From Eledone cirrhosa (Eukaryota), in the NCBI GenBank assembly GCA_964016885.1, contig OZ024748.1:25110001-25174000 (forward strand): 64,000 nt of DNA, in the 5' to 3' direction. Every line of letters begins with the position of its first letter. Positions within the stretch are counted from its first letter, which is position 1. Of the stretch, positions 1 to 64,000 are shown in pieces. The position numbers and the translations under genes are program-made. The notes under the pieces are model-generated. The model was not told the DNA's origin and made no database searches. It saw nothing but the letters and a program-made list of their open reading frames with translations.

Positions 1-92
1 CTTCTTCTTTTTTGTGGGGGGAGGGGTGTTATCAAAATCTATTAACATTGTCCCTGTCCCCTAAAATGTTATTTTATTACATTTAATTGGTC

Positions 93-236
93 TTACTTTT
101 GTTTTATCTTCTTTATCTTCATTAGTTTGTAAGGTACTCCAATTGCTGTGATTTTACTACCGTCTGACAACCGATACCACCCCTCTTGTGTATTGATGTA
201 GGTTGGAGTCAATACAACTGACACAAGAATTCGAAC
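93..236 (-). CDS. Last coding exon of secreted CpcT/CpeT-like protein (VRILVSVVLTPTYINTQEGWYRLSDGSKITAIGVPYKLMKIKKIKQK*)
   Basis: Polypyrimidine acceptor tttattttccag|GTTCGA at 237/236. Phase 0 matches the donor at 28605. The peptide resembles the C-terminal strands of CpcT/CpeT (..DRG....WG...PFEF.R vs ..EGW....PYKLMK). Confidence 0.8.
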   Translation of the reverse strand, partial: VRILVSVVLTPTYINTQEGWYRLSDGSKITAIGVPYKLMKIKKIKQK

Positions 237-1717
237 CTGGAAAATAAACAAAAGTAACAAAATAAACAAAAACAGAAAAAATAAAATAATAAAATTCAAA
301 AGAAAAAATGAATAAAGTTTCTTTTAAAGGGGATATTTGACAATATTACAATATTAACAATTGTTAGAAAATGTAGAAATTTCAGACGCAGAAAATAACT
401 GTAAACACAATCGATTGTTATAAATAATAGCTTAGAAAATTCCGGAATTTGAGAAGTACGAAGTTCCATTCTTTGTAGTGGCTCCTGGCCCCTTTTTCTG
501 TCTTTAAGATTTTTTTACCCGATTTTCTAAGCTATTCTTGATAGAAATCGACTGTATTTACTTTCTGTGTTTGAGATTTATAGTTTTTTTTTTTAATTTC
601 AATCAACTCCGAGTTTTACTTTTGAAATATTCAAAATGTTTTGTTTTGTTTTTTTAATTTTTGATTTTTAAGAAATGCTGCAAACCAACACTCATATAGG
701 ATTATTGAATTATTCCCCCCTCCGAAATTATTCCCACGAGGGCGCAACTCTAGCCAAGAGTGTAGAGTTTCACTTCCAATCAGTCTTCCCCTTTTCGATT
801 ATAAAACTTTTATCGGCCCCTTTTCTCTTTATCTCTCATCCATTATATTATTTTTATCCTTTTTAAAAAATATTAATACTTGTTCAAAATAAATAAATAA
901 TATATTTTGAGAATTAATATATTAAGAGATATTTTAGGAATGTTAAAATGAAAAAAATTTGCTAAAAAGTTAAGTCATGAAAATATTGTTGTTAACTCTT
1001 AACATCCTGTAATGATTCAGCAGAAAATATCTCAAAACGGATTTATTAATTCAAATGTTTATTGTATTTTTACTAAATTTGCAATATTAGAGTAAAGACT
1101 TAAATTTTTAATGATATGCAGCCACAGTGCTGTTTTTTTTAACCTTTCAAAGACGTTTTGCTAATGCAGTTTCATGTGATACAGGATGTTAGGATTTAAA
1201 GAATAAATCTGAGCGAAATCAAATTCTAAATCAGGTTGGAGTGTTTCCTCTTCAATCAAAACTATCTAGCTGTCAAGCCACTTATATCTATATATAATTT
1301 ATAGGTGAAATTCTAACTCACTAACCTAAATAATCGTTTCGTTATGAGGTAACTACTGCAGATACACTGAATTCAGAAATTATTTAACAGATTATCGAAG
1401 TTTTATATAGTTTCGTACAAGCTGACCATTATTATCAACAAGAAAAAGCCACAGATAAATAATAGATTGGAAATGCACATAGCAAATTGGCTACTATAAC
1501 GGCTCCACGCATGCGTATTTCAGTCACGTAAGGCAGAAGGAAATAACACATAAATCTTTTCTTTTTTGTTTTGAACCGCTTCCGTTTCACATTTGAAAAG
1601 AGGGTATAACCCTGAAATATTATGTTGAAATATACTGGGTAAAACATTACTTTGTTTTATTTGTCATCCTTCACCCTTTATATATTTGCCTACCACATTA
1701 TACCGGCTTTTTAAAAT

Positions 1718-2447
1718 TTATCAGTCATTTATTATATATCTCATAATACTTCATATTTACTATACAACTTATCAGTCATTTATTATATATCTCATAATAC
1801 TTCATATTTACTATACTACTTATCAGTCATTTATTATATATCTCATAATACTTCATATTTACTATACTACTTATCAGTCATTTATTATATATCTCATAAT
1901 ACTTCATATTTACTATACTACTTATCAGTCATTTATTATATATCTCATAATACTTCATATTTACTATACTACTTATCAGTCATTTATTATATATCTCATA
2001 ATACTTCATATTTACTATACTACTTATCAGTCATTTATTATATATCTCATAATACTTCATATTTACTATACTACTTATCAGTCATTTATTATATATCTCA
2101 CAATACTTCATATTTACTATACTACTTATCAGTCATTTATTATATATCTCATAATACTTCATATTTACTATACTACTTATCAGTCATTTATTATATATCT
2201 CATAATACTTCATATTTACTATACTACTTATCAGTCATTTATTATATATCTCATAATACTTCATATTTACTATACTACTTATCAGTCATTTATTATATAT
2301 CTCATAATACTTCATATTTACTATACTACTTATCAGTCATTTATTATATATCTCATAATACTTCATATTTACTATACTACTTATCAGTCATTTATTATAT
2401 ATCTCATAATACTTCATATTTACTATACTACTTATCAGTCATTTATT
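1718..2447. repeat. 51-bp minisatellite, ~14 near-identical copies
   Basis: Unit ttatcagtcatttattatatatctcataatacttcatatttactatactac; explains the 17-aa periodic ORF 1686..2456. Confidence 0.95.
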
Positions 2448-2484
2448 GCAAATTAGAATAACTTAACCAGAAGAAACACTCTAT

Positions 2485-3656
2485 GTCAGACATCTGTAGT
2501 ATAGAAGCTACCAGACTATGATCTGTAATATACTGTTATAGAAACTACCAAACTATAGTCACAGACATCTATTGTATAGTGTTGTTATAGAAGCTACCAT
2601 ACTACAGATACAGACATCTGTAATATAGTAGTGTTATAGAAACTACCATGCAATAGTTACATACATTTGTAATATACTGTTATAGAAGCTACTACACTAT
2701 AGTGACAGACATCTGTAGTATACAGTTGTTATAGAAGCTACTATACTATAGTCACTATGATCTGTAATATACTGTTATAGAAGCTACTACACTATAGTGA
2801 CAGACATATGTAGTATACAGTTGTTATAGAAGTTACTATGCTATAGTCACTATAATCTGTAATATACTGTTATAGAAGCTACTACACTATAGTGACAGAC
2901 ATATGTAGTATACAGTTGTTATAGAAGCTACTATGCTATAGTCACTATGATCTGTAATATACTGTTATAGAAGCTACTACACTATAGTCACAGACATCTG
3001 TAGTATACAGTTGTTATAGAAGCTACTATACTATAGTCACTATGATCTGTAATATACTGTTATAGAAGCTACTACACTATAGTGACAGACATCTGTAGTA
3101 TACAATTGTTATTGAAGCTACTATACTATAGTCACTATGATCTGTAATATACTGTTATAGAAGCTACTACACTATAGTGACAGACATCTGTAGTATACAA
3201 TTGTTATAGAAGCTACTATGCTATAGTCACTATGATCTGTAATATACTGTTATAGAAACTACCATACTATAGTGACAGACATCTGTAGTATACAATTGTT
3301 ATAGAAGCTACTATGCTATAGTCACTATGATCTGTAATATACTGTTATAGAAGCTACTACACTATAGTGACAGACATATGTAGTATACAATAGAAGCTAC
3401 TATGCTATAGTCACTATGATCTGTAATATACTGTTATAGAAACTACTACACTATAGTGACAGACATATGTAGTATACAGTTGTTATAGAAGCTACTATAC
3501 TATAGTGACAGACATCTGTAGTTTACAGTTGTTATAGAAGCTACTACACTATAGTGACAGACATCTGTAGTTTACAGTTGTTATAGAAGCTACTATGCTA
3601 TAGTCACTATAATCTGTAATATACTGTTATAGAAGCTACCATACTATAGTCACTAT
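2485..3656. repeat. Minisatellite of alternating ~46/49-bp units (~95-bp dimer)
   Basis: Repeated tatagaagctactacactatagtgacagacatctgtagtatacagttgt / tatagaagctactatactatagtcactatgatctgtaatatactgt. Confidence 0.9.
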
Positions 3657-3878
3657 GTTGTGTCATAACAACACATTAACAATGACAGTGGTGTCTATAT
3701 ATTGTTTATTCTATGAAGCAGCAAGTTAGTAGTAGCTTCAGATCTTAATCTTGTGTTAACGTTTCTTCTTTTGCTTCAAAAACAATGTTTCGACAGCTTC
3801 TGCTTGGTTTTGGGGGGATTTATGTTTTTATTTGTCGTTTTTCATAAAACTCAAGATGAAATGTTATTATTTTTCTTC

Positions 3879-4054
3879 TGTGGATTGGCAGTATCGGTAG
3901 AGGGTCGCACGCATAGAGTTACGGCCCTTGCCATTCTGAGTTCAAATCCCGCCGAGGTTAACTTTGCCTTTCATCCTTACGGGGTCGATAAAATAAAATA
4001 CCAGTAATGTACTGAGTAATTGCTGGCCTTGTGCCAAAAGTAGAAACAATTATT
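3879..4054 (+). mobile_element. tRNA-derived SINE family 1 (octopus-type)
   Basis: A-box-like tggattggcagtatcggtagag, B-box gagttcaaatccc, body gccgaggttaactttgcctttcatccttacggggtcgataaaataaa, tail ggccttgtgccaaaagtagaaacaatt; many dispersed copies in the window. Confidence 0.85.
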
Positions 4055-4194
4055 TTTCTTCTGTTAAATGTGGAAATGTATATTCTGGTTATCTACGTAG
4101 GAAAATAGAAAGGGAATATGATAGCTGAATGATTTGGCAGTTAATATTTAGAACAGGAAACAAACTGTCACTGCGCCATTCCAGAAGGCCAGGT

Positions 4195-4720
4195 ATATCT
4201 ATTATCACCATTATCACCATCATCATCACCATCCTTCTCCTTCTCCTCCTCCACCCCATCATCAACATCATCATCACCATCCTTCTCTCTGCTCCTCCTC
4301 CCCATCATCAACATCATCATCAACATCACCATCCTTCTCCTCCTCCCCATCATCAACATCATCATCAACATCATCACCATCATCATCAACATCACCATCC
4401 TTCTCCTCCTCCCCATCATCAACATCATCATCCTTCTCCTCCTCATCATCATCATCGTGATCAACCCCACCATCAACATCATCAACATCATCAACATCAT
4501 CAACATCATCATCATCATCAACCTTTTACATCTATTTTCCATGCTAGCATGGGTTTGACAGGTTGTCACCTTCTGAGACTATGACTAATCAGATGACCAC
4601 GTCTTGCTCATACGTACCGTTTTTGACTTGGCTTCTACAGCTGGATGCCCTCCCTAACGCCAACCACTTGACATCGTGTACTGAGTGTGTGGGTGTGTTT
4701 TATTGTGACACCGCCACTAA
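4195..4720 (-). mobile_element. (CAT)n-tailed retroposon 3' end (RTE-like/SINE)
   Basis: (CAT/CAC)n tract followed by ttccatgctagcatgggtttgacagg...ggatgccctccctaacgccaaccac; related copy at ~57320-57500. Confidence 0.55.
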
Positions 4721-5045
4721 CACATGACAGGATGGACTGGATGTCTTTTGTATTATAGCACCAGCACCACCACTGTATAGTGTGGGCTATGTACACATTT
4801 GTGTGTACATGTATGCCTAAGGGAGAGGGCGAACACACAGAGAGATACATATATAGTTCAAGGAGACAATAAACAGAGGTACAAAAATTCTTATTAGTTT
4901 CACGCTTTATATTGGAAAGAGGAAAGAAAGTTCGACATTTCGGGCTTAAGCCCTTCCTTTATCAGGAGTACAAATAGAGACAGGATCACAATGGAGAAAC
5001 AGAATGAATGTCATATTATGTATATATATATATATATATATATGT

Positions 5046-5080
5046 ATGTACGTTCTCCCCCGCCGCCCCCCTCTCTCTCG

Positions 5081-5122
<42 letters not shown>

Positions 5123-5154
5123 CGAGAGAGAGGGGGGCGGGGGAGAACGTACAT
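5046..5154. repeat. Inverted repeat centred on (TA)n
   Basis: atgtacgttctcccccgccgcccccctctctctcgc-(TA)n-gcgagagagaggggggcgggggagaacgtacat. Confidence 0.9.
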
Positions 5155-5300
5155 TGAGTAAAACAAGTGAGTAGTGGCTTTTTTTCAATGTTGGAAATAT
5201 CACAAAATATGAAGATATAATCTCCATCATTAGCGGCAAAGAATTTAACTAAGGTTTACTTACATACACATACATGCACATACGTATGTATATATGTATG

Positions 5301-5361
<61 letters not shown>

Positions 5362-6807
5362 GTAACGTAACTATCTTGAAGTGTTTCCAGATTTCGAAAA
5401 TGTTAGCGCGTATTCATTCATACAGTTGTTTTTATTACATGGGATATATTTACCTACCGTGACGATAACACCTGGAAGAAGACATCAAACATGAGATATC
5501 ACATATCAAAGAAGACAACTAAATCAGATACAATCGGGTATATTCGGTTATAATCGGTTATAATCGGTTATAATGACTACTTTTTCTGATTTAGATGCAA
5601 ACATTACTACTCACTTCCAACAAAATGTCCGACCACAACACTTTTTGTCTCACATCTGTTTTAACCCTTTCATTAACATTGTTTTAATGAAATACACTGC
5701 CTATGTGTTTCAGTTAATTTTGAAATTAACCAAACCTTTGGAAGAATTATGAAAAATAATTAAGTTTTTCATTAGTAAACTGATATTTAGAACATTACTA
5801 AAGTGAAATAAAAGTATGATGAAATACTAAGGATAAATATTTTAAAATAACCAGTTTCGTATCATAAAGCCAAGGTCGGTTTCAAACGGTTTGTTATCAA
5901 AATGGTTAAAAAAAACCTACAACGTAGTATACTTTTCAGCTTCTTGTCTTTTCAATATGTTTACCCCTTTAATCCTAAGAAATATACCTCTCACAATGTA
6001 TTGATCAACTCATTGCATTGAACACAAATTTAATCATAAGCTAAACAAGCTACAACTTAGGTAGTCACAATCTTAGGTTCTCTATCTTACATTCTTTCAT
6101 CTTAGGCCCTCGCAATCCACACAAAGCAATTAAACAAAGGACCTCTAAACTTTCTATGACTCAGAGTCACACAAAGTCTTATTCCGACACAGCTCCCATA
6201 GTTAAGAAAGTTGATAACATTGTCACGCAATTTCCTCGATGAGATAAATCCGTTTCTCTGTAAACCTTGTTCGGGAGCAGTCAATGTGAACCCTGAATAA
6301 TTTTAATATTTGATCTAAACAATAGCTTAGAAAATCAGGAAAAATACTCCGATTGACAGAATTCCTGCAATTTCTAAGAATTTCAAATTTAACCAAATGC
6401 TTCGATTTATCATATTTACAATGTTGTCTATATCTGTGTTTTATATCGGAAACCGATGTAAACACCAACCTCGATTTTATACTACAAGACTCTGTAAACG
6501 TTTGAAAACGTTATAAAAATGTATAAAAATGTTTTACATATAAAGTATCACGAAAATAACTATGGTTACAGACCTCTGCTCAACAGAATCTAATCAACTT
6601 CCTTAATATCTCCGTCTTTTATTGTTCTTATTTCTACAAATATCATATATTTATGAATTCTTTATAAATAACAATAGCCTACTTGCCAAACTATTTTCCA
6701 GACGATATTTTCCCTGATGTAATATAGTCATTCCATAAATGTAATGTTTTCCTTCTCTTCCAGGTATCGTAGCTGATAACTTATCTAATGGTAGATTTCA
6801 CTGATAA

Positions 6808-6811
<4 letters not shown>

Positions 6812-6876
<65 letters not shown>

Positions 6877-6911
6877 ATGCTTTTTTATTACTATTGTTGT
6901 CTTGCTGTCTT

Positions 6912-6980
<69 letters not shown>

Positions 6981-7481
6981 TTGTGTGTGTGTGTGTGTTT
7001 GTGTATATATGTATGTATGCATATATGTATGTGTGTGTGTGTATGCATGTATGTATGTGTGTGTGTGTATGTATGCATGCATATATGTATGTGTGTGTGT
7101 ATGTATGTATGTATGTATGCATGTATGTATGTGTGTGTGTATGCATGTATGTATGTGTGTGTGTATGTATGCATGCATATATGTATGTGTGTGTGTGTGC
7201 GTGTATGTATGTATGCATGTATGTGTGTGTGTATGTATGTATGTATGTGTGTGTATGTATGCATGCATGTATGAATGTGTGTGTATGTGTGTATGTATGT
7301 ATGTATGTGTGTGTGTATGTATGTGTGTGTGTATGTGTGTATGTATGTATGTATGCATGTGTGTGTGTATGTATGTGTGTGTATGTATGTTTGTATGTGT
7401 GTGTATGTATGTATGTATGTGTGCGTGTGTATGTATGTATGTGTGTGTATGTATGTATGTATGTATGTATGTATGTATGTA
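6812..7481. repeat. Compound (TA)n/(TG)n/(TATG)n microsatellite
   Basis: Directly visible. Confidence 0.95.
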
Positions 7482-8472
7482 CAGACAATGGCACAACTCA
7501 GATAGTTTTTGTTTGAATTTTCCATATCAGGAACATCAATTAACTTTATTCAATAGTCTTTATTTGCCAATTTTTGATAACAATATCAGACATTTCGTCT
7601 TTTGATAACAATATCAGATATATCGTCTTTTGATAACAATATATCTATATATACAAAGTAGAGTCGAAATCAGTGTTGCAGTATATGTACACACTTTATT
7701 GGCATATTATAATTGTTTCGCCATCGATCAGCTCTGAGTACTATCAAACTGACGGAGCTCGACACATCGAAACTGCACATATAAACTCGCATATCTGACG
7801 AGAAGTCGAAAAAGAGTCGGACCCCATCATTTTGATCATACCGTGAGCTGATCGATATTGAAATAATTGTAATATGCCAATAAAGTTTGTACATAGGCTC
7901 CAACACTGACTTCGATTTTACTTAATCTATTTACACTCTACACACTACAGTCACCTTAACTCGGGAATACAACCTACACGAAACGGACCTCGTAACAGTA
8001 TTGAGTTCTTCGAACGGCGCGCCGCCTGTAACCTTAGTTACACACCTAACATGTGTCTGTGTGTGAGACAGGTTTTCGCACACTTTCTGCCTACTAAATT
8101 TCATTCACAACACGATTGATTATCCCTGAGGCTTCAGTAAAAACAAAACACTTCCTCAAGATGTCACATTGTGTAACCACGCCATTGTGAAGCGAACGTC
8201 TTAACCATAGAATTGTGTTTTCTATGACTGGATAACATTCCTAATGCCAACCACTTTACTCACAATCACCAGATTCAGTAGGGTTTAGTTAGAAGTCAGA
8301 ACCACTTTGAAGATGTTCAAAAATATGTTTAATACGAGATTTAGTAACTGGAATCTGAAGCCGAAGAGAGGTTGCGGTAATGACATCTTTAGAGAAGTCA
8401 AGTGTTTCAAGTAGAAGATATGAAAAAGAAGAAAAAATGTGGACTGTAGTTCATTTCCTCTACCAACTGCAG

Positions 8473-8640
8473 ACGGTGAATTGGCGGAGTTGCTAGAGCT
8501 TTTGACAGAAATACCTTGGTTCCGGCTATTTACCTTCCGGTGTTCAAATCACACCGTGGTCAACTTTGTCTTTCGTCCTTCCGGGGTAGATAAAATAAAG
8601 TACCAGTCAAGTACCGGTGTCGATTTAATCGACTTTTCTG
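8473..8640 (+). mobile_element. SINE family 1, diverged copy
   Basis: ggtgaattggcggagttgctagag...gttcaaatc...caactttgtctttcgtccttccggggtagataaaataaagtaccagt. Confidence 0.75.
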
Positions 8641-9637
8641 TCGCCTTATCATTACTTTGAATTTATGGAAATTATTACATTAAAAACAAATTATTTGCTT
8701 TAAAAAAGATCTCCGGAAGTTGAAATGAAAAGGACGGTTTCTGAGAAATACAGAGGTTACAAGAACAGCTAAATCAAACTTTTTATGCGACTGTTCCACT
8801 CATTAACAGAGAAACTGGATATCAGTTCGGAAAAGACATTAAGGGAATAGAAAAAACTCAAAGATCCAAAATAGAGTAACAAATTAGATAACAGAGAAAG
8901 GGATCAAAAAATCGCTCTATTTTCTGTGAAAGACGTGAAGACAAAATAAAATTAAAATAAAACTGAAGCTACATATTTACTAAATACAATGTTCGGTAGA
9001 GGAGTTTAAAAAGAAGAGGATACAAAAACAGGTCTTATGTCTAAAACCCCTATTAACATGAGGCTATTCACAGGCGGGCATAAAATAAAATATAAAATTA
9101 ACAGAATACTGGGAAATACATAGACAAGTTTGAGGTAGATTTATAGGAGGATTAAAAAGAAACATAACATAACATGGGATCACCCTTCAAGGAACAATAT
9201 ACAGTATAAAAATAACAGTGAGCAAAATTGAGAAGACATTGTAAGAGAATCACCGAAGCAGTAAGAACTGGAGTCAGCTAGGCAAAAGAAAGTTATCGTT
9301 GTTAAGAGAAACGTATCGTTTCAGTATGTAACCATATGGACAATAAATAGATATGGAATTCTATAATTAGAGAACTAGACACAATAACTGATTGGCTGAG
9401 TGAATTTAGCCAACCGTAAATGCCAAATCTTAGAATTACAGACCTCACAAAGACACACCTATACATTGGAATATATGTGCAAAACATAATAGATTAACAT
9501 CAGACAAGAATATTATATTTATAACAGAATAACAAAATGCCAAGAATAAAGTAATGGAGATATATTATTAATGGAAAAGTCAGGAGAAGGGCAGGAAACA
9601 TAAATTACCCCCCTTTTCACGACCTGAGAGACTAGTA

Positions 9638-9907
9638 CATTAGTTCTTAACCTGGGATGCGAGATTTAGCGGGTTCGAAGAGAGTTCCAGAAAACAACTT
9701 TTTCTTACGTTTTGATTGGTTTTCTGTTATTTTCAAAATTTGTATTTATTAATCATAGTAGTTAATCAATTAAATAGTAGCAGCTAAGTAGCTGTTAATT
9801 TGACCTGAAAATTCAAATTATTTTGTCTTATGCGTTAGGCCTAAGGGTGCGGGTGAAATTTCAAAATCTCAAGGGATGCCACGATAGAAAAAGGTTAAGA
9901 ACCACTG
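9638..9907. mobile_element. hAT (Charlie-like) MITE
   Basis: TIRs cattagttcttaacct / aggttaagaaccactg; 8-bp TSD gactagta / aactagta (7/8 match, central TA). Confidence 0.75.
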
Positions 9908-12844
9908 AACTAGTAGGAAGAAAAGAGGATGAAGTTATTCCCCCTTTTTTATGGAGGTGTCCTCAAACTGGAGAACAATGCTTCTATGTATGGACTCGAA
10001 ATTTCTGATGGTAGTGTAGGGACGCTTAATGACATACGGTGTGTCTTGGGCATTTTAAAACCTGGCGGAACTCATCCCTCTCTACTGGGGACTATGCTTA
10101 CAACAAAATGAACTCCACTAAATGTACCAATGAATCAGGTTAGGATCGTAAATAAGGCAACGGATTAAGAACAGGAACTCTCTCTCTCTCCGATGGACTT
10201 CTTCAGAAGTCTGTCTACCAAATTTCTCTCACAAGATTTTGGTAGATCTGGTGTTATGAAATATGGAGTCGAACCACGTACTTGTTAAGCGAACTTTTTA
10301 TAGTCATGTTTTTATAGTCATAATTTTTACAGTCATGTCTGCGCCTACATCAATATTTCATCTGTACCAGTAGTATGTTGTTGTCGTTGATGATGATGAT
10401 GATGATAATGATGATGATGATGATGAAGGTGATGATGGTGGTGATGATGATGTTATGCGTGTAGGTTTAACCGGCCATCTGTAAGGTTGTATCACATAGG
10501 AAGCCTCTTGGTTGATTTTATTATAAGGGCCCCAGCCCCGTTCATATCACTTATTTTCCCGTTGACCGTAGATGAGATTTGAAATCAAAGCAAACAGATC
10601 TGGAAGAAATACCTATGTTTTAATCATTTTACCAATCTGCTTCGCTAGACTCGTATTTTATTTATCGATCCCGAAAAGATGGAAGACAAAGTTGAGCTCA
10701 GCGTTTGTTTTGTTTTGTTTTGTTTTGTTTTATTTTATTTTATTTTATTTGTTATTGTTGTTTTGACAAAAGTTCTCAGACAACATGCATGTCTAATACA
10801 AATGTTATTGGCATACAATAAAGTGTTAGATGCAGTGAAAATATTTATTGCTAGTGTTATCATTGTTAATGTTACCACCCATGCAGTTTTGTATTTGTGT
10901 CATTCCATTGGTGATGCTGTGACATGTGGTACATTTCCTATACGAACAGTGACGTTGTTATATAGACTACATTCAAAACACCGTCTTCTCTTCGCGGTAA
11001 GAATATTCACCCGATCTGAACAGTTACCGGCATAAAGGTGACTCACGCGGTACTGCACACTTATTTGGATGGGGCAACTGTTACACATACATTCTAGACA
11101 GCATCCAAAAGCAAAATAAAAGGGCCATCATAATGATAAGTAAACTCCTAGCATACTACCACACTGTATTTTCCATCTGTTTCTTTCCCTGTTAATACAG
11201 TTGTTATTACTTCGAAGGAGCATTTTATGACCCTTCCCACTTAATTCTATCAAATCGATCTTCATCTCTTCCACCCATCCCCTACTCCCACCCATCACCT
11301 ACCCCCACCCATCCCCTATCCCCATCCACCACCTACTCCCACCCATCACCTATCCACCCCACCCACCCCCTTCCCCCACCCCCACATACCCAACAACTTC
11401 GAGTTTTCAGTCGTTGACTATTTTTTCCTTATATTTGTTTCGTTGGTGTTGCTTTTTGTTTTGTTTTTTGTTTTCACAATTTTCTAAGCTGGAGAACTTA
11501 TACTTACACAATTACATAAATACATTGGATAACTTATACTTACACAATTACATAAATACATTGGATAACTTAACATAACTGCAATATTCAAATCTTAATA
11601 TTCTGATATATTACCTTGAACAAGGAAAAGGGTGCGAAAACCCGGAGAAACAATACGTAGAAATCCCATGAATAATTTTCTTTTTGTTATTAGCATTATT
11701 TACTATCTCTAAAAATACAACTTACCTAAGCCTTTTAAAATTTGTCTTTTTATTTATCATATTTAGCTTAAACAGAAACTCTTTTCCTGGAGTTTTAACT
11801 TAAGACTGTTTCACAATGTTAAGCAATGTAATATAAGGGAACTGATGGTTTCTTTTCATTTGGTACTAGGGAAATGTTTGTAAGAAAATAGTATACTGAA
11901 TTCAGATTACCTCAGCATATTACTTCTATATTTAATCGCCCTCGGATTCTCAGTACAGTTAGCAGTGAAACTAAATAATCTAAAACATTTCTTAATACGT
12001 TCTACTGTGACATCGTAATCTTTGCCACCGTCTGAAATGTGATGTTGTGAGTTCATTCAAGCCTTTCTCTGAAGTATTAAGAAGATACAGAAATGTGATA
12101 TAGTTCAGCTAAGAATGGAACCCGGATCATAAGACGTAAACCAGCAGAGGTTATTTCCCTCTTCTACGACAGTGATGACCTAAATAAAGGAATTCATACA
12201 TCCAAGAAGTGAAACATACTCTGGACCCTGTTGTTTTGTTACTACGCCATCCGAATTCTCTTTTCGTCGTAACCTTCAAAAAATATCAATTATAAATTTC
12301 ATGAGAAAGTCGTAACCTACTAAACTATTACTATTTCCAAATTGCTGCTAATTTGAGGTCATACTGACTGACCCTGAAGTCGTGAAATGATAGTTTTCTT
12401 TTATAAACTATCTCCTAATTAAAGAAAAAGATTCTTTAATTTTCATCTGATTTCCTAATCTTCTGTTTTTTTTTTATTCTTCTTCTACTGAAGAAAAAAA
12501 AAAAGAAAAAGATCGCCTAGATCCCTGACCTCATTCGCTTCCGAGTGGGGTGGGTCTTGTCAAATCGGACCATGGAGACAATGTTTCCATTGGTCTTTCC
12601 ATTGCTGATACTATCTACCAGTCACAACTTTTGGCAGAAGGAACAACGTGAAATAAAATTGTCTATGTTAATTTATTGACTGTAATGATATAGTTGTAGA
12701 AGGTTTTAAATAGAGCCTTTAAAATATATGTTAAAGAATACTTTATTAAATGACAAACTATATTTGATTTAAACTGATATCTACCGATATTCAATTGGTT
12801 ATGATGATGATGATGATAATGATGATAATAATAATAATAATAAT

Positions 12845-13034
12845 AATAATTGTTTCTACTTTTGGCACAAGGCCAGCAATTACCCCAGTGTATTACTGGT
12901 ACTTTATTTTATCGACCCCGTAAGGATGAAAGGCAAAGTTAACCTCGGCGGGATTTGAACTCAGAATGGAAAGGGCCGTAACTCTTTGCGTCAAAGCATG
13001 GCGTCCGACCCTCTACCGATACTGCCAATCCACA
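12845..13034 (-). mobile_element. SINE family 1
   Basis: Reverse complement of the 3879-4054 element, ending in an (AAT)n tract. Confidence 0.85.
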
Positions 13035-13044
13035 ATAATAATAA

Positions 13045-13235
13045 TGATTTCTACTATAGGCACAAAGCCAGAAATTTTGGAGGAGGAGAAAGTCGATTTA
13101 ATCGATCCCAGTACGTTACTGGTGCTTTATTTTATCGACCCCGTAAGGATGAAAGGCAAAGCTAACTTCGGTGGGATTTGAACTCAGAACGTAAAGGGCC
13201 ATAACTCTCTTCCGCGAAGCAGGGTGTCCGGCGCT
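13045..13235 (-). mobile_element. SINE family 1, adjacent second copy
   Basis: atcgaccccgtaaggatgaaaggcaaagctaacttcggtgggatttgaactcagaac. Confidence 0.8.
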
Positions 13236-13270
<35 letters not shown>

Positions 13271-13272
<2 letters not shown>

Positions 13273-13680
13273 ATAGGAACACAATAGACCTGACCTGGTG
13301 GTTTTGGACAAGGAAAAAAGATCGTGCCTGATTGTGGATGTGGCCTGCCCATTCGACACGAGAGTGCAAGAGAAGGAGAGGGAGAAAATTAACCGATACC
13401 AGGACTTAAAGTAGGAGGTAAAAAGGATTTGGAACTGCCATGAAGTCAAAGTGGTCCTGATTGTCATAGACGCACTAGGTACTATCTCAAAAAGTTTCCA
13501 GGGATGGTTAAAGAAAATTGGCCCCGCCACGCTTTTTGGAACGCTTCAAAAGGCATGCTTGCTGGGAACAGCAAGAACCCTCCGATACGTCCTGAATATC
13601 TGAGGCTGCAGGTAGCGGCTTGATATTCATTTCAACAAACTTTCCAGTTAAATAACATCAATGACTGAGACTCAAAGAAC

Positions 13681-13750
<70 letters not shown>
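13271..13750 (+). mobile_element. Dong/R4-clade LINE 3' fragment (restriction-like endonuclease) in (TAA)n
   Basis: Translates EHNRPDLVVLDKEKRSCLIVDVACPFDTRVQEKEREKINRYQDLK*EVKRIW...ALGTISK...LQKACLLGTARTLRYVLNI* (RPD...D RLE motif, stop at 13601-13603); (AAT)n on both sides. Confidence 0.85.
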
Positions 13751-13752
<2 letters not shown>

Positions 13753-14074
13753 CAACTAATAAAAACAAACAACATCAAAATATTGGCATACCGTAATAAT
13801 GTCGAACATTTTCTTATAACAATGATCAGCCAAAACAATAAAAATACACCAAGCAACATAACAACAACAATAAAAACAGGAGGAAAATAAACTAAGAACA
13901 AGAACAGAGGCAGGCATGAGAATAAATGGATACAACATGAAGGGGGTGGTACTGAGGTAAGTGATAACAATAATAGTTTCAAACGACTCTATGGCTTCTT
14001 GTGTGAGCTTGTCGACACTTCAATGAATAAATATATATATTGTATACCATTCATCAATCTCAGACCATATTTTA

Positions 14075-14088
14075 TGTCTGTGTGTGTG

Positions 14089-14121
<33 letters not shown>

Positions 14122-14257
14122 GTGTGTGTGTGTGTTTAATACATACATATAAATACATACACAGATGCATATAAACACACACACATACAGGTATATATAC
14201 ATATATATTCACACACATACACTCATATACATACATGCATATATGCATATACATATA

Positions 14258-14344
<87 letters not shown>

Positions 14345-14345
14345 T
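14075..14345. repeat. Compound (TA)n/(CA)n microsatellite
   Basis: Directly visible. Confidence 0.9.
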
Positions 14346-15436
14346 CTAATAGCCTAACGCTAGTCATATATTGAAAATAGTTTTCCAAGACATTAATTTA
14401 TAGTATTATATTCTAGTATGTTATGGTGTGTTTTAGTGTTGTATTCTAATATGAAAGAACTAGGAGGGGAAACAAGGTAAGTGAAAGCTATAAATAAATA
14501 TATAGTAAAAATAACTGTAGACATGTTGGGTGTAGCCCTGCGATGAGCTGTGTGCATTGGCAGACTATTGTATCATGTAAGCAATAGCCTAGCTGACTTA
14601 CAAGAAAAGAAATGATGTGGCTTATCTCATAATGTCCTGTACCACATGAAACCACATTAATAAGACACTGATGAAAAAGTACAAAATAACACTATGACTG
14701 CATCACATTAAAAACTAGTCTTTGCTTTACTACAAATTTTCACATCACTCTACCCACCAGTAAAGATACTGTAAACATTTTAATTAACGAACCCGATTTT
14801 AGATATGCTCGGCTAAATAGTTACAAGATGTTAAAGCTTAATTGTAATTGTGCTGCCGAATTATTATTAGTATTTTCTTTCTACTTTAAAAGAACTTTCA
14901 GAGAGTGGAGAAGGCCAATGACCTCTTGGCATTGATGTCAATATTGAGTGGTGTAGTTTAAATGTTTAAATGTCACTAAGCTTTATTATATTTAGCCCGC
15001 TTAATTATTGATGTATCTGACACTATTGTGTTTGTTCTACCTAAAACCGTTCAACGAACATATCAGCTAGAAGAGAACACTTCTGGAACATGAGAAACAA
15101 ACTAACGCAAGCCAACCGACACCAGAGTTGTGAGAACTAAACCTATACATTTCAATACAGATCCGACATGATAGAGGCTGATTGTATTTAGTTTCTAGTA
15201 ATATATTGTAATGGCTAATAACGGTGTGTACGCCTATCTACACACGGGTAAAGTTATCTACTTGCTTCCCGCCATTTTAAGCTAACATATAAATTACAGT
15301 AAATATTTATACTGCACCACATAAATTTAAGCTAACTCATATGTATTACATATTAGCATGAACATTCATGTTATACATACACACACACACACACACGCAC
15401 ACATACATATATATATATATATATACATATATATAT

Positions 15437-15630
15437 AGTTTTAATATAGATGAGATTCTACAGGACTAGAACTGTTTCATTTTTTAGAAATCATCAGAAC
15501 CTGATGATTTCTAAAGAATGAAACAGTTCTAGTCCTGTAGAATCTCATCTATATTAAAACTTTTACACTCTGCTATGTATTGAGTACCTTACTTACTGTG
15601 GTTACCTCCGATTCAACCCGGAATAACTTA
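15437..15630 (+). mobile_element. Fold-back element A (Penelope pLTR-like) with hammerhead core
   Basis: ~60-bp arms at 15437-15561; the right arm carries CTGATGA(15501)-tttctaaagaat-GAAAC-agttcta-GTC-ctgtag; unique tail to ~15630; flanked by (TA)n. Confidence 0.7.
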
Positions 15631-15662
15631 CATATATATATATACACACATATATACATACG

Positions 15663-15736
<74 letters not shown>

Positions 15737-15741
<5 letters not shown>

Positions 15742-15930
15742 GGAACCAGTAAGACCCCGACGGCTGAGCTCAAGCCGTTTCGACGGCTAATTCTGGACAG
15801 AATTAGCCGTCGAAACGGCTTGAGCTCAGCCGTCGGGGTCTTACTGGTTCCTATTACCCACTCTACTACCCCAAGTATTGAGTACTTTGGTGCGTTATGG
15901 TCCACCTGGTTCCTTACCACATTTCCTTCG

Positions 15931-15932
<2 letters not shown>
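15737..15932 (+). mobile_element. Fold-back element B (hammerhead 3' half, palindromic loop)
   Basis: Near-perfect hairpin 15737-15856; right arm cGAAAC-ggct-tgagctc-agcc-GTC-ggggtc; tail to 15932; embedded in (TA)n. Confidence 0.7.
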
Positions 15933-15996
<64 letters not shown>

Positions 15997-15998
<2 letters not shown>

Positions 15999-16115
15999 CG
16001 AAGGAAATGTGGTAAGGAACCAGATGGACCATAACGCACCAAAGTACTCAATACTTAGGGTAGTAGAGTGGGTAATAGGAACGAGTAGGACTCAGCCGTC
16101 GGGGTCCTACTCGTT

Positions 16116-16120
<5 letters not shown>
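15997..16120 (-). mobile_element. Element B, inverted partial copy
   Basis: Reverse complement of the B tail plus a collapsed hairpin, on the other side of a (TA)n tract. Confidence 0.75.
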
Positions 16121-16149
<29 letters not shown>

Positions 16150-16233
16150 CGTTGGCAAATCACTGATGAGGGACTAATTTTATAATATGTAATCCATGTG
16201 CAACCATGCAGTATTCTTCTCCCCATATTTTTC

Positions 16234-16268
<35 letters not shown>

Positions 16269-17040
16269 TAGCTTCGAGTTTAGACTCAATGAGGTCATTT
16301 ACAATCATTTCAGCTCTAGGAATCGCTTCTGAGCAGTATAAATTAATATTTGATGAACATTTACATGTTTTAGTTGCAATTGACTAATAAGATCGCTAGA
16401 GTGAAAAATCTTAATTCAACAACATAAAGTCTGCCTGTACGATCTAAAAAAATAATAAATCAATACTCACAGACTCATATGGGCAAAAAGCCTTGGTTTA
16501 AAATTCAAAATACAAACTTTTTCCGCAGATCGGTCAGAACTTCAAACTTCAAACATGTTTCACAAAGGATGGTGTAATAGTAAAATAATTAACTAATTAG
16601 CAGTGAGTTAATCAACTTTTTCTGTGTTTATCAATAGGTACCCAGATAAAATAAAATAACTCTACCTCAGAAAAATATCTAAGGTCTGGTTAGCGTAGCG
16701 AAAATACACGAGGTTTTGCACACGGCTTATTCCAGTCCTCTAACGTCCCACACATAGTGCTAGAAATAACAGATTATATACATATATTATGTATATATAC
16801 ATAATATATATATATTGGGGAATTATCATGTTTCCAGTATTGCAAATAAAATAAAAACATACTCTTTTACTATTTACTCTTTTACCTGTACCAGCCATCC
16901 GGCTGAGGCCATGCTGGGGCACCATATTATTTTCACTTTATCGTTATTATTAGTTATTCGTTAGTTCGTCAAAGTTCTTTCGTCACATATATATATTAAT
17001 AATACTAATAAATGGAAAATATCTTTATAAAACCATAATT

Positions 17041-17100
17041 ATTTTATTATACGTATTTCAAAGGATACTAATATTTTAGTACGCTTTCGTCAGATAAAAT
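17041..17100 (-). ncRNA. Minimal type I hammerhead ribozyme (PLE-type)
   Basis: ATTTTAT-CTGACGA-AAGCGTACTAA.aata.TTAGTATCCTTT-GAA-ATACGTAT-A-ATAAAAT: perfect 7-bp stem I, stem II, palindromic stem III. Confidence 0.75.
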
Positions 17101-17288
17101 ATAATAATTGGTTTAAAGATAGTGACATATCTTCATGTTATAAGTTCGGTGAAGATATTAATATTATTGATATTAATGATACTCCGGATAAAACCATTGA
17201 GTGCTTTTAATCTGTTGTAAATTAACTTCGTTGAATAATCAATAAACCAAATAACTCCTTGTTTATATATATATATATATAGATATAG

Positions 17289-17414
<126 letters not shown>

Positions 17415-17417
17415 ATG

Positions 17418-18511
17418 CGTGGGGGCTTCAAAATGTTCGTGAGAAAAGTACATAACTAAAGATCATGTGCAGGGATTTTGAACTCAATGCACCTGTATGT
17501 TCTCACATTAATGTGTCATGACATGTTCTAACATAAATGCATGTTGCAACGCGGCGCCGCCAGTCGGAAGTCAGTAACCACTCCAGCAACATAGCCTCCA
17601 TCAAAAATTGAGGCTAGGACAAACATCAAATTCATGGTGAAGCTAGGGTGGCAGAGCAGCCAAATCATTGATGCTCTGAAGCAAGTCTATGGGGACAATG
17701 CCCCAAAGAAATCAACAACCTATAAATGTTTAAGTTGTTTACGAAGTAGAAGAGATGAGATTGAAAATGATGTCTGCAGTGGCAGGACATCCAGATCAGT
17801 CTGTGTGGAAAATATCGATACTGTTCACGACCTAATTGAAAATGATAGGCGAATAACCACTGAATCAGTAGCCGACACACTCAACATCTCCATGGGTTTT
17901 GCAATTCTGGTGGAGAGTTTAGGGCTGAGCAAGCTTTCCGCTGGATGGGCCCCAAAGCTGTTGCGCACAGATTAGCAACAAACAAGGGTAGATCTTTCGA
18001 TGGAAATTTTGGGTATTTCGCTGGTTGACTTCCTCGAGAACAAGAGAACAATTGCAGCTGCATATTATGAAAGGTTTTTGAGTAAACAGGTCAAGAAAAT
18101 CGCGGAAAGACACCGGGGAAAGCTGCATCGGCGCATCCTCTTCCATCATGACAATGCGCCAGCTCACGGCGCTCTACAGACACGAGCTGTGTTGCACGAA
18201 TTTCGATGTGAAATCATCCGACATCCACCTTACAGCCCCGCTTTAGCCCCATCCGACTTCTTTTTGTTTCCAAACTTGAAAAAATCATTGAAAGGTACCC
18301 ATTTTCCATCAATTGAAGATATAAAAAAAAGCTTCTTTGACATGGTTTAAATCGCATGGCCCCAAGTTTTACACAGATGGACATAAAGGTTGGTATCAAT
18401 GCTTGCAGAAGTGTATTGACTTGAATGGAGCATATGTGGAAAAATAAACATCGTAACTTAAACCGTCTTTTTCAACTTTCCTTTTTGTACGAACCTTTTG
18501 AAGCCTCCCCG
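17418..18511 (+). mobile_element. Mariner transposon (irritans subfamily, Hsmar2-like), internally deleted and defective
   Basis: TIRs cgtgggggcttcaaaatgttcgtgagaaaag / ctttttgtacgaaccttttgaagcctccccg+TA; motifs WAPKLL, HHDNAPAH, HPPYSPALAPSDFFLF. Confidence 0.92.
17591..18447 (+). pseudogene. Mariner transposase pseudogene
   Basis: ORFs 17634..17975 and 18000..18350 are in frame across a TAG; the segment with the first catalytic Asp (TGDETW) is deleted at MEIL|GISLVDF; frameshift in the poly-A near 18325. Confidence 0.88.
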
Positions 18512-18813
18512 TATATATATATGTATATATATGTACATACGTACATACATACATACATGCATACATACCTGCATACATACATACATGCATACATACATAC
18601 ATACATACATACATACATACATACATACATACATACATACATACATACGTACATACATACATACGTACATACATACATACATACATGCATACATACATAC
18701 ATACATACATACATACATACATACATACATACATACATACATACATACATACATACGTACATACATACATACATACATACATACATACATACATACATAC
18801 ATACATACATACA
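18512..18813. repeat. (TACA)n microsatellite
   Basis: Directly visible. Confidence 0.95.
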
Positions 18814-18861
18814 TGTCAAAAAAATATACTCGAAATTAAGAGAAAGAGAAAACATACATAC

Positions 18862-19462
18862 ATACATGGTGGCTGCCAACTCGTTTTCGAGTACGGCCAC
18901 TACTTTATATCCATGTAGGATGCGCTGAACGAGTGTGACTTTTTAGTCCAGCCAGCGACTTGAAAACTCTGGTACAAACACTACACTTGTGACAATTATT
19001 GACACATAGTGCTGGGCCCATGGTACCATGTGATGACAAGTGCAGAGAGATCTCCAGATATAAAGCAATGCCTGTGCCGTGAAGCTTTTATAGTGAGCAA
19101 AGGCACTGCACAAAGCCAGTCCCACTCTCTTAACCAAGATGATATTTACCAAAAAGAAGAACAAGTCAACATCATTGGATACCATCAGGGTTGCAGGTGT
19201 TATATCAGAGTTTTCCTTCTCCTAGAATTCTGCCTTGACAAAGTCTAAGGGGTCATCTCTCCCGGTGATTTTGGATGGCCATTGACTCTTAAGAGCTCAT
19301 TTGCCCTTTGACAGGTTTTGTTTTTAGTCCTGCAGGATGTCCAAAGTCCCTCCTCACCAAGAAACCTTGGTGGGATTGCCAGTTTAGTCGCCAACGACCC
19401 GACCATGAGACAGGTTGTACTGGGATACATTTTACCAGTAGCACCAACTGGTGACCTGACAG
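18862..19462 (-). mobile_element. RTE-like retroposon 5' segment flanked by (TACA)n
   Basis: Minus strand contains tctaggagaaggaaaactctga, which I recall from RTE 5' UTRs; near-identical copy at 22251-22724 and diverged homolog at ~62900-63015. Confidence 0.5.
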
Positions 19463-19784
19463 TATACATACATACATACATACATACATACATACATACA
19501 TACATACATACATACATACATACATACATACATGCATGCATACATACATACATAGCTGGCACCTTCAAAATTTGCAAAACATTCTTGCGATTCAAAGGAT
19601 AACAATTTCTTTTCTTTTACCATCTTATCACCAGGAAGGTGGCCGGTCAAAAATGTACTCGAAATTAAGAGAAAGAGAAACATACATACATACATACATA
19701 CATCATACATACATACATTAATATATATATATATGTGTGTGTGTAATAAACAACACAATATAACTATTGCACCAGAAGGAAAAT

Positions 19785-19855
19785 TTCCTTCTGATGAACG
19801 ACTTCGGACGCCTCTGTTGGGGTTGGCTGTCTTCGTGAAACCTTTGGTAATGGAA
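19785..19855 (+). ncRNA. Type I hammerhead ribozyme
   Basis: ttcctt-CTGATGA-ACGA[long loop]TCGT-GAA-ACC.ttt.GGT-A-atggaa; GUA triplet; stem I 5/6 paired. Confidence 0.65.
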
Positions 19856-19945
19856 TAATTATATTTGGTTGTTTATTACATAATTAAATTTCTCTGTACT
19901 ATACATAAAGCACTCTTCTTTCCTTTATCTTTTTCACGGAAATAC

Positions 19946-20009
<64 letters not shown>

Positions 20010-20014
20010 CACAC

Positions 20015-20090
20015 TCCAGAAATAGCCGTCGAAACGGCTTGAGCTCTGCCGTCGGGGTCATACTTTTTCCTATTTCCTATTTCCCACATA
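20015..20090 (+). mobile_element. Element B fragment
   Basis: tccagaaatagccgtcgaaacggcttgagctctgccgtcggggtc between (TA)n tracts. Confidence 0.7.
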
Positions 20091-20099
20091 TATATATAT

Positions 20100-20148
<49 letters not shown>

Positions 20149-20165
20149 CATACATATATATATAT

Positions 20166-20262
<97 letters not shown>

Positions 20263-20744
20263 ATATATATATACATATATATGTATATATAAGAATCCTT
20301 ACTCGTATCTTTTCACAGGAAATCTTAGCTTTCAAATAACCAAATAACCAAGTTTCATTTAACTGCTGAAACCGTATAAGCTAGAAGTATACCGTGTTCA
20401 ACTCTAACTAAAATGTAACACTGTAAAATATACATTTGTGCTTTATTCAATATCCGTATTTCCTTTATTCTCGAGTGTACCAAATGTATAGAAGTACTGA
20501 ACAAGGATGTTTTAATTTGCAGTTCGCAGAGGAATCGGTCTTCTCTGATTTCACATAGGAAGTTAAAGTTTCAGTCATTAACGAAACAATTAATACCTCA
20601 TACCAGACGTTCCTCTTCAGAGCCCAGAGATTTGGTAGCTATTTCTAGCAAGTCGAACGACCAAATAATGTCCACTGCTCATTAGCATAATGTTAATTAT
20701 TTAATTTTTTAACGCCAGAACACCATAACTTTAAACATCCGTAT

Positions 20745-21015
<271 letters not shown>

Positions 21016-21030
21016 TATATATATATATAT

Positions 21031-21217
21031 ATAGGAACGAGTAGGACCCCGACGGCTGAGCTCAAGCCGTTTCTGGACGTCCAGAATTAGCCGTCGAAAC
21101 GGCTTGAGCTCAGCCGTCGGGGTCCTACTCGTTTCTATTACCCACTCTACTACCCTAAGTATTGAGTACTTTGGTGCGTTATGGTCCACCTGGTTCCTTA
21201 CCACATTTCCTTCGTTA
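21031..21217 (+). mobile_element. Fold-back element B, third copy
   Basis: Hairpin with palindromic centre tctggacgtccaga and the same tail as 15857-15932. Confidence 0.75.
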
Positions 21218-21327
21218 TACATGTATGATTATACATATGTACACATATATACATAGAAACTTACGTGCATATATCTATATGTATATATATATACGATATA
21301 TTAACAGATATTTATAAAACCATATTT

Positions 21328-21390
21328 ATTTCATTATACATATTTCAAGGACACCAAGTCAAATTATGGTGCGCTTTCATCAGATAAAAT
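21328..21390 (-). ncRNA. Minimal type I hammerhead ribozyme, homolog of 17041-17100
   Basis: ATTTTAT-CTGATGA-AAGCGCACCA.taatttgact.TGGTGTCCTT-GAA-ATATGTAT-A-ATGAAAT. Confidence 0.72.
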
Positions 21391-21857
21391 ATAATATAGA
21401 TCAGTTTTATAAATAAATATTAACATACCCTTAAAGTATGCGACCATTTCTGTTGGAAGCTCCCGGATTTTACTCCAATAATTTATTTTTACTCCAATAA
21501 TTTGTTGAGTGCTTTATATCAGTTATAAAAATATTTGCTTGTATCCCAACAAATTAGATATAACTTCTACATATATATATATATGTGTGTGTGGGGGGTG
21601 TTTGGGTGTGTGTAATCAGTAAACCAGATTTCCCCTATAGGCACACGCTCAGATTTCTACAGTAGAGGAAATCAAATAATGTTGAATACATGTCGTTCTT
21701 TGAGAAATTAGCAATATACAAGAAAGGAAACGATTTAATGGAAATTCTAACTAGAAATTGAAACGTGATCTCAGTTGGTATGTGTTTGTTTCCTGTAGTA
21801 AACGAGTATGTTAACTTTAAAAAGACTCTCATAACTTGTTAACTCTTGTATGAAAAG

Positions 21858-21960
21858 GGCACGGGCAATCTTTTTTGAGCACCGTTCCGCATAGAATGTG
21901 GCTCTTCATAAGGCCGACCCATTAAAAATATTCAAGGCAATTTTAAAATTTGGCTTGTCA
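21858..21960 (-). mobile_element. hAT-like non-autonomous element fragment
   Basis: Reverse complement of the body shared with 26605-26745 and 54919-55250. Confidence 0.5.
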
Positions 21961-21971
21961 TTCTGAAAGCC

Positions 21972-22092
21972 AAACGGCGAATTGGCAGAGTCATTAAAAC
22001 GACAAATAGAAGGCTTTGCTGTATTCATTTCAGTTCTCTGCTTTCTGTGTTCAAATTCCATCGAGGTGTACTTTGCCTTTCATCTATTCGAT
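21972..22092 (+). mobile_element. SINE family 1, 3'-truncated
   Basis: ggcgaattggcagagtcatt...gttcaaattccatcgaggtgtactttgcctttcatc. Confidence 0.7.
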
Positions 22093-22179
22093 ATGTATGT
22101 GTGCGAGAGTGTGTGTATGCATCTGTGTGTATGCATGTATGTAAGTATTTATACATACATACATACATACATACATACA

Positions 22180-22210
<31 letters not shown>

Positions 22211-22250
22211 GTACATACACACACACATACACACATACATACACACATAC

Positions 22251-22724
22251 ATACATGGTGGCTGCCAACTCGTTTTCGAGTACGGCCACTACTTTATATC
22301 CATGTAGGAGAACCCCTACCGATGCGCTGAACGAGTGTGACTTTTTAGTCCAGCCAGCGACTTGAAAACTCTGGTACAAACACTACACTTGTGACAATTA
22401 TTGACACATAGTGCTGGGCCCATGGTACCATGTGACGACAAATGCAGAGAGATCTCCAGATATAAAGCAATGCCTGTGCCGTGAAGCTTTTATAGTGAGC
22501 AAAGGCACTGCACAAAGCCAGTCCCACTCTCTTAACCAAGATGATATTTACCAAAAAGAAGAACAAGTCAACATCATTGGATACCATCAGAGTTGCAGGT
22601 GTTATATCAGAGTTTTCCTTCTCCTAGAATTCTGCCTTGACAAAGGCTAAGGGGTCATCTCTCCCGGTGATTTTGGATGGCCATTGACTCTTAAGAGCTC
22701 CTTTGCCCTTTGACAGGTTTTGTT
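22251..22724 (-). mobile_element. Near-identical second copy of the 18862-19322 segment
   Basis: Almost identical sequence (ORFs 19009..19248 and 22411..22650 nearly the same); flanked by (TACA)n. Confidence 0.85.
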
Positions 22725-24883
22725 TGACATACATACATACACACATACATACATACACACACACATACATACATACATACACACATACACACATACACAC
22801 ACACACATCCACACACACACACACACACACACACATTCATACATACATACATACATACATACATACATACATACATACATACATACATACATACATACAT
22901 ACAGTATCCCACGCACAATACTACAGGATTCTAAATGTACATAATATACAATAATACTATATTTAATAGAGAAAAATGTTTTTTTCTCTTGTATAAAAAC
23001 GAAACATCTATTAAAAAAATGTTTTTATTATTTTTGTACAAACTAACAGAATTTAATGCAAGTTTCTTTCTAATTGTGCAGTTGCCGGTGGTATTTTGCA
23101 AAGAAGATTTTCTGTGCATATTATCTAACTAAAAAAACTACAGTGCAGCATGTTGCAGTTGCAGCAAGATGCTTATAGCATAACTATTCAGACCTTACAA
23201 AGCTTTCAGTCTAAAAATACTGAAATACATATTACACTGATGTTAGTATGTACGTTATCGGGCGTGATACCTGTTAGCGAATGTGCGTGCGCACGCCTCT
23301 ATGCGCCTGTGTGTGTGTGTGCGTTTATGGACATATGCGTCTGTGTGTGTGGATATATGCGTCTTTGTGTGTATTTGTGTTTGTGGGGATGTACATTGGT
23401 GTTTATATTTATATTTTTATGTAAACATCACGTGATTTGAAACTGACAGTGGAATTTTGAAAATTGAATTTAATTAGTAACTTCAATGTATTTTTTTAAT
23501 TTTTTTACTACAATAAATAGTCCAATAATAACAGAGGAATAAAACCCTAAAACGGAAAAAATGCATGCTAATGCCCATTGTTTTCCCGTTCTAGGAGTTA
23601 TGCTCTGTTATTATCAGACTATACGGCCAAGTTACTAATTTAATTAAATTTTATACTTTTATAGTTTTACTTATATTTTCATGTTAATATTTATACGTTT
23701 ATATTTTCAGTTTTGTGAACGTTAATAATAAAATGAAACTATTTTATTGCAAATATGCTTTCAAGTATATTTACAAGAAAATAATCTAATATAGGCGTCA
23801 GCACTGCTGTGTGATTATAAAGTTTACTTTGCAACTCTGTGGTTTTGAATAAGATCTCACTGCCTGGCAGCTTGGTTAAGTGTCTTCCACTAAAAGTTCG
23901 GGCATACCAATGCCTTGAGTGGGAAGTTTGGTAGACTGAAACTAATTTTGTACAAAATATTACATTAAAAAACAAAATCATAAATCGCCGGACAAGTTGC
24001 ACCCAGTTTTAGTTCAATTTTGTGAAATAATATGAAAGCACAAGTTGGGGAGGCGGTGTGGAAGTTTGGGGAATGGAAATAAGGAATTTGACTGAAGAAA
24101 ATCATTTACAAGTTGAGTTACACAAGGATAATTACATATTGAAAATGGTGCATATTCATTCCCAATTGATGAATATAACCTTGACCAGGAGAAGGTGTTG
24201 TTACCAGATTATGTCCAACGTTCATTGGGAGTTTCGACCCTGAATCACATCATCCTCTCGTTGTTAGGTCAGCAATGGTTGCCAAATCAATGTCCATCTT
24301 CTTCTCCTGGTTTCCAACTTGCTTATCTCCTATCTCCTGCTCCATAACCAACAAGCGTAACAAACGATAGTAGTTACTCTTGTTGGTTATGGAGCAAAAA
24401 ATTGAATGGTTCTTAAGAGTTTGTTCTTTCTCTTCGAATATACCATGACAATTATTTAGAACTAAAACTAAACAAATCCATTCTTTTTCACATAACATGC
24501 AGGAAAAGGAGACATGTCTTAGGTTGTGTATAAAAATACACTTGGTGTTGGGTACAGTACAAACACAGAGCATACAACACACACTATACATAACTCTCTA
24601 ACAAGATTTACTAATTAATATTATTTCTACTTTAAAATTTTTGTGGATGGACAGGGCGGACAAATGTAAGTGAACAAAATAAAACATGAAAAATAATAGG
24701 AAATGATTCAAATACCACGAGGGAAAATACGACAAGAACGCACACAACTTGCAAATAGAAGCTTACCTGGCGTCCAATCAGATTGAGAACGTTATCCTTG
24801 AAAGAGAATTGTATTAATAACATTACATACAGGAGTATGTATGCATACATACATAAACACAGACATACAAACACATAATACAT

Positions 24884-24918
<35 letters not shown>

Positions 24919-24963
24919 CCTACACATATGCATATATAATAATATATATGTATGTATATACAC

Positions 24964-25011
<48 letters not shown>

Positions 25012-26604
25012 GTAGACAGCCAGACATGGCTGAGATGTTACTAGTAAAGACCAGTAGAAACATCATTCAACTTACTATTCTATACTTAAGAAAAGTAGAA
25101 TGTAGATAGCATAAGGATTCTCTGGCCTGATTAAGCTTAACCGTAGGGCATAAATCCTAATAATAATAATAATAATAATAATAAAATGCTTTCTTTATTG
25201 AAAATATTTTTAATTTTTTAGTCAAATGAGATTGAAACCCTACCTCCAATCTATACATACATAAAGCATGCATGCATAGACACACCAGAACTACCCACAC
25301 GGCCACTTATAGACCTAATGATGATAATATGTATGTGTGTGGTTGTGGACGGAGTATTGTTGTTTCTTTAATAATAGTAGAAAGTGAAAAGAGAGGGATT
25401 TGTTGTTTACTAACATCTCAAAAGTGGACAGAGACAGTTTATTTTGCCAACTTTATTGATGTGGGTGAAGATGGTTGGGAAAAGAGAGGAGACAGATTTA
25501 CTAATATTTTCTGCTCTCAGACAGTTGGAACTAAGTCTTAAGTGTTATTATTGTTATTATATCGTAACAATAGTTGTTTATGTGTAATTATATTTCTAAC
25601 TCAACGTAGACAAGACGTATTCGTGCTCATTAAAATATCCAATCAATAAAATCAATGAATTGACCTTATAAAATCATAGAAATATGAGATAGTATGTGTA
25701 ATGTAATATCTGAATCTATCGATGGACCTCCATCGGTTTCGACGATGAGGGCTCCAAGTGTTGCGATAAACGGAACAGTCTGCTCGTGAAATTAACCTGT
25801 AAGTACTTTGCTGAGAATTTCACTGACACGTGTACCAGTAACGTAATTCAACGCTAATGGATTTCAACAGACATAAAACCTTAACTAATATCCCCTCAGA
25901 AATTATAACGACTGCACCTTCCTTTTCCGTCTTCACCCTATTTTATAAGCTATCTTATAGCATTTCCGTGCACGAGTACACCACTCTTTATTTTAACTTT
26001 ATTTTTTCAGCGCTTCGTAAAAGTCCGAGGGATCGGCTACTTATACACGATGTTTGTTGATAAAAATCAGTATCCCATCGGTGGTCTTATTGAGCGTGTC
26101 TATTTCAACAATTTAAGTGTTCAATAACTGTGTTGTATCTACCAGAACTATAGTGTATAAAGTGTATAAACACACCTCCTCTGCTAATGTTTATGTTATA
26201 ACAATTAATCATACTTTACCAGCCAATAATCTCCTACTTAAGTATAAAAGAACTACACATGACAAATCACTTACTGGTAGTTTCCGAAAAATAAATCTCG
26301 CGAGATCCTGGTAGTACCTTTCATCTTTCTCTCCTTTATTCAGTTTTAGGAAACAATTGTTTGTAAGTGTAAACCAATATAGGCAAACTGCGGCCTGTTT
26401 GGCTTTTTCGATGCCACACCTAATTTCAAAATTTAAGGGAGACTCGGTTGCAATTTCTAGCAGGTTGAGTGATCACATTGTGGCTTCTTTATTGGCTCAT
26501 GTTTAACACCATCAATACCATTAAAGAGTCCACAAAAGTTGTAGATTCTTATCATGTAGATAGACAGGGGAGTTATGAGATTCACCAAACTGCCTATATA
26601 CTAC

Positions 26605-26745
26605 CCATGGGCAAACTCCGGCCCGTTTGGCTTCCTGAATAGCACGCCTAATTTCAAAATCACCTTGAATTCTTTAGTAGTGTGGCCCGCCTTATGATGA
26701 GCCATCTAATGGGACCCATTGCTCGAAAAAGGTTGCCCATGTCTG
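26605..26745 (+). mobile_element. hAT-like MITE
   Basis: TIR catgggcaa ... ttgcccatg; body shared with 54919-55250 and 26375-26435. Confidence 0.6.
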
Positions 26746-26767
26746 GTGCAAACTATAGCAATATCAT

Positions 26768-27207
26768 GATCTCTACTTTAGGCATAATGTTAGTAAATTT
26801 GTTTCTTTTTTTTTGGGGGGGGGGGGGCAAATCGACTAAATCGATTCCCAGTACATGACTGGTACTATATTTTATCGATCCCGGAAGGATGTAAGCCAAA
26901 GTTGACTTCGGCGGGATTTGAATTCATGACATAAAGAGCTGAAATAAATATTGCTACGTATTTAGCAGATTCTCTGAAGACTCTGCCAAACCATCGCCAA
27001 GACTAATGGTTTCTAAGACCAATAACTTATTTGAGGGAGGCGATTAAATCAACCCCATTATATGACTAGTATTTTATTTTGTCGATCATGAGAAGGATGA
27101 AAGGTAAAGTTGACCTCGGCAGAATTTGAACTCAGAACGTAAATAGCCAGAACAAATACTACTAAACGTTTGGCCGACGATCTAGCGACTCTGCAGATCC
27201 ACTGCCT
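26768..27207 (-). mobile_element. Two tandem SINE family 1 copies
   Basis: Two successive aaagttgac(t/c)tcggc...atttgaa motifs. Confidence 0.75.
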
Positions 27208-27316
27208 TAAGCTATAGTAACATAAATGGAGGATATGAAATAAATTAAGAAGAGGTAACCAAGATAACCTTCATGACCAAAGGTTAATCCATGCTTTGTA
27301 ATCGTTTCTGATGTAA

Positions 27317-27575
27317 TGTATAAGGTTAGATATCGGGGAAGTGATCAGTTGGTTTAACGTATGTATAAGGTTAGATATTGGTGAAAGTCATCAGTTGGTT
27401 TAACGTATGTATAAGGTTAGATATTGGTGAAAGTGATCAGTTGGTTTAACGTATGTATAAGGTTAGATGTTGGGAGAAGTGATCAGTTGGTTTAACGTAT
27501 GTATAAGGTTAGATGTTGGGAGAAGTGATCAGTTGGTTTAACGTATGTATAAGGTTAGATGTTGGGAGAAGTGAA
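27317..27575. repeat. 46-bp minisatellite, ~5.5 copies
   Basis: Unit gtataaggttagatgttgggagaagtgatcagttggtttaacgtat. Confidence 0.9.
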
Positions 27576-27629
27576 CAGTTGATTATTGGACTGGTACTTT
27601 ATTGTAGTGACATTGAAAGGATGAAAGGT

Positions 27630-27865
27630 GGAGGGTTTTCGGTTTATGATCTTAAAGTCTTGAGTTCGATTCCAGGCGGCACGTTTTGTCCTTGAGCAAA
27701 CACTTTATTTCATGTTGCTCTAGTTAACAGAGCTACTAAAAACTACATTGAACCCTTGACTCAAACTGAACTGTTCAGATTCTTGCGCTTAAACTTTACA
27801 AGCAGGCTGTTCTGTCGTTGATCGAACAACTGGAACACTCGTTGTCGAAACCGACGGAGGTCCAA
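27630..27865 (+). mobile_element. tRNA-derived SINE family 2 (CORE-like)
   Basis: B-box gagttcgattcc, tgtccttgagcaaacactttatttcatgttgctc, tail ggaacactcgttgtcgaaaccgacggag. Confidence 0.65.
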
Positions 27866-28144
27866 CACTTTAAACACTATTAATAGATAAGTTTTAGAGT
27901 GTTGTCAACATATGTTTGTAATGAATGGTTTCAATGATAGAAACACTAAGCTACTATATCACTGGCCAAACATAGAAAACATAGTAGGCATCGCTAACCA
28001 ACAACAATATGTCTTTATTTGATTCCAGCATTCAATAGTTTTTTGTACACAAGTTTCTTAACTTTGAAACAGTAGAGCGGTAAGCTATAAGCTGTTAAAG
28101 TGTGTAGCATGTGGTGCGGTAAATAAATATATATATATATATAT

Positions 28145-28415
28145 ACACCAGGTCCGAACAAAAAGGAACCAAGCTACCACTGTCACTGTCTCTGTCTCTC
28201 CCGCTCTCCCCATCTCTGGTCCATGCGCTGGCCTCCCCGCGGCCCCGTGGATAGAGTAGAGAAGGCGTTTTTCCGGAGTATGGTGAAGGAGACACGCTAG
28301 AAGAGCCATTCCAGCTCATGCGGTTCACACCTGCGGGTGGCCAACTCTGTGTCGATGTTGGTGAGTAGGGAGGTGACACTAAGGCCAAGGAAACCAGAAG
28401 ACTCCGCTCGAACAA
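28145..28415 (-). mobile_element. CRE-like LINE 3' fragment (RLE C-terminus) ending in (TA)n
   Basis: GC-rich island translating ESSGFLGLSVTSLLTNIDTELATRRCEPHELEWLF*RVSFTILRKNAFSTL, resembling the E.LG.....L..L......G.PRE..FLFQRLS....RGNA tail of CRE elements. Confidence 0.55.
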
Positions 28416-28418
28416 CCT

Positions 28419-28525
28419 GAACTACTTCGTGTTTAAACTTTGTTCTGTAAATCAACGACTGAACTCCTTCATGTTTAAATCTAGTTCTGTGAATCAACAC
28501 TTGAACTACTTCATGTTTAAACTTT
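28419..28525. repeat. 42-bp tandem repeat, ~2.5 copies
   Basis: gaactacttcatgtttaaa... repeated. Confidence 0.75.
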
Positions 28526-28604
28526 TTCAAATACATTTGGTAGCAGTTTATATCTGTTTTTAGTATAAAAAATAAAAAATAAAAAATTCAAAAAAGTGTC
28601 TTAC

Positions 28605-29132
28605 CTTTTCTCCTTTCATATTTGCAACACACTGAGGTCCAGTGGTGGCTGCAAAAGTTCGCATGCCGAGTCGCCTCCAAAACATATCACATTCTCTGTT
28701 GGAAAACAGTTCTACATTGGTCATGTTGTGTAACTGAATTCTCGCTGGGCGAGAGTTCCTAATGTCACCTATACCTTCCAATTTGTAGACTTCCATCCGG
28801 ATAGAATTTTGAACTGGATCGAGGACGAAGCTGTATATCTTTTGCTGAACTGGCTTGAGTGATTTGTCCATAAAATGTTCCACATAAAAGTTTGTTGTGT
28901 CATCTTCCAAAGATGGCAGCTGAATTGATGTATAGCGTGAGCGAAAGAAAATATGTCGTTCATTTGAAGGCACAGCATTGGACAAGTAAGCGTCATTGTG
29001 GTATTGTTTTAGATTGCTATACTCTCCGGGAAGTATTCGAGCCAAGATTCGCAAATCTCGCCTCATAGACGCTAGCGTCACCTGTGCAATGAGGATGAGA
29101 ATGAAGCATATTATCAGTTTGAACTCAGCCAT
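28605..29132 (-). CDS. First coding exon (176 aa) of secreted CpcT/CpeT-like protein
   Basis: ATG at 29132; signal peptide MAEFKLIICFILILIAQVTLA; motifs LPGEYSN.KQ, HI, FYVEH, KP.QQKIYSF, ECDMFW, GPQC resemble CpcT/CpeT (LAGEFSN.EQ, HI, FYVEQ, PYR.R, GCD..F, G..C); donor AAG|GTAAGA at 28605/28604. Confidence 0.85.
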
Positions 29133-29435
29133 AGATATGTGTTTTTGGTAAGGCAGGCTGACATCCAAAACTAATTTCAATCAAATTAAATATGCATATT
29201 TTAAGCATTCAATCAAAATTCCTTTTGTAATCATTCCTCATCGAAGCAATTATTCAATATATCGGTTGTTTTGACACTTGGTGTTGTCATAATGGCCATG
29301 ACAGAATTATATCAATAATAAATATGGCTGCCCGTTCTTCGAAGAAGGTTTCATAATATCCATTGAAACATCTTTAAAAGCGATATATTTGGTTGCTCTC
29401 CATGTCCTCTTGTATTGATTATATTTCCTTCACAC

Positions 29436-29540
29436 CTAAAAAATAAAACATAACATTCACTAAACGTTGTTAATGATTTGTTTGTTTCACAGTAAAATCA
29501 ACTGCTACAAAGCGCAATATTTATTCGTAATAAAACTTAC
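29436..29540 (-). other. Putative 105-nt 5'UTR intron of the CpcT-like gene
   Basis: Donor G|GTAAGT at 29541/29540 and acceptor gttttatttttttag|G at 29436/29435. Confidence 0.5.
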
Positions 29541-29823
29541 CACTTTAGTATCTGGCAAAATTATAACTCAAATAAAACATTTTCATATGCAGAATTATAT
29601 TTATATGTGAAGAAAATCATATCAAACGATTGCACATGGATATCACGCTAACATTAATTTATCGTAGACAATCAGGCTCAAAAACTTTAACATCATACGC
29701 CCTAAAATTTGACAGAAAGTCAAATTACTCCCAGTTTTGCGGAAAACTGAAATTATAAGGCGAAATATCTTTGAATCAATTTTTTCCGTATGCACATCCA
29801 TTTAAACACATAAACGCATATGC

Positions 29824-29932
<109 letters not shown>

Positions 29933-30972
29933 AACATAGATATCTTCTATAAAGAAAATTAACTATTATATAACCATTAAGTAACCACTTAAGTAAACTA
30001 GCTCGTGATATGATAACAACTTTGCCAAAACAAATTATTTATCATAACAACACAGGCAGGAACGTAAACTTTTTCTTTGGCGGGAAACCAAGAATAAAAA
30101 ACAGACGTTCACAATTATTTTTGTTACCCTGAAACGAAGTTGAGTTGATAGACATTGCAACTGGAGTTCAATTGTATACAATAACGTCGGTGAACAGTTA
30201 ACTAACCTGTTCGTGAAAATAATGTGTAAGTTTGAACCTTCCACAGAGATTCAGTGTGTGATAAGGTTTGGCCTTTCAATTATAAGTACAACACATTTTT
30301 GCTAGCTGAGTAGATAGGAGCAACATGAAATAAAGTGTTTTACTGAAAGACATTGCGTTGTTGGGAACTGACGGCCTTATAATTTTTTTTACAAAAAATG
30401 TATAATAAGGAAATGAAGAATAGAAGAAAATAAAAAAAATAAAATGAAAGAAGAAATTAAATAGCGAAAGGAGGAATGAGCAACAGAATCTACACTCCAG
30501 TCTGAGCGGCATCTCTTAACTGCGTCCCATGGACGGACAAAATGCCTTATAACTGTGAGCCAATTACTATAACCACTAAAGTACTTACCTTCACATGTGG
30601 TACACATATCCTGACAGTAAGGCAAGGGCGTTAGACTGTAATATATTACCTAGGTGAAGTTTAAATTGTAATTAAATCACGAATTCCTCCTATGTATACA
30701 ACCTGCCTACTATAATTATCGTGTAAATATTCAAATGGAATTTTCAAATGAATATTAATCCTTTCCATGTGTTGGAATGGACCTCCATCGATTTCGACGA
30801 CGAGTGCTCAAATGCAAATTAAACTTTTCCAAGTGGTACCGTAAAGAAAACGAGTTTCTTGCCTATCTTTAATCCACACACAATACACATACAAATCTAC
30901 TATGTCTACACGCGCGTGTGTGTATGTGTATTAATGTGGCGTGTGTATATATATATATGAGTATATTTGTAA

Positions 30973-31095
30973 AGGCGTGTGGCTGAGTGGTAAGAGAATT
31001 GGATTCGCAATCGTGTGGTTGTGAGTTCGATTCTTGGACCGGGTGATGCGTTATGTCCTTGAGCAAGACACTTTATTTCACGTTGCTCCTTCTAC
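30973..31095 (+). mobile_element. SINE family 2 head
   Basis: A-box gtggctgagtggtaa, B-box gagttcgattc, tgtccttgagcaagacactttatttcac. Confidence 0.75.
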
Positions 31096-31454
31096 CTGGA
31101 GTTGCGACCGATAGATAGTACTAGCAATTGCAAAGACCACGGAAACATTGTTTCCTCGGTCCGATTTGACGAAAGTCGATAGACTGTCAATATAGGTGAG
31201 TATGTGTGTGTATGCGTGTGTATGTATGTATGTGACGAGTATATATGTGAGTATGTGTGTGTATGCGTGTGTCAGTTTACATGCATGGTCCTGTACCTCT
31301 TGAGGGAGTCTTCGAGGCGCTATATTGAGATACGGTGTTTCTAGGGCATCTTTAAACCTGGCGGATCCCGGGCCTCAATACAGCAGAGTTTTGTTCCAGA
31401 GAAGGATAGAGAGGGTGAGAGAATGGAGGTGAGAAAGAGATATAGAAGAAGGAT

Positions 31455-31610
31455 TAACCCCAGTACTAGACTGGTACTTTTTTTATCGACCTCGAATGGA
31501 TGAAAGGTAAAGTACACCTCGGCGCGATTTGAACTCAGAGAGCAGAGAGTCAAACGAACGCCACAAAGCATTCTAGCTGACGTTCTAACGACACTGCCAA
31601 AATGGCGCCT
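31455..31610 (-). mobile_element. SINE family 1
   Basis: ttatcgacctcgaatggatgaaaggtaaagtacacctcggcgcgatttgaactcag. Confidence 0.75.
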
Positions 31611-32167
31611 CCTTGTGTCAGTCTACCAAATATCTATGTAACCAGACCAAACCAATGTAAATGACATCGTGAAAACAAGTCATACGCGACAAAGGTGTTA
31701 AGATCATCTTCCTTGCTGATAAAGCTTTGAGGCCCTGGCAACCTTCATGCCCATCACGGCAATGTTTTGCAACCGGATGCCCTTCCTGGCTCCAACTGTA
31801 CAACACCCATAAGGAAAATCGGGTAGAAATCGAACCAGCCTTATTTGATTAACCTCCAAGTATGTTATTATACACTTAGAAGCCATCGTTACGTACAAAG
31901 TATTCAATATCATTCTATTTTCTTCCTACAAGCAGTCGATAGCATCCAACTCAGTTGGTTTCCATTCTTATATAATGTGTGCTTGGCAGGGCGGGGGAGG
32001 GGCACGTCTTTGGAAATATCCTCTTGATTAATAGAGGCGTTAGAGAAAGTGAGAGAGAGGGGGAGAGAGTGAATGAGAGAGGAGTGGTGTGAGAGGGAGG
32101 GGTTGAGAAAGAGGGAGTGAGAGAGATGGGAAAAGAAAGACAGTGAGTGATTAGCGTATAGTTAAAA

Positions 32168-32347
32168 TAATTGTTTCTACTTTAGGCACAAGGCCACCAA
32201 TTATCCAGTGCATTACTGGTACTTTATTTTATCGACCCCGTAAGGATGAAAGGCAAAGTCAACCTCGGCGGGATTTGAACTCAGTAAAGGGACGTAACTA
32301 TGCTGGAAAGCATGGCGTCCGACCCTCTACCGATACTGCCAATCCAA
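32168..32347 (-). mobile_element. SINE family 1 (young)
   Basis: Highly similar to 12845-13034. Confidence 0.85.
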
Positions 32348-32583
32348 AAATAATGGACCTGTGGTATTTTAATGGGATTTCCAAAGTACTCATTACTGCG
32401 GGTGAGAAGCCACCATTTATTCCATTGAAGTTCTCCGAAGTAAAAATGCCCTTACTCTCAGACATTCCAACGGAAACAATACAATATCAGATTGCCATAA
32501 AACACTACTAGTGACGGAAATAAAACTATAGTCTAATAAATTTACTGAACCAACTGAGAACTAAACTTTAATGACACAATAAT

Positions 32584-32810
32584 GGTTTCTGGTTTAGGCA
32601 CAAGGCCAACAATTTATTTTTGCGGGGGGGGGGGGGGGGTCGATTAAATTGACTCCAGTGTGCTGCTAGTACTTTAATATTATTGACCCAGTAAGGATGA
32701 AAATCAAAGCTAACCTCGGTGGGATTTTAACTCAGAATCTAAAGGGTCATAACTATATGTCGCAAAGCATTTTGCCCGACGCTCTACCGATACTCTCAAT
32801 AAACTGCCCT
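32584..32810 (-). mobile_element. SINE family 1
   Basis: aaggatgaaaatcaaagctaacctcggtgggattttaactcagaa. Confidence 0.75.
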
Positions 32811-33499
32811 TTATGGATAATATAATAGAGACATTTATTTTCATGCTTGGGGAAATTTTATTTATATGTTTGGGAGTAAATTTGATAGTGTTTTTGTTTT
32901 CGTGTTTTTTTCTTTTTGCAGTCAAGAGATAACTGTGGATATCTTTTGGTCTTATTGAACCTCGTCAGCATAATATAGTCTACTCAAGCTCGCTTTTACC
33001 AGTAGACAAGTCTTTACTTGTAGGAAAACAGAGACGATTAACATTTGATTAGTATAATTTGTATAATTAAAATGAGCTAATTGAAATAACTCAAGTGATG
33101 ATATAAATTTAGAATCATTATCGAAATTACCCTTCCCCTTTTTTCTTTAAGAATTGTTAACAAGGACCATTAGGGTTTTGCTTTCTTTCACCAACTAAAA
33201 GGTAAATTTCAATTAATCAAAAATGTTCTGCGAGTATCATTTAATACATCACTCTTTAGCTCGTTTATCTAAAACCATGTAATTGGTCGTCTTTAGATAT
33301 TTCCTTCGTTTGATTTTAATTTTTTAAATGTGCAAGTTTTACTGGCTAAAGTCTTGAATGTCCCGAATTTAAATAGCACCATTTTATCCACACAAATCCT
33401 CCACTGTGATGCACAGTATCACCAATCGTGTACCACATTCGACCTTATATTTACATACTCAGACGTCCTTATCAGTCAGTAGTGCTAGTATGTATACCA

Positions 33500-33573
33500 A
33501 TCTCCTCCTCCTCCTTATTCTTCTTCTTCTTCTTCTTCTTCTTCTTATTCGTCGTCTTCTTCTTCTTCTTCTT

Positions 33574-33604
<31 letters not shown>

Positions 33605-33673
33605 TTCGTCGTCTTCTTCTTCTTCTTCTTCTTCTTCTTCTTCTTCTTCTTCTTCTTCTTCTTCTTCTTCTTC
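33500..33673. repeat. (CTT)n microsatellite
   Basis: Directly visible. Confidence 0.95.
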
Positions 33674-33732
33674 GTCACAAGTTAGATTCAGTGACATGTA
33701 CTTTGATAATATCTAACATCATTACTGAGAAT

Positions 33733-33930
33733 GTTGGATTGGCAGAATTGGTAGAACGTTGGACAAAACGTCATTGTGGTATTTGTTCTGAATTCAAATC
33801 CCACCAAAGTCAACTTTGCCTTTCATCCTTCCGGCGTCGATAAAATATAGTACCAGTCAAGTTTTGGGGACTGATATAATCAACTTTACCCTTCCCCCCA
33901 AATTGTCTACCCTAGTGCCTAAATTAGAAT
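33733..33930 (+). mobile_element. SINE family 1
   Basis: tggattggcagaattggtagaacg...caactttgcctttcatccttccggcgtcgataaaa. Confidence 0.75.
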
Positions 33931-34334
33931 TCAATATTTTACATTACCGTCAAAGAGAAAATATTCAAACAATGAACATTTTCTACATATCGATGGTTTA
34001 ACAAAAGTTTTATATCCAAAGAAATGGAGATATGACAGGGGTAGAATATGTTAGATTACATTGATTTATTGTACAGCATTGTTCTCATTACTCAGTAATT
34101 GTAATAATATACAGGGAATTTATTCTTCTTCTTCTTCTTCTTCTTCTCAACCCAGTTTTAATGTTCCAGATAACGATGTGTACTACTATGTGGTCTACGG
34201 AGTTCAGCTCATCACAACACTTCTCGTGTTTGTTGTCAGATGGACTAAAACTGATGACATCTCAAACATTAAGCCATAGCCAAATAAACTTTTCTTGAAA
34301 ACATAGCTACCATATTTCGAGGCATTAATAAGTC

Positions 34335-34828
34335 TTTCTGATTTAGGCATAAGACCAGCAGGAATGTGGAGTAGGGGGGAAATTCATTATATACCTCAGT
34401 ACTTGACTGTTACTTTATTATATCGACTCCGAAAGGATGAAAAGCATAGTTGACCATACAGATACTACTAAACATTTGTTTAACGCCCTGACGACAATCC
34501 ACCGCCTATTTTGAAGCATTAATAATAATTTCTAATTTAGGCACAAGGCCAGGAATGTGGTGTAGGGGCAAAGTTGATTAAACCAACTCTCAGTATGTTA
34601 CTGGTATTTTAATTTATCTAACCTCGGCGGAATTTTAGACGCTCTAACGAATCTGCCAATCCATCGCCGTTGGTTTTCAGGCATTACAGCATAGTTACGT
34701 CCCTTTACGATCTGAGTTCAAATCCCGCCGAGGTTGACTTTGCCTTTCATCCTTACGGGGTCGATAAAAGAAAGTACCAGTAATGCACTGGGTAATTGCT
34801 GGCCTTGTGCCTAACGTAGAAACAATTA
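34335..34828. mobile_element. Cluster of three SINE family 1 pieces (two minus, one plus)
   Basis: Minus pieces at ~34335-34510 and 34525-34670; young plus copy at 34680-34828. Confidence 0.7.
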
Positions 34829-35207
34829 ATAATAAAACAGACATTGATATAAAGATGTAAAACTAATAGTATAAATATATAAATACTAACAAAACAAGAC
34901 TTCAAGAAAGCTCCAACTTAGTCGACCGACTTTCTGGAAATAGTAGTAAAATCTCCCTCAAATCACATACCACTTATTTACAAAATGAGACACCAAGAGA
35001 GCTCTTACTTAGTCGCCGGACCTGCTGGAAATAGTAGTAAAATCTCCTTCAAATCACATTCAACCCATTTACAAAATACAAGGCGCCGTAGAAAATGTTG
35101 TCCTAGTTACACTTAAGTCTAAAACAATGGAATGGTCTGCCCTATCAGAGATGACCTAGAACTAAACAACTACAATAACAAAAAACACTGTGTACTATAT
35201 ATACTAC

Positions 35208-36016
<809 letters not shown>

Positions 36017-36280
36017 CACGTAAACCACCGATGTGAGACAGGTTTCACATCCACCATCCGTTCTGGCAAGCGATAATATCTTAACATCCTTACAGCTACT
36101 CAAAAAATGCAGCAAAACTTTCAAGTGGCTCAGTTAATTTGAATGTTGCTGATAGCTTACTAACAGCTCAAAATCTCCTCTCTACACCAAACTAACTGCA
36201 GAACTATATATATTGTTATACTTTGGGAGGGTCATGTTGCCAATAAGAAACACACGCACCAGTTGCTTTCACTTCAATTT

Positions 36281-36622
36281 ATTAACTGTAAAACTAGAAA
36301 TGTAGTGTATAGCATAAGATGTACTGAAGGACAATGTAGAGACAAAAATATAGTGTACATAGGTGAGACAGCTCGTAGTGTAGGGGAACGGATAAATGAA
36401 CACTGGCGAGACCTTCAAGATAGTAAAGAATCATCTGTACTCTACCAACATGCTAAAATAGAACACAAGGGTAAATTAGAGAACATAGAAATAAAAATAG
36501 AATCTACACAAAGAAAAGACGCAATGTTTAGACAAATTACAGCGGCAATAAACATAAAAGAATTACAACCAAAATTAAATAGAAAATATGAGTGGAACAG
36601 CAACATCACAACTTACAATTAA
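36281..36622 (+). pseudogene. Penelope GIY-YIG endonuclease C-terminal fragment
   Basis: INCKTRNVVYSIRC....C...VYIGETARSVGERINEH...S.LYQH...H...P.LN. Confidence 0.85.
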
Positions 36623-36823
36623 GGACAAAATGAAAACACACACACACATAGAACAAACAACCAACCAGTAACATGTAAATAAACAAATAAATAAATGAAC
36701 ATAAACACACACAGACACCCGGATGTGGCGCATGCGCAGAGTGAGCACACAACACACACACAGAAACAAAATGGCGTAGGACAGAACAAAGGAGAGGCAC
36801 AGAAACAAAGAAAGGAATCCCCA

Positions 36824-36866
36824 GTCACTGAAGAGGTCACAGAGTGTGTGACGAAAGAACTATGAC
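36824..36866 (+). ncRNA. Minimal hammerhead ribozyme of the Penelope pLTR
   Basis: GTCA-CTGAAGA-G-GTCAC.agagtgt.GTGAC-GAAA-gaac-TA-TGAC. Confidence 0.7.
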
Positions 36867-37649
36867 AATATATAAACAACTATCTGGTTGTGGAACCAAC
36901 CAACCAACCAGAAATTTATAAATTTATAAATTTATTATAAATTTATTATAATAAATTGAAGTGAAAGCACTGGTGCGTGTGTTTCTTATTGGCAACATGA
37001 CCCTCCCAAAGTATAACAATATCGGTTTCAACACACGATTTCAGATAAAGAATCTTGCTAAACAAATTCAGAAACGAAACTATATATATATCTATATATA
37101 AATTTCTATCATTCTGTCGCAACATATAAAGAGAGAGCAGTAGTTTGATTACCTCATACTACTCCTCTCTCTCTTTACGTCTGCTGCCGTCGTGAATGTA
37201 TGTGGTGTGTGTAAAAGGAAGGAAGGGACTGGTGAAAAATAAATAGCAAAATAGCGGCTGGCGTTCCATTTGTTATGCTGTGTATGTGTGTATATATTTG
37301 TTTTGAATGTATGTGTGTGTTGGTGTGAATGTATGTGTGTATTTGTGTGAATATATGTCTCTCTCTGAGTGTGTATTTTTGTGAGCGTGTCTGTGTTTGC
37401 ACGTTTATATTTATATACTCATACATATAATGTATGCTTATATATTTATATACTCATACATATAATGTATGCATATACACATTCACATACACGCGTCTGC
37501 GTCTTGAAAAAAATCCTAGTATGTTTAAACATGTCTTCTTCTCAGTCATATGGCTATTAATTTTATTTTATTTTTTTCATTTCTATTTATAGCCTATATA
37601 TAAAATAAATATGTTGACATTCAATAGTTAAACAAACCCTACTTCATGA

Positions 37650-37688
<39 letters not shown>

Positions 37689-37715
37689 TATCATATTTTA
37701 GTCTTCACATTTATT

Positions 37716-37747
<32 letters not shown>

Positions 37748-37782
37748 TATATATATCATATTTTATTCTTCACATTTATTAT

Positions 37783-37831
<49 letters not shown>

Positions 37832-37929
37832 CATATATATGTATATACAGGGTGCACCCCCCCCCCCCCAAAAAAAACATATTCAATACCATTCTAATAA
37901 ATATGTGTATACATATTTGGGACACTCTG

Positions 37930-37962
<33 letters not shown>

Positions 37963-38064
37963 ATATATAAACATAAGTTAATTAGGTACAGTATTAATGA
38001 GTATTTGTGTATATATATAAAACTGAACCAACTGAATATGGCCTCTGATCTTTTATATAATATA

Positions 38065-38115
<51 letters not shown>

Positions 38116-38444
38116 CACGCACACGTGTATGTTTGTATAAAACAAGTGGAGAAGTGGAAAAACAGAGAAAGAAAGCACTCAGTGCATCTTATAGGTTATA
38201 TTTCTAAGTTAGTCGTCAATAACACCCTCAGACTTATTCGGAGTTTCATAGAAACGCAGAGACATGCCTAATTCTTCAGATGACTACGAAGAGTGACGCA
38301 TTGTCTGCTTTCAGCTCATCAAAAGGTGATCCCTTTATTGGCTCCCGTTAGATATAAGATACGTGATGGAATTCCTGCAGGACTATTACAGAAAGGGTTT
38401 TAAAGTGCAGGGGAAAAACTCTACCAAAACAAAATTATTTTCTT

Positions 38445-40180
38445 CTCTCGGGGCTGGTTGATTGGAAATGATTCTTTGATTCTCTCGGGGCCTGGTTGAT
38501 TGGAATTGATTCTTTGATTCTCTCGGGGCTGGTTGATTGGAATTGATTCTTTGATTCTCTCGGGGCCTGGTTGATTGGAATTGATTCTTTGATTCTCTCG
38601 GGGCCTGGTTGATTGGAATTGATTCTTTGATTCTCTCGGGGCTGGTTGATTGGAATTGATTCTTTGATTCTCTCGGGGCTGGTTGATTGGAATTGATTCT
38701 TTGATTCTCTCGGGGCTGGTTGATTGGAATTGATTCTTTGATTCTCTCGGGGCTGGTTGATTGGAATTGATTCTTTGATTCTCTCGGGGCCTGGTTGATT
38801 GGAATTGATTCTTTGATTCTCTCGGGGCTGGTTGATTGGAATTGATTCTTTGATTCTCTCGGGGCTGGTTGATTGGAATTGATTATTTGATTCTCTCGGG
38901 GCTGGTTGATTGGAATTGATTCTTTGATTCTCTCGGGCCCTGGTTGATTGGAATTGATTCTTTGATTCTCTCGGAGCTGGTTGATTGGAATTGATTCTTT
39001 GATTCTCTCGGGCCTGGTTGATTGGAATTGATTCTTTGATTCTCTCGGGGCTGGTTGATTGGAATTGATTCTTTGATTCTCTCGGGGCTGGTTGATTGGA
39101 ATTGATTCTTTGATTCTCTCGGGGCCTGGTTGATTGGAATTGATTCTTTGATTCTCTCGGGGCTGGTTGATTGGAATTGATTCTTTGATTCTCTCGGGCC
39201 TGGTTGATTGGAATTGATTCTTTGATTCTCTCGCGGATGGTTGATTGGAATTGATTCTTTGATTCTCTCGGGCCTGGTTGATTGGAATTGATTCTTTGAT
39301 TCTCTCGGGGCCTGGTTGATTGGAATTGATTCTTTGATTCTCTCGGGGATGGTTGATTGGAATTGATTCTTTGATTCTCTCGGGCCTGGTTGATTGGAAT
39401 TGATTCTTTGATTCTCTCGGGCCTGGTTGATTGGAATTGATTCTTTGATTCTCTCGGGGCCTGGTTGATTGGAATTGATTCTTTGATTCTCTCGGGCCTG
39501 GTTGATTGGAATTGATTCTTTGATTCTCTCGGGGATGGTTGATTGGAATTGATTCTTTGATTCTCTCGGGCCTGGTTGATTGGAATTGATTCTTTGATTC
39601 TCTCGGGGCCTGGTTGATTGGAATTGATTCTTTGATTCTCTCGGGCCTGGTTGATTGGAATTAATTCATTGATTCTTCTGAGCCTGGTTGATTGGAATTG
39701 ATTCTTAGATTCTCTCGGGGCTGGTTGATTGGAATTGATTCTTTGATTCTCTCGGGCCTGGTTGATTGGAATTGATTCTTTGATTCTCTCGGGGCCTGGT
39801 TGATTGGAATTGATTCTTAGATTCTCTCGGGGCTGGTTGATTGGAATTGATTCTTTGATTCTCTCGGGCCTGGTTGATTGGAATTGATTCTTTGATTCTC
39901 TCGGGCCTGGTTGATTGGAATTGATTCTTTGATTCTCTCGGGGCCTGGTTGATTGGAATTGATTCTTTGATTCTCTCGGGGATGGTTGATTGGAATTGAT
40001 TCTTTGATTCTCTCAGGGCCTGGTTGATTGGAATTGATTCTTTGATTCTCTCGGGGATGGTTGATTGGAATTGATTCTTTGATTCTCTCGGGGATGGTTG
40101 ATTGGAATTGATTCTTTGATTCACTTGGGGATGGTTGATTGGAATTGATTCTTTGATTCTTCCGAGCCTGGTTGATTGAT
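38445..40180. repeat. 37/38-bp minisatellite, ~46 copies
   Basis: Unit ctggttgattggaattgattctttgattctctcgggg(c). Confidence 0.97.
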
Positions 40181-40300
40181 ATTAAGCCAGGACAATGGTT
40201 CTTCTGTGACGACAGATAGAAACCATTTCAGTTTTCTTATTGAGTAATATCGGGGCTTGCATTAAGTTGTGCAACTTTTCAAACACTTCATAAATTGTTT

Positions 40301-42965
40301 ATATATGATGGGAGGTGAGGAGTATATGATAGGAGGTGAGAAGTATATGATGGGAGGTGAGGAGTATATGATGGGAGGTGAGGAGTATATGATGGGAGAC
40401 GAGGAGTATATGATGGGAGGTGAGGAGTATATGATAGGGGGTGAGGAGTATTTGATGGGAGGTGAGGAGTATATGATGGGAGGTGAGGAGTATATGATAG
40501 GAGGCGAAAAGTATATGATGGGAGGTGAGGAGTATATGATGGGAGGTGAGGAGTATATGATGGGAGGCGAGGAGTATATGATAGGAGGCGAGGAGTATAT
40601 GATGGGAGGTGAGGAGTATATGATAGGAGGTGAGAAGTATATGATGGGAGGTGAGGAGTATATGATAGGAGGTGAGGAGTATATGATAGGAGGCGAGGAG
40701 TATATGATAGGAGGTGAGAAGTATATGATGGGAGGTGAGGAGTATATGATAGGAGGTGAGGAGTATATGATAGGAGGCGAGGAGTATATGATGGGAGGCG
40801 AGGAGTATATGATGGGAGGCGAGGAGTATATGATGGGAGGCGAGAAGTATATGATGGGAGGCGAGAAGTATATGATGGGAGGTGAGGAGTATATGATTGG
40901 AGGTGAGGAGTATATGATGGGAGGTGAGGAGTATATGTAGGAGGTGAGGAGTATATGATGAGAGGTGAGGAGTATATGATGGGAGGTGAGGAGTATATGA
41001 TGGGAGGTGAGGAGTATATGATAGGAGGCGAGGAGTATATGATAGGAGGTGAGAAGTATATGATGGGAGGTGAGGAGTATATGATAGGAGGTGAGGAGTA
41101 TATGATAGGAGGCGAGGAGTATATGATGGGAGGCGAGGAGTATATGATGGGAGGCGAGGAGTATATGATGGGAGGCGAGAAGTATATGATGGGAGGCGAG
41201 AAGTATATGATGGGAGGTGAGGAGTATATGATTGGAGGTGAGGAGTATATGATGGGAGGTGAGGAGTATATGTAGGAGGTGAGGAGTATATGATGAGAGG
41301 TGAGGAGTATATGATGGGAGGTGAGGAGTATATGATGGGAGGTGAGGAGTATATGATAGGAGGCGAGGAGTATATGATGGGATGTGAGGAGTATATGATA
41401 GGAGGTGAGAAGTATATGATGGGAGGTGAGGAGTATATGATAGGAGGTGAGGAGTATATGATAGGAGGCGAGGAGTATATGATGGGAGGTGAGGAGTATA
41501 TGATGGAGAGGTGAGGAGTATATGATGGGAGGCGAGGAGTATATGATAGGAGGTGAGGAGTATATGATGGGAGGTGAGGAGTATATGATGGGAGATGAGG
41601 AGTATATGATGGGAGGTGAGGAGTATATGATGGGAGGCGAGGAGTATATGATGGGAGGTGAGGAGTATATGATGGGAGGCGAGAAGTATATGATAGGAGG
41701 CGAGGAGTATATGATGGGAGTTGAGGAGTATATGATGGGAGGTGAGGAATATATGACCGGGAGGTGAGGAGTATATGATGGGAGGTGAGGAGTATATGAT
41801 GGGAGGTGAGGAGTATATGATGGGAGGCGAGGTGTATATGATGGGAGTCGAGGAGTATATGATGGGAGGTGAGGAGTATATGATAGGAGGCGAGGAGTAT
41901 ATGTAGGAGGCGAGGAGTATATGATGGGAGATGAGGAGTATATGATGGGAGTCGAGGAGTATATGATGGGAGGTGAGGAGTATATGATAGGAGGCGAGGA
42001 GTATATGTAGGAGGCGAGGAGTATATGATGGGAGATGAGGAGTATATGATGGGAGGCGAGGAGTATATGATGGGAGGCGAGGAGTATATGATGGGAGGCG
42101 AGGAGTATATGATAGGAGGTGAGGAGTATATGATAGGAGGCGAGGAGTATATGTAGGAGGCGAGGAGTATATGATGGGAGGTGAGGAGTATATGATAGGA
42201 GGTGAGGAGTATATGATGGGAGGCGAGGAGTATATGATGGGAGGTGAGGAGTATATGATGAGAGGTGAGGAGTATATGATGGGAGGCGAGGAGTATATGA
42301 TGGGAGGCGAGGAGTATATGATGGAAGGTGAGGAGTATATGATGGGAGGTGAGGAGTATATGATAGGAGGCGGGGAGTATATGATGGGAGGTGAGGAGTA
42401 TATGATCGGAGCCGAGGAGTATATGATGGGAGGTGAGGAGTATATGATGGGAGGTGATGAGTATATGATGGGAGGCGAGGAGTATATGATGGGAGGTGAG
42501 GAGTATATGATGGGAGGTGAGGAGTATATGATGGGAGGTGAGGAGTATATGATGGGAGATGAGGAGTATATGATGGGAGGCGAGGAGTATATGATGGGAG
42601 GTGAGGAGTATATGATGGGAGGCGAGAAATATATTATAGGAGGCGAGGAGTATATGATGGGAGGCGAGGAGTATATGATGGGAGGTGAGGCGTATATGAT
42701 GGGAGGTGAGGAGTATATGATAGGAGGTGAGGAGTATATGATGGGAGGTGAAGAGTATATGATGGGAGGTGAGAAGTATATGATGGGAGGTGAGGAGTAT
42801 ATGATGGGAGGCGAGAAGTATATGATGGGAGGTGAGGAGTATATGATGGGAGGTGAGGAGTATATGATAGGGGGTGAGGTGTATTTGATGGGAGGTGATG
42901 AGTATATGATGGGAGGCGAGGAGTATATGATGGGAGGTGAGGAGTATATGATGGGAGGTGAGAAG
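40301..42965. repeat. 21-bp purine-rich minisatellite, ~125 copies
   Basis: Unit gatgggaggtgaggagtatat with occasional 20-bp variants. Confidence 0.97.
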
Positions 42966-43070
42966 AACTGTGTTACACAGATACGGCCAAATCGAGTCCG
43001 AAACACATCACCTCCCAAACAAAGATTAAGGATTTCTTTTCGTAACCCTTTGTGGCTTATAAAGTAATTA

Positions 43071-43285
43071 AGCGGTAGATTGACAGTATCGGTAGAGCGT
43101 CAGACGCCATGCTTTTCTGCATAGAGTTATGGCCCTTTACGTCTGAGTTCAAATCCTGCCGAGGTTAGCTTTGCCTTTCATCCTTTCGGGGTCGATAAAA
43201 TAAAGTACCAGTAATGCATTGGGGTCGATTTAATCGACTTTCCCCTCTTCCCAAATTGCTGACCTTGTGCCTAATGTAGAAATAA
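43071..43285 (+). mobile_element. SINE family 1, full length
   Basis: Head, body and tail all present. Confidence 0.85.
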
Positions 43286-43734
43286 TAATAATTATTATTA
43301 TATGTGTGTGTAGTGTGTGTGTGTGTGCGTGCGCGTGATTGTGTGTGTGCGTGTGGCGGTGAGTTTAATTATGTGTGTATTTATTTGTGTATTTGATTTC
43401 CGTATAATTTATTTCCATCGGGAAAATACCACAGCTCTGAAGTCAGAACAGTGCAAATATATGGCGTACACATAATCCAACAGATTCCCAAACACACTTT
43501 ACGACCTTTTAACGATTAAACTCGATATCTCTTCTTAATTATGAAGGTAGACAGTACAGAGCTTTCCTGTCTGTTGTCATCAAAATACGCACAAATTCTC
43601 AACAGTTGGCGTACGTGGGCTATACTACAGTTTTATTATTCATATTATTATACAATAATTTTTCATACTTTATGTAAGTTAATTACTCTCTCTCTCTCTC
43701 ACTCACTCACTCTAACCCTCTCACACTCTCTCTC

Positions 43735-43766
<32 letters not shown>

Positions 43767-44159
43767 CCTCTCTCTCTCTGTTTGAGTAACATGTGGAAAC
43801 TGTTATGAAGTGAAAAATTATGGTTTTTTAGAGTCAGCTTATTTCCTGGAAGTAACTAGCAACAGAAGTGACTAAAAGATAAAAATTTAGAAAAATAGCA
43901 AAGCCAACATGTCTGAACTTAAACCTAAACTGAAGTCTGAAAAAAGAGCCATTGTGTAGAGAAAACACGTTTTGTTTAACTATTTACCATATATTTTCTT
44001 CTTTACTCTTTTATAAGTATGTGTGAGGCTGAACATATACTTGCTCTAGATTTCAGAGACGGAGAGACTAATACGTGAACACATATATAACATATATCCC
44101 TTCCAACACATGGCAACTTACAAAACATAAACATAGAGACTAAAATAAGTAGAATAAAC

Positions 44160-44165
44160 AATGTG

Positions 44166-44241
<76 letters not shown>

Positions 44242-44318
44242 CGTGCGTGTGTGTGTGTGTGTATATATGTATGTATTTATATATATACATATATGTATGT
44301 GTGTGTATATATTATACA

Positions 44319-44361
<43 letters not shown>

Positions 44362-44734
44362 TTACAAACATAACTGTAGAGATATATGTATGCATGTATG
44401 TGTGTGTTAGTGTGTGTATGCGTGTGCGTGCGCATTTGTAAATGTATGTGTGTGTGCATGTGTGTGTGCAAGTGTAAATGTGTGCGCGTGTGCGTGTGGG
44501 TGTGTGTACGCGCGCATTTATGAGTGTGCATGTGTGTGTCTGTGTGTGTGTGTGCGCGCCCGTGTGTGTGTGTGTGTGTGTGTGTGTTTGTCTGTCTGTC
44601 TGTGTGTGCGCGCCTGTGTGTGTATGTGTATGTGTGTGTCTGTCTGTGTGCGCGCGCCTGTGTGTGTGTATGTGTGTGTCTGTGTGTGTGTGTGTGCGCC
44701 TGTGTGTGTGTGTGTGTCTGTCTGTGTGTGCGCG

Positions 44735-44830
<96 letters not shown>
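44160..44830. repeat. Compound (TA)n/(TG)n microsatellite
   Basis: Directly visible. Confidence 0.95.
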
Positions 44831-44832
<2 letters not shown>

Positions 44833-45021
44833 TCTATGTACTTTTTTATATTAATAAGATTAGGCAAGCATTATCCTTTGTTAATAAATTCAGCTGAACA
44901 CGGTGCAATCATGTTTGTATTTCTAAAATATAAATATATATTTTTTCAATTCATAACATTTGGAAACAATGAAGAATTTAGAAAAAAATATATTGTTTGT
45001 ATTATCCCCCTTCCTCTACCT

Positions 45022-45366
45022 GAAGGTATGTGGCTTAGTGGTAAGAGTGTTCGGCTCACGGTTCTTAGTCATCAGTTCGATTACCGTCGGCACATTGTGT
45101 CCTTGATCAAGATACTTTATTTCTCGTTGCTCCAGTTCACTCACCTGGGATAAAAAAAATTAATTGTTTCTGTAATTCAAAGGACCAGCTTTGTTACACA
45201 CACACACACACATACATTCACACATACATTGTGTCATGCTGAATCTTCCTGAGAAATACGTTAAATGTACAGGTGTCTTGGGATACTCAACCATTTACGG
45301 ATTAATTTCACGAGTTTTGTTGATGGAAGAACTGGAAGACTCATCGTCGTAAGCGATGGAAGTTCA
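45022..45366 (+). mobile_element. SINE family 2, near full length
   Basis: tgtggcttagtggtaag, gttcgatt, tgtgtccttgatcaagatactttatttc, tail ggaagactcatcgtcgtaagcgatggaag. Confidence 0.7.
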
Positions 45367-45577
45367 ATATTTCCTGTAAATCATAATAACCGTTGTTCCT
45401 AGAAGTATGTAGTCATCTCCTAGTTGCTGTTACCCAATTTATAATGTTGGATATTGTTACTAAAACAACTTTATTTTTATGGAAACTTATGCTATAAGAC
45501 GTTAGGTTAATGTCGGCAAATCTCCCTTTATACCGTTGTTTCTCAAATTTGAATGTAGATCAAGGTCGAAGAAAGAG

Positions 45578-45641
<64 letters not shown>

Positions 45642-45702
45642 CATCTCTCTCTATCTATCTATCTATCTCTATCTATATATATCTCTCTCTCCATATATTA
45701 GA

Positions 45703-45790
45703 TAATCGGGGGTAACCACTGTAAGGTACTCAATACATAGCAGATTTCCTTCGAATGAAACAGTTCCAGCTCGAGTTCTGTAGAAGTCAT
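45703..45790. mobile_element. Element A relic (inverted tail plus GAAAC arm)
   Basis: aatcgggggtaaccac...aaggtactcaatacatagcaga is the reverse complement of the A tail, followed by gaatgaaacagttc. Confidence 0.6.
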
Positions 45791-47832
45791 ATATATATAA
45801 ATGTATACACACACATACATACATACATACACACATACATACATACATACATACATACACACACGCATACATACATACATACATACATACATACATACAT
45901 ACATACATACATACATACATACATACATACATACATACATACATACATGTGTGTGTTTGTGTGTGTATTTCTAAAAGTACACGAGATAATTGAATTACAC
46001 AATCCAGGAATACAATGGGTATAACAGTTATTTGTGTGTGTATTTGCGTAGAATAATTTATATATTTGAAAAAAACGTAGATTAAAAAAGGGGTAAGGAG
46101 GAAAAAAAAAATGAAAATTGCACAGACGGAAACGATAATAAATGTATACAGATATTTATATTTTAACTAACACAAAGTGGTGAAAACTTTGAAAAACAAC
46201 TGCACCAACTCATTGATTGCGCCAGAGAGAAATAGAGAAATAATATCGAAGATGGCTGTCACACGCTAAAATAATTTTTAAAGACTAGCCTAACTGAGGT
46301 ATTATTCAAACGTCTATGACTAATTTTTAATTTTGGTGATTTTACGAAATAAAATGACATATCTCTCTCCTTGTGAAAAACTGAAGAAAACGCCTGTCTG
46401 ACAAACAACAGGCGAGCACACTAGCTCATCGTCCAAAAATATTTTCTGATGAAACGATTTTAGCATATTCTTGGGTATCATCAGTAACGACCTCCTGAGA
46501 TTCTATCCCGCCCCGGAGCGGGGGATTGTTGGCAACAAATGGGACTTCTGACGTAAAGAACTTATTTCCATAATAAACAAAACAGCTGAAACTCCAGTCT
46601 AGTGAGTCATTTGCTGGAACAAACCAGGGTTGAGAACAAAACCGAGAGATGATTGGAGAGACAGAGAGAGAGACCATAAGTAGGAAAACGATTTTAAAAA
46701 TGGAGAAAGATGTAGGAAAACAGTGGGAGATAATAAGGAAGTATAATCATGTAATAAAAGAAAGTATTCGAAAGAAAAAGAAGCAGTAATACAGCAGTGA
46801 GCAGCGGAGAGATAGGAAGTAATATAGCAAAGAAAAAATAAAATTGGAAGATAGAAATACCAAACTAAGTGTAGTAGATAAATAAAAAGTAATGGCGGCT
46901 AGGAGCGTTGGTATTCCTCGCAGTTACTAAAGACATAGTGACATTTAATATAAATGAATGACATCAAGTGTGCTTTTTTAATTAATAAATCTGATTTGTA
47001 TTGACAGAGAAATATTCCTGACCGTATAAATAGTCAAGCTTATTTAAACCAGAATGACCTTATTATCCTAACAATATTATCCAACGGAATACAAAAAAAA
47101 ATCTTCCTATCTGTTGTAGGCCAAAAGAATTAAGTATTAATTTGTTTTAGTATGTGCTGAGTTGAAGTTCAACAGTTGCAACTATAAAATGAGATAAGAG
47201 TAGAAAGATTTTGAGGGAAAGTAGGAAAGAAGTAGAACATATAGAAATATATCAGTTAAAACTGTTGTATTTATTATGATATTACGTTTACTGGGAAACT
47301 AAGAAACTTAGATACGTAATGTTTCTTCGTTTATCTATTTACAAAAACCTACAAATATTTACTGAAACAGCAGTTTCAACATAATTACTGAACTTGTTTT
47401 CTCTCTGACATAACACGTAAATGTTGCCGTACGTTGTCAAATCTATGTCCAATATAGGCAAAGTTTTGTGAATAAGAAATTCGATTCACAACTACGTGGT
47501 CTCAAGTTTAATTCCACTGCTTGAAAAATTTCCAGAACAAAGGTTTTCCACCATAACCTAGAATCAACACCTAAGCTTTGCAACTGAAATTTTGTTGATG
47601 GAAGCTGTGCGAAATCCCACCGGAAGTGGAGTTCCTGTTCGTGGAAAGCAGAAGCAGACTTAACTTGTAGCCCGGTTGTAAAACCTCCTCCACCTGGCCC
47701 TTGAGTGTCTTTATCAGAGCCTACTTTATAGCGTCCGAAACGTTAAGACAGTCATCCTGCTATTTCAAGCGTTAAACTAATATATTCCTTTCATATACTG
47801 TACCGATTGTGTTGTTATTTCTTTTTACCTTT

Positions 47833-47945
<113 letters not shown>

Positions 47946-48147
47946 GTTAGTCTAAAATCTTTTCCTGAGTCCAACCATTCTCGTTGCTGTGGTAATGCGG
48001 CTGGACTGCCGATCGCTATATTTGATTTGCTAAGCTGTCTAAACGTATTGTTATTACTTCTGGGGTACTTTTCCAGCTAAAGCTACAGACCGAATTTGCA
48101 TTCGTTAGCTTGGCCGCAAACTAAAGCTTTGTTAATGCTGTACTTAA

Positions 48148-48181
<34 letters not shown>

Positions 48182-48307
48182 TACATAGATCTGTTGAATA
48201 TGCCTGCCAATTCTAACACATATATATCCTAGAAACGATCGTTAAATAATGAACTTTTTTTGTTTAATATAAGGAACTGTTTCATTGTTTTATTCATTAT
48301 TTTTTTA

Positions 48308-48374
<67 letters not shown>

Positions 48375-48505
48375 GTGAGGTTTTTTTTACAAAATGAAAA
48401 ATAACCGAGGTGTCTTACACGAGTGAAAGTATAAGGAAAAAAGATGAAATCGAAAATGCAACTGGAGTCTTTTTTAAAAATATATATATATATATTTATT
48501 TGGTT

Positions 48506-48545
48506 CCTTTACCGGTTTCGCAGTTCTTCTGCTTTTCAAAAGTAG
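48506..48545 (-). ncRNA. Variant minimal hammerhead motif (UUGAAAA core)
   Basis: ctt-TTGAAAA-GCAG.aagaa.CTGC-GAA-ACCGGT-A-aag; palindromic stem III; next to (TA)n. Confidence 0.45.
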
Positions 48546-48717
48546 AGTTGAGATAGAGGGTCTGTGGTTTTTATCGCATATATATATATATATGTGTGTG
48601 TGTGTATATATATATATATATAAATAAATACCAATGATGGTTGGCAAATCACTGACGAGTGACTAATTTTATAATATGTAACCCATGTGCAACCACGCAG
48701 TATTCCTCTTTCCTCTC

Positions 48718-48757
<40 letters not shown>

Positions 48758-48813
48758 TGTGTATGTGTGTGTATTTATAAATATACACACATACATGTGT
48801 GCTGTGTGTGTGT

Positions 48814-48848
<35 letters not shown>

Positions 48849-48923
48849 AATAAAATATAGAGGTATTAACTCATATTGTTACCCTGCAATTAACAAGCTC
48901 AAAGTATAAATACTGAGCATTAT

Positions 48924-49042
48924 AATATTAATATGTGTAGAAGTAAACACTAAATTCTGTGTCTAAAATTACGAGGGTAGATTTCACCACAAATGTTATA
49001 TATAATTTTAGACACAGGATTTACTGTTTACTTCTACACATA

Positions 49043-49050
<8 letters not shown>
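48924..49050. repeat. Inverted repeat, ~48-bp arms, next to (TA)n
   Basis: atattaatatgtgtagaagtaaacactaaattctgtgtctaaa ... tttagacacaggatttactgtttacttctacacatattaatat. Confidence 0.85.
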
Positions 49051-49113
<63 letters not shown>

Positions 49114-49734
49114 TAAAATAACAGATTAAAGTTTAAGCAAAGAATCGCTGCTTTCACCCTTAACGGGATCTTCTGAAACTAACAAAGTCAATCTGTAAAC
49201 GCAGAAGTGGATATTTCAAAAAACGTCTTCAAATTTATTATTATTACAATATATATATATATATAAAATTTACACTTACTGAATTCTTTCGCCAAATATA
49301 GGGGTTCCCTCCCTTGCTGGACTACACGTGCGTCCAGTAACAGGTCCCCTTGTATTTTTGAACGAAACATCCGCTGAGAAAGCAGTTTTCCACGTTCAGA
49401 AGTCAGATATATTTTTTTTATGTGGGCTGACAGTAATTGATTAAGGAACTGCAGAAACCCAAAAAGCTAGAATTTAACATCCTTCTAGCGGGTCCGGGTG
49501 AGTTTTTACATTCATTTAATCTATTAATTTATTAATTTATTATTTGAGTGACCCGAATTTTCCTGGTCGTTTTTTTCGGCTGTGCGAATGATTCTAGGCT
49601 TCGTCTCTATGTGTTGGTATTTTAACGATAGTTATAGCTCTGGTTCATCCAAACTATTGAGCCCTCTGCCACACATGTCGAAGATTGTTTATCGTTATTT
49701 CGTGGGCCGAGATTCTGATTCTCGATTATTTACT

Positions 49735-49813
<79 letters not shown>

Positions 49814-49818
<5 letters not shown>

Positions 49819-50096
49819 TAAGTTAAAAATGTACATCCACATATGTATACTGAAATACTAGTATGCATATGAATACACACACGTATACATATGTAGATGT
49901 ACCGAGTTTTTCACTGGTCACTTTACTGTGAGTGTCCAGCTATTCTGGACACAGCTGGACAGCTGGACAGCTGGACACTCACAGTAAAGTGACCAGTGAA
50001 AAACTCGGTACATCTACATATGTACACGTGTGTGTATTCATATGCATACTAGTATTTCAGTATACATATGTGGATGTACATTTTTAACTTAATTGT
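49814..50096. repeat. Long fold-back (~125-bp arms) between (TA)n tracts
   Basis: acaattaagttaaaaatgtacatcc...gagtgtccagct / agctggacactc...ggatgtacatttttaacttaattgt; nearly perfect. Confidence 0.92.
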
Positions 50097-50164
50097 TTAA
50101 GCGTCAGTCATACAAAAGTGAGTTACAAACGAAACGAAATTTAATTTCGTTTCGTTATTTGTTG

Positions 50165-50230
<66 letters not shown>

Positions 50231-50444
50231 CCATCGACGGGAGACCTCTTCCGCAAATAGCGGGAGTATTTCTAAGGAAGGTATTATATAGCAAGAGAGA
50301 TAAGAGTGTCCACCATAAAGGGAATCTATGTAACCAACATGCTTTCTGGTTATAAAACCTCTCATACCTTTTATAATCATTACTATTCTTAATTTACTTT
50401 TTATTTCTACCGGAAATTCCTATTGATGGTATTGTGTATGACTG

Positions 50445-50560
50445 ATGGTGGGGGATGGTGGGGGATGGTTGAGGTGGTGGATGGTAAGAAGTAGTAGTGG
50501 TGGTGGTGGTGGTGATGGTGGTGGTGGTTGCAGTGGTGATGGTGGTGGTGGTGGTAGATG

Positions 50561-50610
<50 letters not shown>

Positions 50611-50732
50611 GGTTGGTTGTGGTGGTGGTGATGGTGGTGGTGGTAGATGGTAGTATTAGTAGTAGTAGTGGGTGGTTGTGGTGGTGGTGGTGGTGGTGGT
50701 GGTGGTTGCAGTAGTGATGGTGGTGGTAGATG

Positions 50733-50781
<49 letters not shown>

Positions 50782-50900
50782 GTGGTGGTGGTGGTGGTAG
50801 ATGGTAGTCGCAGTAGTAGTAGTGGGTGGTTGTGGTGGTGGTGGTGGTGGTGGTGATGATGATGATGATGGTGGTGGTGATGGATGGTTGAGATGGTAGT
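50445..50900. repeat. (GGT)n/(AGT)n trinucleotide repeat
   Basis: Directly visible. Confidence 0.9.
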
Positions 50901-51899
50901 GGAATCACCAAAGTGTCAGGCATATTGCTCTGCGGTATTGTTGTGGCTAGTTCAAATATGGCGGAAGATAGAACGACTGGACCATCAGATAAGATGGTGT
51001 CTTGCTGTATTTAATTACCTTTACATTCTGAGTTCAAATCCCACCAAAGTAGACTTTCCTGGTCATTGATCAGGAGTTGATAAGTCCAGGAGATCGATTT
51101 AATCGAAACACCCAGCAACCCACCCACTACTCCAAATATATTTCTAGTTTTGTAACTATGTAAAAGATAGTTTTTACGACTGTTGAAGAAACACATTGCA
51201 TATGAGTCAACAACGGAACCTCTACCTCATCACACTACATGCATGGAATAGCAGTCAATTCTCCCTCAAATCATACACTAATGTTTTAAAATAGAAGGAT
51301 ATATTGGATATATGTTAGTGTGGTGTACTTTGAAAAAGGAAGGGATCACGCGTTTACTCGATCGGAGTTGACCTTGGGTTAAATAACAACAACAACAACA
51401 ACAACAGCAGCAACAATGAACATATACACATACTCAGTGATTTAATTCAACGTCACGTGTAGTCTTGGTAGTCACTGTATCCAATAGCAATTGGATACAG
51501 TGACTGGTTCCTATTTCTTGAGCAACGTGTGTGGTTGGCATAGAACCAACAATTTTATGTTAAGTTCAACATGCTTAGAGATTTCATATGACGTTCTTCT
51601 GTTATTAACAGCCTCTTTAGTAACTGGTAACTAAGGACATAAGCAGGCTTTGATGTTTGGAAATTTCTTGTCATAAGACCCAGTACTGAAACTTAAGTCT
51701 TAATATGCTTGTACACTCCTTCGATCAACAGAAAACAATACGGTTGGGTGAATACCTTCATCTCTTTGATCATCAGAAAACACACGAAGTAGCTATGGTT
51801 GTGTGAACAGCTAGCCACGAGATAGCAATATAGAGTGTTCAACCCAGTGATCTGTCTAGCATTTCGGCAGCCTCAGGAAATATATTGCGTGGGAGAGAC

Positions 51900-52458
51900 C
51901 GGGTGGTATATCTGTGGGAAAAAGGGTGGTATGACTGTGGGGAAGAGGGTGGTATGACTCAAGGGAACAGGGTGGTATAACTGTGGAAAATAAGGTGGTT
52001 ATAACAGTGTGAACCAAGGTGGTATAACTGTGGAAAATAAGGTGGTATAACTGTGGAAATAGGGTGGTATAACTGTGAAAAATAGGGTGGTATAACTGTG
52101 AAAAATAGGGTGGTATATCTGTGGAAATAGGGTGGTATAACTGTGAAAATAGGGTGGTATAACTGTGGAAATAGGGTGGTATGACTGTGGGAGCAGGGTG
52201 GTATAACTGTGGCTAACAGGGTGGTATGGCTTTGGGAACCAGAGTGGTATAACTGTAGGAGCCAAGGTGGCATAACTATGGAAAACGGTGGTATAACGTG
52301 GGAGAAATCGGGTGTTAGAACTGTGGGTAACAGGGTGACATAACTGAGGGGAACAAAGTGGCAGTACTGTGGGAACAGGATGCTATAACTGTGGGAACCA
52401 GGGTGGTATAACTGTAGGAACAGGGTGGTATAACTGTGGGAACGAAGGTGGTATAACT
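51900..52458. repeat. ~22-bp degenerate minisatellite
   Basis: Unit gggtggtataactgtggaaata. Confidence 0.9.
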
Positions 52459-52580
52459 TTCAAAATGATTCCTTGGAATGTTTCGTTGATAAATTCCATG
52501 AACTTCTCATTTCTATCACAGTGAATGATTTATTGATATGCTCATCACATATCAACAGATACAAAACCTTTGACACATCG

Positions 52581-52769
52581 TCTGGATTGGCAGTATCAGT
52601 AGAGGGCCGGACGCCATGCTTTGACGCAAAGAGTTACGTCCCTTTACGATCTGAGTTCAAATCCCGCCGAGGTTAACTTTGCCTTTCATCCTTACGGCGT
52701 CGATAAAATAAAGTACCAGTAATGTACTGGGTAATTGCTGGCCTTGTGCCAAAAGTAGAAACAATTATT
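52581..52769 (+). mobile_element. SINE family 1 (young)
   Basis: Highly similar to 3879-4054. Confidence 0.85.
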
Positions 52770-53364
52770 AGATCAAGAATTTGGACTAAATTTCTTCTGG
52801 AAAACATATATTGGACAATCATATTCAGTTTCTTTAAGTCACCTGTAATATTACCTGAAATGCTAAATGATATACGAGTGAATTCGAAGATCAAATACCA
52901 CCATTTTTAAAACCGAACACGTTCCTGTCTCGCTAGAGTTAAACTCTGTTTTGAACAATGTAGAAAAAATAGTTTTTATTCAATATAGGAAAAATATTCT
53001 GAATGTGTTCGTTTAGAACAATATAAACCTGGCGTCTTTCTAATTATCGACACAACACCAACATTATTTTAGGACACCAACCATTCAGCAGACATTATCT
53101 TTTAGTAAACTTACGCAAACACGCAACAAACGTTAATGTAAACCTTATTTTATTTGGTTACACACAAAATAATATATATTTAGGGCAACATAATACTGTA
53201 AATGTCATTTTCTCAAGTCACAATCAAAATAGATTAGTTCAGCTATATTTCATGAAGTTTCCATTTAAAATAATCAGATATTAAGGGACATTATTTTTTT
53301 ATATATTAGACGGGGGCTAACAGATACAGCTTTTAGATATTGCTGCTTATATTGTTAACTGCAA

Positions 53365-53712
53365 AGTTTGGACGAATGGTTCAAATGTTCGCTTCGCAAT
53401 TACGAGGTCCCAGATTCGATCCCACATCAGGACATCTTAGAAAAGTCTCATTTATCATAGCCTCGGGTCGACCCATACCTTGTGATGGAAACTGGGTAGA
53501 CGGAAACTGTTTGGAAGCTCGACGAGTGAAGCGTACCTGTATTTCAAAGAGATTGTCTTTGTCACACAATGTCACGCTGAATCTCCCTGAGAATTATTTT
53601 GAGCATACACGTGTCTGTGGCATATTCAGCCACTTTCACGGTAATTTCATAAGCAGGCTGTTTCGTTGATCAAACTCATGGAAGACTCCTCGTTGAAACC
53701 GATGGAGTTCCG
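53365..53712 (+). mobile_element. SINE family 2-related element
   Basis: tRNA-like head (ttcgatccc), body and tail shared with 45022-45366 and 56095-56380. Confidence 0.6.
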
Positions 53713-54554
53713 TTTCATTCCAGTTAAAGGATAACGTTTTCCGTGAGTTTAACGTAGATAATATTGATCACTAAACAAGTATGGCAAGATACCAAATCGA
53801 GTTATTTCAGCCCCTTAAGGTGTTGGATAGGGGAAAGAACCAATTAATTCTGGGTTATGCAAGGTTTACAATTGTTAAGTGGCAATGATAGTATCAACAA
53901 AAGAGACAGCACTTGAGAAGTAGATGGCAACATGTGACAAAATAAAGCTTTAATTGGTCAAGTAAATTGATAAAATTAATCTAGTATACAACCTTGAACT
54001 GCATCATATTAAGTAGTTTTCCATCTTTATTATCGTTGATACAGCTGCAAGAAACTCGTTTATGCTACTAAACCCCAGCCATCATTAAATCCTAGCCCTA
54101 GCTCTCTTCATTGCTATACAGCCTATTTTTCCCCTATGACACAGTAACGAATAAGATCTTTCACTACACGAAGGCTTCGAAAAGATTCAACATCAGAAAT
54201 GTATAGTTGCTTTATAGCCTCCCTTGTTTTTCAATTCTCTTATCTTATTTATGCTTGGCCTTCCCTTTTTTTTTTATCTCTCTGCTCATTTTGTTTTTGT
54301 TGCTTAACTGTAAGGGTACTAGATATCTCTCCTAGTCTGTCATGCCTTACTTACTTTACTAGCTCTATACGGACGTTTAAATTTATTAAATAAATGAATA
54401 AATAACTTGTGATTGTGTCGTAGGGACGCCATAATGACATATTTTAAAACCTGAGGAAGTTTATCTCTCTATTGGTTTGACGAGAACCGATTTCTTCCAG
54501 AGAGAAAGAGAGAGAGAGAAGTATGAGAGAAGAGAGAGGGGGGGGGAGAAAGAG

Positions 54555-54700
54555 CGGTACTGGACTGGCACTTTATTCATTGACTCTGAAAGGATGAAAT
54601 ACGAAATTGACTTCGACGGGATTTGAACTCAGAGTACAGAGAGCTGGAAAGAATACTGCAAAACATCCTATATGACACTCTAACAACTTTGTCAACCTTT
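54555..54700 (-). mobile_element. SINE family 1, diverged
   Basis: gaaaggatgaaatacgaaattgacttcgacgggatttgaactcag. Confidence 0.65.
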
Positions 54701-54918
54701 TTCCTTATATGGACACTAAGACAGGTGGAAGGGGGGAGTATATGTAATGAAAAAAAATAAATTTACAGAGTGAAAAAGAATATAAAAATGTTAAATGTTG
54801 AAAGAACAATGTCTCGTCAATTCTCCTCCAATCTGTTTTTATAATAATTAAAACAAGAAAACATTCACGATTTACTATGATAAATTATTCTAATCAGTAA
54901 CTAACCTCAATATGTAGA

Positions 54919-55250
54919 TCAGTCATGGGCAAGCTGCAGCCCACGAGCCGCATGTCACCCATTTCGTTTTCTGAATGGCACACCTAATTTCAAAATTGCC
55001 TTGAACTTTTTAGTAGTGCGACCTGCCTTATATATGGGGCCTACCTTATGATGAACCACATCCTATGGGGCCTACCTTATGATAAGCCACATCCTATGGG
55101 GCCTACCTTATGATAAGCCACATCCTATGGGGCCTACCTTATGATGAGCCACATCCTATGGGGCCTTATGATGAGCCACATCCTATGGGGCCTACCTTAT
55201 GATGAGCCACATCCTATGCGGCCCACTGCACGAACAAAGTTGCCCGTACC
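54919..55250 (+). mobile_element. hAT-like MITE with internal 31-bp tandem expansion
   Basis: cagtcatgggcaa ... ttgcccgt ends; internal unit ggggcctaccttatgataagccacatcctat x~6 (55036-55218). Confidence 0.65.
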
Positions 55251-56016
55251 TCATGTAACTACTGACAATTTGAACATTTCATACTTTATATTTTATATAA
55301 AGAGTAGTGCGCTCATGCCTCTTTACATTAACTTTATCCCTTCGGTGCTTCGTAAAAGTCTGAGAGATCGGCAACGTATATGTTTATATTTCACATTTTA
55401 TACTCCTTAAGTGGTTGAAATTGTAAAAACCTAAATATTATTGGTATGGTATATCTGAATGTCTTCCTGTTGTATTTGTATGTCATGATTTTAACCAGTT
55501 TATATAAACATATATCAGAGAAAATATTTTTGTTTTGTTCTCTTGGAGTGATGATAAGTATGAACTTTTGGAATCGTTTGCTGGAACTTTCAATGTAAGA
55601 TCGGAACATTTTTAATGTAAGATCGCATAATTTTCCGAATCTATTTCAACGGTGTTATTCCTTTACAGAACTATTCAATACTGACAGTATTCTACAAACA
55701 TCTATTGAAATATATGTTAGACACGTGCCGCTAAACGATCATCCGGCACGAAAATAATCAATCACTGAAGCAAATACTTAAATGTTAATGCGAAAGATAA
55801 ATAGTGATCAAATATCAAACACCTAATGATTATTTCCGACTCAGAGATCGATTGGAGCATCAAAGCAAACTTCAAATGTAATGTTTCACCGTGAAAATGT
55901 TATTTAAATATCTTAAGATATTGAGTGAAGTTTTCTTTGTTGCAGTTTCTGCACATTATAATGGTGGTGTGTCTATGTGTGTATTTACATGCGCCGCGTT
56001 AGTATGTATAAGTGTT

Positions 56017-56067
<51 letters not shown>

Positions 56068-56094
56068 GTGTTTGTATGTGTGTACATGTGTGAA

Positions 56095-56380
56095 CGCTGA
56101 ATGGTTAAGGAGTTCGCTTCGTAATCACAAAGTCCTAGGTTCGATCCCACTGCGTGACATCCTGAACAAGTGTAATTTACCATAACCTCGGGTTGACCCA
56201 TGCCATGTGAGTGAAACTGGGCAGACGGACAGTGGAATGTCGTCAGATGGACTGTACCTGTAATTAGGTCAAAAGGCCAACCTTATCATACACTGTCACG
56301 CTGAATCTCCCTGAGAATTATACTCAACCACCTAACTTTTAATTTCACGAACAGGTTGTTCCATTGATTGAACAGGGACA
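56095..56380 (+). mobile_element. SINE family 2-related element
   Basis: atggttaaggagttcgcttcg...ggttcgatccc; body like 53365-53712. Confidence 0.6.
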
Positions 56381-57317
56381 CTCACGTGGGGAAGTAAGTT
56401 GATCAATTCGTTTTTCTTTATCAAACAGTGCAACATTAAAAAGTCTTAACATATCTAGCAAATAGTTAAGAAATAGATTTTAAACCTGATAATAAAATCT
56501 GCTGATATTGCGAATACAGTGTTCTAAAAATAATTGCTTGAAATATCGGTTAGAAGGAACAATAAAGTATGTATGTAGTAAGGATTAAAAGAAGTATCTT
56601 AAAAATAGATGAAAGCGAAGTCTGAAGCAAACACTATCTCAACTTGAAAGTGATACACGTCGTGCAACAATTTAAAATAATGCCTCTGGAATTCTTTTCA
56701 ATATTTATTGTCATCTTAAATTTCTGGTAACTGCATTTGTTCTTTGAATAATCAACATGCTTGTCAATCAATATCTTCCATCCGTGAAGGCAAGCTAGGA
56801 TCATTTCCGTAAGTCTCTTTACAATAAATCCTTCATCTATAAACTTCCTCTTATTTACTTCTATCTGTTTCCCTTTATTACTTCAAATGTATCTTCCTAT
56901 CGTATTGCTATTTCCGTTTATGCCATCTATTCTTTTTTATCAATTCTTTCATCTATTCTTCTTAACGAACTGTTTTATATCTCGATCAATACATTATTCT
57001 CTCATGAACTAATCGATCACAGTGGTGGAGTGGTGAGGGAGAGAGGTTATATATTTCTTCGGAAGATCGTGCAAACAATTTACCTCACAAGATATGTACC
57101 CTTTATATAGTAGAATGAAAAGTGGCACGATCTAAACTCGCCCTTTATTCCTCTTTGGTATTTCAACTTTGAAGAGAAAAACTTTGAAGAGAAAATGAAA
57201 GAAGATTGCCATTACTTATTACATCCTTTCATCGTCTCCACTTTTAAACTGTTTATCTTCTCACTTTCTCTTACCACATTCCACATATCTTCTCAATGTT
57301 CACTCACCACCCACAAC

Positions 57318-57359
<42 letters not shown>

Positions 57360-58254
57360 TTTACGTCACCTTTCCAGGCTGGCATGGATTGGACGGGTCG
57401 TCAGAGTCGGAAAACAGATGGGTCGGAGCGAATAATTTTGCACCTTATGTTCTATATTTGGCATGGTTTCTACGTCGGGATGCTCTTCCTAACGAAACCA
57501 CTTACCAAATATATTCCATTTATAATTAAGGATGGTTTTCCGAAGAGGAACACAAAGGAGCCACTATTAAATAAGGTACCCAATGAAATAGTAGAGAAGA
57601 TAAATATTTATTTCATAATTACTTCTACAGGACTAGAATATTCGTTTGAAATTATATGAAGCAGTTCTATGAGATAAATATATCACACACAGATACACAC
57701 ACATATATATTTGTGTGCGTTTGTGTATACATATATATAATTAGGCTTTTCTGCCCAACGGGTATGCTTTTACCGTTTCAAATATATATATATTTATATA
57801 TATATATATCACGGCAAAAAAAAAGCTACCTATTCGTGGAAATAAACATAATATATGGTTCTATGTGCTTCACCTCTTTAAATTTTAATTCCCTCTTGAG
57901 AACTACCACAAATGTCCTAGTATTTATATATTTACTCGTCCCTAAAAAGACTCCACTCTTCAACTCACCTTTCAGCATGTACTCTTATTTTCTTTGACTC
58001 TTCCACCTGAATTCTTAGGAAGTTCTTCTCTTCTAAGAAATCATTTCAATATATAACAAATCAACTTAATGTGAACACACGTTAAAATAAGCATTTCTTC
58101 ATCTACTTTTATTCTTTTTTTTTCTTTTTTCTTCATCTACATTTTTTTCCTTAATCACCATCTGTTATCTGCAGGCTACAGCTCCTTAAGTTAAAACAGA
58201 TGCAAAACACACCCTACCTCTCTCTCCTTCTCTTTTATGTCTGTCTGTCAGTCA

Positions 58255-58359
58255 GTCTCTCTCTCTCTCCCCCTCTCTCTCTCTCTCCCTCTCTCTCTCT
58301 CTCTCTTTCCTATCTATCTCTCTGTCAATTCCTCTCCGACTCCTACTCCTTTCTGTCTG

Positions 58360-58423
<64 letters not shown>

Positions 58424-58509
58424 TCTCTCTCTCTCTCCCTCTCTCTCTCTCTCTCTTTCCTATCTCTCTCTCTGTCAATTCCTCTCCGACTCCTACTCCT
58501 TTCTGTCTG

Positions 58510-58553
<44 letters not shown>

Positions 58554-58556
58554 TCT
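58255..58556. repeat. (CT)n microsatellite with duplicated ~60-bp interruption
   Basis: ttcctatct...tgtcaattcctctccgactcctactcctttctgtctgc occurs twice. Confidence 0.9.
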
Positions 58557-58764
58557 TCATGTTTTTCTTTTGCCCCCAATTTTTATAAAATCGACCCCTA
58601 CTCCGATAAAAGCCACACCATACCTTCACGTTATTAAGCCAGTCTCTAAATAAATTATTGTCTCATTCTAGAACTGTTGCTTAATTTCATAAACACATCA
58701 GATTCAGAACGCCACCGCCCCCACCACCACATACACAGACCTGTTGTCTACTTCCGTTTCTTCA

Positions 58765-59385
58765 TACAGAATGCCGGAATTAAACGTTTCTTTATATTGA
58801 ATACCGGATTAAATCTAGAAACCTCTAGGTACGGAATTAAACATAGAAACCGTAGCACGCGAGATTAAATGTAGAAAACTTTATGGGTCAGAATGAAGAA
58901 AACATAAATTGCCGGATATGTAGAAAACATAAATTGCCGAATTATATATAGAAAACATAAAATGCCGGATTATATGTAAAAAAAACATATTGCCGGATTA
59001 ATTGTCGAGTGCCAAATTAACTGTAGAAACTCTAGAGTGCTGAATCATATTTAGAAAGCCAGAAGTACCGGATTAAACGTAGAAAATGTAGAATATCGGA
59101 TTTCATGTAGAAACCTGTAGATGCCGGATTAAAGCATAGAAACCGTGGAGTTCCAAAATAAATGTAGAAATTATTTTGTGCACGATTAAACTTCATAAAT
59201 GGACAGTGCCGCATTAAATGTAGAAAGGCAACACTGTTATTTGCCGAAAAAACTGCAGCATACCAGATTAAATGTAGTGAATGTAAAACAGCGGATTAAA
59301 CGTAGGAAACATAAAATGCCGGATTAAATGCTGAGAATTGACAATATCTGATTTTATGTAGAAAACATAGAATGTCGGATTAAAA
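58765..59385. repeat. Degenerate ~30-bp minisatellite
   Basis: Recurrent gccggattaaatgtagaaaac. Confidence 0.7.
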
Positions 59386-60056
59386 GTATTATTCTTTGAA
59401 TCTAGCCATAATAAATTCATTGATTTTATCTTGGAACATTTCAGCAACCTTTTAAAAAGATAAAAGAAAATGTATTTACTTGTTTGTTTGTACAGGGTGT
59501 TGGGAAGCCACGTGACAGTTCGTTAGATCCACTAATCAATTGAATGTGTCTAGTGTAACAGTATTTAGATGAAGTTCAAATGCATGTTTTGTTGCTATAT
59601 CTTGCCACAGTATTTCTGAGCCTAGTGCTGCTGGCTAGCACCAACAATTAACCAGAAAGAAGTCATTGTTTAACTCATATAAGGTGATGGAGTTCAGTAG
59701 AGACTGTATTTAATTATATCCTTTAAATTACAGTCAAATCTCGTAGGATTCTAACTTTCTATTTATCCTTCTGAAGTTGATAAAAATAATAACTATATAT
59801 AATAATTGTTTCTACTTTAGGCACAAGACCAGCAATCATCCCAGTACATTACTGGTACTTTATTTTATATATAACTATATATAATAATATACTGAGATTT
59901 GATACAATAATATCCCTGAGCCCCAAAATATGTGGAATTGAGCCAAAATAAAACATCATTATTTAAGGCCTTTATCCCCTAATACATATCAGTCCTCAGG
60001 ATTTTGTTAAAATAACCAATGACGTTTTCTTTTTTATTAATGTTTAGACGAAGATG

Positions 60057-60470
60057 AGGCGGTGAATTGACAGAATCGTTAGAGCGTTGTACAAAATGCT
60101 TTGCAGCATTTTTTCTGGTCCTTTACTGTCTGAGAGTTCAAATCTTGCCGAGGTCAATTTGGGGTTTATATAATTGACTTCCTTCCCCCAAAATTGCTGA
60201 CCTTGTGCCAAAATTAGGAACCAATATTTAAACGAAGATTCTGACCTTGTGCCAATATTAGAAAGAATTATTTGACGAAAAGGATGGTTGGAGGCAGTGA
60301 ATTGGCAGAGTCAATAGAGCGTCGGACAAATGCTTAGCAGTATTTGTTACGGCTCTTTACGTTCTGAACTCAAATTCCGCTGAAGTCAACTTTGCTTTTC
60401 GTCCTGCTGAAGTCGATGAAATAAAGTACCATTGAAGTACTGAGGTCAGATACAACCGACTTTCAAAGTC
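60057..60470 (+). mobile_element. Two SINE family 1 copies
   Basis: ggcggtgaattgacagaatcgttagagcg... and ggcagtgaattggcagagtcaatagagcg... Confidence 0.75.
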
Positions 60471-60534
60471 TAAATTCCGAAACCATTATTTAAATAAAGA
60501 TAGCCAGTCTGGGCTGAGATAGGCTCGTCTGGGA

Positions 60535-60708
60535 TGAGATGGAAGAAGGTAGGATATATGGGTCGGGTTGGGGGAGGGGGGAGATGGTAGAAGGTAAGAT
60601 ATGTCAGGTGGGTTTGAGAGGAGATGGAAGAAGGTAGGATATATCAGGTGGGTTTGAGAGGAGATGAGAGAAGGGCAAGATATACCGGGTGGATTTGGAA
60701 GGAGATGA
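60535..60708. repeat. ~40-bp tandem repeat, ~4 copies
   Basis: gagatggaagaaggtaggatatatcaggtgggtttgagag. Confidence 0.75.
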
Positions 60709-61377
60709 TCAGTAACTTGATTGTTCAGTGTATCAAGTGATGCTGTAATTTGATATAAGAAACTGAGAGAAGAAAGCGCTTATTTGTGAGTCAGTTAACA
60801 TTGCATTTTTGGTGACTGAGTCTTTATCAGCCAATTAAATGATCTTTGTAATGCTGTCTAAGATATGTCTGTGTGTCTTTATCAGCAACACCGTTCCAGA
60901 TATGTGAACAATACGCACTTGAGATTTATTAGTAAGTCAACAGATGCTCAAGGTGGAAGTACTTTCAGGCTCTAAAAGAGTAGCCTAATTTTAGTGAAGG
61001 ATATGGGTGGGGTGAGGAGAGTTAGGGAAGCTGTAGTGAAGGGAAAACTGTTTCATTAATATGTACGATGATTACAATTTGCTTCTATTGAAGGAGACCA
61101 GATTAAAATGTCCTCTAGAATGATATATTTAGGTTACATATGGACGACACCTATGTGTGGAAGATTAAAGAGGGTCAAAGGATGATATCATCTGTGATGG
61201 GGAGGGAGAGGGTTGTAAAATATAAAATAAGAGAACCTTTGTGACAGTGAAAAGAAATAGTACAGGAGATATAACCAATCATTGCGATACACCAGAGTTA
61301 CTAGATTGAAGAAGGTTTCATCAACAAACACAGCCTGGAAGAAACTTCCTATCTCGAGCAGCGGTGATTTTTTTATG

Positions 61378-61470
61378 AGTTTACAGTTGTAAACTATATA
61401 CCTATAGTTTTACAGTTGTAAACTATATACCTATAGTTTTACTGTTGTAAACTATACACCTATAGTTTAT
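61378..61470. repeat. 29-bp tandem repeat, 3 copies
   Basis: gttttacagttgtaaactatatacctata. Confidence 0.85.
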
Positions 61471-62147
61471 GGTTGTGTACCAACGATGGAAAGCCGATGA
61501 AGTGATGCGGTGGTGATAACAATCTTTCAGCAATGATAACAAGAAAGTTATAAGAAACAATTTAATCAGTTACATTTATCTTTACATAAAATGTATGAGA
61601 AAAAATAAATGGAAGATTATTCTAGAAGGTGGTATAGTGAGGAATGAACGAATATGATGAAATAATGTTTCGTTATGTACATATTGCGGTGAGAAGAATC
61701 AATTAAACGTGCATTTCCTTTTCCTTTGGTCCCGAAATATGTTAAACCACAACAGTTTTATCTCAACAGAAAACATTCACGGTAGGGCGGTAATTATTTC
61801 ATCCGCTGTCATCCTGTGTAAATATTGGAAAAAGAAAAAAACTACGTGTGTTCTGGTGTACTCTTGCGTAGGTTGATTTATATTTAGAGAAGAATGGTTA
61901 CCCAATAGTGCGTGTGTAGTATAAGAAATGACTTGTGTGTATTATGTGTAGAGTGTGGACGTTCTGATGTAGATTTTCATCAGTTCTTATCGCTTCCATT
62001 AACACTGTGTCTTTACACACTTCTTTACTTTTAGACCTGTCATTTGGTTAATTGCCTTATCAACGATAATGATCTTAACAATTATTATGTGTCACTTTCT
62101 TTTACTTGTATCTCTAACACACACACATATAAACATATAAACACACT

Positions 62148-62193
<46 letters not shown>

Positions 62194-63029
62194 TGTATAT
62201 ACACACACACACACATAAACACAGACACATACATACACCCACACACAATAAACATACACACACACACACACACACATATACATGCATACACACTCATAAA
62301 CACAGACACATAAACACAAACACATACATTCACACATACACATAAACATAAGCACACGCACACATACACGTGCATGTATGGGTATTAGAACAACAGAACA
62401 GCCTGATCAAGAAGATAAACGTGTAAGTGGCTGAGCATTCCACAGGCAAGCGTATCTTTAACATAATTCTAAGGGAGATTCAGCCTGACACACTATGTGA
62501 CAAGGCTGACCTCTGTTGAATTACAGGTATGGTTCATCCGACAGGCTTCCAAACAATTTCTGTCTGCCCAGTTTCGCTCACAAGGTATGGGTAGACCCGA
62601 GGCTATGGTTGTGTGACACTTGTCTAAGATGTCTTGCGGTAGGATTGAACCCAGAACCTAAAAAGCGAACGTCTTAACCATTTGACCATGTTGGTCCTAG
62701 GTAAACAAAAGATAAAATAAGGAAGCCACCCTTGCTTGCCTTCCATCGCTTTCTGTTTGGTTTTGGTTATGTCAGAGCCATACCCACCACGCTTGGCCCA
62801 TTACGGGTTGGTGAGGCTATTTAACCCATAGTTGGGGTGGATGGCAGTTGTCTCTAGGGAGATCATCCATCTTTTTAACAGCTCTTTTTTGTACTGTTGG
62901 GATCCCAATTACCCTCTTCAGGATCTGGTGGGAGAGCTTGTTTAGTCCTATCAACCATGAAGCAAGTCGTACTGGGCTACATGGTACCGGTAGCAGTCAG
63001 AAGCCTGACCTGACCATTAAGTGATACTA

Positions 63030-63468
63030 CGTGGGAGAAAATATTTTGTGGTATTTGTTCCGGCTTTTTACGTTCAGAGTTCAAATCCTGTCGACGCTAA
63101 CTTTGCCTTAAATCCTTCCGGGGATCGGGAGGGGAGGGAGGGGGGGGGTCAATAAAATAGAGTACACGTAAAGTAGTGGGATCGATATAATCAACTTTTT
63201 CAAATTGTTGGTTTGCGTCTAAATCAGAAAACAGTATTAATTCGTCAAGTGCGGTGGATTGGCAGTAATGAGTAGAGCATCAGACAATATGGTTTGTGGT
63301 ATTGAGTTACGGCCCTTTGCGTTCTGACTTCAAATTACACCGAGGTTAGCTTTGTCTTTAATCCGTACGGAGTTGATGAAATAAAGTACCAGTAACGCAC
63401 TGAGGCCGAATATAATCGACTTTTCCCCTCGCACTAAAATTGTTCGTCTTGTGCCTAAATCAGAAATC
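63030..63468 (+). mobile_element. Two SINE family 1 copies
   Basis: gagttcaaatcctgtcgacgctaactttgcc and gcggtggattggcagt...ccgaggttagctttg. Confidence 0.7.
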
Positions 63469-63715
63469 ACCTTTTTGTTTCGTCATTTCTTTCTTCACCT
63501 CCCCTTTACCACCACCCCTAAGCCCTCTAACCCATCTTCCCCCACTTTTCCTCATCTTCTCCACCAATTCCCCATCTGCAATGAGATGATATTATGTCAC
63601 TCTAGTGAAATATCATACTGGAAGATGTAAAGATATATTCATAATTGAAATAGTTTCAGGAGTCAAATAGCAATAACTAATGAAAAAAACAATATAGTAA
63701 TAAATATATGACGCC

Positions 63716-63774
<59 letters not shown>

Positions 63775-64000
63775 CGTGTGAGTGTGTCTATGTGCCTGTG
63801 TGCGTGTGTGCGTGTGTGTCTGTGTGTGTGTGTGTGTGTGAGTGTGTGTGTGTGCCTGTGTGTCTGTGTCTGTGTCTGTGTATGTGTGTGTGTATGTGTG
63901 TGAGTGTGTGTGTGCCTGTGTGCGTGTGTGCCTGTGTGTCTGTGTCTGTGTGTGTGTGCAAGGGGTGACTGAAAAGTTTTGAGCCTCCAAGAAACGGTAG

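What the first reader, a model, noticed from the sequence alone, without database searches (positions are those of the whole stretch)
93..29132. Secreted CpcT/CpeT (phycobilin lyase)-like protein gene in a probable cephalopod
Seen: two exons (29132-28605 and 236-93) splice in phase 0 across a 28,368-nt intron into a 223-aa ORF with a hydrophobic signal peptide and two Cys separated by 19 residues. The ORF track shows them only as unrelated pieces. Established: CpcT/CpeT (T-type lyases; plant CRUMPLED LEAF) are beta-barrels that bind bilins and attach them to phycobiliproteins. Inference: animals have no phycobilisomes, so a secreted, intron-containing homolog may be a tetrapyrrole/pigment-binding protein, relevant to cephalopod coloration or light biology, and may be an old horizontal acquisition. 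The PYR.R motif reads PVQQK here, suggesting altered ligand binding or lost lyase activity.
Basis: partly seen in the sequence, partly recalled or inferred. Interest (0 to 1): 0.75.

Follow-up and report, generated by a model that had tools for sequence, protein, structure and literature searches.

The report
Mollusc secreted bilin-lyase-fold fusion protein
This octopus gene is real and spliced but over twice as long as first read: it encodes a likely secreted protein, shared by snails, clams and cephalopods, that joins a barrel predicted to fold like the pigment-attaching enzymes of cyanobacteria to two domains otherwise known from secreted bacterial proteins, and it likely carries a small molecule rather than attaching pigment.

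Summary
The two exons, their junction, the hydrophobic leader, the Cys pair and the CpcT/CpeT match are real (Pfam E 2e-12; assembled contigs of 3 of 4 runs join the exons). The 223-aa product is wrong: its stop lies inside a splice donor at 96-95, and all 4 contigs run on into further exons 56-66 kb beyond the window. It is single-copy here and has relatives in cephalopods, gastropods and bivalves. It groups with leader-bearing CpeT-like proteins of non-photosynthetic bacteria and a probably eukaryotic clade, not with cyanobacterial lyases. Several lyase pocket residues are changed. Best reading: a secreted small-ligand carrier (0.5), not a lyase; bilin as ligand about 0.3; a cephalopod coloration role is unsupported. 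The family is in databases as uncharacterised; I found no paper on it, and one 2024 paper says such homologues are absent from animals. New variant of a known kind.

The parts
28605..29132 (-). First coding exon (176 codons): hydrophobic leader plus most of the CpcT/CpeT barrel
   Evidence: only match of its kind in G000
29070..29132 (-). Predicted signal peptide, about residues 1-21 (cleavage site inferred)
   Evidence: hydropathy; similar leaders in most homologues; SignalP not run
28839..28853 (-). P94-K98, aligned to CpcT P64-R68: Y65 to V, R66 to Q, R68 to K
   Evidence: CpcT numbering through Acaryochloris CpcT, which aligns without gaps to 4O4O
28629..28691 (-). Cys148 to Cys168, equal to CpcT C116/C137; predicted disulfide
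   Evidence: both Cys in 35 of 35 mollusc-type rows and 11 of 11 cyanobacterial rows
237..28604 (-). 28,368-nt GT-AG intron of the isoform that skips micro-exon 1; repeat-rich
   Evidence: junction in 3 of 4 contigs
24767..24796 (-).
   Evidence: AG/GT flanks; 9 of 10 residues identical to the Argonauta protein P0004; homologue included in contig X1 and P0077; inclusion in this species not seen
97..236 (-). 140-nt coding exon: last strands of the barrel, with E194 (183-185) at the place of CpcT D163
   Evidence: 18 of 19 places that differ in relatives' contigs are third codon positions
95..96 (-).

Best explanation
The locus is a single-copy, spliced, mollusc-wide gene for a 504-531-residue protein made of a predicted signal peptide, a barrel predicted to fold like CpcT and two VirK-like domains, and it likely works outside the cell as a non-enzymatic carrier that holds a small hydrophobic ligand in the barrel while the VirK-like pair would dock it on a surface or partner. 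Shown: gene structure, splicing, conservation, domain homology. Predicted: fold (model of the 86% identical Argonauta orthologue), secretion, disulfide. Inferred: ligand carriage (about 0.5), a bilin or other tetrapyrrole as the ligand (about 0.3), docking by the VirK-like pair (about 0.3), release of the barrel by furin-type cleavage when micro-exon 2 adds an R-x-R-R site (about 0.3).
For: Gene model and junctions. Purifying selection: 18 of 19 differences at third positions; 444 of 515 columns identical to Argonauta. Fold: pLDDT 87.6, pTM 0.56, which fits independent domains; residues 23-238 match CpcT 4O4O at Z 20.8, rmsd 2.4 over 187; 392-514 match VirK 5XTA at Z 14.3, rmsd 1.8 over 117; the two repeats match each other at HHalign 98%. 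The next fold neighbours are small-molecule-binding barrels: nitrobindins, S-type lyase, a haemophore (Z 8.4-9.5), fatty-acid-binding proteins (Z 6.5 and below). Framework residues N20, Q23, E54, P64, C116, C137, P181 and an acid at D163 are kept, while Y65, R66, R164, W175 and G176 are not. Precedent: plant CRL keeps bilin binding without being a lyase (PMC11606413, passages).
Against: No ligand, tissue or localisation data. The basic residues recalled as bilin-propionate anchors are most eroded in cephalopods (R66 is Q in 6 of 6, against R or K in 18 of 20 other group-A mollusc rows), so a bilin may not bind. The Glu at the D163 position is present in all full-length rows of the 13-row mollusc alignment, which fits catalysis as well as binding. 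VirK proteins have no known activity (PMC6617341, passages), so the docking step has no direct support. Furin sites are not general: 3 strict sites in 713 linker residues, in only 2 of 13 rows. The own protein was not folded, only its orthologue.
Confidence: 0.5

Rival explanations
1. It is a secreted enzyme: the barrel uses the conserved Glu (E194, at CpcT D163) for acid catalysis on a small substrate other than a phycobiliprotein.
For: An acid at this place in most groups: D in 11 of 11 cyanobacterial rows, D or E in 26 of 36 long-type rows, E in 22 of the 23 mollusc-type rows that reach it. A barrel cyclase (OlmO, Z 8.9) is among the fold neighbours. Single copy and strongly conserved.
Against: The partner Tyr (Y65; role recalled) is V, A or S in cephalopods and mostly F elsewhere; R164 and W175-G176 are lost. 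No substrate is suggested by any context.
Confidence: 0.2
2. The barrel no longer binds a small molecule; the protein is an extracellular matrix, mucus or microbe-binding factor acting through protein or glycan contacts.
For: Basic mature protein (pI about 9.6) and very basic linker; plant CRL function appears uncoupled from bilin binding (PMC11606413); VirK proteins are secreted by host-associated bacteria (PMC554113, PMC6617341).
Against: Inward framework residues of the barrel are conserved across bacteria and molluscs. The Lottia homologue's gene number was not found as a protein entry in 5 supplementary files of one shell proteome (one species, one paralogue).
Confidence: 0.2
3. One reading: a stand-alone 223-aa pigment-binding protein tied to cephalopod coloration or light biology.
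For: An in-frame stop follows read-through of the donor at 96-95 and an AATAAA lies at 78-73, so a short intronic-polyadenylation form is possible; barrel-only paralogues exist in heterobranch gastropods (P0027, P0031, P0033).
Against: 0 of 4 contigs read through the donor (contigs drop rare forms); all 4 full-length cephalopod proteins found are 514-522 aa; relatives occur in bivalves and gastropods; cephalopod chromatophore and ink pigments are ommochromes and melanin (recalled).
Confidence: 0.07
4. It is a true T-type bilin lyase acting on an animal protein or on dietary phycobiliproteins.
For: Pfam and fold match; other molluscs keep F or Y at 65 and R or K at 66.
Against: Outside the branch that holds the cyanobacterial and cyanophage lyases (100/100; AU p 0.045 against grouping with cyanobacteria, borderline); the DRG and WG motifs, invariant in 11 of 11 cyanobacterial rows, are gone; predicted secretion.
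Confidence: 0.03

Closest known systems
Cyanobacterial CpcT/CpeT T-type bilin lyases (Nostoc CpcT, PDB 4O4O/4O4S; cyanophage CpeT 5HI8; Pfam PF06206)
   Same: Profile match, predicted calyx barrel (Z 20.8), Cys pair, N20/Q23/E54/P64 framework, acid at 163
   Different: Leader peptide, introns, two fused VirK-like domains, changed Y65/R66/R164/W175/G176, separate branch of the tree
Plant CRUMPLED LEAF / rice SSG7 (PDB 6LIX)
   Same: Eukaryotic CpcT-fold protein (Z 16.0) with a job other than phycobiliprotein ligation
   Different: CRL is a plastid-envelope protein that keeps PYRQR-like and DRG/WG motifs (alignment); no plant row was in my trees
VirK family (Pfam PF06903; Legionella Lpg1832/NttG, PDB 5XTA)
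   Same: Predicted fold of repeat 2 (Z 14.3, rmsd 1.8); Pfam over cut-off in the orthologue; secreted
   Different: Here two tandem copies fused behind a CpcT barrel in an animal; the solved VirK is a single 120-residue chain; activity unknown in both
Leader-bearing 'long' CpeT-like proteins of non-photosynthetic bacteria (Runella, Emcibacteraceae, Acidobacteriota) and an unnamed sequon-rich clade (P0049, P0107-P0118)
   Same: Nearest relatives in sequence and tree; leader peptide; same barrel
   Different: They carry a different ~100-residue C-terminal beta domain that does not match the VirK-like profile; automatically named lyases, function untested

Membership tests
CpcT/CpeT domain family (PF06206) | Score over Pfam cut-off | tested here: met
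   47.7 bits against 21
CpcT/CpeT domain family (PF06206) | Calyx-shaped antiparallel beta-barrel | tested here: met
   Model of orthologue P0004: Foldseek E 1e-8, Z 20.8 to 4O4O
CpcT/CpeT domain family (PF06206) | Conserved Cys pair (C116/C137) | tested here: met
   C148/C168
T-type bilin lyase (enzyme) | P-Y-R motif with Y65 and R66 (invariant in 11 of 11 cyanobacterial and 4 of 4 phage rows; roles recalled, the structure paper was not held) | tested here: not met
   V95 and Q96
T-type bilin lyase (enzyme) | D163-R-G and W175-G176 motifs | tested here: not met
   E194-G-W; T206-A207; only the acid is kept, as Glu
T-type bilin lyase (enzyme) | Grouping with cyanobacterial and cyanophage lyases | tested here: not met
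   Separated by a 100/100 branch; AU p 0.045, borderline
T-type bilin lyase (enzyme) | Leaderless cytoplasmic protein | tested here: not met
   Hydrophobic leader (prediction by hydropathy only)
T-type bilin lyase (enzyme) | Bilin binding and transfer to beta-Cys153/155 of a phycobiliprotein | not testable with these tools
   Needs assay; defining activity from PMC10254012 and PMC10452541 (passages)
T-type bilin lyase (enzyme) | Homodimer (recalled) | not tested
   No complex job was run
VirK family (PF06903) | Score over Pfam cut-off | tested here: met
   Orthologue P0004 31.2 bits against 23.7; also over cut-off in P0011, P0017, P0022, P0026, P0047, P0013. An exon-by-exon search of G000 found no match; the domains are split by introns
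VirK family (PF06903) | Fold of 5XTA | tested here: met
   Repeat 2: Z 14.3, 117 of 120 residues; repeat 1 by homology to repeat 2 and profile match to 5XTA, E 0.0035
VirK family (PF06903) | Biochemical activity | not testable with these tools
   Undefined for the family (PMC6617341)
CRUMPLED LEAF | Plastid outer-envelope protein of plants | tested here: not met
   Octopod nuclear gene with different architecture

The most novel reading that the evidence does not exclude
This is the first animal branch of the T-type bilin-lyase fold: an ancient mollusc-wide secreted bilin or tetrapyrrole carrier, assembled from two bacterial-type modules (CpcT barrel and tandem VirK), that handles the bilin and porphyrin pigments of mollusc shells, ink and skin (pigments recalled), with cephalopods retuning the pocket and using two micro-exons to reshape the barrel hairpin and switch on proteolytic release.
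Probability: 0.15. Interest if true: 0.82.

Novelty: new variant of a known kind. Interest (0 to 1): 0.52.

Why it matters
CpcT/CpeT-fold proteins are described from cyanobacteria, their phages, algae and plants, and a 2024 paper states that CRL homologues are not present in animals (PMC11606413). Here the fold sits in a conserved, spliced gene across three mollusc classes, fused to VirK-like domains that were described as restricted to plant-associated bacteria (PMC554113) and still lack a function. A soluble secreted animal protein gives a direct handle on two open questions: what non-photosynthetic CpeT-like barrels bind, and what VirK domains do. If the ligand is a bilin it would supply a carrier for mollusc tetrapyrrole pigments. 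The proteins are already in databases as uncharacterised entries with these Pfam hits, so the news is the description, not the sequence.

Tried and rejected
Bacterial contamination or processed copy: rejected; introns, 60.6-Mb contig, one locus, orthologues. Paralogues in G000: none found with P0001, PF06206 or the divergent Haliotis protein (best candidates only). Bacterial CpeT-VirK fusion as donor: the N-terminal segment of metagenomic P0065 gave HHalign probability 29% to the joint repeat profile (above 60 of 60 shuffles) but 2% and 0.1% to the single-repeat profiles, no hmmsearch hit, and pLDDT under 55 with no VirK fold match: inconclusive; no relative locus found. Genomic linkage in bacteria: in 301 Bacteroidota genomes CpeT in 24, VirK in 4, none shared; neighbours of three long-type loci read by eye showed no common theme. 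The long-type C-terminal domain had no fold match above Z 6. NCBIfam and single-sequence PDB search gave nothing. Run search listed no holder on record as RNA and no tissue. ESM Atlas hits were 0.77-0.84, leads only. Earlier findings of this scan: none in 3 look-ups. The gene does not appear among 12 published Octopus bimaculoides transfer candidates, judged by their labels and by the primers of the one uncharacterised candidate (best 13 and 15 of 21 bases); that screen needed E 1e-30. A cephalopod venom preprint has none of five terms in its main text (supplements closed). The CpcT and phage CpeT structure papers were not held, so residue roles are recalled. No complex prediction was run.
Full report
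1. Observation. The exon at 29132-28605 (-) reads 176 codons from ATG to a GT donor and matches Pfam CpeT at E 2.2e-12, over the cut-off. The exon starting at 236 has a pyrimidine-rich AG acceptor. Laying four runs from four studies on 50-250 gave one contig each (1.9-2.5 kb). The runs are assembled contigs whose RNA status is a guess by the tool, but they join exons that lie 28 and 56 kb apart in the genome, which is what spliced RNA gives.

2. Correction of the gene model. The best hit among 1.84 billion representatives is a 515-aa Argonauta hians protein, P0004, which maps to further exons at G000:C8:25053809-25043655. Six constant exons give 504 aa without internal stops; all internal borders are AG/GT. 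Two frame-keeping micro-exons are optional. The other, 51 nt at 25102763-25102713, is included in O. sinensis P0075 and P0076, skipped in all four contigs, and adds an R-x-R-R site to the linker. Inclusion of either in this species is inferred, not seen. The coding span is 95.5 kb. On the exon at 236-97, 18 of 19 places that differ in relatives are third codon positions. One locus only was found in G000. A short 223-aa form by intronic polyadenylation is not excluded (AATAAA at 78-73) but has no support.

3. Anatomy. AlphaFold2 on P0004 (86% identical; 49-row alignment) gave pLDDT 87.6, low only at micro-exon 1 and the linker. Residues 23-238 match CpcT 4O4O (Z 20.8, rmsd 2.4, 187 aligned), CRL 6LIX and phage CpeT 5HI8 (both Z 16.0); residues 392-514 match Legionella VirK 5XTA (Z 14.3, rmsd 1.8, 117 aligned). 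Residues 257-388 are a second copy of that domain (HHalign 98%; Pfam VirK over cut-off). The only hydrophobic stretch is the N-terminus; the mature chain has pI about 9.6.

4. Range. Of 63 hits, 60 match Pfam CpeT; two were dropped as low-complexity noise and one (P0047) matches VirK only. I looked up 30 of the 63: 16 clusters carry mollusc names (cephalopod, gastropods, bivalves), 2 carry bacterial names (Runella; Emcibacteraceae and kin), 12 have no organism. No non-mollusc animal was named, but 33 hits were not looked up and my tools do not cover annotated eukaryote proteomes well, so mollusc-only is not shown. Both VirK-like repeats were found in 16 of 106 stored proteins, 11 of which helped build the profiles. 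Gastropods also have a second three-domain group and a barrel-only group.

5. Relationship. In a 100-row quick tree the 35 mollusc-type rows form one group (SH-aLRT 96) on the side of leader-bearing CpeT-like proteins of non-photosynthetic bacteria. In a 66-row careful tree (44 rows of the first set left out as near-copies, fragments or long branches; 10 added) molluscs are 100/99, and the cyanobacterial, cyanophage and short bacterial proteins lie behind a 100/100 branch. Forcing molluscs with cyanobacteria is rejected only at p 0.045. The sister of molluscs in the careful tree is an unnamed clade (92/96, not starred; not recovered in the quick trees) whose proteins have 2.5 times the expected N-glycosylation sequons, against 1.0 in bacterial rows, so they are probably secreted proteins of microbial eukaryotes. 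Bacterial ancestry of both modules is therefore likely, but a direct bacterium-to-mollusc transfer is not shown; an older eukaryotic acquisition with losses, or a eukaryotic donor, fits as well. The trees are unrooted and hold no plant row.

6. Pocket. Using Acaryochloris CpcT as a numbering proxy for 4O4O, the octopus keeps N20, Q23, E54, P64, C116, C137, P181 and has Glu for D163; it has V for Y65, Q for R66, K for R68, G for R164 and lacks W175-G176 (the H33 region has a register ambiguity). The roles of Y65/D163 in catalysis and of the arginines in holding bilin propionates are recalled; the paper was not held.

7. How it most likely works. Shown: a conserved, spliced three-domain gene. 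Predicted: secretion, barrel and VirK folds, disulfide. Inferred: the barrel binds a small hydrophobic ligand without ligating it, since it lacks lyase motifs and a phycobiliprotein substrate (established: animals have none; not searched here), as CRL binds bilin without lyase work (PMC11606413). The VirK-like pair would provide docking; the micro-exons would tune the hairpin and allow cleavage. Odds: carrier 0.5, enzyme 0.2, matrix or microbe-binding factor 0.2, short coloration protein 0.07, lyase 0.03.

8. Literature. Nine full-text searches ran; I saw listings only, and none showed a paper on animal CpcT/CpeT or CpeT-VirK proteins; several were swamped by the abbreviation CPET or the surname Virk, and the library lacks most subscription papers. 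Read: PMC11606413, PMC6617341, PMC554113, PMC10452541, PMC10254012 (passages); PMC4094399 (term search of text and 5 supplements); PMC6011040 (whole text, not supplements); 10.64898/2026.02.02.703354 (term search of text; supplements closed). Gene tables in unseen supplements may list this gene. The proteins are in NCBI and UniRef as uncharacterised, with Pfam hits precomputed.

9. Verdict. New variant of a known kind; interest 0.52, because function and origin remain untested.

Noticed in passing
window 17595-18350 (+): Tc1/mariner-type transposase remnant in two frames inside the intron; second piece matches DDE_3 at E 1e-5, under cut-off.
   Followed up: partly
window 36164-36622 (+): GIY-YIG endonuclease-like fragment (E 2e-4, under cut-off), probably a Penelope-type retroelement remnant (inferred).
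   Followed up: partly
window 38386-43099: Two long minisatellite arrays with strong strand skew that give long repetitive open frames.
   Followed up: no
window 18.4-19.6 kb and 21.9-23.0 kb: Near-identical segment present twice within the intron (matching frames at 18943-19221 and 22345-22623).
   Followed up: no
window 15541-16185: Palindrome-like element: similar frames on both strands.
   Followed up: no
window 29435-29133 (-): Possible acceptor at about 29436 and 303 nt of possible 5' UTR with 11 ATGs; contig X8 has about 400 nt upstream of the start codon, so a further non-coding exon may exist.
   Followed up: partly
P0049, P0053, P0107-P0118: Unnamed clade of leader-bearing long-type CpeT proteins with 2.5-fold sequon excess, probably microbial eukaryotes; possible sister of the mollusc group.
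   Followed up: partly
P0056; L020 4869-6522: Long-type and short-type CpeT domains fused in one protein (P0056) and adjacent in an Acidobacteriota genome, suggesting the two types act together in non-photosynthetic bacteria.
   Followed up: no
P0065 residues ~25-155: N-terminal segment weakly like the VirK-like repeat in front of a long-type CpeT; inconclusive.
   Followed up: yes
L025-L047: CpeT-family genes in 24 of 301 Bacteroidota genomes, a non-photosynthetic phylum.
   Followed up: partly
P0006 (Pinctada): Model ends in LDL-receptor class B repeats in place of the rest of repeat 2; probably a fused gene prediction.
   Followed up: no
P0027, P0031, P0033, P0057: Fast-evolving barrel-only paralogues, the named ones in heterobranch gastropods including Aplysia, whose ink holds algal phycoerythrobilin (recalled): a good first target for a bilin-binding assay.
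   Followed up: no
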